Shown here: positions 1 through 52,165 of the stretch, piece by piece
Position numbering within the stretch: the stretch's first letter is position 1
How the letters are laid out: the number at the start of each line of letters is the position of its first letter
Assembly (NCBI GenBank): GCA_008632985.1
Contig: QPGO01000338.1
Coordinates: forward strand, 1-52,165
Origin: Psammoneis japonica
Taxonomy: Eukaryota
Length of the DNA stretch: 52,165 bases
Direction of reading: 5' to 3'
Notes under the pieces: model-generated
Databases searched by the model: none
Told to the model about the DNA's origin: nothing
What the model saw: the letters and a program-made list of their open reading frames with translations, nothing else
Program-made: the position numbers and the translations under genes

Positions 1-14
1 ACCGCACATGTGAA

Positions 15-2438
15 TTACTTCAAGCCTTTTGACGTGGCCGCGCGATTAGCTCCTTGCAATCGACTTATTTCGTACCACTGTTCGATATGATTATTGGCAC
101 CATTGAGGCGGAGCTTGAAGATTTCATTAGCGTGCTTCTTGCGGTTCTTAGGGCTGATGTCAGAGGACTCCAAGATCTCAAGGTCCTTTTCTTCAAGCAG
201 GATTACCTTGTCTTTGGCCGTAGTATCTACCAAAAACCGCTTGTTGGCCAGGTAGGCAAAAGAATGTTTCGATCTTTTACCATTCTTTTTCAACTTAGTA
301 GCAACGTAATAGTAGCCCTGCTTTCGAGTGAGGACAGCAACTTTGGAGTTATTGAGTTGCGGGTCAGTAATCAGTGATACCCGGAAACCAATGGAGCGAA
401 CGAAGGATTCCATGTCGCGCAGTATGGTCCATTCCCCATTGTGAGACAATGAGCTGCGAACATACTTCTCCAGTTGCTTGATCCCAATAAACTGGCCATC
501 GGGGGTTCGAATACCTTCACTTTTTTCGTCATTCAGGATGGAGCTGATAATGGTCACCACTGTATCTGGCACACAGGTACCTTTACGCGTCACGGGGATT
601 TCGATTCCAGCATTTCTGGCTATTTTGCGATCCACCAGAAGGGCGCCAGAAGACCGTGCCGCTCGTTTCTGACTACGAGAAAGTGGCTTCTTTTGCCGCT
701 GAAGACTTTCCTCTCGTCGTTGTTTCTTCGACGCCGGCAATTCCGATCCATTCGATTCTGTACTATCGTCGTTGTCGTTTGGAGGAAGATAGTCATCATC
801 ATTGTGCGTCATACCAAAGTCATCATAATCGTTCGGGGTGGCTGAACGGCCGTTTTCATTGATTCCATTTCTTTTCGATACGGCTCCGCCCTCGCCGTGA
901 TTTTCTACCATCTCAACGGCCTTTCGCTTCCCATTCCTACTATCACTAGAGCTTGGATTCGAAGAGGTAGCGGTACCCGTTCGTTGAGGCTTGTGCGAAT
1001 TCGTCAGCTGCACTACCTGCTGCTGCCTATCCGTCGGCAGGACTGCGCTTGCAGCTCGTTGAAGCGGTTGCGAATTCGTCGGAGGATTCGTACCGTCTCC
1101 TCCTGGTCTGTGCAGCTGCTCTTGTCGCGGTTGCGCAATCGTACCCGCTCGTTGCTCTTGATTGATGTTTGTCGCATCTCGCAGCGGAGCCAACACCTTG
1201 TGCGAATTCGTCTGCTGCACTACACGCTGCTGCCTATTCGTCAACGGTACCACGCTTGCAGCTGGCGGACGATTCCTACCGTCTCCCGCTGCTTGGTGCT
1301 GCTGCACTTGTCGCGGTTGCGCATTCATACCCGCTCGTTGCCCTTGTGGCGGACGATTCCTACCGTCTCCCGCTGCTTGGTGCTGCTGCACTTGTCGCGG
1401 TTGCGCATTCATACCCGCTCGTTGCCCTTGTGGCGGACGATTCCTACCGTCTCTCGCTGCTTGGTGCTGCTGCACTTTCGGTGGTTTCGCATTCATACCC
1501 ACTCGTTGCCCTTGTGGCGGACGATTCCTACCGTCTCCCGCTGCTTGGTGCTCCTGCACTTGTCGCGGTTTCGCATTCGTACCCGCTCGTTGCGGACGAT
1601 TCGCACCGTCTCCCGCTGCTTGGTGCTGCTGCACTTTCGGTGGTTTCGCATTCATACCCGCTCGTTGCCCTTGTGGCGGACGATTCGTACCGTCTCCTGA
1701 TGGTTGGTGCTGTTGCACTTGTCGCGGTTTCGCATTCGTACCCACTCGTTGCGGACGATTCGCACCGTCTCCCGCTGCTTGGTGCTGCTGCTCTTGTTGC
1801 GGTCTCGCAGCGTCAAAGTTCTTCGGATACAGAGTGCACTTGTCATGCATCATGAAATGAGTATACGCATGAATGTTGTAGTTGGCGTTGCGATTGAGAC
1901 CATGTGGTATCGTTTGGGCTGGTCCAATATCAGGTTTGACACCGTGCGGTAAGATCGCGACGACCGCCACAAGCTGCCCCGATGCTAGAGGCATCGTCAT
2001 GCGAGAGTCTTTGCATATTTCGATTCGTTCGTCATTCCATTTCAATCCTGATGCATCATTTCCCTCATTGGCAAGACAGAGAGCCTTGACATTTGGGCCG
2101 ACGTCTTTCCATGCGACGCCAATTTCGGAGAGAGGGACTGACGCTTTGCTTCGGAAGTGATAATCCTTCCACTCGTAGAGAATGTCATGGTTCACAGGAG
2201 TGTGGCTTGCCACCACCACTGCTCTGACACTTCGGTAGTACCCTCCACCAGAGGCAGATTCAGATGGGGCTTTGTGCGTAGCGCCGAGCAAATAGACGCG
2301 CGAATCGGGGAATTTCTGCAGAAGAAAATCCACTTGATGCTGGAGCTTGGGAAGTTCCTTTCTGCAATCAAGGGTGTAGGTGTGATATTTCGAGCCTTGT
2401 CGAAAGAGATACAACGAATTAAAGGTAGAGGAAGCCAT
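15..2438 (-). CDS. Large repeat-containing protein with Gln/Pro/Gly/Arg-rich tandem repeats and a possible C-terminal papain-like (Cys-His-Asp) domain; probably has upstream exon(s)
   Basis: 807-aa open frame. C-terminus has GTCVPD...KHSFAY...FLVD spacing. The frame stays open upstream to ~2553 through another repeat unit, and a GTAAGC...GCTAAC...CAG intron-like segment lies at ~2635-2559 on the minus strand. Confidence 0.6.
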   Translation of the reverse strand: MASSTFNSLYLFRQGSKYHTYTLDCRKELPKLQHQVDFLLQKFPDSRVYLLGATHKAPSESASGGGYYRSVRAVVVASHTPVNHDILYEWKDYHFRSKASVPLSEIGVAWKDVGPNVKALCLANEGNDASGLKWNDERIEICKDSRMTMPLASGQLVAVVAILPHGVKPDIGPAQTIPHGLNRNANYNIHAYTHFMMHDKCTLYPKNFDAARPQQEQQHQAAGDGANRPQRVGTNAKPRQVQQHQPSGDGTNRPPQGQRAGMNAKPPKVQQHQAAGDGANRPQRAGTNAKPRQVQEHQAAGDGRNRPPQGQRVGMNAKPPKVQQHQAARDGRNRPPQGQRAGMNAQPRQVQQHQAAGDGRNRPPQGQRAGMNAQPRQVQQHQAAGDGRNRPPAASVVPLTNRQQRVVQQTNSHKVLAPLRDATNINQEQRAGTIAQPRQEQLHRPGGDGTNPPTNSQPLQRAASAVLPTDRQQQVVQLTNSHKPQRTGTATSSNPSSSDSRNGKRKAVEMVENHGEGGAVSKRNGINENGRSATPNDYDDFGMTHNDDDYLPPNDNDDSTESNGSELPASKKQRREESLQRQKKPLSRSQKRAARSSGALLVDRKIARNAGIEIPVTRKGTCVPDTVVTIISSILNDEKSEGIRTPDGQFIGIKQLEKYVRSSLSHNGEWTILRDMESFVRSIGFRVSLITDPQLNNSKVAVLTRKQGYYYVATKLKKNGKRSKHSFAYLANKRFLVDTTAKDKVILLEEKDLEILESSDISPKNRKKHANEIFKLRLNGANNHIEQWYEISRLQGANRAATSKGLK
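1265..1800 (-). repeat. Coding tandem repeat, 84-bp (28 aa) and 75-bp (25 aa) units, about 7 copies
   Basis: TTC(C/G)(T/C)ACCGTCTC anchors at 1273, 1357, 1441, 1525, 1600, 1684 and 1759; unit QVQQHQAAGDGRNRPPQGQRAGMNAQPR. Degenerate copies at ~1087-1155 and ~2470-2530. Confidence 0.95.
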
Positions 2439-3169
2439 GTTGAGTGATGATGGTTGCTCTTGTGGTAGACGAATCGTACCGTCTCTCGATGGCTGGTGCT
2501 GCTGCTCTTTTTGCGGTTGCGCAATCGTACAGTCCGTGTGTATCTTCTGGTTCTAGAAGCTGCAAAAGCACCAATAACAGCGGTTAGCATGATCGATGAT
2601 CATAATGAATACTTGCAAGACAAAGCGTCGCTTACCTCAAACGGTGTCGACGGAGACGTGATGGTGTTGGCTGATGTGTTTCAAATCTCGTGTGAAAGCG
2701 TCAAGCTTCTCACTGATATTCAGTGATTTCCTTGCGATTCTACACGAAACAAAGAACAACAGCTTAATTAGATAAGGCAACGACAGGCAGCAACGGGACG
2801 AAGCTGCAAGGAGCAACACTTACACTCGTATCACGAGCAACAATAAAACCAACGGCGAGATTTTTGGGAAAATGGAGACACGCATGATCGGAGGAGTCTT
2901 TTCGTTTCTCTGAAGGCGACGCAAAGCGAAGGCAATTCGGATTATTTCCGAACGAACTCTGAGACGTCATATACATAAGGATGATGATAATATATACGTA
3001 TAAGAACTCGAATATAGAATGATAAAAAGTAGTCAACGGTCAAAAATTCAAAATCCGGAGCGAGAGACACACGGACGGACCAGGAACGAATGTTTCGATC
3101 GTGTACTGTAGGTCTCGGTATATTTTCTACTCATTCAGTAGACAGTGTACGATCCTGTACGTACGTATC

Positions 3170-5583
3170 CCAGTGCTGACTGTCCAAAGGAAGCGAGACA
3201 TTGATCCGTAGGTGCTGTTGTCCTGCTTTTCTACAACACAAGCTGCAGCAAAGCTACAGCGTGACGGGGTGCCGACCAAGAGGTCGACCAGCGCATTCTA
3301 AGGATTGCCCAAAGAGACAGCAGTCAAGAAGGTGGATGTCATCATTGCTGGGTGTGTTTTGTGCATGAGTTTTTGACTCACTGTTTCATTTCAACGCTGC
3401 CGATTCCTGCACTCCAACAGTGTCAACAACCTTTGTTTTTAGCCGGGTTCGCAAAATTTGCAGCAGTCGCAACAACAGCAGCAGTCACAAGAGTTGCGGC
3501 AGTGGTCGCAAGAGCTGAAGCAGCCGTCGTTCTTCCGTGCCCTGTGGAACACGCTGTCAATGACTGAAGTCAGAAACAATGCCACAGAGATGAGCTCCAG
3601 GACAAAAGCAATGTTTGCAATGCAACAGAACCACGACCAGCTGCTCCAACACCATAGACTCCCATGCTCCTGCACAGCTGATCCAGTGCCACCTGCTCCC
3701 TGTGCCACCCAGCTGCAAAACTTTGACAATCAAAACCACCTTTGAGGGCAGGTGAGCCCCATCACAACGGAGATTCGGGTCTGCAGCGGTTGAAGGCAAT
3801 TCCGTCCTTGGAAGCACCAGTCAACGCCTTGCCGGGGAGCAACCCCTTGGCTCTCGTCGGCCGTCTCAATGTTCAGAGGTGGGGCCACATGAACATTGTT
3901 GCAGAAAAAAATTGCCGAGGCGCTGCTGCAGTCAGCAACCTCGGCAGTGGCCCGTGTCATTTAAAGACGAGGGCAACCTCGTCTGCCGCTTGTGCGCGGA
4001 CTTTTCCAGCCAAAGTGGCAGATTGCAGATAAAAAAAAAGACACAAACCGCACCCAGAATCAACGCATGGACATCAATCTCTTCAAGTGGCGTGTCAATG
4101 GCACCTGAGGCAGCGCCGCAAGCAGCGACACTGCAAAAATCCTGAAACGCCACCCCGATGACTGGCAAACCCTCATTGATGACTGGAGAAGAGTCGACTG
4201 GAACCACAATGATTGCAGTGCAAAACATCAGCGTGCGAGACGCCATCAATGCTCAGTGCTTAAAGGAGGGCTCTTCAATCTGTCAAACAGAAATTGCAAC
4301 GCAAGAGTGAGAGACGAGTTCTAAAAATGGCAAAAGTGCCAACGCATTTCTCATCCATTTTTCACGTTTTTCATGCCTCTCTTTTTGCACATTCGTTTGT
4401 CAGAGAGTGTTTTGATGCGTGCTTTGTTGTCACGGCAGCATCACAAGTGACGGCGACAATTTCAACCACCGGCTCTTGCAGCTGTCATGGTCGATTTCTT
4501 GTTTGGTGTCAGAGGGAAACTCCTGAATTGCGCAGAATGTTGCGCAGAAATCACACCATGAACACTTCAACACCACAATGTCATTTCAGTGTGAGGCACT
4601 GATTTACTTCAACGCACGAGTCACCCGGAGATCTGACACATCGGGCTGCAAAAATGGGGAAAGAAGTGAGGATCGTTCTTCAAACCACTTCCGCAATTTA
4701 GATCAAGCTCGCTTCCCTCGCAACCCCTTCCTCTCTCCTTCCTTTCTCTCCTCTTCCTCCTTCTTTCTCCTCTCCCCTCCCCCCCTCTCTTGGAGTCACT
4801 GACCCCCCCCAAATCAGTCACGAACCACCAGCCGGTCGAACGCTTGCCACTGCTGTAGTTTCTCCATCGTTGCCGTTTCCAACAACTGATCTTGTTGTTT
4901 GCTTGTGTGGATTTGTCGCTGGCTTTGTCCCACAGATGTTGCACACACATCGATCCGTCTCCGGGTGTGGAGCAATTGTTTCATTTCTAGCATTCTGCTC
5001 CCGCAGGTGCTTGGACAGAAAACACTCGCCGGTGTCCGCCTCGAGTTCCCTTGCATCTGGACAGGGCGCTTTCTTCCCCTTCTTTGTTGCTAGCTTGTTG
5101 ATTTCAATTAGATTGAGCACGTTCCGATGAGTGGCCACACCCCGAAAATCGCATGGAATCTTTGCTCGAGTCTCTGGATTCATTCGTTCAACGCATTCCT
5201 TTTCTTCAATTGTGGCGTTGTAGAGAACCAAACCTTCCAGAGTGATCAAATCCATCAATGAATCTCGCATCCCACAGTTTCCACAATGAGCCAGCGAATC
5301 ATGAGCCTTTTCCAACTTTGACTCCGGCCCGAGTGATGTCCGCCACTTCACCAGCTTCGCTCTTGAATGGAGCGATGGAGCCACTGGCCAGTGCTGCTCT
5401 GACTTTGGCACTGGAACGTCCAATCCCTTGGATGTTTCTCTTCCATTTGCCACGGCATCCTTTGCATCACTTGCAAAGAGTGTCAAACCACTGTTTGGAT
5501 CAAGACGTCCCCCAGCGGGTCGCGATCCAACAGAAGCCGCACACTTGTGTCGGGCGTGCCAATCGTCAAGCAAGCTGATTCTC
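3170..5583. other. TpA-depleted block I (CpG largely retained), probably decayed transposon DNA
   Basis: Only a handful of TA dinucleotides in ~2.4 kb by eye; ORF translations almost lack Tyr; abrupt edges (TA-rich GTACGTACGTAT at ~3157-3168, OSCA coding sequence from 5585). Confidence 0.85.
4818..5573 (-). pseudogene. C-terminal fragment of a putative DNA-transposon (possibly MULE-like) transposase, hypermutated
   Basis: LDPNSGLTLF...WRTSLGPESKLEKAHDSL resembles the 'D.KTG..LF' and 'RG.N.LE..H..L' segments of DUF6729/MULE-type proteins (recalled, not searched). Cys-rich tail CVCNICG. Confidence 0.35.
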
Positions 5584-5584
5584 T

Positions 5585-8562
5585 TTACGGCTCCACAAAG
5601 GTCAAATGAATGTAAAAATGGACGTAAAAGGTGATAAGGAGTAGTGATAGAAATATACCACCAGTGGCCGGTGATTCATGAGCGAACAAGTACCCAGCTA
5701 ACACGAGAATGATTAGGTACAGAACCCAAAACAGAATCGTCGAACGCGTGAAGAATAGAAACCCTCCGCCTTCGTACTTGTTACCGTAGATGTAGAGAGC
5801 CATGTACCTTACAACCTTGTACGCCAACAGGAAGAAGCCTGTCACAAAGATGCCACTGAGCGGTGCAATGACTCCGTACAAGGCTCCCACCATGAAAACA
5901 AAAACGAACAACGGTATGAATTCGTCCTTGTGAAATATCTGCGAAAGAAAGAAGAGTACCTCGCGGCTTTTGGTGGGATGCTGCTTGAAAACAACGGCAA
6001 AACCGGAATGCGAGGAAATCTAGCGTACCTTCATATTAGTCCTTAGTTTGTCGAGTCTTCGCTGAGACAAAGACTCTTCGCGCACAATGTTGTGAAGGTA
6101 GAAGAAGGCAACGACATTGTGTATTTGTGACAGTCTTAAGAGAAGCAGTGCCGCTGTAATAATGACATAGCAAATGAAAAACTGAGAGCTGGATGCGACC
6201 TTCTCGCTGACCTCTAGCAGCCAGCCAACGGGGTCGTCAATCAGGTCGTCACTCTGAGCCACTTAATCGTTACCGATAATCACAAAGATAAAGGTAAAGA
6301 GCCGAAAGGCAAAGTACCAACGAAGAATGAAATGGTCGGTCTCGCTAGCAGATTTGAAGCGAACCCATTCGCAAAGGAGCTTAATCAAGAACGGCACTGT
6401 TCTGACAAGAGCTTCGACTAATAGCGCGGGAAGATACACATTCAGAAGGGCAACGACAGATACGTTCTGAGCATTGAACCAGTCGCTATACTCGTTGTAG
6501 CCACGAATAACTGACACCAAAAATGACCACAATAGCAAACCTCCAGTGAGTACAACGCTTGCCCACATCATGCGTGTAACGATCAGCGCTCTATGGAAAA
6601 TAATATAAAAGGGGATGAACCAACCAACAGATAAGATAGCATGAACAGAGAAGAGAAAAGGGCAAATCAACAAACGAACCTTGACACGTGCTCGTTGCCC
6701 CATATGATATCTCGCACTTCAGGTACAGGCGTCAGAATTATTCTTTTTTCATCCCCACCATATTACACTGAATGGCTTGCTGCTTCGTAGTAAGTGATCG
6801 GAGCTCCACGAAAGCCGTACTCGAATGAACATCGTCGTTGTTTGACCCTGTCAGATAGTTCCATCCGAGCTTCCGAGCTAAAGAAGGCTTCTTCTTTTTC
6901 GGAATCTCTCGTCGTTGTTCTTGCGCCAATCGAATGTATTCGGAATCAATTTCATGATTCATTTGTTGAATTATTCTGCATGGTTGAGGAAAGCAGAAAT
7001 GTAAGAACAAGCAAATCTCTTACGTGACGACTGCGATTTGGTGCTGTACTTACTCGTACCGGTAGTGGTACTGAAGCGCCGGATATGTCCTTGTGTCTTG
7101 AACGGTCCCATTTACTGGGGTTCTGTCCAGAACTTTGTTTCCGTGGTTTTCTCGAGTCTCCTGTCGAACGACAATAGTCATTGGTTCTTTCGGCTCGTGC
7201 GGTTGCTTGGTGACAAGGCAGCATCTCTTCACGACTCCACTCTTATTGCTGTCATCTATGTACCGAAAATAATTCGCAAGCTTGTGTACTTTCTTTGCAT
7301 ACACGTTTTCGTATGCCACGATATGTTTTAAGCGAGTCTGGATCAGTTTTCTGAGGTGCTCATTGTTCAACAGCACTTCCGCATGTTTAATCTGTCCTGG
7401 AAAGATGTCGTCAAAGAATGCATGTAGAGCTTTATCATGTCTCTGAAAAGTCGGAACGTATTCTACCAGAGCCGTCTCGCGATACTGTTTCTTGTAATTC
7501 TCTTGAGAAAAATCACCATTCTCAAGGAAGTCGTATCGCAGTGGCAGGAAGAGTTCCCATTCTGTCCACAGTCTTCGCAGAATATACAGAAACTGCATAT
7601 AGAGCAAAGCCATCACAATCCAAAACCTCCAGCTTCCACTCTCTACAGCCATGATCGTCGTGCTATGAAAGCCAGAAGAAGCTTGACCATTTCCTGTTCG
7701 ATAAAGTGGAAGCAAAAGAGGAAGCGAAATAAACAAAGGCCAAAGGGATGCATGGAAACCGAATAGGAGGAATCGGAGTGTCATGAACGCATCAAGCCCG
7801 ACACACCGCAACAGCTCTTGATCCTCTGCTGACAAGGGGCGTCGTGCTATTTCCTCGGATAAAAATAGTCTTGTCGTTCACTCTGACGAGGCTCCTTGTC
7901 TTGAATCAGCAACACCCGTCTCTTTATGAATTTGAGCAAAGCATATATTGCTCGTCTGTCCCAATCTGTTGAAGTCCCTTCCTGTGAGAATCGCAGTTTT
8001 GCAAGTCAATTTGCTTCTTCTGTGCCAATTGTGATATCGCCGTCGTTGCTCTGAGCACTCTTTACTGATTTTCGCATGCGGTTCTTGAATCGAACTCGTA
8101 GTGACGACTTAATCGAGGTGGAATCAACGCTCTTTGTCGCACAAATATGCGTTCGAAGGATACTCCCTAGTTTCGTATTCTTCTCTTTCTTGGACTTTAG
8201 CTGGTGTCCTTCTCCGAACTCGGACGACGACTCGGGTATTGTCTCGTCCTTTGTCAGCATACCATCGCCGAGTTTGTCGGCACAGAAATCTTCGCATTGC
8301 TTTTCATCGCATGACTCACATCCTATGACATGTTCGTAGATGACATTGCCTCCATATCTTCAATCTCGTGGTCATCATCTTGGCAAGGGTCAAAAAACGG
8401 TGATTCTCTGAAGCAGACCCGCTCCGCTTTTTCTAAGTAGGGATCATCGTTCCATTTTTTGGTGTCGTTGTGCAGCGCTAACCGACGCTGCTCTTTTCCT
8501 TGCGAGCTTCCTCCACACAGAGTTTGCGGTATTCTGTATCTGACAAACGAAATCGCCACCAT
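5585..8562 (-). pseudogene. OSCA/CSC1/TMEM63 (ERD4-like) osmosensitive Ca2+ channel, fragmented and 3'-truncated
   Basis: ELLRCVGLDAFMTLRFL, STAFVEL, PEVRDIIW and YIYGNKYEGGG motifs plus many TM segments, spread over ORFs 7050-7835, 6738-7010, 6263-6703, 6020-6262 and 5585-5911 with stops and frameshifts. Ends abruptly at block I. The 5' limit is approximate. Confidence 0.85.
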
Positions 8563-9119
8563 TCAAAGCCCAACCATCCGTTCAAAGGGCCACTGCGCTT
8601 TCTGAGAGGTGGTGGCATTCGCTTTGCATAAACTTCCCGTCAGTAAACTGATTCCACAAACTTGTTCCTTCTTGCGCATTCAAACACCAACAAAAAGAAG
8701 ACACCTTCGACTATTGTAATTGCAATAGAGACATATATCGGTTGCCTGTATCACACATCATGATGAACAGCGAGTACGGCATACCATGGCATTATTGGAA
8801 GGTAAGAGTTCGAGCTCAGTCACTGCATTTGGTGTTCATGAATCAAGTAAGACTTACCATGATGCATTTGCATCCTCCAATTGCACTGTATCATCATTGA
8901 GACCGCCGATGTTGCTGGTCATGGCGTCGAAATAATGACTCGGTCCCGCTTTGACGCTCTTCGACTCCGATCCGTTGCTTCGTGCTTACGCTTCAAAAAA
9001 GGCAAACGAGCAAGAACGAGCCGACGTGGCGGGCGTGTGGATGCGGTGGCGGATGACGACTTGAGTCTTGAGTTGGTCACATCCTGACGCCTTCATGCGC
9101 TTTGCTTTTATGTACGGCT

Positions 9120-11615
9120 GTTTTCTGTTTTTCGGTCTTGGGGACAGACCAAACAACACAGAGCAGGCAGCAGCACGTGCATGCATTCATTGCATTTAAA
9201 ACTCACACTGATGCAAGAATCAAAGCACAGCATTGCTTCTTTTAAAAAGCAGTGTGGAGCTCTTTGCTAAGTTCATCAGAAAGAGGAGATGTCCAGCTGC
9301 GGGCATGGCTGCTCGGATCTCTGTGAGTTGGTCTGCTCTGTTTTCCACTTGAGTGCTGGCGCATGTTGGGTTCCACCTGCAATCTGACCTGAGCTTTTGC
9401 CACTCTTTTGTGCCAGCCGTCTTTGGCCCGCTGCATTGCTTGGTGCCCTGTTGAAGCCAATTCGTGCATGATTGCACACTGTGATCTCAGCAACCAGCGG
9501 CTTTTCTCACCACCACACTTCAGCTGCATTTCTCTTGCCAGCAGCATCTCTGTGTGACCTCTGGGCTCATCCTCCCATGTTGCACCATTCAACAAAGGAT
9601 GGCAACTGATGAAAAAGTTGCTTGTGACAGCCCCCAGATGTTGTTGAGAGCTGACTTGAGTGTGTCAAAAGGTGCTTCTTTCTGCTCTCCCCCGCAAGGC
9701 ATCCGTGCAAACACTTGTTCCATGGGTGGCTCCAACAGCCAGAGAGCAGAGCAGATCATGACATTTGAAGCACTGTTTTTCCGACAATTTGTTCAATGTG
9801 ATTCAAGTTCACAAGCACGCCACTCAAGTCAAATGCCTGTGTCATGTTTGTGTGCAAATGGCAGCAGTCTGCAGTGCACACACATCATGTCACCCAACTC
9901 TCTCCCCCCCCCCCCAACATCAACCCCCCATTTTGACCATTGCTTCCTGCAAAAAAAAGCATTTGAAGCCATCCACTGACAAAGCAAGTCATTGACATGG
10001 CAGCTCAATTGTTTGCAACCACCGGTGCTTGTTTCCAGCACACCGCAGCAGCAACCACCAGCCTGGTTCTTCTGCAGAGGCTTTCACTTCTTTGGCTGAT
10101 TTTTGCAGCAGCCAGAACTTTGCACTTGGACAGATGATCCATCTGTGGCTTCACATGTTGCCAACAAACCAAAAACTTTGTGCCCTTCCTTTTTGGTGGC
10201 ATCACATTTGTCAGCTTGCAGTTGCGCCACTGGCAAGCTGTGTGCAAAGTTCAAAGACATGCCAAACCCTGGCAAGGCACAAGAGAGGAGCACTTCAGGG
10301 TGCCACCATGACCAGGACACATGTTTGACACTGGCAACCCACTCCATGAACTTTGTTTTGAAATTTGCACTTGTGGCTGCCACCTTTTCTGGCTCTTCTT
10401 TGCTCACTTTCTGCTGCACAGTGTGTGGCGCTGGTTGAAGTGCAAGCAGCATGTGCCCACATGCATGTGTTTGTTTTGGATGGAGCAGGTTGGACTTGCA
10501 GCTCACATCAAGATCATTCAATGGCATCTGGACTGCATCAGTGCACTCAGCCCACATCGCTTGTGCTCTGCAACTTGCCTCTGTCTACAGCTGAGCACAA
10601 GGCTGGCTTTGCCCCTGCACAGTTTTCCCCTCTTTTTTGGAATGTGTCATTTTCTCTTCCTGTTGTGTGAACAACACCTGAAGGCTTTTCCAAATCCCAA
10701 ATGTCACACATGTTTGAGTCTCTTGTTTTGTCAGTTTTGGCCACTTTGTTCAAAAACAGTCACGAAATGATCTGTGCCATCTCTGAGCTGGCCATGTTGC
10801 AACTCCAGTCATTGTTGCTTGGATTTTGACTGACTGTCTTTTCCATCTCCTTGCTGGAAGCAGAGTGGGTGTCACTGCTGCAGTTTTGTTGCTGTCTGCT
10901 TGTGTCACAGCTGAGGGGTCAGGGCTGTCATTGCATGGCTCCTTGAGTTGATTGTCTTCAAAGCATCTGGCAAATGTGGAGCTATTTGGTCATTTCAGTG
11001 CCCCCTTTCTGTGGTGCTTTCCACCAACAAACTTGCTTTGGCTCACACATTTTGCACTGAGCTTTCACAACCGCTTTTGTTGTGAAGACTCAACTTGCAG
11101 CTGTGTTGTCTGTCAAAAGGAGCTTGATTCAATGAGGAGTCAGAGGAGAGTCTTTTCATTGTTGTCAGACATGCAATGAGGACAAAGCAATGAATTCAGC
11201 AGAAACACAAAAAATGCATGCAATGGACAGTTGGGATGAAACTCTTCCAAGCAAGTGAGTTGACTCTAAAAACAAGATGCTGGGCTGGAAAACAAAGCAT
11301 TGCAAACATGTGGTCTTTGGAAAAATTGACTGTCAACCCATCAACAAATGACAATTTTGGCACAGTGCCACATTTGCTGCTGAAAATGTGTCAAAAATTG
11401 TTTGGGAGAGCCCACAGTGGCTGCCTTGGCTGGTTTTTGAAAAATTGGAACACCTGTGAAAAGTGCAACCACACATGTGTGACTCTGCTTGTTTCAAGCA
11501 CAAAAAACAAATGTTGCAAACAACTCTAAGAAATGATGCAGCAGGCATGAAATCCCTTGCTGGAACAAGGGACTCTTCACAGAGAGGAGGAACGCGATGT
11601 CAAGTGCAAATTGGT
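9120..11615. other. TpA- and CpG-depleted hypermutated block II
   Basis: TA and CG are both nearly absent and TG/CA dominate; the short ORFs here are Tyr-free and rich in Cys, His and Gln. Confidence 0.9.
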
Positions 11616-12082
11616 GCACTCTAGTTGGTGACCAGGAAGATTGTGTTGTCCTTTATAGCAACTCTTGAGCCAGAAGATTTTCTATAGCTTTGACACCAGT
11701 GTGCATGCCGGTAGACAGTCGGGGGTGTCCATGATGTATGATGCTACTGTAGTGGCGATCTTTCTTTGACATGTGTTGCTGTTGTTTCGCGTTTCGTATT
11801 AACAGCGGCCGTTCTTCCATCTTCCGTTCAGTCTTGCTTGTGTCGTGCGCCAAACTCCTCCCTCTACTCTACTCTCTCTAGCTAGCTAGAGTAGAGAAGT
11901 AGTGGAGTAGTAACTAGAAGTACTGTCATTGAGTAGTGCCCCTGGCAGCTTTACAAGAAAGAGCATAGAGAGAGGGGGGGGAAGAGAGATACCGTACCGA
12001 TGACCAAAACTTCGACCTATTAAAAGAAACTACAACCTTAACATACACATTAAAACTACAATAATTTTGCGGTTCAACGCCG

Positions 12083-13928
12083 CTAGTCGACCGCCTTGGC
12101 TTTCAACTCATTCATTGCAACAGCTTCGTAGGGTTCCTTCTTTTGGTGGGTGAAAACATATACAAGTAGAAGCATGCCGGTACCGACAACTCCTACTCCG
12201 GCTCCAAGCATGAGCTGAAAATGATCCATCCAGTGAAATGACTTATCGGGTTCTCCGATGAAGAGGGTCGACATCATTCCAGTGTCCTCGTGAGCAAGGA
12301 AATGGCAGTGAAAAACCGTCTTTCCTGATAATTCTTGTACTGAACCCAAACGCGAGCCCTAAATTTCGGAGGGACCACAACAGTGTCCCTCCAAGCGTTT
12401 CGATCAAAGACCAGTAAACCCGCAAGCACTTGGTATCTATCGGTGGAAAGCTCAGACCCCATTTCTTTTACCTGAAAACGATTCACATGAATGTGGAAGG
12501 GGTGGACATTGTGGTTGGCGTTGATTAAAACGTATTCAACCGCCTGTCCGGGGTGTGCCGAGAAATCCAAACGGTCTGGATCAAAAGAGCAATAGTCTCT
12601 TCTTATCAATCTGGTGTGCTTGAATGGCTTCGTCTTCTTCGTATCCTGGGGTGAATACCATGTCTTCGATTGGAACGGTCGGGAGCTGCGTGCGGATCTT
12701 TGTGTCCACCGTGATTGTGGCGAGAATTTGATCATGAGGATGACCCCACATGTCAAAGAACTGCATTCCCTGCATTCCTTGTTGAGAAATGACATGCTTG
12801 CCCGGCTTGCAAAACTGAAGCAAAATTTCCTCGCGCTGTCCACCCGCAAAGACAAGCATTGTATGCTTCTTTGGCTTTCGACACGTGACACCATCCGAAC
12901 CAATTACCCAAAACGGAATTGCAGATTCGTCCCAATGGTCGTCTTCCTTTCCTTCGGGGTGACAATAAAGGTATTTTCATTCTCAATGGTCCCGCATAAG
13001 GCTCGTAAATGAAGAACTTCGCCAACACCAACTTCAAAGCTCGGAGTGATTTCCCCATTCACCACAAACGGATGGATCTTGGAGAGGGTCGTTTGTCCCA
13101 TGAGGAACTCATCGACTTCAAGGTTGTGTGTCGGTTTATCCACAGTCTTGAACACTGGATCCCAAATGACAAACTCTTGTGAGTTGGTAATGCCATACGT
13201 GGCAAGCTCGTCCTCCATCGGACCTTCGACATACAAAAGACCAAGCATTCCACTCCAGATCTGGAGAGCCGAGGAGCCGTGCAAATGCGGATGGTACCAA
13301 TACGGCCTGTTGGGTGGTGATCTGGGATGTTAAACTTGTAGCAGTAGCACTCGCCTGGGCTGATGGCAATGTGTGGAGCTTCCGGGTTGTGCGTTCCGAC
13401 GGGATCAAAGATGTGTACTTCAATGCCTAGCCCGTGACGGTGAAGGTTGGTGGCATCAAAGTTCTTGGCCATGTTTGGCCAGTCAAGTTCAAGTTGCTCA
13501 GGATCCTCCACGGGCATCTTGTAGCATTGGTACTTGGTGTGTTCGCCAGGGTTCTCCACCATTTTCCAGTAATCAAAAGCCGTTGGTGGGTTGGGACCAA
13601 TCGACTCTGTAATGTTGTTCTCCAACTTGATCCAAAGCGACTGCCCAGGTTTCATCCGCATGGTTGGCCCCATAAAAGAATCCGATCCTTCCTCAGAGTA
13701 TGTGCGCCCCTTTTACGTGTAATTCAGCATTTTCATGATTCGAACGGACATGGTAAGGTTGTAGTTGACGTCGCCCCCATTGCAAGGATCCGAGCATGGG
13801 ATGAAACCCGTCTCGTCACCCAAGGCATACTTCACAAGTGACACTAGCGAGAGGAGCACAACGTTGCAGGTACTTCTACGCATCCCTTTTGCTCTTTTAC
13901 TAGGTTCAGCGTCAACAACGCGAAGCAT
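12083..13928 (-). pseudogene. Multicopper oxidase (3 cupredoxin domains, C-terminal TM anchor), frameshifted
   Basis: Copper motifs TNLHRHGL, WYH.HLHGSS, HPFHIHVNRFQV, WRDTV and VFHCHFLAHEDTGMM lie in different frames; hydrophobic N-terminal and C-terminal segments. Confidence 0.9.
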
Positions 13929-14683
13929 GAAAGTGATGAAGGCAGAAGATACAAATTATCGAGATCGCGGAGAAATTTGGAAATTGGTCAAATAATTATC
14001 ACCCCAATTCCTATTACTTTCTCACGTTGCACCACCTGCCGATTTTCTCTGTTTCCCGCCACCGCGTCATCGCATGCTCCTGTATTTGCATCCATCTTCC
14101 TCCCTGTTCTTCTCGGAAAGAAACGGTGTCTGGCCAAGTGGGGAGTGAGTTGAGTAGGGCTATGCGAGTATTCATTCTGTTCTTTTGCCTCTCCATAACA
14201 ATTGAGAAGGAGCAGCGGTACAATGTTTGTATCAACGTTGGGGGGATGCGGCTTGAGGCTTGAGCAACAAGGGGGTGCAAAGAGTCGGGCAGCGGGTTAT
14301 TGGGAGGTAGTTTTTTGCATTTCATCCAGAGTTCATCATGCATAGGTAACATTACGACCGGGCGGGGGGTTGCGGATTTGCATTGGGATGGACACAGTCA
14401 GTTGCACAGCCATACTGTACCGTCCGAATAAGGACGACGGACGACAGTCTGCTTTCAATTTGCAGCTTCAGGATTGCGGCAAAGGAACAGAACGATGACT
14501 GCTCTTTCGGCTCCCCGACCCATAACAACACCGCATACATCCCGGAATGGCCTCCCTACCCGCACCGTTGCCTACGCTTGTCGTCATCAACCCACACATC
14601 ATCGATTGCCCCGCCTACTGCCTACTGCCTCAACGCTCACACCCACGCGTACGCACACGCCCCACCCCACGCCAATGTCCTCA

Positions 14684-14970
14684 CCCTTAACTGCGTCTAT
14701 TGCCCCTCTCCACTCGCTCACTCACCGACATCGCCACTTAACTCCCATGCTCAACGCCCGCATCCTTAACTGCGCCTATTGCCCCTCTCGACTCACCGAC
14801 ATTATCGCCACTCCCATGCTCAACGCTCAACGCCCACAAAATTCCTCGCCCAACGCTCAACGCGCAAATCTTCTCGCTCACCTGACGTCCAACGCCCAAC
14901 GACTCTCTCTCCACCGCATTTCGCGATGCACACACATCGCCAACCACCCTCGCATCGCCAACCACCCTCG
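14684..14970 (+). repeat. C/A-rich short tandem duplications (~80-bp unit x2, 18-bp unit x2, CAACGCTC motifs), possibly transposon subterminal repeats
   Basis: CCTTAACTGCG(T/C)CTATTGCCCCTCTC...ACTCCCATGCTCAACGC occurs twice; CATCGCCAACCACCCTCG occurs twice. Confidence 0.75.
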
Positions 14971-15231
14971 CCTCTCCACCAACATCGCACATCCTTGTTG
15001 GCAACAGCTCACCATCGCCCACATCATGCGGCCTCCTCACAAAGTCAGCCTCCTCGGCACGCATCGCAAACCCACCCACCCCTTTTGCCTTTTTTCCCCT
15101 CCAGCCTCTCTCCCCACTGTGTCATCCCACCATGAAAGCAAGTGAGGAAAAGTGAATGCCAAAGTTGTGCATGTTTCCCAACCGCCAATGTGCAGACTGT
15201 CACGCCAAGTCAGGCCTCATGCAACAATGGC

Positions 15232-15605
15232 GACGCGCTCCAGGTCCAGGTGGGACCTCGCACTGCTGAGCTGTGACATCGACAGTTTTTTGAATTGTGT
15301 TGTGTGTCGCGCACACACATTTCTACGTGATTTTGGTGAAATTTTGCATGATTTTACAGTGCAATCATCAGGCTGTCCATTGAACAACTTTCAATGTTTT
15401 TTTCTTCTGCACCAATCTCGAGTGTCTTAAGAATGGCGCAGGGCAGGCGCAGCATCCAGAACTTTGAGTACAAACAGAGACAGATGCACTGCAAACTTGG
15501 CCATTTGCATTGTGTCGAAGACAAATGCATCCATTTGCATGGCTTGCACGTGGAATTCTGCGGGGCAAATGTCACAAAAAGTCCCACCTGGGGCTGGAAC
15601 CCGTC
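15232..15605 (+). mobile_element. Non-autonomous TIR element (MITE), 374 bp, GAC...GTC termini, 4-bp TSD TGGC; partly hypermutated
   Basis: tggc|GACGCGCTCCAGGTCCAGGTGGGAC ... GTCCCACCTGGGGCTGGAACCCGTC|tggc; both ends align with the copy at 17730-18123. Confidence 0.85.
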
Positions 15606-17729
15606 TGGCTCTTCTCAAGAAATTTGACTTGACGAGTCGTTGAGGCAGTTGAAAAGTTCATTTTGCACGGGCAACAAAGCAACAGCAACACCAACTTGAA
15701 AAGAGAGATCAAGCAATCGCGTCTGGTGTCTGACAACTGCTTGTTGGTTGCTTGTCTTTTTCGTCTGCAGACTGGATTGCGCGCAGCTCTCTGCTGCAAA
15801 TGCGCCGCACTTCACTCTGGGGTTCACTGCTCAACTCCAGATCCGCCCATTGTGACATGTGCGTTTTACACAACAAAAGCACAAAGTGTTGCACACAAAG
15901 TTGTGGTGCAGAAGTTGTTGCTTTTGGCAAGCACCTTGCAGTTTTGCGTCTCGGATCGTTTCCATCCTTTTCTCTGGACACCTGCAGTGTGCGGCATGAG
16001 AGGGCTCTCTCGAGTGCCATGAACTTGCCACTGCATGGAATGGTTTTGATGTCTTGAAGCACAGCGGGCTTTTTCCCTTGTTGGATGGATGTGTTTTGAA
16101 GCACTGGATTTTCCGTGTGAATTGATTCAGTGTCAGCTGCAAAGTGCTCTCAGAGCAGCAACAAGTCAACAATTTTTGCACTTGGCATCTGTCAAAAGCC
16201 AGCACATGTGCTGCAACACCAAGTTGTTCATTGTGGGGTCCTTCGTGAGCACATCACAGTGTCTTGGTGAAAAATGCAGAGAGAGAGCGCTTTGAGTGCA
16301 GCCTTGGAACGTTTGCACAACATGAGGACTCCATCTTTGTCCTGGCTGGTTTCATTTTGCACTCAGCAATGAAGCTTTTTTTTTTTGGCAAGGAAGTGCT
16401 TGGCCCCACGCTTGTTGCTTGGAGGCCAAGGCAGAGCAAATTCTGTGTCCTCCATCATTGTTTGTTTGGGCTCAACTGCAAACATGCAACAATGCCATGC
16501 TCACTGTTCTCCACTTTGCAGCACATGCCTGGTTTTGATGATGACACCTCAGGCAAAAAAACTGGAGACAAGCTCTTGTCTCACTTGTTGCTCAACCACA
16601 CCTTGAAGAGATGGCTTCAAACAATCCCAGTCGTGCAGATGAGACAAGTTTTGGTCATTGACTCCTGTGGATCACATGACAAATGACAGTGCATCAAAAG
16701 CCATTGGTTGAGTTACAGCCACTTGACAAAGGCGGCCGCGCTGCTTTGCCGTGCTGCTTCTTGTGCACTGAAGGGAGGAGCACACAACAAAAAAGAGAAT
16801 TCCACCCAAGTTGTCGCCATGCAGCAACCATGACATCCAGAAGAAATGGACAACAAATTGCTCTCAGTTCTTGCAACAACAATTGCAGCACAAAATGCAC
16901 TCTTTGCTCTTGTCCCTGATGCTCCACAAGAGATCTGACACCGCTCTCTGGGAAACTTCCAGGCCTGCAACCCACTCCTGTTGGCAGCTTTTCTTCCCTG
17001 GCAGATGTGTTGGAGCAGTGCAAAGCCACAAATGGTTTGCAGCTGACTTTGCAGATTTGCACTGCTGTTGCTGAACTGATGCACCAAACAGATGCACTTG
17101 GCAAGAAGGAGGAAGTGGCTTGGGGCAACTTTGTTTCCCACCCAATTGTTTGGGCCATTGCTGAGCTGTTCATTTGGAGACTGTTGTCAGCCAAGCAGTG
17201 GCCAGGATCAAATCATTCTGCTGTAAAGCCTGGTGCAAGTCCACCCACTGTCGCTTCATCAGATTGGAAAAAATTTGGGATTTTGTCTCGGACGGCCTTT
17301 TTTTTAAGGTGTGGTTGCAGCAGGCACCTCAGAGGAGATGCAACGGCTGGCAAAACTTTCTTTTGTTGCCTTGCATTTTGGGATGCTTTCAGAATTCTCA
17401 ATGACAGCTGCAAACACAACAAGGCTGCATGCTTTCATTTCGTTGATGTTGTGCCAATGCATCGCTGGATCCAGGCAACTCAACACCTCCATTTCATTGG
17501 CCAGAAAGTCTCAGGGCTTGTGTGCAAGTTAAGAAGCAGTGTTCAGACAACTGTGCAATGTGGCTGCTTTTGATGATGCAATGACTGCATGGTGCAGCAA
17601 CGGATCTGCCGTCACCAGAGAGATCTGGTTGACTCAGTGTCTCCTCTTTTGACAGGCGTTGAGATGCCACCCGACCATTTGGTTGCAAGAACAACCATTC
17701 TTGTGCCTGCCTTCAAGAACCCCAACATG

Positions 17730-18123
17730 GACGGGTTCCAGTCCCAGGTGGGACTGTGTGACATTGGGCCCGTAGAATTCTACGTGCGAGCTCTTAGCAA
17801 ATTTATAAAGTGATAAAAATGTAAATGATCGCCAACAGAAAAAGAGGCAATTTTACGAACGTGTCTCCTCCTTCACACTTGTAGTGCATCATTGACAGTT
17901 TGCCCGGGTGTGTTCTTCAGACATTAAAGAATATACCCAGAGTATTTTCATTCTCATAAATGTTGAAAATAGAAAGCCTTTGGCTTCGCAAAATGGGGAG
18001 TATGAAACAATTTCGTAGAATGTCACACGTAGAAATCTACGTGCGCGACATGCGACGCAATCCAAAACACTCTTGATGTCACAGTACAGTGGTACGAGGT
18101 CCCACCTAGAAATGGAAAAGGTC
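17730..18123 (-). mobile_element. Related MITE, 394 bp, GAC...GTC termini, 4-bp TSD CATG; normal TA content
   Basis: catg|GACGGGTTCCAGTCCCAGGTGGGAC ... GTCCCACCTAGAAATGGAAAAGGTC|catg; opposite orientation to the 15232 copy. Confidence 0.85.
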
Positions 18124-20006
18124 CATGAAAAGGTCCCTCCAACAACTGCAACTTGGTGAGGCAATGCATTCACAAAACTTTTGCATGACTTCAACTTGCA
18201 GGACATGGCAACAGGGCTCAGATCAACGATGGTCTCAACTTCTGGGACAACCTCATTGCAGCAGTGCAACAGCTCCATTGCAGCACGACCTGGTGCTCCA
18301 ATGGCGTGACTTTGCACCCAAGTCATTCTCCATGGCTGTGACTCTGCAGCATCATTTGCAACCACCCAAGCATGCTCAAGGTTGGCGGTGGCAAAATGGA
18401 CACAAAATGAATGTCTGAAGGCACCATGAAATGGGTGCTCATCATTGACAAGATGAAATCAAAGATCAGAGCCATTGCACGGCATGAGCAGGTGTGGGTT
18501 TGTGAAGTCATTGGCTGAGAGATGCAAGCCAACACATGCCATGAAGGCAAAAATGTGGTGGTGAGGACATGTTGACTTTGCTCACCACAACTTGGTTGCA
18601 AAAGCATTTTAACTTTGACAGCAAGCAGTTGGTGGAAATGCAAGTGCCGCCCCTTGCACATTTGTTGGAAGCAACAACACTGCAAATGGACCCCAACATT
18701 CCTCAATGCTGTCACCACAAAATTTGATGAATGGCGGTCTGTCCTTGTTTGGGGACCACTCAATCAAAATTGGAAATGTTGCTCTGATTGAGAACGCAGG
18801 AGCTTTTGTTGGTCAGTGCTCGGCAATGAATGAGTTTGGACAGATGTTGTCATTCTGACTTGTCACAGGGACAACCCTGCTGGAAGTGAAGGACAGCCCA
18901 CATGGCCTCAACTGATGGCACCAAATGCATGGTTTTAAAGGCCCAACAATTTTCTTGGCTGACAGATGCTGTGCAATGGCAAGGAGCCCATTTTCTGTTC
19001 CCTCGCTCCAGAGACAGAAAAAATGGACAGTGCTTGCTTGGGTGGTGTGGCATCTGCTGACAAGGAGCAAGGTGAAATTGTCTCCAACAACAAGCCTCAA
19101 TGGGTTTCAAGTTTGTTGAACTGTTGAACATCTTGACACCCCCAAGCTGCTGATCACATTCTCTGTCAAACAAGTTGCAAATGCTGCTGCCAAGGAAATC
19201 TCCTTGCCAAATGTGCTGAGAACAATTGGGGCGCACTGTTGGTTGTGATGCAGAGCGGGCTTTTGGGGCCAAGGGTGCCCCCCAAGCTGTTCAAGTTGCC
19301 ACACCAGATTTGGAAAACTGTGCTTTTGTGCATTGCCATTCCCTGATGGACTCAAGGCTTTGCCAGGAGTGTGCAGCCACAATGAAGATGGCTTCCAAGA
19401 TTGGCGCAGACAAAAGGAAGCTGGCTCAGATTGGAGTGTTGAGTGTTGTTGACCAATGCAACAAACCTGCAGCACATGGCAAAAGGAGCAAGCAGCGGCT
19501 GATCTTCATGATGCAGCCACAGCTCTTTTTTGGATGGGAGTGAGCACAAAGGCAGCTGACTGTGGCTGTTGGATTGGAAGCAAGCTGTGGTTGATGATGA
19601 GTGCTGTTGCCATGCTGTGGTTGATTTGTGCACTCAAATGATGGCATGCTGCCTTGAAAATGGTCGCCACACATTTTGTGGATCCAAGAGCCATTCCACC
19701 ACCAGATGTGAAGGAGCTGAAGGAAAATGACTCACCATTGCTGTGCACAACCAACAAATCTGTGGCAGCTGCAGAAGCCACTTTTCTGGGTGCGGCAGAG
19801 TTGGCAACTGCTTGTGACATTTTCTGATCATGCTGCTGTCAAAGTTTGAACAGACACAGCTGAGCAACAACCTGCAGCAGTTGTGCCAAAAATGTCAAAC
19901 CAAAGCATCGCTGAGGACATCATTGCAGATGGTGCAAAAGAGGTCATGTGGGAAGTCAGAAACTTGTGTGTCACACCTGAAAAGCAGCAAGCACTGGCAG
20001 AGTTCA

Positions 20007-20007
<1 letters not shown>

Positions 20008-20084
<77 letters not shown>
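20008..20084 (+). repeat. (CA)n microsatellite, about 38 units
   Basis: Perfect CA run. Confidence 0.98.
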
Positions 20085-20088
<4 letters not shown>

Positions 20089-22319
20089 GTCCCACAAGCC
20101 TGACGCTGAAAACAAAAATGGAAATGATGAGAATGAGTGTGGCGCAAATGCCAGAGATGATGAGCCCACACAGCTGCAGCACAGACACTGTGACATGAAA
20201 CAAAACATTGAACATCAGCTCATTTGGCTCAGGAAGGTTCTGTCAAGAAACCTTGGTGTGCCTGGAGTGTTTCTTTGTCCAGCCAGAGCAGCGTTGAGTT
20301 TGTCAAGGAAGCACTGCATGCAAAAGAGTGACTGCAGCAAAGACGAGGCAAACACATTGCAGCGGAAGCTTTTTTGAAAGTGGGTCTGTCATGCTGTGCC
20401 AGGCCCAAAAGAGCTGGAGAGAGAACTCACAAAGCCAGCAAATCTTCTTGCAACTGTGCTTGGCACAAAGACCAAGAAACTGCTGTTTCAATGGAGAGCA
20501 TGGAACCTGCACAAGAGGCGGTGCTTTGTCATGTGCAATGGGGGCGCGCCTCGGTGACAGCCCTCATTCAGGTCAGCACTGACTTGTGTGAGCCCCACTT
20601 TTTAAGTGCTTTTGTGGAGCTGGCACACTTGAACATGGATGTCATAAAAAAAAAGGTGAAGTGAGACAGCTTCTCTGGGCCTTCAGCTGCTCTCCAAGGC
20701 TTGCTGTTGCTTTGTTGCATGAGCTCATTCACTGTTGGAGCGCCAGCACAGCATCAGCAGTGTTGGTGTTCTTGGCCTGCCCACAAAACATGGCAACACT
20801 GCTGCAATGGTTGGGAGGTTAGAGTGAGAAATGAAGTTCACTTCAACACAGGAAGAGCTGCTTGAGCTGCAACATTCAAAGTGGGAGATGACCGCAGGTT
20901 TTGGAAACACTGTTGGGAATGAGTTGGGTTTCAAGAAGACAGTTGATGCACACAAAAAATGTGGGAGTTTGGATGAAGACAATGTTGACGCACGGTGCCA
21001 AGTCTGGGTGTCCAAGTGCCAAGAATTGCCTGCATCAGCCTCCTAGATTGCAAAGAAACTGAATTGGAAAAGAGGCATCAAGCCAGTGAAGTCACCCACA
21101 GAAGTCATTTTTTTCATCACAGCTGCACCAACTGTCAAAGCAACCAACAAACAGAAGCAGACAATGGCTCATGTGCTCAGTGGGGTGAGATGTCAATTTT
21201 TTGGAATGAGCTGTCAAGGATGAAGATGATGGCAAGAGAGCAAAAACTGACATGACACACAAAAATGCATTCCATCTCATGGCATGTTTGAAGGAGTTCA
21301 AGAAAAACATTGGGAATGTTGCTGCAACCACACTGTGAGTGAAAAAGAAGTGAACAAAGCCTTGAGAAGAAACAGCCAAGAGAGAGGCCCAATTCAACAG
21401 ACAGAGGTTGCTCACCTGGATGGCAGCAGTGAGCTGGCACTGACACATCATTGCAATCTGGAATTGGAGTTAACAAAAGGTGCTCCAAAACCACACTTGA
21501 TTCTTCAAGATGACAGCATGTTTCCAACCAGCACGGCTTTGATGATGATGATGGCTCAATGCCAGCTGGAGGAGATGCCCCCAATACAGGCAGCACAAAT
21601 GGTGCAGAGTTGCCACCCCAAGAGCCAATTGCAGCCCCTCCATTTGTTGGCAAACTGCCTCTGAGCAAGCGGGCATCTGACTGTGCTCCACCTCAACCTG
21701 TCCAAAATGTGGTGTCTCCCAGAGCAAGAAGAAAGAACAAAAGAACAAGCACCAAAAGGCAAGAGTCAGACGTCAAAAATGTGGCATGGGAAAATCTTTG
21801 GGTGTGCACACTGAATGTTGCCAAAGGACCAGATTCAACAAGCGGCAGTGGAAGTTCATTCACGTGAATGATGTCTGAACAACACACCAGCAGACAAACG
21901 CTTGGGTGGTTTCCCCATTGCACCAGCGGGTTGCGTGCTGGCAAATGACAACAAAGTGGAGCTCACTTTCCCCACCCATCCACTCCAGAGTGAGAGTGCA
22001 CTCCACACAAACCTGTGTGAAATGGTGCAAACCCTGGAAGCACATGGAAAAATTGGTGCTGGAAATGGGGTTGAATGGTGCCAAGAATTTGTGCGGTGCA
22101 CAAGTTTTTTGACACGTGCCAAAAAGTGCTCCTGTTCCACCCACTTGCGGTAACGCGGTCGCACTTATTCCCGGCACTTACCAGCAATGCTGCTCTTCCC
22201 AAAAGTGGCATGGTAGATTGATGACTCTGTAGACTTCCTCAACAACAATTGCCACTTGCCACACCTCTCTACTGCATCTCTAGAGTAGAGCTAGCTCTAG
22301 TTAGAGAGAGTGTCCGCCG

Positions 22320-22440
22320 TCCCGTCCGTCGTGCGCAGAGTTTGTCAACACAAAAAAGAAAAAAACACCGCACCATGGCGTGTGAAACTCGAAGACCTAC
22401 CACTCTGTAACTTCTGTAAGGATTTGTCAAGCGACACCGC
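22320..22440 (+). repeat. Dispersed non-coding repeat, copy A
   Basis: CCGTCGT(G/A)CGC..TTTGT..AAAAAAC(AC)ACCGCACCATGG(C/T)GTGT..CCTACCACT..GATTTG(T/A)CAAGCGA shared with 31322-31465. Confidence 0.8.
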
Positions 22441-25400
22441 GTCTAAGAATTGTTTCATAACTTCAAGTTTTGATTTACGACGGAATAACGTTGTGAACAG
22501 TGCCGTCAAAGTGTCGGAGGATAGGATTTGCTTCCCTTCATAAATCATTATGAGACACCGCAATCACCACCATGATGACACGAGCCGATAACACGACAGA
22601 ATTGTTCCAAATGGCAGTCTGTGGTGTTTGTATAGTGCCGTTATGGGGTCGGTGTTTGGATGAAAGGACGGCAGGAGAACGGCAGGAGAATCAGAAGTGC
22701 TGAAAAAAGGCGTCCAATTCGACAAAGAGCAAGTACATTATGCAGGATACAACTCGATCGGCAAGCTTGTTTGGTCGGTTTGGTGGCTTGTTTGGTGGAT
22801 GTCATTTTGTAAGTTCTTTGTGAATGAATCATACTCGTTTGCATTACAAACATGCCGATGCTCCTTTTCTCTGATTCAAAATACAATCTGTCTCATTCCA
22901 TACTATTTTTCTTTGGAATAGCTCAAACATGAATTAAGTATTACGATTTACGATGGCCCCGGGCATTGCAGCCGAGATTGGTTTACGGTAGCCAGATTGG
23001 CGCCCATGGGAATAATGATGTCTCGGCCGGCGCTTCGCCCATCCTTACCCTACGGTTGTGTGCTCATTACTATGGATGCAGGTAAGTTGTATCCTTCACC
23101 AAAAACGTTTGGAGATTCGCAACCCGAAAGCATCCTCTCTTTTTGGTTTCCGACTGGTACGGAGTTTCATTTCTAATCTCATACTTGATTCCGTTGCTTG
23201 TCATACCCAATCACAGCCAGCATCTTTATGCGAGAAATGGACAAGTAGTAGTGCAGCTGTAGAGAGGTTGGATCCATAAGTCACTTTATGTTTGTTTCCA
23301 AAATTGCGCTGTACACAAGAGAATGACGAGGGAGTTGAAGATTTGGTTGTTTTTTCTACGTGAAAGCTGTTTGGTTTGTCTCATGTAAATGCCGCAGCTG
23401 TTGGTAGGGAAGTTATCAGTACATTCACGATACTGCTTTCGGTCATTCAGGCCTGCTGTTCCGCCGTTCGTCGTTTCTTCTCTCTTCGCCGCCTAAGACA
23501 ATGGGGTCATTTCCAAGAATGTTTCCTGTTCTAAGCATCGTGCAAGTCACTGTTGTATCAACTTGCTGTCAATACGAATCGGCGCTCATCGATGAGGTAC
23601 TTTTCACCCCAACGTAGCAAACGTCGAGGTTCTGAATGGTAAATCAGTCGATACATATTTATCGAACGAGCAGCAAGACTGACTCCACTTTGGCCAGCAC
23701 TTGAGCTGTCTTTTTCCATAGAGAGCTATCGATACAAATGAGTTTACTGTGTGACTTGAAGGAACTGCGCCTTTTGCTGGAATACTTGAACAGGCATTTG
23801 TTCAAGCTGGTTTGGACGGTTTAGCTGTTGTTAACGGCTCGCAGCATGATTCGTCTTCCTTGTCTGGCTCATTGAACTTGCTTCTCTTTTTCAAGGAGAA
23901 CCAGCAGAGCAAGTCGATGGATTTTTTGATGTCTCGTCGACTTTCGATCTTGTACGAAGGGACAATGGCACTGTTATCCCATCGTTGAAAAATCGACGTG
24001 GTAGATCCTCAAGGAAACCTGCGGAAATGCTTTCACCGACGAAGTGATCTCCCGATATCGAAACCTACGAGTAATATGGAGACTGAAACATCAACGAAAG
24101 GCTACGAGATCGAGGCATTGAATCCTCTGACGTCAAAAGAGGCACCAGCTCAAGACGGACGCGGAGCTCAACTTGGAACGAGATCCGCAGAAACGCAAGG
24201 CAACCTAGAGAATCGGAATTCAGACACGGAGCTCGACATGACGCGGTGACACGGTCGAGGAATTGAATTCCAAGACAGAAGCAATACTCGATGATGATGA
24301 AGAGCCAGTGGATAAGTCATCTGAGGAGAAAGGATCAGGCGCCGCGGTTGCGATGTTGAGTCTCAATACAGAGGCAGCAGTAGCCCAACCCATAAGGAGG
24401 CTGCCGAGGTGATCGACGATGTTGTAGAAGATAATGCGCCTTTGTCTCTTTTGAAGGAAAGGATCCCCCGGAAGTCGTCGGGAAGCTTATAGGCAGATTG
24501 CTATTATCACGGTAACTGAGACATATTCCTCTCTTGCACATTCGTTAATTCAGGAAGAAGAGGGGTATGTGCGACCATGTGGTTGGTAGCCTGTTGCACT
24601 CGAGATTCTGATCCTAGATATTGCAAGGATGACGAGTGATAGTAAGCCGATCCCCAACGTGCTTTAGAAAGACGAGTTAGAGAATTCTCCACATTTTCCT
24701 GGATGCAACGGAGCAGAACCTCCGGCCTACATGTGTTTTGCGTGGGGCGTGTCGATGACATGAAAAGAAAAAAATATTTTAGCTCGAAATTTATATCTAC
24801 AGAGAGTACACCAGCTCAAGATTCGGTTTCATCGTTCCACCCACTAAAATGCTACACTCTGATAAACATGACTACTGACTGAGCCAGTTTCAAGTTGGCA
24901 AACCGTCCGAAACAAATTGCAACCACACAACTTAATCAACGATGCTGAATTTCGGTTGCAGAATCCTTGATGGGGGTGAGTCGAGCAGCAGTGTTATTCC
25001 GCGCAAGCCGTGGCGGCTCATACTGTGGAGCGAGCGTATCTCTTCCGAGACAGCAGACAGAAACACCGATAAACGTCTGAGGAAGTATAATGGCGGTATC
25101 CGACCCTCCTTCAATTCGTTGCCGACGTTCCCGATTCCCGAAACAATGTGGGAAACTAGTAAGACGAGACCGACGACAAGACGAGCTCCAGCAAAGTACC
25201 GGTACATCATCGACCGTTTTCGCCGTGAAGAAGCCAACTTTCACCAGGCCTAAGGTAGAACTTTTCTTGGTAGCACGTAGTGCCATGGGGAATGCGTGGC
25301 GTCCGAGTACAATACGGCATAGCAAAATGAGAGTTGCATTTGGTACTCTAAAATGCCTTTCGAATCTGTTCCACCTTGAGTAGAGACTGGTAGAAGTGCT

Positions 25401-25924
25401 TGTAAAGGAGACATGGGTGTCAGCGCTGTGAGACAACTGCTCAAATGAAGTCCTGTCCAAGAGTCTCCCACAGTTCAGAGACGGCCCCCGACGGACTCAA
25501 CACGAGCGATCATTCACTTGTCACTGTCTAAAATCCATGGATCGACCAAAGGTCGTTGGACGGCGAATAGGTACGCCTCATGTTTGTTGTTTCTCTTGTC
25601 TGTCGAGATGACGTTGTTCACGCTCCGTGTGATCGCAAAATCTTCTCCGTGAAAGTTCAATGCTTCTTTCATTTCTTTATTGGTTGACGGATGACAAGCT
25701 GATATGAATTTACCCATGTGAAATCTACTAGATATCCACTTGAGATCATGCTTCGGCGGAACCTCCACTACAACATTATATCACATACGCAGCTGTAGAT
25801 GCATCCGCATTCATTCATGCCAGCCGCAATGCATTCTGGAAGCGCAGTTTCAAGGAGTGTGTCGCTCTCTATCTCGTTCAAAATTCCACAATCTTGAAAG
25901 CTGTCTCGCATCCAGCTCATTTTT

Positions 25925-26400
25925 CTACTTTCTTGCCGTAACCTCGGCACCCACCACAAATTATTTGGTCCCCGACAACCACTGCTTGATGACCTCCCTA
26001 CTCCCGTCCTTGAGATTTACCTCCACCTCACGAAATCCCGCATCCACCGAGTATTCTTACACGGGCGCCAATTGTGGCGCCGCGGCAACTCAGCAATAGC
26101 CATCGCCTCGGCCGGCTTGAGGCGATGGGGTATCGGGTATAATCATTTCGGGGCAAATCACGACGTCAGACACGGCAATGCGACCACCCGGTTTGAGAAT
26201 GCGGTGTATTGCTTGAAACACCTGCGGCTTGTCAGGACTGAGATCGATGACGCAATTGCTCACAACACAACCCACCGTGCCGTCGGCACTACGGGAAGGT
26301 GTTCAATCTCTCCCAAACGGAATTTGACATTGGTCGTCTTCTTGTTGGCATGACTTCGTGCCTTGTAAATCTTTGTAGGGTGTCATGTCGACACTGCAAT
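25925..26400 (-). pseudogene. Arsenite methyltransferase (AS3MT/ArsM-like), 5'-truncated and frameshifted
   Basis: VDMTP...[64 protein letters not shown] and FVVGAEVTARK*. Confidence 0.85.
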
Positions 26401-26649
26401 GACAAGATTGGGCTAGAGACGACTCGAGGCACCTGTGAAGTCTCACAATTTTGATCAGTTTTTCCTTTTTGAAAGTGTTTCGAAATGTTTCATTCAGTCT
26501 CGTATAAAATTATTAATTTTCGGCGATCGGACATTTTGATAAGAAGATTGTGGTACGACACCCTCGTACGTTTCTACGATAAATCCTCAGTCACAAACCT
26601 TGCTTGCAACGCCAAAATCTCAGCGCATCGAAAGACCACACCATTCACG

Positions 26650-28150
26650 ATGCTTTCAAAATCAATGACATCCACGATGTACAAACAAACAATGAGATAC
26701 AATCACTCTACCCGCACCGTTCCAATGGAAGACATGGGCCGAGCTCGAATGACATGGAAGACTTCCGAGGGGAGGAAAAGAAGCCGGCAGCTAACCGAAG
26801 CGGAGCTCGAACGCGAGATGCAGCTTTCAAGAATCGGAAGCCTTCCGAAACGTCTCCAATGGCAGCCGCTCGTTCAGGTGACTACTATTCCAAATAAACA
26901 TGAAACCTCCAATGTGTACTTGCTTGACGAGTCGACGGAATCGACTGCCTTGGGACCACACACACCATGCGAAGGCATTTTGAGATCGTCACGTTTGCCA
27001 GTTTTGCCGGAGCTTTCTGGATGGATGCCGATTTATATGCATTCAAATGAATCAAGGCTACTCCAGTGTCGGAATGAGTGCTCCCAGCACAATCACTACT
27101 CAGGTGTCATGCAACGGATTGCTGGCCAGTCTTCGAATGAATGCCTCTTTGTCGATGAGTGCTCGGGTGACAAGAGAAAACGTCCAAACAACAGGGAGTA
27201 CGATTCTCGGAAGCGCCGTCGCACATCCTACTATCATGTTGTTCCCCGTCTAGAGGAGAGTGGTGACCAAGGGAGCAGTCATTCTTCTTCCATGCCGGAT
27301 CTCATGGGTCAAAACCTCCGCCCAAAGACCATTCGTGCCCCAAGGAAAAGACGAATGAACTCGCACTCCAAACCTGATCATTCCTTGTACTTTATGGAGC
27401 ACTTTACAGCACGGGAATCTTTGGATGGATGGTTTATAGACACCTTTTCTGGCGTGAAGAGAGAGTTCTCAAACAGAATGCTGCGCCCTCGGAAACGACG
27501 CCTAATCATTCGTGATGACGATGAAGCGAGTGTTGGCCTTGACGTCAGTTCTAGTCCTGAGCAGGGAAGTCAGAGAGTAAGTCGTATCGTACCGTATCAT
27601 CCGCACTGTCATTCTATCCCGCCTTTTTCATTGTCAATTGACTAAAGCTTGTTTCTACTTTACTCTATAACCACAGTCTATACCTGAGCAGTCCATTCAA
27701 CATGAGCCATCTGCCGTTGCATCTTCTACGATAGAGATTCCTTCCGACGAAAGCGATGCGTTTGGTTTAGATGAGGATCACGTCCAAGCGGTGACCGTCC
27801 CTACGGTGGTGTCAACGGTGCAAGAATCCCTCATTACGGATGACCAAGCCTCTGAGACGTTGTCAGCATTGGTGCCTTCAGAGCAAGAGATCCCTTCCGA
27901 CTCGAGCGATGAGAGCCTTCCAGACCAGCACGGTGTTGAGGGGCTGTCGGTCGATACTGAACAGGCAGATGAAGCCGAGCACGTTCAAGCACCTACCTCC
28001 CTCATTACGGACAGCAGTGCTTCTATTGTTCCAAGGCGGTCTGCTCGACTCAGAGCAGCTTTGGGAAGCGTGTATGTTCTTTCCGCTGATGGGCGAACTA
28101 TTCGAAGGTCGGCTAGAATCTTGAACCGTCAAGGCGGCGTAGTGGGATAG
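26650..28150 (+). CDS. Hypothetical low-complexity, probably nuclear protein with twin C-terminal RRSAR motifs; one intron (27577-27676)
   Basis: A phase-0 GTAAGT...GACTAA...CACAG intron joins ORF 26485-27645 in frame to ORF 27791-28150. Ends PRRSARLRAALGSVYVLSADGRTIRRSARIL; several basic clusters. Confidence 0.65.
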
Positions 28151-28201
28151 TTCAAGTGCCTACGGGAATGAAGAAATACCTTGGAGGAGAGAAGAGTGGG
28201 G

Positions 28202-28204
<3 letters not shown>

Positions 28205-28235
<31 letters not shown>
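28205..28235 (+). repeat. (AG)n microsatellite
   Basis: Perfect AG run followed by degenerate GA-rich sequence. Confidence 0.95.
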
Positions 28236-28236
<1 letters not shown>

Positions 28237-28804
28237 GCGGAATGGAGAGAGGAGCAGAACTTGGAGAGAAAGAGAGAGAGACGGGGAGCGGAGTATATAG
28301 AAAAGAGAAAGCGTCGATTCGTAGAGTCCTAGAGAGGTCAAGAGAGGAAGAAAATGAATTTAGGGAAATGGCGAGGCAAGAAGAAGATTGAGTTCGGTAA
28401 GGACTGTAGGTAGTAACACTCACACTTGCTTTTGTTTGCTTCAGCGGTTCCGAATGGATAAATTGAGTCTGCCGGCGAGTTTTCTGACCACATTCTGACT
28501 CCGTATGAATAATCAAGGTCCTGTTGCTTTCGTGTATAACGATCGGTAAGTTTCGGGTGAGCAGCGATATTCTGTCGATAGTGCGGAATCTTCGTGGCGC
28601 CTGCAGTTCGGTACATATCACGCACAACACGCACCTTTACATTCAACATTTCGGATTCAGCTTTGAGGGTTTGAAAACTCGGCAACAGACTTTTTTAAAC
28701 ATTCCATGGTGGACCGAAAAGCGGTGGACAGTGTGGCACTTAGAGTGCGGACGGATCCAGTCTTGTTCCTGCAATGAAGTACTTGATGATTTTAATACCT
28801 TTAC

Positions 28805-29295
28805 TAGTCGGAAAGTTTTCTGTTGGGTTTTCACAAAAATAGCATAGTTGTGTTAGGAACATTTGATAGGCGTACGGAGAGTTTTCAAGCTTCACGCTCA
28901 ATTGCGCATGCTGGAAACTCGTACCTTTCACGCTCATAACATAGCCTTTTCGTTAAAGTTAGTTTTCCAGTAAGTATCATCCAATGCAATTCTTGTAGTT
29001 CCATCTTGTCAGGGTGTAACAATACTCGGAATTCGCAAACTCTTGTCAGCACCCAACGGACCCTTTCTTTTTACAATGGATTAATCAATGATTACAGGAA
29101 CTCTCATGTCGAATATTTTTTGTTGGGGTTGAGAGTAATGTGACTTCGTTAGGATGTAAGGCGTACGAAGAGTTTTGAAGCAACTAGTTCAAATGCGCTT
29201 TGAAAGCTCGTATCTTTACGCTCGTAACTCTTAACGTAGGCTTTGTTCATTCAGTTTCTAGCCCACCAAGCATTTTAACTTTTTCCAGTAATCAT
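28805..29295 (+). repeat. Diverged direct duplication (period ~290-300 bp)
   Basis: GTTAGGA..AGGCGTACG(G/A)AGAGTTTT(C/G)AAGC..CTCGTA(C/T)CTTT(C)ACGCTC..TTTTCCAGTAA at ~28852-28975 and ~29148-29292. Confidence 0.75.
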
Positions 29296-29758
29296 CGTGT
29301 ATTGCAGTTGCTGCGTGAACTAGTGCTCGTACCGTAACCAACGTCTGTTCAGCGTGTGATCCCCAATCGTCATGGATTTTGCAAAGGCGTCATGATGGAT
29401 TGTTCCCTCAGATCACATCTGGCCAACATTCGTGCTGTATGGCGGTGGGCAAGCTAGGATCTTAACGAGATGGGCAGATAGATCACAAAACCAGCGATCT
29501 TCTTCGAAAGGTCTTTCTTGGATGCAATGCCGGAAATATAATAACCCTTTGACTGAATTGAGCGCTTTCTTGCAAAAGAATTCGACGAGCGCGTACAGCA
29601 GAACTTTTATCTCTTGCGACCAGCCTACTGTAGAAGCTCTCGCCGGAAAATGGGCTACCCTCACTCTAGCTGGCGGGCAGAGCGGCTAGCTACCCACACT
29701 TCCCAACTGAGCCGAGCTTGAACGGTCCAATCTCTATACAGAGAGGGCTTTCCACGCA

Positions 29759-31170
29759 TCAAACGCAAAAATAAATGCCTGTCCGCAAACCATCATCCAA
29801 CTCTGGTCCAGTACAGGAGGCACTAATTGCACACGATGGGCTTTCGACTTCAGTGAGGCAACGGACAAAACATCCATCTCGAACGAACCATAGCTTGTGG
29901 ATGCCTGCGTCTATTCTCACAGCTTCTCTGGGCGGTCCTGGCCATATATCCACTACATCATGTTGGATTTTGGGAGCGTATGACTTGGCCCTCTCAACAC
30001 GGTTGCAAAGTACCACTCATCTCAATTTGGATTGGCAGTGTCCTTTCCAACTAGAACACCAAGACAACAACACATCCATTGCTGCCATTGAGATACTTCA
30101 GAATCTGGTACATTCCCGTGGACATGAAGCCAACCTCCGTTATCATGACGCAAGGCCTTGACAGCTGTTCTCCAACCGCCCTCTCTGCTCGGGAGTAGTC
30201 CAAGACTGACTCGATCAAACTTGTCGACCAGCTTATGCTATCGAGCGATATGCCGACACCCCCCCACGTATACTGTTGCTCTATCCGCCACACCATTTTG
30301 TTGAAGGTTGTACTTTAGGGCAAACGCAGTATGTGGGTTCCACTCACAAGCAACAACGTGAGATGCCTTGCCCTTGATTAGGGCCGGAAGAGTATAATAA
30401 CCAATACCAGCGTACATATCCAGCACCAAATCACGCTCTTGCACCAGTTCATTTCCAAATCGAATTTTCTCGGTGATATTGCCTCTGCTGAACATAACTC
30501 GCGTCAAATCAAAGCTCTGTCGAATTCGCTGTTCCGTGACTGTAATCCATCCCGGCGAACTGGGACCAACACAATCCGACGCGTCATCGACACTAGGCCA
30601 GAGTAAGACATGTCCACTCTCACGAATTGGACTGTTAGGGTCGACATCACCGCGGCGCACAACTCGGGGGCTGTCATACAGATTTGCCAACCGTCGCAAT
30701 ATCTCAATCAGTGTCACATCAACCCGGGGGTCGTCGCTGTCATTAATTTTGGTACAGAATGTAATCAAGACAAGAATTCGCTGCCTCGTTAAGAACAGGC
30801 ACGTTGGTTGAACATGGATCATTGTTTCCATAAGAGCTTGCTGAGTTCTTATCATTCCAGCATCGAAGCTATGCAATACCGTCGTGGAATGCTACTTTCA
30901 ACTTGCGGTTTCCCAACACCGCCGTGCTGTACGGACAAACCTGTCGCCCAGCGTTGCAACCACCACGCTTTTGCAGTCGGCATAAGGTTGGGATAATTCG
31001 ACTGAATCAGTATCGCTGTCGAGATCCCAGGTCGTGGTGTCGACCTTCGTCATACGGAAGTCCCATGAATGAAGCAAATCATGTTTCTCCGAAAAGATCT
31101 TGATTATTCGTTTGGCATTTTTGCTTTCGAAATACAAGACGCTTGAACGATTTGCCTGCTGATCTACCAT
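29759..31170 (-). pseudogene. TYW2: tRNA wybutosine-synthesizing protein 2 (TYW2/TRM12) homolog with nonsense codon and frameshifts
   Basis: RVMFSRGNITEKIRFG, VLDMYAGIGYYTLP, VVACEWNP, then an in-frame TAG (30238-30240) followed by DRVSLGLLPS.EGGW..AVKAL...GGWLHVHGNV, and later KSYAPKIQH. Confidence 0.85.
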
Positions 31171-31321
31171 ACATAATTTCATAAGATACAAACGCAACAA
31201 AACAAACAAGCTGCAGAAGCGGCTACGCGGTCTCTGTGAAGCATAGAGTGAAGGTCATCGTCGCAAAAGCTCATCTGCGTACTTCTACTCGCGCAAAAAA
31301 TAAAAAACACCCCGACTACCG

Positions 31322-31465
31322 ACCGTCCGACCGTCGTACGCTGATTTGTAAATTCACACCACCTCTGCATCCTGCATCCGACACACAAAAAACACACCGC
31401 ACCATGGTGTGTTAATTTCGGAGGCCTACCACTGTATAACCATAACGATTTGACAAGCGATACGT
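31322..31465 (+). repeat. Dispersed non-coding repeat, copy B
   Basis: Homologous to 22320-22440. Confidence 0.8.
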
Positions 31466-31676
31466 TGCACAGTTGCTATTGATACTATGACCAATGTCGG
31501 ACGATTTCCACGTCGAATTATCTATCAGCTACTCGATGGAACTTCAATCGAAGCTATGTCAAAGTTGGGGTCTTCAGTGGCGCTCCCGAGATCAGTTCCA
31601 AGGACTTTAGAATCGTGGACAGGAAAATCAAGGATTTTATCACGCTATCGACAAACCTCACCGTGATTTTGAGAGA

Positions 31677-32348
31677 TTGAAGTTTACTAATGCGCAGCGG
31701 TGGGAGAGGGATCTATACAAGAAGAGTATCGATAATTTGACCCAACAAAAAGATTTGCTTCATGCAAAAATGGCTTTAGCGGGATCTCAAGGTGCACGTC
31801 CGGCAATCCATCATCAACCCCCCCCTGCGCGTTCTGTCACGCCTCCTCCGACCAATTCCAGTCGCCCAACAACTAACAGTCCTCCAGGAGAAGCCTTGAG
31901 ATCAACAGGGAGTGTCCCTGCAGTATCAGGTGGCTCAACACCATCGACTTCGGCCGCGGCTAGCGACGGAAGCGGCGACAAGGAGCCCAAAGCTGTTGGG
32001 CTGTTGCGGGAACTCAACAACGCCCTATTTGCAAACAACACCGGTCCCAGTCCTTCCAATAGTCTCANCTCTGTTCTTGCCGGCTCGACCAAGGAATTCA
32101 AAGAGGAAGAACCATACTGTGTCACTGGAATGGAGGGTGAATGTATTCTTCCCGACGACTTGTTTCCGCACACGACTGCAGAAGAGATTGGCATTGAGTT
32201 GAAGCACGAGTTGGAAGAGATTACTCACGAGATTGAAGTGATTGGACACGACATTGCCCATTTAGTCTTTTACCAAGATGAAGTAGAGCAAAGTGTGGTA
32301 GAGGGGAATGCCGAATCGGAAAAGGAGGATGAAATGGCTTTCAAGTAG
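31677..32348 (+). CDS. Hypothetical protein fragment (coiled-coil, Pro/Ser-rich, acidic tail), possibly chimeric
   Basis: 223-aa ORF with no clear ATG start; contains an N at 32068 near a switch in composition. Confidence 0.35.
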   Translation: MKFTNAQRWERDLYKKSIDNLTQQKDLLHAKMALAGSQGARPAIHHQPPPARSVTPPPTNSSRPTTNSPPGEALRSTGSVPAVSGGSTPSTSAAASDGSGDKEPKAVGLLRELNNALFANNTGPSPSNSLXSVLAGSTKEFKEEEPYCVTGMEGECILPDDLFPHTTAEEIGIELKHELEEITHEIEVIGHDIAHLVFYQDEVEQSVVEGNAESEKEDEMAFK

Positions 32349-32689
32349 ACTGTTACGCCTCTATCTGTAGCAGTGCACTACAGTTCGAAAAGAACGCAAG
32401 GAGCAGTGTTGCCTTTTCCTTTTAGCTACAGACGCCTATGCTAGAGTAGTAAACGATGAAAATCTTGCTCTAACTAGTGTTATAGAACGGGCTATCGAAG
32501 ATATAAGAGACGACTCTCTCTAGCTAGTCTAGAGTAGTCAACTACCGGTATTATTTAGTCGATGGAGTCAAATAGGTGCTGAGCTGTTCGCAGAACCCCA
32601 CTCATTTCCAATTTTTCTCCTCACTTTTTCTTTTTTCTCTCGCATCTCGCTCACATTTTTCCATATTCTCTGTCGACGAAACAAACACC

Positions 32690-34854
32690 ATGGCCAAGTA
32701 CAAGCGCCGCTATCCTCAAAAGAAGCAGGGCGATGAGAGATATGTTGTAAAATTAGAGCAAGAGATTGAGAGTCTGGAACAGCGGATTGCTGCAGAAGCT
32801 CCTGATCGAGGGTATTCTCCTCCGCTTGGTCAGCAGGTTTCGTTTCGAGCGCTGCCCTTGTCGGAAGCAACGTTGCGTGTATTGGATGGAGCTAACTTCG
32901 TCACCCTGAAATACAAAACGCTTGTATTCCTCATGCGCTGTGTGGAAGAGACATTTTAGGCGCAGCACGAACGGGCTCGGGAAAAACTCTTGCGTTTCTG
33001 GTGCCTGTTATTGAAAAACTGTTTCGCTCGAAATACACTCCATCCCACGGGCCTGGTGCTCTTGTTCTAAGTCCGACTCGCGAGCTTGCGGTGCAGATCT
33101 TTCAAGTTTTGAAAAAGGTGGGACAGCATCATACATTGTCAGCTGGACTTACTAGTAGTGGGCGGCAAAAAAGAGTATCATGTCGAACAACAGCATGTCG
33201 GATCCACAGATATCCTCGTGGCTACACCGGGACGTTTGTTGCAGCACTTGGAACACACACCAAACTTTGACGCGCTACAAATCTTGGAATATCTACCGAG
33301 CGAACGACAAACTTTGTTGTTTTCTGCAACGCAGACGAAACGAGTTTCTGATTTGGCGGCGTTGTCTTTGAAAAAGCCCGAATACCTTGGTGTACATGAT
33401 AAGGAGTCAACATCTACTCCATCCAATCTGGTTCAGTCTGTCGTTGTGGTTCCTCTCGAGCACAAGCTCAACATGGTATATTCCTTTATCAAGTCACATC
33501 TCAAGTCAAAATCGATTATATTCTTGGCGTCGTGTTAGTAAGTACGCTTTGCGTGACAGCTCTTTTGTGGGCTTCAACCCGGTATTCCCGTCATGGCATT
33601 GCATGGCAAGCTGGTATAAACCAAACGAACCTCTATTTATTTTGACGTTGTCCATCGACCCAACGCCGTCTTGTTTGCGACAGACGTCGTAGCGCGCGGG
33701 TTGGACTTTGCAAGTGTCGATTGGGTCGTTCAAGTGGATACGCCCGAAGACCAAGACATGTATATTCATCGTGTGGGACGAAAAGCACGGTCCAATCGTG
33801 GTGGAAAGTCGTAGTTGTGTGTCACGCCACAAGAAGAAGCCGGCATGTTGGAATTGCTGAGCAAGTCTCGCGTGCCGTTGAAAAGTTGGCCATGATCCCA
33901 ACCAAGACGGTTCTTGTTACCCAACGTGCAGCCTCGCTTGTCGCGTCAAATCCTAAGCTACAATCGCTTGCGAAGAAAGCGTTTCAGTCCTATCTACGAT
34001 CGATTCATTTAATGCCAAATAAGGAAATATTCAAGTTGGATGACTTGGCCGTGAACGAGTTTGCCACTTCTCTGTGACTACCCTTTACTCCCAACCTTCG
34101 ATTTCTACCAAAACTCAAGGATCGCACGCAGGTGCGCAAATCCAAAAATGTCAATCACAAGCTTCAAAAGCTCAAGGAGCAAATCAAGGCGGAAAAGTTG
34201 GCGAAAAAGATTGCTAAACTCGACAACAAGAAGCGTCCGCTGACAAGTACAAACATGGAAGAGAACGAAGAGGACGACTTGTTGGTTGTTAAGCAACGGC
34301 ATGACTGGAGCAAGGAGGATGTTGACGCAACCGAGGGTGGCATTCATGAAGTTACCAAATCTCGAAAGGCAAAGAGAATCAAGGTCGATGGAGGTTCAGA
34401 TATCAAGAATAAACGAATCGTCTTTGATGACGATGGGCAGGAACAGGATCCTACAATGCTTTCCTTGAAAAATATGGACACTATGCATCAGGTACCGGAC
34501 TCGTTGGCGGATGCAAATCAATCCTATGTCGACAAGGTGCGTCAGCAGTTGGAGGATAATATGAAGCAGGATCGTCAACAGGAAAAAGAGCGAGTACGGG
34601 AAATGCATTTGCAGAAACGAATCAAAGCAAAGGGCGCATTGGATGAGCAGCAGCAGGATACTGGCATGATGGTGACTCTTGGCGGACATAGTGACGACGA
34701 GGTGTCTAATAGTAGTAGTAGCAGCGACGAGGAGGGCGATTCAGAATCGTCGGCATCATCATCAAGTAGTAGCGATGATCGGGATGCTCGTGGCAGCGTA
34801 GACGTCAAGGCGCAAGAAGACATGGCCCTGGCCATGATTCGAAAAGGCGTGTAG
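32690..34854 (+). pseudogene. DBP4: DEAD-box rRNA helicase DDX10/DBP4, heavily decayed
   Basis: [59 protein letters not shown] and AKKAFQSYLRSIHLMPNKEIF. The motif II (DEAD) region is deleted between TPNFD and ALQILEYLP; several TAG/TAA/TGA stops and frameshifts. Confidence 0.93.
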
Positions 34855-35081
34855 CTATCGTGTGATGTACGAGAACACGGAAGAACGTCTGACATTCCTC
34901 GTGTAAATCTCCGATAGCCAAATGCGCTCTAGTAGCAGTACTTGATTCATGGCAACTAGAGTAGACTCTTTGGTCGACTAATAGAAATACTTCGTACGCA
35001 AGCTTTACACAATATCTGACGAAACAGGACAGTAATACAACCACTACACGGTTAAACCTCGGCCCTACTAAATTATCACTA

Positions 35082-37385
35082 GACGCAACGGAATGCGTGA
35101 CAGCATTGGAGCCGCTGTCCATGACGTCCGATTCCGTTCATGCACAACTCAGCAACAAGTCTTTTTTGCTGTCTTTGTCTCCAGCAAGTGCAGCTTGTGG
35201 TCAATTCCCAAGAACCAGAGATGCTTTGTTGACTCCCAGCAGCAGATGGCAAGCAATTGCCTTGCTTCCAGTGTGGCTGTTCCATGCCCTTTTTGTGATC
35301 ATGTCAAGCCAAAATTGCTTGTGTTTTCCACTCCTGCCTGTGCTGTCACATTGATGATTGGGTGAGTTCACACATGCATCAATCTGAACACAGATGAAAA
35401 AACAACTGGTTTTAAATTCTGCTGCACCTTTGCCCAGCATTGCCAGCACCGGCTGACCCACCACACTTCCAGTGCAGCACCAAGTGTGTGCCAGAAAAAA
35501 AGAGCTAGCCAGGAGATGGCACCCAATGAGTGCAGCTGGCAATGGTGCAGGCACCCCAAAGCATGAGCACTTTGTTGCCAATTTTGGGCTCTCACTCAAT
35601 CGTGGACAAAGTGCTGCAACCCAGTTCCTGATCTGGGTTGTTGAGTGTGTCTTGCTGCACTCCTCTGCCTGATCCACAATGAGCACCAGCTGGTCTTTGG
35701 CCAGGCACTCCTGGCATTTGTTGCATGTGGGCTGGCCCTGAAATCTGCCTCAGCCAGTTCTTGTTTTCTGACTGGAACTGTCTCAGCAAGGCCAAGTCAC
35801 ACAACAGTTGAGCCAAGCATTGCGGGGTGACAAACTGTTGCCAGCCAACCTCAGTGTGCACATCTCAAAGGGCTCAATCATGACACTCTGCCTCAGCATC
35901 CAAAAAGCTTCAATGGCCCTCTCTTTGAGCCAAGTGAGTGCCCCAACATTCTAACATCCAAGTCACCAAGACATCGTTGAGGATCCAGAACAGCAGCACA
36001 TCTGTGCTCAACATTTGCTCAGGTCTGACAAGGCCAGCCATCTCTGGAAAGACAAAAGATGTCACAGACTTGACTTGTCATTGCAGCTCCACTCCAGATC
36101 ATGTGGCAGCAGCTGTTCAAGCTCAAGCCCAGTTGAATTCTGCACTGCTCACTGAGCATTTGCTGCTTGGTCTGTTGCACCAAAAAGGCAGGGTTCCAAG
36201 GCAGCTTTCACACTTTTTGCTTGCAAAGCACTGTCATGCATGGTGAGCCTGTCTGAAGGTGCCTGTTGCTTCAGCATCAGATTGCTTGCATGTCCCTGGG
36301 ACATTGAATTGACAAATTTTCCTCAAAGTTCAGTCAACACCTGTGATCTGCTGGGAGTTTTGACCACTCACCAAAACACCCCACCAACCAATTTGCTGCT
36401 GCCTTTTACCCAAGCTGCTCTGTGTTCCTGAGAACATGAGCTGTGCACTAAAATGTGTTCATTGTGCAGCTCCACAAAATCAGCAATGCAGTGACAAGCA
36501 CAGCAGATTGTCTTGAAAATTGTGTGCTCACAGTGTGCCTCATGCACTCTGTTCATTGGATGGCCACGCCTTCCTCACAGCATCAGATTGTGGCTCACCC
36601 TCCACAAAGAGACAACTCACTCTCTGAGCCACTCACTCCAAAGCTTCCCAATGAGAAAAGTGACATGCTTGCCTCGACAACTGCCGCGGCACTTGCTTTG
36701 TTGTGTTGGAACTGTGACTGCAAGCATCATTCTAAAAATGTCTGAGATTGAAAGCATCAGTGTCAAAATGTCTTTGAGATGCACTTTCATTCCTTTTCTG
36801 TGAGAAAGGCAAAAAAGCCTCTGAAAGATTTTCTCATCTACAAAAAATTNNNNNNNNNNNNNNNNNNNNNNTTTTTCCCCCCCCCCCCCCCCTTCCCCTG
36901 CAATCTTTCCACATGTTGCATCTGCTGACCCATCATGCTGTCCCTGGGCAGCTGCAAAATGCCACATCACAAGCAATGGAAAGATCAGCAAATGAAATCT
37001 GTGCATTGCTGTCAGAACTCTGTTTTCACATCATGGCCATGTTTGCACCTCAAATGTTGGTGACAAGCATGGAGCAAGTTGATGCCCTTGCATTGCATTG
37101 CCAGTGGGCAGAAGAGGAGAACACTTGCACAAAACAGAGCCTGAGCCCCAAGAAGCAAAGCTGCCAACAATTGCAGTTCTCTGCACAGAGTCAGTTGGGC
37201 TGTCTGGTGCAAATGAATCACTCAAATTCTGAGAATGATCGTTGAGGGCATTGGAGTTCATGGGAACTGGCACATGGAACTGTTTTTCAGAAGAGCTCAA
37301 AACTGCTGAAAATTGGGATTGCTGATGGTGGCATGTTTGAACATTCGCCCAGCTTTGCACAAAGACAATTTGCAGCATGCGACTG
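35082..37385. other. TpA/CpG-depleted hypermutated block IV (weaker depletion resumes ~37840-38260)
   Basis: Near absence of TA and CG; Tyr-free ORFs; starts within ~230 bp of the DBP4 stop codon. Confidence 0.9.
36850..36871. other. Assembly gap
   Basis: Run of N next to a poly-C tract. Confidence 0.99.
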
Positions 37386-38554
37386 TTATATGCATGTCTT
37401 CAGTGAACAGGAAAATGATGCAAAATGACAGAACGCAAAGAGAACTTGTGGTCGCAACGTTGTCAAACCACCATGCTGGTGCAGTGTGCGACTGTTATAT
37501 ACATATTTATGATTATATATTATTTATATGTCAATCGTACCACAGTCGTGGATGCGTACAAAGGACAGAACGATCACACAGAGTTGATCGGATGTCGAGA
37601 ATTGCAAATACGATCGATTGACGATGTTGACATCTTACGTGTCAACAGCAATCGTATCCGGACAATCTGTTGTCACGAATATATTCTCCGAAAGGCCTTT
37701 TGTCTGTAGAAGCAGTACAGAAGCTTTAGGCCATTGAGAACTCATTCGGAGAAACCAAAAATCACAGAGTAAAATTTAATCTCATAATTTTCACTTTTCG
37801 AACTTCGTTCTACTTTCGTTTACACTCGTTCTTCGAGCATAGTGCACTGGACGATCGCAGCACAAACAGTGTGCACAGGATCCCGCGGACTCTTTGTCAC
37901 ATTGCTTCCGTGGTTCGGCATTGGTTCACCAAAAACATGGGGGCATTGGATCTGCAGACCACAAGCAGAAGAGACAAATGCCACATGCATGATTGGACTG
38001 ACAAACGGCGCAAATGCATGGGAACTTTCTCTCTGTCGACATCACTCAGACTTCGCCAAAGCCAGATTAAGTCAACCAGTGGAAAACTCATGTGGGGGTG
38101 TTGCACACAAAACAAACAAATTGCGATGTAAGTCACTTGATGCAACGGGCTACGTGGATTGTTGCCCTGACAAGGATCGCACATGGAGTCACACCCAAAC
38201 GTTGCAACGCACTCAGTGACGAGCTTGCAACTGCAACAGAGAAGCAACTGGCCATCTAAAGAGACAAGAAGTGACAGTCATAAAACTCACTGTTACACAC
38301 CTTTACAGCTAGAGGCTATCACCTGCTCAAGCAAGTGACAGTGCTTGCTGTTCAGTCGTTCAAACATGCAGATCTCAAGAATTTCGCACAGGATCTCAGT
38401 CACGGTTGTGAAGCTCGCGGCAGCGCGCAGACAGTGCGCGCAGGGTCGGAGGGAGGCTGTGACGTCATCTAGCAGTAGTGTATCTACACAAAATACACGT
38501 AGCCAGTTTCAGCGCATAAATGCGCAAAACCGGGTTTCGACGAGCGCATTTTTA

Positions 38555-38872
38555 CTACGAATTGCTGAACAATTGCGCGACACACGTGCCCGAAGGGTGA
38601 TTGTTGCTTCGGGCACGAAATTCGAGCTTCGCGCACGTAGAGACCGTAGAAAATATACCAGCATTCGAGAATGTCCGATTTGTGTAGATCACGTAGCACA
38701 GTACCACAGAGGTCATTGATGAAATTACTTCAACGACTCATGCGACTACAATGAGATTTTCAATACCATATACTATGTAGAATGGACATCTGCGCGAAGG
38801 AAGAATGTTGCTTCGGGCAACGATATTCGACCTTCGGGCACGTGTATCGCGCAATTGTTTTGCAATTTGTAG
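38555..38872. mobile_element. MITE, 318 bp, long imperfect TIRs, TA target duplication (Tc1/mariner-type)
   Basis: ta|CTACGAATTGCTGAACAATTGCGCGACACACGTGCCCGAAGG... pairs with ...CCTTCGGGCACGTGTATCGCGCAATTGTTTTGCAATTTGTAG|ta. Confidence 0.85.
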
Positions 38873-39164
38873 TAGTGCCGGTAGTAGCCGGTGCATAACT
38901 CTCTCATAAAAATTGCGAAGACGGTGAACAACGTCGTTGTCATTCGTTACCTGTTTGCTTCCCTGTAAGTGTCGCATGTTGTGTTTAAGCTTTCCTACGA
39001 TTGTCGTATCCTTCTCTAATTGCCCCGATTTTCCTCTTTTAAAACCTGCAAGAACGCGGGAAGTCTCTGTATCGAACGCCTGAAGCTTGAAACTCGTCAA
39101 CCGTCAACGGCGAAAGAGATCGATCGAAAACCACTTCTTGTCGATATTTTGACGCTTTCCTACC

Positions 39165-41832
39165 ATGGTAAGTGTTGCTTGTGTTGAAGCTTCATTTATT
39201 CCTTCACAACGTCGCTTGTCGCCGGTGTGTCCTTCTCTAACCGCTGCTGTTCGCTTGAACAATCTATCAGAAACTAGCATCTAAGGCCCACAGTTTGAAA
39301 ACCAAGCACAACTACGCGTTGTCGATACCGATGATGTTTTCGGAAGGAGCGGAGTCCATTCGCTGCCTTGATTGTCTCGATGTAATTGATGAACATGTGT
39401 CGCATTGTACATCTCTGATTGAAAGGGGCAATGAGTTGCCCAAGGTTTGGGCGTCACAGTTTATTGCATTCTTGGTACATCAAGCACCCGAGCTACTGAG
39501 GACAACTCCATCTCATTCTTCCTCAATCAGATTATCCGGTGGAACTGAGCTCCGATTATCTAATGTCCTAGAGCCACCATCTGTCGATGACGAGCCACCA
39601 TCCGATACCCCAATTGAATTTCTTGGCCGGTTGAACCAGATTTCAACATATTATCGAACTGTGATTGCACTTGGCGAGGAGGTCAACAACGACATGATAG
39701 AACACTATATGGATTACGTCAAGAGTAACGCCCCTACGCTGCTGCGAGCCGCTCCAGTTGTTTTTTCCTCCGATCAGGTCGAGTCGTCTTCCTCGACTGA
39801 GACGGAGACATCCTGTGAATGCGAAAGCGGCTCCGTCTTTGGAAACACTCACGAAAATGCGAAGCTTTGCGTTGACAAGGTGTGCAAACGCCTATTTACT
39901 GCGAAACAAGCCAAGGCCTTCTTAGAGAATAGCCAAAAGCTGCTGACCAATGCCCTTTCATGGGTGTTTAAGAAAGAACAGCAAACAAACAAACAGGTGG
40001 GAAAAGCATTCAAAGCTGCACTCAATAGAGAGACAGGCGATGCTATTTGGGAACAGGCGTCGTGCTTTTTGTTGCAATTGGTTGTTGATGCATATGAGCA
40101 AGCTGAGCAGGCTCAAGATAAATTACAAGGTGAAAAATACTCATGGACTTTGGCCTTGTTTTTCTGTGAAAACGTCCTCGTGCTTGCAAAACCGAAAGAT
40201 GATTACAAAAATCTTCTCAATGATCTCGAAGGAGAAGGACTCATCAAGGACTCCACTGGTGCCCCCATTCCGCGTCTATCTGACGGTTATGGGCGTAATA
40301 ACAAGCTCAAGAAAGATGCTGCCATGCAGAAGAATGACGATGAGTTCAATTACAACGCAGTTCGATGCATTCTTGCGAATCTCATCAAGTTTCCTGCTGC
40401 TCACAAAGACGCTGCATTAGCTGTGGTAGAACGGTTTCAAACCCGATCCCGTCACGATAGCAAACTTGCAAAACCCCTTCATGTTTCCAAATGGTGGAAG
40501 TCGGCCTTTTACTATGGTCGCGACGAGGCTATTCCTAGTCAGGAACTCATTGCCAAACTGAAAGTATTTGAGAGCGAATGCCGAGCTCTGGGGAGGGCTT
40601 GTACAAGGCAGGAATTGAGGGAAAAGGTCGCGGCGTTTGCCTCTGAAGCTGTCACGTCACTGCAAGCACCTGAAATCGCCTCGTCGTCGGCCAAGCCTTT
40701 GAGCTATCATGCCCCTGCTCGTGAAATCTTCGGAAATGCCGAAAATGGCCTCACAGTTACGGAGTTCGGAATTTATTACGCCCTGTCCAAAACTCCATGG
40801 CTGAAAGACATTGGGAAATGGCTGCCTCTCGAAGACTTGGCTAAGGAAGGACTTACACCTCAAAGCAATACGGAAGAAGCACTTGCGGGAGTGCTCTACA
40901 AACTAGAAGACTTGGAAATACTTGATTACTGCGGTGGTGATGCGTATGGGAAGGTTGTGAAGGTTCGCCTCATAGATAATCCTTCTGCTCGGTTTACATT
41001 GAAATTGATAATTTGCGACTTGGCTGTTGAGAAAGATCTCCTCAACGTCGTTCGTGAGATTTCCACAGGGACAATGGCAAAATCGGACAACATTGCCAAG
41101 GTCTTTGGCTATTTCCCAGCTCCTGAACTTGTCTTTGATAAAAAAAAACGGTAGACACACAATGGCGGTAATGCTGGAGGAGTGTGCTTTTGACCTTCGC
41201 ACTTATATGAGCAGATCGGTATTCAAGTTGAATGTGCCCCCAACCGACAAAGCACTCGTAATGTGCAACATTGTCGTGCAGATACTGAATGGCGTCGCGG
41301 CCTTCCGCAAAGCGGGTGTTTGTAAGTATTGCACTCTCACTTTGTTTCGCTTCTAAAAGCCTTCCGTGCTAAATCTAAACCACTGCGTGTCCTATCTGCA
41401 TTGTTCACAGCCCATGCTGAGTTGAAGCCGGAGAACATCTGTTTTGATATGAACGGACGAATCAAAATCATTGACATGCCCGATGAAAAGGACATGTATT
41501 CTGATGAACACTCGATGGGAATCATTATGGGCGAGCTGATGTCTGGAGAGCGGCCTCCCAAGTTTCGTGGAACGCAATTGAACACATCCCAAATTGTCCC
41601 ACAATCGAATGCGGACTACACCGGATTGGATCGAGCAGCGATGGAACAGCAGATCCGCTGCAAATTTGGTTTTTCCGGCTCGGCGTTTGACACCGGTAAT
41701 GATCTCCACGAAGCAGGCGATTTATTGGTAAATATTGTTATTGGGCTCCTCGAACCTGATAACAGAAACCGCATGAAGTATGACGAAGCACTTCAGAAGG
41801 TAGGCAAACTCAGGTCCATGCTCCTGGAGTAA
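39165..41832 (+). pseudogene. Protein with long unknown N-terminus and degenerate C-terminal protein-kinase domain; frameshift in an A-run at ~41140-41148
   Basis: ATG (39165-39167), then intron 39168-39270 (GTAAGT..CTAAC..CAG) in frame with ORF 39295. Motifs CGGDAYGKV, FTLKLI, NIAKVFGYF and QILNGVA; intron 41322-41410; then HAELKPENI..IKIIDMP. Confidence 0.7.
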
Positions 41833-42269
41833 TAAGATGGGTAGAGATAACCAGCATACAGAGAAAAGATAAAGGGGCACACTCTAGCTAGCTCTACTCT
41901 AGTCTACCTGCAGTTTCTATCTAAAGCATGCACCCAGCAGATAGTGTGAGATATGCCTAAGGAAGCCATAATCAACGATGTCAATACAGACTATAAACTT
42001 TGCTTCCAGCGGATGAAGAAGAGCCTAGAGAGGAGATGGGATGGCTTCCAGACAACCTAGATGTTGGGATAGCTGGATACGCTTTTGTTTCCGAGATGCA
42101 TCATATAGAACAGAAGAAAAGGCACCATTGTGTGCGAATAAGACGCATTTAGTTATACTCTGCGTTGTGCACAAGTTTCTTCAAATCTCAGTAGGGGCGT
42201 GTTGTCGAGGCACGCCTGTCTTTCAATTTACATAAAGACAATATACAGAAGGGGGTGTTGTTGATTTAG

Positions 42270-43851
42270 TCCTTCAGCTTTCGCCGACTATCGGCTCTCT
42301 ATGCTGACACGATCGTAGAGAATTGTGGATGAACAACACATCCAGATAGCAGAGCCTGATCAAATTCGAAAGTTCTCAACGAAACACCATGATTCCATCC
42401 AAGGCTGCACTACCCGACCAGGGAAACATGTTACGGACTCAAGCGCACTCCACTTGCCACGTTCATCATATGTTGCACCATACATCATGACACTCTTGGT
42501 GAGAGCAGACGTCGAGTTCATAAAGGATGTCCGCAAATGTGCCAAACACAAGTGCACCAGGTAAGCTGCGACATTTGTGGGATGCACTCATGGAAACCAT
42601 GCGTACTCGCCCTCTCCATTTGTAAATGCAAATCACACAACAAAAGGCCGATTTTCAAAGACCAATGATGAGCAAGGTGTGAAATCATCGCGCCGGCGAG
42701 TTGACAAGCAATCCCAGCACTTGAACAATTGCTGGTCCGAGTCTCAACTTTTCATTACAGAAAATAGGGAAATAGCGAGCCAATACACCGGAGTTCAATC
42801 CTGAAATGATGTCTGCTACAGCCACCAATGTCGGAATCATCCGTCCTTGGCAAACGCAAAACCAGCCGCGCTCTTCATGCAACCCTTCAGACTGTGACTC
42901 GTCCGGTATGCTCGAAATCAGGAAGGAACTGTCGATTTTGTCGCCATCAGATTCAAAATATGCCATCAAATCGTCATCCTCCGTTTCGTTCGACTCTGCA
43001 GAGTTTGGTGACGGTAGCAACAACGAAGGAGGCGAATCATTCAAGGTATTCATGTCGACGTGAGTCGTACAAAAGTTGTTGCTCGGTGAAGCGACGTCCA
43101 TGGTGTGGTTCGGCTCGCATGATTCTTCCAAGGAATCAACAGGGAGAACCACATGCCTATCGCTGGTGCAGCACAAGAGGACAATGCAGGGCAAACAAAT
43201 CAGCTGTCCTACCACCATGACGATCGAACAGTCCCGAATCGACCACTTGTCTCCCAGGAAGGCAAAGAGAACCAAAGACACAGTAGGGCCCATGGTATTA
43301 CCCAGCTTGATCAGTATTGAGCGCTGTGTAAAGTATTTTGAACGTTCCCCGTTATCAATCGAATCTGCAAACATTGCAGTCAAGGCTGTATTGACCACAC
43401 CGTACACTAAACCCCACAGCGCCAACGCGGAGGCAAGGAGCATGTAGCTCTCTCTATAAACTGAAAACGAAGTCATTCCAACTGCAGTCAATCCAATCAC
43501 AGCAGCACTTCTAAGCAACAAATCCCGACGTCTTCCATGAGATGGACTCAACCGATCAGCGACAATGCCAGTTGGTATCGATGGCAAGAGTTGGCATATT
43601 CCCATGACGGACGTGATGAAGCCGACCGATTCAGGATTGTCATTCCGAAGCAAGTAGCAATATGTACTTAGCACACTTTGATACCAAGCTGCTCTTCCAG
43701 TAAACGCAAACAGAGTATAGGAGAGGATCCAGAGAAAGTTGGGGCTGCGATCTGTTTCCGGTTCGTCGTTCTGTGCTGAAGTAACTACTAGAGGTTCTCT
43801 CAACGACTCGCGTTGTGCCTCTGCACTAAGCAATGCTTCTTGCGGTGGCAT
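42270..43851 (-). pseudogene. Major facilitator superfamily transporter, frameshifted in the C-terminal half
   Basis: TM helices, GIVADRL....GRRR motif A, ALTAMFADS..GERSKYF. The C-half (RTSFMNSTSALTKSV..ERGKWSALESV.MFSWSGSAAL) is in other frames. Confidence 0.8.
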
Positions 43852-43948
43852 TTTGTTCGTAAAGCGGAAATGATGGCTGACAACTCGAAGGCGGTGTTGT
43901 GTGGTGTTGCTGTAACTCTTACCGCCGCTGCTCGCCATCGTCGGTCTC

Positions 43949-46243
43949 ATGTCTCATCGCACCATCGTCATCATTACCGCCCGACCTACTGACCTTACCC
44001 ACCGTACCGACTTCGTCTGTACCCGTCTGTCCCCGGTCCGTTTGGGGTCAGGGCAGGGGGGCGACACACACAGCACAGACGGACAACAGCGCAACACGGA
44101 CAAGCCATCACCGGAACTGCTCACTGACGCTCTTGTGGCGGCCATGGTGGTCACCTACAAGCGGCTTTGGCTTGTTTGGCTCGCCCCTCCGTTGGTGATT
44201 TGTGCCCTGCCTCTTTTTGCACAAGTGTTTGTCACGCTCCTCAACTTGTTTACGCGAAACCACGGAATATTCGCGATCGTCCTTACGGTGGCAATGTACG
44301 TTTCGGTTCGGTCGACGATTCAACGATGCGCCCCCTCTCCTCAAGAAAGAGATAGAGTATGGAATCGAGGGAGACTCGCTTGGCGTCTGGGTTGTGCCGC
44401 TGTCAGTATCTTTCTGACTCGGTACCTCGCTTACCCCCTTCTTGTCTTTGTGTTTGGAGAAATGGGATGCAGTGCCGTCCCATACATTCCATACGCAGCC
44501 GTCTTTCGGTTTTCGATGACCGCGTTGATTATGGGCCTTACTGTTTTGCTACGCTTTGTTGGATGGACCTCGGTTGGTACGTTGCCCTTTGAGTGTGTTG
44601 CTTCTTCCATGATAAACTCTAAATTCGTTTTCTCACTCTCTTTGAACTCTCGCTCCGTTTGCTTAGTCCGGTGTTCCGCTTCTCCACTATTATCAAACCC
44701 CGCGACATCAAGGCTCTCTTCTTTTTGGGCAAGATTGAAAACACTCGATGCCATTCTAGACCTAATTGCGGGCCCGACGGATCCTCCCGGCGTTCTGCTT
44801 CGGTCGCCCGTTGCCAGTCAGGTGCCGCAAAAAAGATACCAGCAGCCTACATTCAAATACCAGCAACCCACTCAATTCTTCTTCGCCATTCTTTGTGGAA
44901 TGATTGTATTTTTCTTGGCGGGACCAACTCACGACGACTTGCTCAAGACCGCGTTGTTTGTCACGAGTATCTTGACCTGCGTCATTCAACTTTTGTTCAC
45001 GACCCTCGACGGTGTGTCACATGAACTCAACCCCATGCCATACTACAACAACAATTTCAAGCTCTTGTACATGGTGAAACATGGTGTGTACAAGCTGGTC
45101 AAAATCGTCTTTCTTACTATGATTGCGACCATTGTGGCCTTTTGGCTTGGACCGACAGCGGCAAGCGATGATTCATCATTGTATCATTCTTGGGGCCAAG
45201 TCCTACGTTTGGGATCCACTTGCTTTGTATTTTCGGCACTTGTAACCTGCTACTTGACCATTACAGATGAAGCCTACCGCATGAGTCTCTGCGTCCGTGG
45301 CTTGAGTTTGCCAGATCTCGTCTACGACGTTCATCACCATGTCACGCCGTATCTCTGCATGGATGTGTTGGTGTCTTCTATTCTGCACGGAAACGAGGAG
45401 TGCATTCGTTGTATTGTTGATTCTTCTCAAGTGCAAGGAAACAAGGAAGAAGTTGAATTGGAATTGGTTCATAGGTGCGCAGAGCTACTGGAGAACACGC
45501 TGGTGTACAACGGACGCAAACCTCCGCGCATGAACATGAGAGCGGCGTACGAGTTTTGCCTGGAGCAAGACATTCTACGAATGCTCCTCCTCGAGTCCCT
45601 TGGCGGGACCGTTTTGCCTTTGTCTGACCCTGAGTTGGAAGGCCATGTCTACAATGTGCGGTACTGGGTAAACTGCAAGGATGTGTTTGAAGGCGAACGC
45701 ATGTCGGTTGTATTAGTACGGGCGCTTTGTGCCCATATTTGTGGATTGGGCCGGACTTTGGTTTCTTGTGTGCAGCCGTATACCTTCAATCCTCCGCATT
45801 CTGTTCCCAAGAGTCACTCTTCATCATTCGCCACATGGGCATTGCCACCAGGAGCTTTGGTTTGTGCTTCATATGCGGTGATAAGTGTTGCCCGGCTGGT
45901 CGTCTGTGAATTGTCGTCCAGCACCCATCCTTCCAGCTGGAGTAGTACACCTCTTTCAAAGTTGGTTCCTGCTGTGCTATAGTCTCTCTTTCAGCTTCGA
46001 CATGGAGTTACCAAGTACCTACGTTACACTCAAGAAGTGCCTGGCATTACAACGTACAACTATTGGATCGTGGATGCCGTCGACCACCCCGAACTTCTTT
46101 CTCTCCTCGAGGCTTGTGACGAAAATGCTGTCTCTATTCTGAGACTACTCAGTGACCCAGGAGACAAGATGAAGAGGACGGGATATTTGTTCGATCGTCA
46201 GTCTCTTGAATGCCGTGATTGGATTATGCAGCTCAACTGGTAG
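43949..46243 (+). pseudogene. Polytopic membrane protein, possibly NDC1-like nucleoporin, with an in-frame TAG at 45980-45982
   Basis: 677-aa multi-TM ORF; the same frame continues past the TAG into ORF 46037-46243. Helical C-terminus ..SVARLVVCEL..LSKLVPAVL*SLF resembles NDC1 (weak recollection). A likely intron near 44576-44700. Confidence 0.45.
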
Positions 46244-46712
46244 ATTGGCAACCATGTCTCCAATGCAGAGGCTTCAACGCTCCTATCCTCTAGTCTACTA
46301 CAGACTTATTGACGAGCTTTGAGTTGAATGCTTTTGTACTCTACAAAAAATGAACGAAGCGTAAGTTGCACCAGCCTTGCTTTAGTTGTACGCATCACAC
46401 TATAGAAGAATCTCTACTACTCGTACCTACTCTAGAGCTACGTAGAGAATGACTTAGTGCTGTAGCCTACCTTAAAATGTTTCCTCTTCTTCGCTTCTGC
46501 CTTTTGCTTTCCGTGTGCATTCAACCAAGGATTTATAAGTCTATCAGGATGTACAAGCTCCGGTACAAATCTACGTGCGAGCCTGTTGCCATGCGTGGTA
46601 CGAACACCGTTAAAATTTGTACTGCATTTTACGGCAGTCTACGTAGGGCTTCTGACGGGACGAACTTATCATTTATAAATAAACATTCACAAATATCATA
46701 TATACCTCGAAG

Positions 46713-46810
46713 ACGAAACGTGATGGAGGGGGGAAAACAGACGGCACGAAACGTGATGGAGGGGGGATAACAGACGGCACGAAATGTGATGGTGGATGGA
46801 AGACAGACGA
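46713..46810 (+). repeat. 33-bp tandem repeat x3 upstream of the P-element transposase
   Basis: ACGAAACGTGATGGAGGGGGGA(A/T)AACAGACGGC at 46713 and 46746, degenerate at 46779. Confidence 0.9.
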
Positions 46811-49800
46811 AATGGAAATTCAAAAGGAAAATCTGCCGCCGATGACAATCAACCCAATGACCGATTGATTGTTGCAACGATGAGTCATGATGTATGCTGC
46901 TGTAGTTCCCCAAATTGTCATGTGCTTCGACAAGCGCTGATTCACGCTAATGATCCACTTTGGGGTCGCCCGCTGGCAAGGATACGCGTGACGCAAAACA
47001 CACGATGCAAGCGTCTCGTCGAAAGCATTGTCCATTACTTGAAGCCCGAGAGAAGCACAAAAATTTTATGCATTGCCCCTCATCACTGGCCGAGAGAATT
47101 CTGGGAGTTCCGTGACTCCTGCAACGTCAAGCCACAATGGGTTTCGCCGCTTTCTTTCGAAGAAGCAAACTCGTTCGGTATGAATAACAGCCGCGACGCC
47201 ATTGACAGTAACAAAACACTTTTCGTACAAGCCCCTTGCTGCAAACACGAAGTCGTTTCAGCTTTTATTGACAGTCTATCCTCGCCGGAACAAACGCCAC
47301 AAGAGCCGCAAGAGTCGTCCACAGAACGGACAATTGCCATCGAACGCGCGCTTTTGTCGAATGCTTCTATCACAGCCGGCAATACAGACATTCCATCAAC
47401 GTCAACTTCCCTCACAACTGTCGAAATGCAGGATGCCGAGAAAGGAACTTCAACAGACTCGCGTCGACTTGAACAAGGCCCGACTCTTCTTTCTCCAAAT
47501 CCTATCGAGACGACCTGCGCAACTCCATCAATACGAACGTCACTTGATACAACCACAAAACCGCTCGTGGAACTGTCGATGGGGGAGACCAACAAAGAAA
47601 ACAAAAGTCCAGAGCCCAATCCTGTCCAGATCACACCAAGCGAGAGTGAGCAACGATCGCACGACAGTCTCGACTCGAGCTGCGTCGGCATGCGAAACAG
47701 AAGACTTGAAAGATGTACGGTCTCACCTCATATTCGAGGAAAGTGCCTTGAATTCTTTGACTACTATCGAAAGAGTAAAACATGGCGAAGCATTGACTGC
47801 ACAGGTGTGGCGTCTCCAAAGAGCACGACTCGACAGTGTGATAAGTGCTTCTATTGCGACCAAAATATTCGAAAGGACAGGTTCCCATTTCTCTTCATTG
47901 AAGAGCATTCCGTACAAGAGATGCTACCGCCGATTGATCAAATATCTTTCAAACTCGGATTCTCTTGGAACTCGTCCGACAAGAACGTATCGAATTTTCT
48001 GAACTCACGGGAAGTAAACCAACTCGTTCGTTTGTTGGACCTGCACGAAAGCGATTGCTTCCCGATTGAGCTTGAGAAAGGATTGCTCCTCCATCAATGC
48101 AGTGAGCAGCGATCACCCGACTGCAATGGCCTTTACCTCGCGGTAGAACCCAGTCCCGAAACAAACGAATGCCATTCTTGCAAGAACATTTTACGAAATG
48201 AAGCACGTCGAATCAAGCGAAAGGAAAGCAACCGTAAGCAGCAAACCGTTAGCAACTCCAAAACGAATCTTCGCTTCTTGAGCCCCGAAGAAAAAGACGA
48301 ACGTCTCCGCAATGTACAAAAAGAGAAGAAGAAGCAACAAATCAGATTCAAGCGGTTAGAAGCCAAATTAAAAAAGCTGAACGACAAGATCGAGGTACAG
48401 GACAGCGACGAGCAAATGAAGTCCGTCCTGGAGAAAGCTTTTGCTGCCTGCAAGGAAAACAAGGCAGCATTTCGGAAAAAGATAGTTTCAGTCTTACTCG
48501 AGCTTGAGACGGAAGATCAAGGTGGGTCGAAAATGGATGACGATGAACGTGAGAGAATCGCTGCCCTCATATCAGACGAAATCGAAAAGCACGGCAAGAA
48601 AATGGCCGGCAAACACACGGCTCTTGAGTATTCGGCGGGTGTTATCCGAATGGCTCTATCTCTCTGGCTCACTTCTCCTACTGCGTACAAAGAGTTCCAA
48701 GAGACGTCCCTTCAGATTATGCCATCCGAGTCCAAGCTGAAAAAGACGAAAGCGGCCATGATGTACAGTGACGGCTATGCCCCTGAAGTGTATGCATGGA
48801 AAAACGATGAAACCGATTCAAGGAAGCCAGGGAAGCGTCTGGATGGCCACGTAATGTGTGATGAATTGCATACGAAGCATGGGATCTCCTGGAGTTCAAC
48901 GACTCACCATATGGCGGGGTTTACAAGCGAATCAAAAGTTTGAATGTCAAAGAAGAGCTCAGGAATATGTTGGTTGAAGATGACAAAGAGTACTCACCTC
49001 AAGATGCTCAGGACAAGGAGCCTGCTGTTAGCGTCAATCAATGGCGATTCCGATCCTTTTATAACGAGACTCACAATGCTGAGTACTTTTTCGTTAATTC
49101 TCTGTCTGGAGACGATCTTGTACGCCAATTCACGCACGTTGTGCTCCTGTATGAAATGGTTGGTATACATATTCATGGTTTGGTATGCGATGCAGGAGGA
49201 AACAATGCACGAATGTACAAGCTGTTGAGGCAGGGACGAGCGGTGCCGGACCAAGCGTGGCTTACCGATGAATTTGTATCGATTATTCATCCGGTCGACC
49301 CTCTACGGAAGATATGGCTGTGGCATTGCAGCACTCACAACCTCAAGGCTGTGAGGAATGCTCTCGAGAAGAGTAGACCTCCCAAGGTGCGTCCTGCTTC
49401 CAAAACGAAAAAGAGCAAGAGGAAGAGAGTTAGCAAGAAGTTGATGGACAAGGCAACGAATGGCAGACGAAGATCCTTGAAGAAACGCGGACAAGAAGCT
49501 GGGAATGATGATTCAACCGCTGAGACAGCCAAAGCCACTCCGATAGAAGCTGATTCTGCCACCGAGCAAGTCATCATCGCTGCAACAGGGAGCGACGCAG
49601 TCGCCAAGAAAGTGGCCGGCGTGAGTGTCGGAGAGGTCGAGGTTGAAGGGTCTAATGACAATGGTACCAATCACGACGACGACGGCATCTGCAAGAAAAA
49701 GGGGGACAAGAAACAGTGAGCGCACCAAGGCAATTTGAAATGGACGGCACCAAGTTTGGCTGGCCACAGGTGGAAAATACTTACAAACGAGACATGCGAA

Positions 49801-51953
49801 GATCCCTCCAACAGACAGACCTCCGCAAATCCTCCACGTATCCAAACAAATGGAACATGATGGGAGTATCCGACGCCAAGGCTCCCTTTACCTATGACAC
49901 AATCACGGAGCAGATGACTTACCTTGGATCCGAACTTGGCTGTGTGAGCGACCTCATGACAGAAGGAAATACGGGCAAGGATATTGGGAACGTTCAACTC
50001 ATGCAGGATCGATTGAAGATACTGAAGGAAAAGGTGTCTGAATTGGATAGCAAAGCCCCAGAGCCGATTCGTCAGACGCTGTGTTGTCTTGAGTATGCAG
50101 TCAACGTTTCGTGTATTTACAACGAGACGTTCATGAAGAAAATGCGAAACCTCACCAAGGATAACATTGACGAGTGCGAGTTGAAGACGAGAGAGGCTCT
50201 TGACTACTTTGAAAAATGGAAGAAGAAACAGCTTGAGTTGAAAGCACAGAAGGATCCATTGTGGGAGAAGAAGTTCTTATCAAGTGAAACGTACCTCAAT
50301 ATGCGGGTCGGTGTCGTGGGATTCTTTGGGTATGCACGATATGTCCTGAATATGGAGAATGGACCGGCATATGTGCCTTTTCTTCACTCCAACCAGAGCT
50401 CAATAGAGGCTTGGTTTTCCCTGGTTCGGTCCAAGAATCGCGATACTGCCGTTGGATACAGAGCTGCTGTGTCGTGCATGGACAAGTCAAGAGGAAAACA
50501 AGCCCTGGCGAACAACAAATGCTACTCTGCGGATGACGTCGAAGAGACCCCAGAAGAAGAGAAGGGCGCGAATCAGATGGAGCGTGTATTTTTACGTCGC
50601 GATAAGAAGAGGGATGAGTGGCTTACCAAGCTGAAATCTCCCCAGTCGGTGCAAGGAGACGTTGATATTTCCTGCTTCTCTGACACCAGCGATCCAGACA
50701 TGGAATTTCTTGGAACCGCCGGTTCTTTGGCGGTGTCAAAGCTCCGTGAGCAATGTCTCTCAAAGCACTTCGCTCCGACTCTGCTCGAATTTGGAGACTT
50801 CTCCAAGATAGCATGGGCAAGCATGTTCACGCAATCTCAAGGCTTTTTCGAAAAGCTGTTCCAATTGAATGCAAGCGAGCATGAGTCGTTTGATAGAGCG
50901 TGCAAGACGATTACAGACAAGCTACTTTCTTACCTTGAAATGTCCATCATCACAAGTGCATCTGTCTATAACAGCTTCTACCTTCAAATCTGGCGATGTC
51001 TTCAGAGCGGTACTATTGACGAGGCGAGCAAGCTGGCTCCTGAGGGTATGCGAGAACGTCTGCCGTGGTGCTTGGTAGGGATGACGATAGGTGAGATGTT
51101 TGTTGGTTGGGTCCTTTCGACTATGGACAAAGTTCATCATGAGCTTGTCAAGAAGGCGGGGGGTGCATCAACACGCAAGAGGAAGTCTACTGGCATTGAG
51201 GTGTCGGTAGATGATGCGAATTCCGAAGTCAATCGAATCTTTGGCTGGGCAATTAAAGACGTACTGCAAAAGACGATTCATCTGAACAATGACGAACTCT
51301 CGGAGGAAGTTAGCGACAAGACCCAAGCCAAAATCGATTTCCTGAAACGGATGAGAATTTTGCACCACGAGGCACTCAAAGATGAGAACTACATGGCTAA
51401 CTGCTACGCTACTTCTGACAAGATTCGAAACAGAGGCGGACTTACCTTGGTGGCACCGATAGTATTCCACTTCGGGAAGAGGTTGTTGGGTTGTATCCGA
51501 TTGGGGTGCAACGAAGGAACTATGAAAAGCAAGGGAAAAGAATGTGTCAAGGAAGCATATGAGAGTATCATGGGGCACAAGGATTTGGAGAAAGCTTTTC
51601 TCAAGTGCTTCGAGAGTGACAACTCAATTACGACGGACGACAAGCTCAAAGTATACAAGCAGCTTATTTCGAAGACAGCTCACGCAAGATTCGGGGCTGT
51701 TACAGACAAGTACAAAGAGGACAACACAGGGCATTATGCAAAAGGCTCGTCAGACGTTGCATTCCAACAGATCTCAGAGCTCAAGTCAAAAAGTCAAGCG
51801 TCGAGGTCACAAGTAACTTTTAAACACGTTCTGTTTGATCACTCTCAGTTGGTTTCTCTAAAGCGTCTCTGCTCCAGATTGCCCTATCCATTTGGTGGGG
51901 TTTGGGTTACTTACAGTAAAGACTTCCACTTGAAAAGGCACTCAAGCCTATAA
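46796..51953 (+). pseudogene. THAP/P-element (THAP9-like) transposase split over three overlapping frames
   Basis: THAP-like CCCSSPNC...LCIAPHHW; coiled coil; YSAGVIRMALSLWLTSPTAYK..MPSESKL; catalytic D (VMCDEL), D (GLVCDAGGNN), HP..RKIW..CSTHNLKAVRNAL, NMMGVSDA, and E (SNQSSIEAWFSLVRS). Frame breaks at 48940-48943 and 49716-49719. Confidence 0.9.
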
Positions 51954-52165
51954 GAAAGTATGCCGATCATGTGCATGGATACCGTACATAATTACTATGT
52001 TCCGTGATGGTGTCTTGAGGTGCTGTATTTCTTGAGGCGCTGTCTCAACTCATCCAGCGCACACCGCAACCTTACTGCAGTACAGAGAGGACAGTCATGC
52101 ACCACTTGACAAGAAATGAGACGAACTTGAGGTATAATGTACCGTGTTCGTGATGGTGTCTTGAG

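Follow-up and report, generated by a model that had tools for sequence, protein, structure and literature searches.

Hypermutation of TpA to TpG or CpA has been described for viral DNA integrated in the genome of the chlorarachniophyte Bigelowiella natans, in an unreviewed preprint (Mettrop et al., bioRxiv 10.64898/2026.01.13.699255). As reported there, of the 302 new mutations in a mutation accumulation experiment, two viral insertions received 231; A>G/T>C at TpA made up nearly all mutations in these insertions, and the rate was about 6e-7 per site per generation, i.e., 1000 times background. In addition, 124 clusters in the genome are poor in TpA and rich in CpA+TpG, with an excess of unannotated and transposon-like sequence among them, and a DNA adenine deaminase, for which an ADAT2-like candidate is put forward, is proposed as the agent (Mettrop et al.).

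Other known systems resemble this one in part. In ascomycetes, RIP densely mutates tracts with sharp edges by context-specific transitions, thereby disabling repeated or invading DNA for good, and the resulting dinucleotide skew is so extreme that homology searches miss the element; it nevertheless acts by C>T mainly at CpA, thus making TpA, and mutates all duplicate copies in the sexual phase. In vertebrates and plants, methylated transposons lose CpG by 5mC deamination, which gives CG>TG/CA changes limited to silent domains, but cannot remove TpA. In animals, ADAR and APOBEC hypermutation is likewise deaminase-driven and directed against parasitic nucleic acids; APOBEC causes C>T at TC/CC, while ADAR targets dsRNA with a 5' U preference. 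Finally, deaminases of the TadA/ADAT2 type act on a base with T or U directly 5' of it; laboratory adenine base editors are DNA-active TadA-type forms, and no enzyme of this type is known to target chromosomal domains in vivo. In amphioxus, ADAT2 is able to act on DNA, deaminating A, for which it prefers GAA rather than TA, as well as C, for which its motif is 5'-TCG-3' (PMC10354150).

Here, we describe the same phenomenon as in B. natans, at saturation, in the diatom Psammoneis japonica (Stramenopila). The window, i.e., the whole stretch of DNA analysed, comprises 52,165 nt (GCA_008632985.1, contig QPGO01000338.1). The preliminary description of this DNA took the pattern to be undescribed, which the B. 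natans preprint contradicts; its four-block layout stands, with edges displaced by a few to about 130 bases, except that the third block is in fact two, split by 17730-18129. The features are as follows.

3167..5585, no strand: block 1, TpA-erased (core 3300-5585: 13 TA, o/e 0.09; CG o/e 0.71)
3198..3329, plus strand: short Cys/His-motif fragment, a marginal match in opposite orientation to the coding remnant
4809..5585, minus strand: 5'-truncated coding remnant in block 1 (protein and profile matches)
5588..8726, minus strand: flanking RSN1/CSC1-type channel gene with introns (Pfam), normal composition
9114..11621, no strand: block 2, TpA- and CpG-erased (core 9269-11526: 3 TA, 18 CG)
12021..14606, minus strand: flanking multicopper oxidase gene (Pfam) between blocks 2 and 3, normal composition
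14804..17729, no strand: block 3a, TpA-erased (TA positions, dinucleotide counts)
15191..15610, plus strand: inside block 3a, copy A of a high-copy element (~400 bp, terminal inverted repeats)
17730..18129, minus strand: copy B of the same ~400-bp high-copy element, separating blocks 3a and 3b
18130..22150, no strand: block 3b, TpA- and CpG-erased (8 TA and 41 CG in 18108-22150)
35081..37386, no strand: block 4, TpA- and CpG-erased (7 TA, 18 CG)

Block 3b also contains a CA/TG microsatellite at ~19999-20093, and block 4 a run of 22 N at 36850-36871. The best named relatives of the window genes are from diatoms. The RSN1/CSC1-type gene is expressed, contigs of run X2 skipping 86-90-nt stretches there, and the last of its visible exons stops at 5589, by a GTAAAG donor, exactly at the edge of block 1.

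Over five core segments (13,862 bp), TpA o/e is 0.04 vs 0.59 in the flanks, with 40 TA seen vs ~558 expected from the flanks, and CA and TG rise to o/e 1.72 and 1.82 (flanks, 1.15 and 1.17); the blocks thus nearly lack TA and are flooded with TG/CA (about 1.8), as originally claimed. The reported loss of CpG also holds overall (264 CG, o/e 0.32 vs 1.00 in flanks), but it is patchy, with a CG o/e of 0.71 in block 1, 1.07 in 14804-15190 and 0.07-0.25 elsewhere. Per 1000 dinucleotides, the balance of blocks vs flanks is -37.4 for TA, -37.5 for CG, +40.0 for CA and +35.6 for TG. Sliding windows of 500 bp run over the whole window confirm the low-TpA stretches (~3250-5300, ~9100-11400, ~14750-17400, ~18000-21900 and ~35100-37200), where TpA o/e is 0.00-0.15 vs 0.4-0.9 in flanks; by block, TA o/e is 0.02-0.09. 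The longest TA-free gaps reach 1667, 1318 and 847 bp, for which the chance at the flank TA frequency is ~7e-30, 9e-24 and 1e-15, respectively. Taken from all TA positions, the block edges are 3166/3300 and 5221/5586 (block 1), 9113-9268/10586 and 11527/11622 (block 2), 14803/15324 and 21585/22151 (block 3), and 35080/35413 and 36839/37387 (block 4), some of them being graded across ~100-150 bp. In silico conversion of TA and CG in the flank sequence reproduces the block composition (r 0.94 for all 16 dinucleotides, r 0.82 for the 12 other than TA, CG, TG and CA), with shifts in AT (-13.5), GC (+19.2) and GA (-16.2) beyond the prediction of this conversion model, the flank being an imperfect stand-in for the ancestor.

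In blocks 2-4, no protein domain and no period-3 signal were found and DNA-run depth is that of single-copy DNA; no viral gene was found in the blocks, and an RY-recoded self-comparison detected no relatives of blocks 2-4 within the window. The ancestral state of these blocks is therefore taken from the flanks, and the polarised comparison concerns block 1 only. The proposed directed conversion of silent or repetitive DNA is supported, but the label "foreign" or "repetitive" is not supported for blocks 2-4. A transposon gave rise to at least one block, the rest being anonymous DNA.

The transposon-derived one is block 1, which is a multi-copy, rearranged and truncated remnant of a transposon-like element. 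Its DNA-run depth is 791-1165 vs about 95-160 in unique flanks. The 4809..5585 remnant corresponds to residues ~665-900 of a eukaryotic protein family of ~1000-1180 aa (375 relatives, best E 2e-43; profile match at 4896-5573, iE 1.7e-65), and 11 of 11 full-length relatives match the window at this remnant only. The 3198..3329 fragment resembles a Cys/His motif located at the C terminus of this family (E 0.001, 50% identity over 40 residues; profile positions 1002-1035, iE 0.06). As to the identity of the family, the DUF6729 match is weak, and a Mutator-like transposase is a lead only.

Direction of change was assessed by comparing block 1 with its other copies in the DNA run, carried on contigs of depth 295-992 (about 100-150 for unique DNA), at the best-supported 40 of 534 differences. 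Among these 40, 19 have TG/CA in the window and TA in the other copies, with no instance of the reverse; 6 have TG/CA in the window and CG elsewhere, 4 (two pairs) oppose TG and CA, 1 has CG in the window and CA in the other copies, and 10 are other changes. At these same sites most sister copies are unconverted, which, together with the single-copy depth of blocks 2-3, differs from RIP. Where the block 1 ORF aligns with 32 relatives, each of the three conserved Tyr columns (3/3) is now His CAC and one conserved Arg is now Cys TGT, so that the loss of Tyr and gain of His and Cys noted at first holds where it can be polarised. Because sister copies keep TA and conserved Tyr codons have become CAC, the blocks have arisen by mutation and do not reflect native composition.

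The opposite reading, in which the blocks are foreign or unusual DNA natively avoiding TA and CG, or else a sequencing or assembly artefact, could draw on the lack of identifiable relatives, genes or repeats in blocks 2-4. It is nonetheless highly unlikely, as the converted sites read TA or CG in block 1's sister copies from this genome, and homologous proteins have Tyr where the window encodes His. In addition, neither the flanks nor related contigs (58,448 bp) come anywhere near the TA o/e of 0.02-0.05 that the blocks maintain over kilobases, and the blocks lie between intron-bearing host genes on one contig. Contigs of accurate reads from a public DNA run are identical to the blocks, although this run, the sole one found, may share the assembly's own sample and is hence not fully independent; one of them spans the 14803 boundary (14380-15257, 0 differences). 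Taken together, these exact matches and the spanned boundary make an assembly chimera or a foreign contaminant unlikely.

The mutated A is preceded by T and strongly prefers a following pyrimidine (T-A-Y). Survival of TA in blocks relative to flanks is 0.017 for TAT, 0.04 for TAC, 0.106 for TAG and 0.176 for TAA. Of the 40 surviving TA, 23 lie in YTAR and only 2 in RTAY, the flank share of YTAR being 193 of 1461 (Fisher p 1.4e-10). Likewise, RCAR/YTGY gain 14.2 per 1000 vs 5.0 for RTGR/YCAY (Fisher p 8e-5), and a T-A-Y model predicts the 12 other dinucleotides with an RMSE of 6.8-7.2, compared to 9.2 without preference and 11.2 with the opposite one. The polarised sites, from the best 40 of 534 differences, go in the same direction: A is followed by Y at 15 of 19 TA sites vs ~60% expected, a weak test alone, the rule is kept at 8 and broken at 3 of the 11 asymmetric sites, and none of the 19 hits is at TAG. 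Both strands are mutated without clustering, with TG 1486 vs CA 1568 over the five segments, and TG and CA follow one another at random (runs z -1.25 to +1.35).

These contexts fit a TadA-like deaminase and speak against both Pol eta and ADAR. The +1 pyrimidine seen here is reminiscent of the UAC in the substrate loop of bacterial TadA. Conversely, the preference of ADAR at +1 is for G, and its edits form strand-coordinated clusters. An ADAR-like A-to-I editing of dsRNA, fixed in DNA via reverse transcription or RNA-templated repair, would agree with the U that ADARs favour before the edited A (Mettrop et al.), and the blocks may be silenced repeats yielding dsRNA. We still hold this route to be very improbable, in view of the pyrimidine after the mutated A, the better survival of TAG and TAA, the about equal conversion of both strands with randomly interleaved TG and CA, and the partial conversion in place of a nested element. 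Moreover, the source of block 1 is a DNA-transposon-like gene rather than a retroelement. ADARs are also, to our knowledge, confined to animals.

Loss of TpA and loss of CpG are separable within the same domains. At the left end of block 3a, 14804-15190 has 0 TA at a CG o/e of 1.07, while from 16000 onward the CG o/e of this block falls to 0.24. Block 1 likewise combines a TA o/e of 0.09 with a CG o/e of 0.71. Ordinary 5mC decay can thus not account for TpA loss, as had been argued from the start; here TpA loss is faster than, and independent of, CpG loss. The high-copy element is equally telling: TpA is mostly erased in copy A (4 TA) and CpG kept (16 CG), in contrast to copy B, of normal composition (22 TA, o/e 0.68; 17 CG). 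DNA-run depth is ~41,000 for copy A (bin 15006-15672) and ~45,000 for copy B (bin 17674-18340), and the two copies are distant kin only: over 169 well-aligned columns they also differ by 16 transversions and by 13 transitions of other kinds. Conversion therefore acted in place, with nested copy A part-converted and block-splitting copy B intact, the latter having been either inserted after mutation or exempt from it.

This separability also bears on two repair-based explanations. Error-prone patch repair by a Pol-eta-like polymerase, recruited by 5mC-derived T:G mismatches and causing A>G at WA, was the first mechanism suggested for these blocks. TA is the strongest WA hotspot of Pol eta, and T:G mismatches must have arisen in the blocks, since they are CpG-depleted. 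However, stretches whose CpG is still untouched have lost all their TpA, so that these mismatches cannot be the trigger; AA and TT are slightly up rather than depleted (84.6 and 81.8 per 1000, the flanks having 80.3 and 73.9), a single transition type makes up the conversion, which is near 100%, and the 12 other dinucleotides shift only as a knock-on of the TA and CG conversions. We thus regard this mechanism as improbable. A G:T mismatch correction biased to G:C in silent chromatin (TDG/MBD4- or Vsr-like very-short-patch repair), working on replication errors at TpA, would erode TA to TG/CA, dispense with a deaminase and naturally accompany CpG methylation, and very-short-patch repair in E. 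coli is credited with having turned CTAG into CCAG/CTGG. Full TpA erasure beside intact CpG opposes such a side effect of methylation-linked repair, and the rate reported for B. natans (Mettrop et al.) would exceed any plausible supply of uncorrected replication errors, making this explanation less probable still.

A more serious, if still unlikely, alternative is a single dual-activity ADAT2/TadA-type deaminase that would act on A after T (TpA>TpG) and on C before G, best after T (TCG>TTG), CpG loss being then enzymatic and not slow 5mC decay. In blocks 2, 3b and 4, the edges of TpA-poor and CpG-poor domains lie no more than about 50-100 bp apart, sliding windows revealed no CpG-poor segment with normal TpA in the window, and CpG loss is graded by context, TCG being lost most (block/flank ratios, with flanks as ancestor stand-in, of 0.22 for TCG, 0.30 for ACG, 0.36 for CCG and 0.54 for GCG; 0.08 for TCG in CG-low blocks), which recalls the activity of amphioxus ADAT2 on both bases and its TCG motif (PMC10354150). 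On the other hand, complete TpA loss at untouched CpG, in 14804-15190 and copy A, would require very different rates for the two activities, each of the four NCG contexts is down by at least 70% in CG-low blocks, as CpG methylation predicts, and non-CpG TC contexts barely move (TCC 0.87, TCT 0.91). In addition, hypermutation in B. natans is, as reported, almost purely A:T>G:C (Mettrop et al.).

We therefore favour, as probable, a rewriting in place of silenced DNA by two context-specific transition processes, likely a TadA/ADAT-like deaminase and 5mC decay. The first, fast and essentially complete, would turn A into G within 5'-T-A-3', whichever the strand, yielding TpG or CpA; its agent would most likely be an adenine-to-hypoxanthine deaminase acting on DNA, TadA/ADAT-like or with another CDA fold, and directed to particular chromatin domains. 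Such a deaminase, the second mechanism initially suggested, fits better than Pol-eta-like repair given the T before and the pyrimidine after the mutated A, the enzyme itself being deduced from its footprint. The second and slower process would turn CpG into TpG/CpA in the same domains, most likely through 5-methylcytosine deamination in CpG-methylated silent chromatin, diatom transposons being reportedly CpG-methylated by DNMT5a (PMC9998398).

The B. natans system shares with the present one A:T>G:C change only at TpA, with TpG or CpA on either strand, kb-scale domains with normal neighbours, clusters short of TpA and rich in CpA+TpG that favour unannotated and transposon-like DNA, and a DNA adenine deaminase as the proposed agent (Mettrop et al.). 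It differs in its host, a rhizarian, in its viral targets, compared to a transposon remnant and anonymous intergenic DNA here, and in extent, with a Rho of 0.45 reported for the NCLDV region vs a TA o/e of 0.02-0.09. The rate was measured there, whereas the blocks are a historical footprint only. The main text of the preprint mentions neither CpG, which is also lost here, nor a trinucleotide context (Mettrop et al.). What P. japonica adds is therefore the near-saturated loss of TpA, the T-A-Y context, the unclustered mutation of both strands and the separability of TpA and CpG loss. As both processes would yield TG/CA and neither restores TA or CG, such domains would drift to a TA-free, CG-poor state, and the function of the rewriting may be a RIP-like, permanent disabling of invading DNA.

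TpA is almost absent from four regions of the window (52,165 bp, G+C ~48%), where its observed/expected ratio (o/e) in sliding 500-bp windows is 0.00-0.15 and that of TpG and CpA reaches 1.5-2.7, as against 0.4-0.9 for TpA and ~1 for CpG in the remainder. The blocks, and two of the genes that flank them, are as follows:

3167..5585, block 1
5588-8726, minus strand, RSN1/CSC1-type channel, an intron-bearing flank gene
9114..11621, block 2
12021-14606, minus strand, multicopper oxidase, an intron-bearing flank gene
14804..17729, block 3a
17730-18129, minus strand, copy B of a ~400-bp element, of normal composition (22 TA, 17 CG), interrupting block 3
18130..22150, block 3b
35081..37386, block 4

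The four blocks of the preliminary description are thus real, with edges lying within a few bases to ~130 of those it proposed, except that its single third block is split by the normal 400-bp element at 17730-18129. When every TA and CG is listed, the edges fall at 3166/3300, 5221/5586, 9113-9268 and 11527/11622 in the left half, and at 14803/15324, 21585/22151, 35080/35413 and 36839/37387 in the right half; at all eight, TA density changes over ~10-130 bp, and the blocks are therefore discrete kb-scale domains beside normal DNA. The longest TA-free gaps measure 1667, 1318 and 847 bp, for which the chance probabilities at flank TA frequency are ~7e-30, 9e-24 and 1e-15. Five core segments taken from the blocks (13,862 bp) hold 40 TA instead of the ~558 expected from the flanks (o/e 0.04 vs 0.59) and 264 CG (o/e 0.32 vs 1.00), with CA and TG at 1.72 and 1.82 (1.15 and 1.17 in the flanks), while AA/TT shows no depletion. 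Blocks 2-4 occupy nearly all the space between adjoining expressed genes, and since the gene-free interval 22250-24500 is of normal composition, the process that produced them is selective. To the right of block 4, positions 37700-38150 have a TpA o/e of 0.33, a CA o/e of 1.61 and a 228-bp TA-free gap, and may be a partly converted fifth patch. A CA/TG microsatellite within block 3b (19999-20093) raises local TG/CA counts and was left out of later statistics. The N letters, which are assembly gaps or withheld letters, comprise a single one at 32068 and a run of 22 inside block 4 (36850-36871).

Several observations show that this composition was acquired by conversion. The deficits in the blocks, 37.4 TA and 37.5 CG per 1000 dinucleotides, are balanced by surpluses of 40.0 CA and 35.6 TG. 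Conversion of flank sequence in silico matched the shifts of the 16 dinucleotides with r 0.94, and those of the 12 dinucleotides without direct involvement with r 0.82. The direction of change was read by comparing block 1 with its other copies in X1, a public DNA sequencing run: among the best 40 of 534 differences, 19 oppose TA in the sister copy to TG/CA in the window, with no converse case, and 6 oppose sister CG to window TG/CA; the others are TG against CA (4, forming two adjacent pairs), CG in the window against CA (1), and other changes (10). The variant contigs have a depth of 295-992, which means that several or most copies carry these letters and hence that TA is the ancestral state. 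Intrinsic TA-poverty of the family, which the preliminary description had wished to see checked, is accordingly not found in the block 1 sister copies, which keep TA at these sites (best 40 of 534). Traces of the conversion are also visible in the coding remnant of block 1:

4821-5675, minus strand, longest ORF of block 1, with 375 relatives among 1.84 billion representatives

Over its 123 conserved alignment columns, all three conserved Tyr within the matched part are His (CAC), and Cys (TGT) stands in place of one conserved Arg and two conserved Phe, in line with the Tyr loss and His/Cys gain first noticed in translations of the blocks; a fourth "Tyr" column, at ORF position 1, falls beyond both the block and the matched part. 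In the blocks, A>G/T>C transitions are thus confined to TpA and yield TpG/CpA, and the targeted, TA-specific mutation suspected from the sequence is borne out by both the mass balance and the polarised sites (19 vs 0 among the best 40 of 534).

A chimeric assembly, contamination or erroneous base calling is unlikely to account for the blocks. They lie between intron-bearing genes on one contig, and X1 contigs match the window with 0 differences over 14380-15257 (which spans the 14803 edge), 15612-16342 and 20424-21040. X1 contains 80% of sampled words from a 10-kb stretch and is possibly from the same sample as the assembly. Its contigs cover blocks 2 and 3 (at least 90% likeness) at the depth of the unique flanks, ~95-160, and block 1 at 791-1165, making the latter multi-copy. 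A second run, X2, is RNA-like, as its contigs omit 86-90-nt stretches of the channel gene; its depth falls from 125-400 over genes to 0-8 across the greater part of blocks 2 and 3, low cover not being equivalent to silence. Some X1 contigs, at about half the summed depth, omit 105-150-nt patches inside blocks:

11120-11271, omitted patch
16688-16978, omitted patch
17854-17973, omitted patch
18795-18901, omitted patch
20892-21011, omitted patch

These could be strongly differing haplotypes, as expected from independent conversion of each allele.

The conversions prefer a particular sequence context. Among surviving TA, YTAR accounts for 23/40 vs 193/1461 in the flanks (Fisher p 1.4e-10) and RTAY for 2/40, and survival ratios rise from TAT (0.017) and TAC (0.04) to TAG (0.106) and TAA (0.176). 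On the product side, RCAR/YTGY, expected if the converted A lies between T and a pyrimidine (T-A-Y), gains 14.2 per 1000, whereas the alternative RTGR/YCAY gains 5.0, the amount due to CpG conversion alone (Fisher p 8e-5). Simulations with a T-A-Y preference reproduce the other 12 dinucleotides with an RMSE of 6.8-7.2, vs 9.2 without preference and 11.2 (r ~0) with the opposite one. These four compositional lines support the rule that the converted adenine precedes a pyrimidine. The polarised sites agree with it weakly: a pyrimidine follows the converted A in 15 of the 19 (TAC 9, TAT 6, TAA 4, TAG 0; best 40 of 534 differences), and 8 of the 11 sites whose context differs between strands obey it. 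Both strands are affected about equally, with 1486 TG and 1568 CA over the five segments, and the order of TG and CA is random, as in the flanks (runs-test z -1.25 to +1.35), which excludes strand-coordinated clusters.

This context bears on two possible sources of A>G changes. ADAR enzymes, which edit RNA, prefer a 5' U/A and a 3' G neighbour and leave strand-coordinated clusters. An ADAR-like activity would explain the 5' T of the blocks, but three features disfavour it: the pyrimidine at +1, with TAG and TAA surviving best, the even use of both strands without clusters, and the derivation of block 1 from a DNA-transposon-like gene. The A:T phase of somatic hypermutation, in which Pol eta produces A>G at WA, would likewise include TA among its targets; it would also include AA, and AA/TT is undepleted in the blocks. 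Moreover, TpA loss needs no earlier CpG loss. Pol-eta-type mutagenesis is therefore disfavoured, and of the two mechanisms initially put forward, a deaminase is favoured over error-prone repair of this type.

CpG loss accompanies TpA loss in a less uniform manner. The statement that the blocks have mostly lost CG holds for most of their parts (o/e 0.07-0.25), but neither for block 1 (0.71) nor for segment 14804-15190 (1.07). In the latter and in the adjacent element copy A, TA is lost and CG kept, and no CG-poor segment with normal TA occurs in the window; TpA loss is thus separable from CpG loss and earlier. Where both are lost, their edges agree to ~50-100 bp. Decay of CpG by 5mC deamination is limited to CpG, whereas the blocks lose TpA more fully, and also where CpG is intact. 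The block/flank ratios of CpG tentatively suggest a grading by the 5' base (TCG 0.22, ACG 0.30, CCG 0.36, GCG 0.54), the flanks standing in here for the ancestral make-up.

As to the DNA that was targeted, block 1 is a rearranged, 5'-truncated remnant of a transposon-like gene. The best relative of its ORF (E 2e-43, 40% identity) and others align through residues ~670-900 of proteins ~1000-1180 aa long; 11 of the 11 full-length relatives tested match 4809-5630 only, and a 30-relative profile matches 4896-5573 (iE 1.7e-65). On the opposite strand, 3198-3329 marginally resembles the Cys/His motif at the C-terminus of this family. Ten relatives gave a single Pfam match, DUF6729, below threshold, and a protein-language-model look-up placed the best relative near DUF6729 clusters (0.94-0.97), the score for Mutator-like transposases (0.80) being a lead only to a possible kinship.

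Blocks 2-4 gave no domain, relative or viral match in the searches run. Against Pfam, the 70 stop-to-stop ORFs of at least 90 aa within the blocks returned only Clp_N, under its cut-off, and six-frame translations of the four blocks (stops as X) only UL42 and Clp_N, as sub-threshold chance matches. The profile of 30 full-length block 1 relatives has no match in blocks 2-4; a tblastn hint at 16697-16855 (E 0.005), which this profile did not confirm, was dropped. No relative of ORF 16920-17570 was found among viral contigs. Self-comparison of the window, whether by plain blastn or after purine/pyrimidine recoding, which is unaffected by the conversions (shuffled controls scoring up to 65), revealed no kinship of the blocks to one another or to other parts of the window, the ~400-bp element excepted, and neither target-site duplications nor terminal repeats were seen at block edges. 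Period-3 signal in RY space is lower in the 32 block windows (median 0.66) than outside (1.47), a difference that no more than hints at a non-coding nature of blocks 2-4, since the intron-bearing flank genes are weak in it as well.

The ~400-bp element is itself of interest, as a second copy lies inside a block:

15191-15610, plus strand, element copy A, inside block 3a (4 TA, 16 CG)

Its ~100-bp conserved ends are terminal inverted repeats, and its X1 depth (~41,000-45,000 vs ~120 for unique DNA) implies a copy number of several hundred; its appearance is that of a highly abundant MITE-like element. Over 169 well-aligned columns, TA or CG in copy B faces TG or CA in copy A 9 times and the converse occurs once; a further 16 transversions and 13 other transitions separate the two copies, so this comparison gives weak support for conversion.

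Near the right end of the window lie:

46790-51950, plus strand, three long open reading frames of 717, 284 and 764 aa

One of these frames contains a TNP-like RNase H N-terminal domain (E 1.5e-5), and the stretch looks like an intact transposon of another family; with normal CpG and moderately low TpA (o/e 0.3-0.6), it is free of hypermutation. At the left end, tandem repeat units of ~80-86% identity (700-1810; G+C 0.56-0.60, high for the window) are enclosed by an 845-aa open frame on the minus strand (18-2552), which has no Pfam match. The last visible exon of the channel gene stops at a minus-strand GTAAAG donor that coincides with the block 1 edge (5583-5589); X2 contigs exit at 5583, and neither their 30-base loose end nor two variant continuations occur anywhere in the window. 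The 3' end of this gene may have been replaced or displaced by the transposon fragment, or another allele or paralogue may be expressed. Near-identical relatives of the two flank proteins were absent among 5.8 billion proteins (best matches 43-57% identical), and the named relatives of the channel exon are all diatoms (Amphora coffeaeformis, 51%; a cluster with a Fistulifera solaris protein, 55%). By these relatives the window is probably diatom DNA, and it does not come from Bigelowiella natans. Nine related metagenome loci around channel-gene homologues (58,448 bp) hold no 500-bp window with a TA o/e <0.25, in a sample too small and too gene-rich to speak for other species.

The pattern had been thought undescribed, but the same TpA signature is reported in a recent preprint by Mettrop et al. 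(bioRxiv 10.64898/2026.01.13.699255, 2026-04-14), who followed B. natans through mutation accumulation in cultured lines; it is the only report of the signature, in diatoms or elsewhere, retrieved by a literature search that covered few subscription journals. According to this preprint, one integrated giant-virus and one virophage region received 231 of the 302 new nuclear point mutations, at ~6e-7 per site per generation or 1000x background, and these were almost only A>G/T>C, all at TpA. It also describes 124 clusters of 1-kb windows that are TpA-poor and CpA+TpG-rich, with unannotated and transposon-like genes over-represented in them, and puts forward an ADAT2-like protein as the agent; its main text makes no mention of CpG, trinucleotide context or diatoms (10.64898/2026.01.13.699255). 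The blocks share with B. natans TpA-confined transitions in discrete kb-scale domains. They differ in having also lost two thirds of their CpG, whereas the B. natans spectrum is almost purely A:T>G:C, G:C>A:T showing no excess; as CpG loss may be a separate, slower process, this weakens the identity of the spectrum rather than the kinship. In addition, an ongoing rate was measured in B. natans, while the blocks are a historical footprint read from contigs of one sample. The blocks are thus a further case of a kind described once before, in a different supergroup lineage, to which they add the saturation of TpA loss, the T-A-Y rule, strand symmetry without clustering, a coupled yet separable CpG loss, and a transposon target with sister copies that lack the conversion where they were compared.

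Fungal RIP acts in the opposite direction: its C>T changes at CpA drive TpA/ApT up and (CpA+TpG)/(ApC+GpT) down, whereas the blocks have TpA at 0.04 and CpA/TpG at ~1.8. In its trigger, a sequence duplication of which all copies are hit, RIP may differ as well: block 1 is multi-copy, with the majority of copies unconverted (best 40 of 534 sites), and blocks 2 and 3 are at single-copy depth. Among potentially relevant diatom enzymes, the available account describes CpG methylation of transposons by DNMT5a, and reports that many species carry DNMT4 enzymes akin to RID, the RIP protein of fungi (PMC9998398). Amphioxus ADAT2 is reported to deaminate both A and C in DNA, with the motifs 5'-GAA-3' and 5'-TCG-3', respectively (PMC10354150). 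A single dual-activity ADAT2-like enzyme behind both the TpA and the CpG signatures is a less likely reading, though the most interesting of the alternatives.

While the data establish the conversions with their direction, context and order, what lies behind them is a matter of interpretation, and the best-supported explanation is a domain-targeted deamination of adenine on DNA with T-A-Y specificity, together with slower CpG decay. Adenines would be deaminated in place on both strands and the resulting I replicated as G, while CpG would decay more slowly in the same silent domains, most simply through 5mC deamination. The enzyme could be of the TadA/ADAT class, whose targets have T/U at -1 of the deaminated A, as TpA is the only adenine context erased in the blocks; it may be directed by chromatin and serve in defence. 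More speculatively, and with the odds rather against it, a T-A-Y-specific, natural dsDNA adenine deaminase could be an old genome defence shared across SAR (diatoms and chlorarachniophytes), acting alongside the CpG-eraser or identical with it, as a "mirror-image RIP" that drives invading DNA to a TG/CA sink.

To our knowledge, hardly any case is known in which an enzyme naturally causes A>G mutations in chromosomal DNA; for want of a natural deaminase acting on DNA adenine, the adenine base editors used in the laboratory had to be evolved. With a second, independent lineage carrying the TpA signature, the isolated case of B. natans becomes a class, and the shared signature points to a conserved effector, which a comparison of both proteomes could reveal. 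The +1 pyrimidine rule provides a biochemical fingerprint for candidates and can be checked against the mutations published for B. natans. In diatom genomes, DNA of this kind, a quarter of the window, may be a transposon graveyard that is invisible to homology-based repeat annotation and for which TA-free tracts offer a simple detector; silenced DNA would carry a heritable mark besides CpG methylation.

Follow-up and report, generated by a model that had tools for sequence, protein, structure and literature searches.

Two related transposable elements, copies A and B, lie in a 7-kb non-coding block of the window (the whole stretch of 52,165 nucleotides that was analyzed), and the loss of the dinucleotides TA and CG declines from the block to copy A to copy B. 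We interpret this pattern as regional mutation of TpA to TpG or CpA accompanied by CpG decay, as in Bigelowiella natans and here apparently in another organism, and assign this reading a probability of roughly 0.6. Under the same explanation, A and B would be independent insertions of one very abundant family of terminal inverted repeat (TIR) elements into the block.

The 7-kb block comprises B3 and B4 of the five non-coding blocks in the window that are almost devoid of TA (observed/expected ratio [O/E], 0.02 to 0.09) and variably poor in CG:

3441 to 5585, no strand: block B1, TA O/E 0.09 and CG O/E 0.73; its right edge is the stop codon of an RSN1/CSC1-like gene.
9269 to 11526, no strand: block B2, TA O/E 0.02, CG O/E 0.14, TG and CA O/E 1.88.
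14804 to 17729, no strand: block B3, non-coding, 9 TA versus 108.6 expected, CG depleted only to the right of ~15065; contains copy A.
18124 to 22150, no strand: block B4, which continues B3 on the far side of copy B, with 8 TA versus 152.7 expected and 41 CG versus 232.6.
35081 to 37386, no strand: block B5, TA O/E 0.05 and CG O/E 0.14; includes an assembly gap (N run, ~36849 to 36871).

The individual blocks contain 3 to 12 TA where 73 to 153 are expected (P = 1e-18 to 1e-54), and TG and CA are raised to an O/E of 1.4 to 2.0 while the base composition is unchanged. The pattern is strongest in B2 to B5 (TA O/E, 0.02 to 0.05; TG/CA O/E, 1.70 to 2.03; lengths, 2.3 to 4.0 kb), and a CpG deficit (CG O/E, 0.14 to 0.17) accompanies the TpG/CpA excess in B2, B4, and B5. 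The TA edges are sharp to ~30 nt and do not coincide with the CG edges, so the TA and CG components need not share a cause. The depletion is symmetric on the two strands; TG and CA are randomly interleaved, with no strand-coordinated runs of either in any block (z, -1.3 to +1.5). In addition, a (CA)38 microsatellite occupies positions 20008 to 20084 of B4, and B5 begins ~230 nt past the end of an ORF.

The possibility that the blocks are coding sequence in an odd code was rejected, as B2, B3, and B5 have no 3-base periodicity and ORFs are distributed across all six frames. None of the 113 stop-to-stop block ORFs of at least 70 amino acids reached the Pfam cut-off (two sub-threshold chance matches only), and a search of the whole window against Rfam returned 0 matches. 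Terminal direct or inverted repeats at the block edges did not rise above those of shuffled sequences. Comparison of the blocks with each other and with normal DNA in a purine/pyrimidine alphabet, which is blind to transitions, recovered only an 84-nt tandem array and the element pair.

The pair had been described in an earlier note as two related miniature inverted-repeat transposable elements (MITEs), and this identification is confirmed: they are related TIR elements in opposite orientations, each with its own 4-bp target-site duplication.

15232 to 15605, plus strand: copy A, a 374-bp non-autonomous TIR element (MITE) with termini GAC...GTC and target duplication TGGC at 15228 to 15231 and 15606 to 15609.
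17730 to 18123, minus strand: copy B, 394 bp long and related to A but oppositely oriented, with target duplication CATG at 17726 to 17729 and 18124 to 18127.

The termini and target-site duplications set the limits of both elements, in agreement with the inverted-repeat matches (I7 for A; I1 and I3 for B), and the 25-nt arms of A are 84% complementary in the inverted-repeat search. A composite or foldback element, made up of A, B, and the 2.1 kb between them, was rejected, as the two copies are flanked by separate target duplications. The elements are short and non-coding, with TIRs, target-site duplications, and many copies, as expected of MITEs: 3,049 contigs built from public reads were placed, and the summed depth reaches 8.7e3 to 1.4e5 over the elements versus 55 to 290 beside them (13,715 to 33,030 over the interior of A). 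The window itself was searched and contains no further copies. An autonomous partner was not found in the window, where P-element-like ORFs at 46790 to 51950 do not share the termini. A three-motif pattern of the element, which matches two of the four arms in the window, found 0 loci in metagenome_contigs and 0 in viral_contigs. The conserved ends of A and B align over 174 positions, with 140 identities and 34 differences (20 transitions and 14 transversions). All four pairs of strings quoted in the earlier note are found in this alignment, and its caution that the middles differ is borne out, the middles being unrelated even in the purine/pyrimidine alphabet. Judging from the 14 transversions and the unrelated middles, A and B are old relatives rather than parent and child.

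Within the conserved ends, A has TG or CA at five sites where B has TA and at four where B has CG. The reverse case (CG in A, CA in B) occurs once, at 15281, and two further differences are doublets of TG in one copy and CA in the other. The 9-versus-1 split is unlikely by chance (one-sided binomial P = 0.011). The earlier claim that the changes from TA or CG to TG/CA all lie in the same copy thus holds for nine sites and is slightly overstated, because of the one reverse site. Copy A retains 4 TA versus 14.7 expected at the window background (27%; P = 0.001; TA O/E, 0.16) and 14 CG versus 21.2 expected (66%; P = 0.07), and copy B has 22 TA versus 18.5 expected (119%) and 17 CG versus 17.9 (95%). 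Retention therefore forms a gradient, from 6% of TA (5/82.6) in the flank of A to 27% in A and 119% in B, and from 33% to 66% to 95% for CG. With its normal composition, B is an element-sized, TA-normal island in the block.

The earlier note had inferred the direction of change, from TA or CG to TG or CA, from the two copies only. Seven sites can be polarized, and six agree with that direction while one probably runs against it. Four of the six (three TA and one CG) are polarized by a self-complementary box in the element, CGTAGAWWTCTACG, and two CG sites by the family majority in the public reads. The canonical half-site is present in 5/8 cases across the four arms (4/4 in B and 1/4 in A). 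The three half-sites that deviate all belong to A and have each lost a TA (15316, 15552, and 15560), with a CG also lost from one of them (15315):

15312 to 15329, plus strand: left-arm palindromic box of A; the left half reads CACACA instead of CGTAGA (15315, 15316, and 15318 differ), and the right half, TCTACG, is intact.
15546 to 15562, plus strand: right-arm palindromic box of A, with TG at both TAs (15552 and 15560).

A family consensus had been suggested as the check on direction. For the CG sites at 15298 and 15301 only, the family majority in contigs of the public run has C (86% and 90% of summed depth), yielding CG where A has TG. The T of copy A is the minority family state at 15296, 15298, and 15301 (8 to 14% of depth), and the CG-to-TG changes at these three positions are private to A. 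The quoted change from CTAGG to CCAGG probably runs the other way, because CCAGG is present in three of the four arms and the CTAGG of B is the outlier. Copy B has deviations of its own from the family majority, TA to TG at 17812 and CG to CA at 18059. Six of the 40 listed rows, out of 247, set copy A against the family majority: three are CG to TG, two are A to G outside TpA, one is a transversion, and none is a TA site. Because no TA site is among these six, the case for TA loss in place in A rests on the palindrome and the composition. One read contig, aligned from 15319 onward, shows canonical box letters before that point.

The rewriting of TA and CG to TG and CA is independently supported by a second, less eroded version of the block, assembled from exact 31-letter words of public reads (one study, three runs), although the read run may be from the sample behind the window's own assembly and would then not be independent. 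Among the read contigs is a version of the block, approximately 90% alike, in which copy A is missing (joint, 15191 to 15610) and TA or CG persists at positions where the window has TG or CA. Of the 20 listed differences between 15642 and 15845, four are TA in the second version versus TG in the window, with no TA case in reverse, and five are CG versus TG or CA; one difference runs in the reverse direction. Two more are doublets of CA in one version and TG in the other, which implies that an ancestral TA or CG was hit independently in each. Over this interval, the second version has 5 TA and 13 CG versus 0 and 9 in the window. Changes of A to G or T to C at TpA are thus represented by the three polarized losses in A and the four second-version sites, alongside other transitions and transversions. 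Two other contigs join across the site of copy B (17730 to 18129 and 17660 to 18129). Additional diverged contigs, at least 80% alike (summed depth, 81 to 290), cover portions of B3 as well as the initial ~280 nt of B4 (compared up to 18400). Contigs match the block without one difference over 15612 to 16342 (731 nt) and 14800 to 15257, and approximately 20% of the sampled words of the stretch are absent from the best run.

The TAs that survive in the blocks are enriched for the context YTAR (22/39 versus 209/1,526 outside the blocks; Fisher P = 1e-9), which implies a 5'-TAY target. Survival falls from 31% to 5.5% to 1.2% when TAY is present on zero, one, or two strands and is fitted by additive per-strand hazards of 0.58 and 2.2 to 2.3 (likelihood ratio, 52.5; 3 df). 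The resistant contexts are TAG and TAA, unlike ADAR, for which the preferred 3' neighbor is G. The natural substrate of TadA/ADAT2 is A34, which follows U33 and, in bacterial tRNA-Arg, precedes C. The 5'-TAY-3' preference implied for the window matches this substrate, and such an enzyme, acting on DNA, would be a candidate agent.

Taken as a mechanism, regional mutation would have rewritten the blocks through transitions that depend on sequence context and affect both DNA strands. A fast component would convert TpA to TpG or CpA, equivalent to A to G on either strand with 5'-TAY-3' preferred, and a slower one would convert CpG to TpG or CpA, the outcome expected when methylated cytosine is deaminated. 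Copy A would have arrived during the process, in which approximately three quarters of its TA sites and one third of its CG sites were lost, and copy B would have arrived late and is still almost intact. We infer that the agent may be an adenine deaminase acting on DNA, that CpG was probably lost through methylation, and that targeting is likely by locus (silenced or foreign DNA) and not by copy number. Copy number alone would not be the trigger, because TA is retained in copy B and most members of a family whose summed depth is 100 to 1,000 times that of its flanks still have their CG.

According to full-text literature searches, the only report so far of genomic DNA being rewritten from A to G in a targeted manner at TpA is a 2026 preprint on B. 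natans. In the parts of the preprint available to us, giant-virus and virophage DNA integrated in the genome is described as undergoing hypermutation targeted to TpA, with 124 TpA-depleted, CpA+TpG-enriched clusters, a de novo TpA-to-TpG/CpA hypermutation measured in mutation-accumulation lines, and a TadA/ADAT2-like enzyme proposed as the agent (Mettrop et al., bioRxiv 10.64898/2026.01.13.699255). As far as these parts allow comparison, the window resembles B. natans in the change of TpA to TpG/CpA on both strands and in the many affected sequences that lack annotation. Blocks B2 to B5 would count as clusters of the B. natans type; B1 falls short of both the CpA+TpG cut-off and the length of 3 kb, with a TG/CA O/E of only 1.42 to 1.44 over 2.1 kb. 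Unlike the B. natans regions, the window blocks are near saturation (TA O/E, 0.02 to 0.09, versus a Rho of 0.45 for the NCLDV region) and carry no viral or transposon protein signal. The blocks have also lost CpG and show a 3' pyrimidine preference, whereas CpG and the words "context" and "trinucleotide" are absent from the main text of the preprint. The organism itself seems to be a different one: outside the blocks, TA accounts for approximately 4% of dinucleotides (computed from O/E and base frequencies) versus 6.0% in B. natans, and its proteins are missing from the large protein database, in which the best relatives of two window ORFs are only 30% and 43 to 55% identical.

Fungal repeat-induced point mutation (RIP) is read as genome defense and likewise rewrites selected DNA region by region, to saturation, by transitions only, and within sharp limits. 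RIP itself was rejected, since it changes C to T at CpA and leaves a TpA excess with a CpA/TpG deficit, whereas TpA is erased and CpA/TpG gained in the window, giving opposite indices in all five blocks. The 5-methylcytosine decay of CpG in methylated transposons of vertebrates and plants is matched by the loss of CG with gain of TG/CA in B2, B4, and B5 and by the private CG-to-TG changes in copy A, but methylation decay leaves TpA alone, and the CG edges in the window differ from the TA edges. Editing footprints of ADAR (A to I) and APOBEC (C to U) in retroelements, in the portion of the source consulted, also consist of transitions that cluster in mobile DNA and are ascribed to deaminases (PMC4866542). 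Such footprints are strand-coordinated and acquired via an RNA or cDNA stage, whereas TG and CA are interleaved in the window and a DNA transposon and non-coding flanks are hit.

It is also possible, although unlikely, that the founder of A already had TG/CA, so that A and B differ by subfamily, the TA poverty of A was copied, and A lies in a TA-free block by coincidence. The differing middles, the 14 transversions in the ends, the highly repeated interior of A, the outlier arm of B with CTAGG, and the lack of TA-type changes among the six family-majority rows of A (of the 40 listed out of 247) are all compatible with an inherited difference. However, the T of A at 15296, 15298, and 15301 is the minority family state, all three altered half-sites of the self-complementary box are in A, and one contig from 15319 carries the canonical box letters upstream of that point. 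Moreover, the TA content of A lies between those of its flank and B, as position and age predict.

Selection instead of mutation appears very improbable. The blocks would then be functional, for example as a structural class of DNA or as RNAs that are long and stable, with a need to avoid UpA/TpA and CpG, and A would have been purged inside one. CpG and UpA avoidance is described for cytoplasmic RNAs and RNA viruses in the part of the source available (PMC3829696), and the positions of B1 against a stop codon and of B5 shortly after an ORF would be compatible with this reading. Yet the depletion is strand symmetric with TG and CA randomly interleaved, the approximately 90% alike version of the block has TA and CG at the same positions, and copy B has its full complement of TA and CG within the block. 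The doublets of CA and TG likewise point to independent hits and not to a preferred word, and Rfam matches are lacking anywhere in the window. Least probable is a sequencing or assembly artifact in which heavily modified bases were miscalled and TA and CG written as TG/CA. Random change of either partner in a self-complementary step could reflect conflicting strand-specific miscalls, and the best run lacks approximately 20% of the sampled words, but exact-word contigs equal the block over the 731 nt at 15612 to 16342 and over 14800 to 15257 (in a run that may be the assembly's own data), and 22 TA were called by this pipeline in copy B, which lies within the block.

Regional TpA mutation with CpG decay may also be carried one step further, in a form that we consider rather doubtful: a locus-targeted, episodic defense in a eukaryote other than B. 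natans that converts TpA and CpG to TpG/CpA until none are left, with a TAY signature like that of TadA/ADAT and not of ADAR, perhaps through one dual A/C deaminase acting on marked DNA. An episodic process would account for a transposon that arrived midway and is half erased and a later one, untouched in the same block, from a family whose copies number in the hundreds to thousands. If the same footprint does occur in another organism, it would point to a genome-defense or silencing mechanism that spans lineages and is the mirror image of fungal RIP. The saturated blocks would then represent the end state of the process, dated transposon insertions would serve as its clock, and the TAY preference would be a concrete biochemical prediction for the enzyme. 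A practical warning would follow as well, in that rewritten blocks would lose all protein similarity and foreign DNA treated in this way would be invisible to ordinary annotation. The genes of the window itself are eukaryotic in character (RSN1/CSC1-like, an SPB4-type helicase, and intron-split ORFs).

Five blocks of the window are strongly depleted in TA, with edges sharp to within ~30 nt, and two related MITEs lie inside or between them. The blocks are listed with their observed/expected dinucleotide ratios (O/E), and the MITEs with their orientation:

B1, 3441-5585: TA-depleted block, TA O/E 0.09, CG O/E 0.73
B2, 9269-11526: TA-depleted block, TA O/E 0.02, CG O/E 0.14
B3, 14804-17729: TA-depleted block, TA O/E 0.05, CG O/E 0.46
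B4, 18124-22150: TA-depleted block, TA O/E 0.03, CG O/E 0.17
B5, 35081-37386: TA-depleted block, TA O/E 0.05, CG O/E 0.14
Copy A, 15232-15605, plus strand: MITE described as eroded
Copy B, 17730-18123, minus strand: MITE described as TA-normal

Block TA counts are 3 to 12 versus 73 to 153 expected, TG and CA are raised (O/E 1.4 to 2.0), and base composition is unaltered; the window minus the blocks has O/E values of 0.58 for TA and 0.99 for CG. The onset of CG depletion differs from the TA edges, with CG kept in B1 and in the leftmost 260 nt of B3. Because CG is kept where TA is already gone, loss of TA ran ahead of that of CG, and a common cause is not required. No similarity between blocks, or between a block and normal DNA, was found in the window, even with a transition-blind alphabet, and a search for terminal repeats of the blocks returned none.

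Copies A and B are genuine elements, related to each other and oppositely oriented, each starting with GAC, ending with GTC, and bearing an imperfect terminal inverted repeat of ~25 nt. Each has its own 4-bp flanking duplication (TGGC around A, CATG around B) and is thus an independent insertion; the separate duplications rule out the two copies as arms of a single composite. Similarity between them covers ~100 nt of one end and ~75 nt of the opposite end, whereas the middles remain unrelated under scoring of purine/pyrimidine identity alone. The window holds no third copy. In the contigs of a public sequencing run (X1), the summed word depth of the elements is 8.7e3 to 1.4e5, compared with 55 to 290 in adjoining sequence. 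The family therefore numbers roughly hundreds to thousands of copies, a rough figure, as summed depth does not equal copy number. With its normal composition, copy B forms an island the size of the element, which splits a single block of 7 kb into B3 and B4. Retained TA climbs from the flank of A (6%) through copy A (27%) to copy B (119%), and retained CG in the same order (33%, 66%, and 95%). Against window background, copy A has 4 TA versus 14.7 expected (p=0.001) and 14 CG versus 21.2 (p=0.07), and copy B has 22 TA versus 18.5 and 17 CG versus 17.9.

The earlier note reported that TA and CG steps of copy B read TG or CA in copy A, quoting four string pairs, all of which are present in the sequence. 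The conserved ends, aligned over 174 positions, differ at 34 of them (20 transitions, 14 transversions), including five sites where TA and four where CG in B are TG or CA in A. The observation stands, but placing all of the changes in the same copy slightly overstates the case, given one site of opposite polarity (15281, CG in A and CA in B); for nine sites against one, the one-sided binomial p is 0.011. Two further sites are TG-versus-CA doublets.

Since two copies alone give no polarity, outgroups were sought. A self-complementary box, CGTAGAWWTCTACG, is present in each arm of the element, and its canonical form is taken as ancestral because of that self-complementarity. Canonical half-sites number 5/8 over the four arms, 4/4 in B and 1/4 in A. 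The three deviant half-sites, all in A, have each lost the TA (15316, 15552, and 15560), and one additionally lacks the CG (15315). One public study contains this stretch, and 3,049 contigs of run X1 aligned to it at a likeness of at least 80%. Among these, the family majority is C at 15296 (92% of depth), 15298 (86%), and 15301 (90%), giving CG where A reads TG and confirming the direction proposed for two of the quoted CG sites. The quoted change of CTAGG to CCAGG most likely ran the other way, as CCAGG occurs in three of the four arms and the CTAGG of B is the outlier. Overall, the reading of TA and CG decaying to TG and CA is right in kind and partly supported, holding at six polarised sites and failing at one.

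TAs have not survived in the blocks at random. Surviving block TAs are YTAR in 22/39 cases versus 209/1526 outside the blocks (Fisher p=1e-9). In a model that assumes the outside-block context distribution to be ancestral, TA survival is 31%, 5.5%, and 1.2% when 0, 1, or 2 strands have a pyrimidine 3′ of the A, with hazards of 1.16, 2.9, and 4.43 that add up strand by strand. A fit with four parameters gave TAT 2.9, TAC 2.0, TAG 0.9, and TAA 0.3 (likelihood ratio 52.5, 3 df), and the products are consistent with it, TGY/RCA being enriched 1.6- to 1.7-fold and TGR/YCA 1.4-fold. Survivor contexts and product enrichment together imply that the target is 5′-TAY-3′. This preference is similar to the substrate of TadA, which deaminates a U-A-C in the tRNA loop, and is unlike that of ADARs, which prefer a 3′ G. 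The order of TG and CA is random in every block (runs test, z of -1.3 to +1.5), so either strand was hit, site by site, which speaks against an intermediate of single-stranded RNA or cDNA. Residual block TAs are frequently in TTTTAA-like runs.

The run X1 contigs, which may be the assembly's own data and hence not independent confirmation of the letters, include a second version of the block (allele or paralogue), ~90% alike and seen in 14804-22150 and 15612-16113. As an internal control it improves on the element pair. Over 15612-15875, one record shows 25 differences and 4 gaps; the second version differs from the window almost solely by transitions, and TG or CA steps of the window are TA or CG there. 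Among 20 listed differences, four are TA in the second version versus TG in the window, five are CG versus TG or CA, and one has reverse polarity (15845); the others are two CA-versus-TG doublets, one CG-versus-TA doublet, and four other changes. Such CA-versus-TG doublets would be expected if an ancestral TA or CG had been hit independently in each version. In total, the second version has 5 TA versus 0 and 13 CG versus 9. It lacks copy A (joint 15191 to 15610), and its letters at the joint finish with one TGAT, in place of the TGGC that the window carries to either side of A. Two other contigs span the copy B site without B (17730 to 18129 and 17660 to 18129). The existence both of contigs lacking A and of contigs lacking B fits both insertions postdating the split of the versions, and fits erosion of A, but not of B, after insertion. 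Over 16313-16557, the sole contig aligned has 10 differences from the window.

The most likely explanation (probability about 0.6) is regional TpA to TpG/CpA mutation with a TAY preference, to which a slower CpG decay would be added, the process being recorded by older (A) and younger (B) insertions of one MITE family. The main rival, a possible but improbable one, is that A inherited its letters from a subfamily founder already altered. The family-majority comparison, which rests on 40 of 247 difference rows, bears on both. Among those 40, copy A has six rows (three CG to TG, two A to G outside TpA, and one transversion) and no TA site, and copy B departs from the majority at three positions, including TA to TG at 17812 and CG to CA at 18059. 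In situ TA loss in A rests on the palindrome argument, one contig with canonical box letters before 15319, and the composition of A. Selection against TA and CG is a poor fit and unlikely. The blocks do not look like coding DNA: 3-base periodicity is absent from B2, B3, and B5 and weak in B1 (5.8) and B4 (3.9), ORFs are spread across all frames, and none of 113 block ORFs reached the Pfam cutoff. A base-calling artefact fits poorly as well and is the least probable of these.

In full-text searches, the only relevant precedent was a 2026 Bigelowiella natans preprint by Mettrop et al. (10.64898/2026.01.13.699255), in which de novo mutations fall almost only at TpA (TpA to TpG/CpA), in integrated giant-virus and virophage regions. 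It describes 124 genomic clusters of 1-kb windows depleted in TpA and enriched in CpA and TpG, and suggests an ADAT2-like DNA adenine deaminase as the enzyme; CpG and wider sequence context go unmentioned in its main text. By O/E and base frequencies, TA makes up ~4% of dinucleotides outside the blocks here, compared with 6.0% in B. natans (10.64898/2026.01.13.699255). To this recently described kind of mutation, regional TpA mutation as read here would add saturation, CpG co-depletion, a 3′ context, and a transposon chronology. Fungal RIP works similarly but leaves the opposite footprint. An abundant family with CG in most copies, together with the TA kept in B, indicates that copy number by itself does not trigger the process here.

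The window is eukaryotic, with intron-split ORFs for the following products:

RSN1/CSC1-type channel
multicopper oxidase
TRM5-type methyltransferase
SPB4-type DEAD-box helicase
MFS transporter

The closest database relatives of two window ORFs are just 30% and 43 to 55% identical, which, like the TA share outside the blocks, suggests an organism other than B. natans. The right edge of B1 (5585-5588) is the stop codon of the RSN1/CSC1-like gene (minus strand), and B5 starts ~230 nt past the end of ORF 34078-34851, directly downstream of the helicase-domain ORFs; with edges at or near ORF ends, blocks may begin in or just past 3′ untranslated regions. The left ~250 nt of B3 (14804-15065) has no TA, CG at normal density, and a strong skew of CA (38) over TG (6), and the left end of B3 holds an 18-nt tandem repeat (14935-14989). 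B4 contains a perfect (CA)38 microsatellite (20008-20084), and B5 an N-filled assembly gap (~36849-36871). On the minus strand, 15-2552 is an 845-aa open frame without a Pfam match, in which a tandem array (1263-1809; 6.7 copies, 84-nt period) would encode 28-residue protein repeats. Three long overlapping ORFs (717, 284, and 764 aa) occupy 46790-51950; a TNP-like RNase H N-terminal domain, of the P-element/THAP9 transposase type, is carried by the middle ORF, and the 764-aa ORF has one database relative, at 30% identity. A second MITE-like element at 38553-38874, in TA-normal DNA, has 44-nt arms that are 91% complementary and holds internally CGCGCACGTAGA, 12 letters that also occur in the box region of copy B. 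It lies outside any block and may, on this match, be a distant relative.
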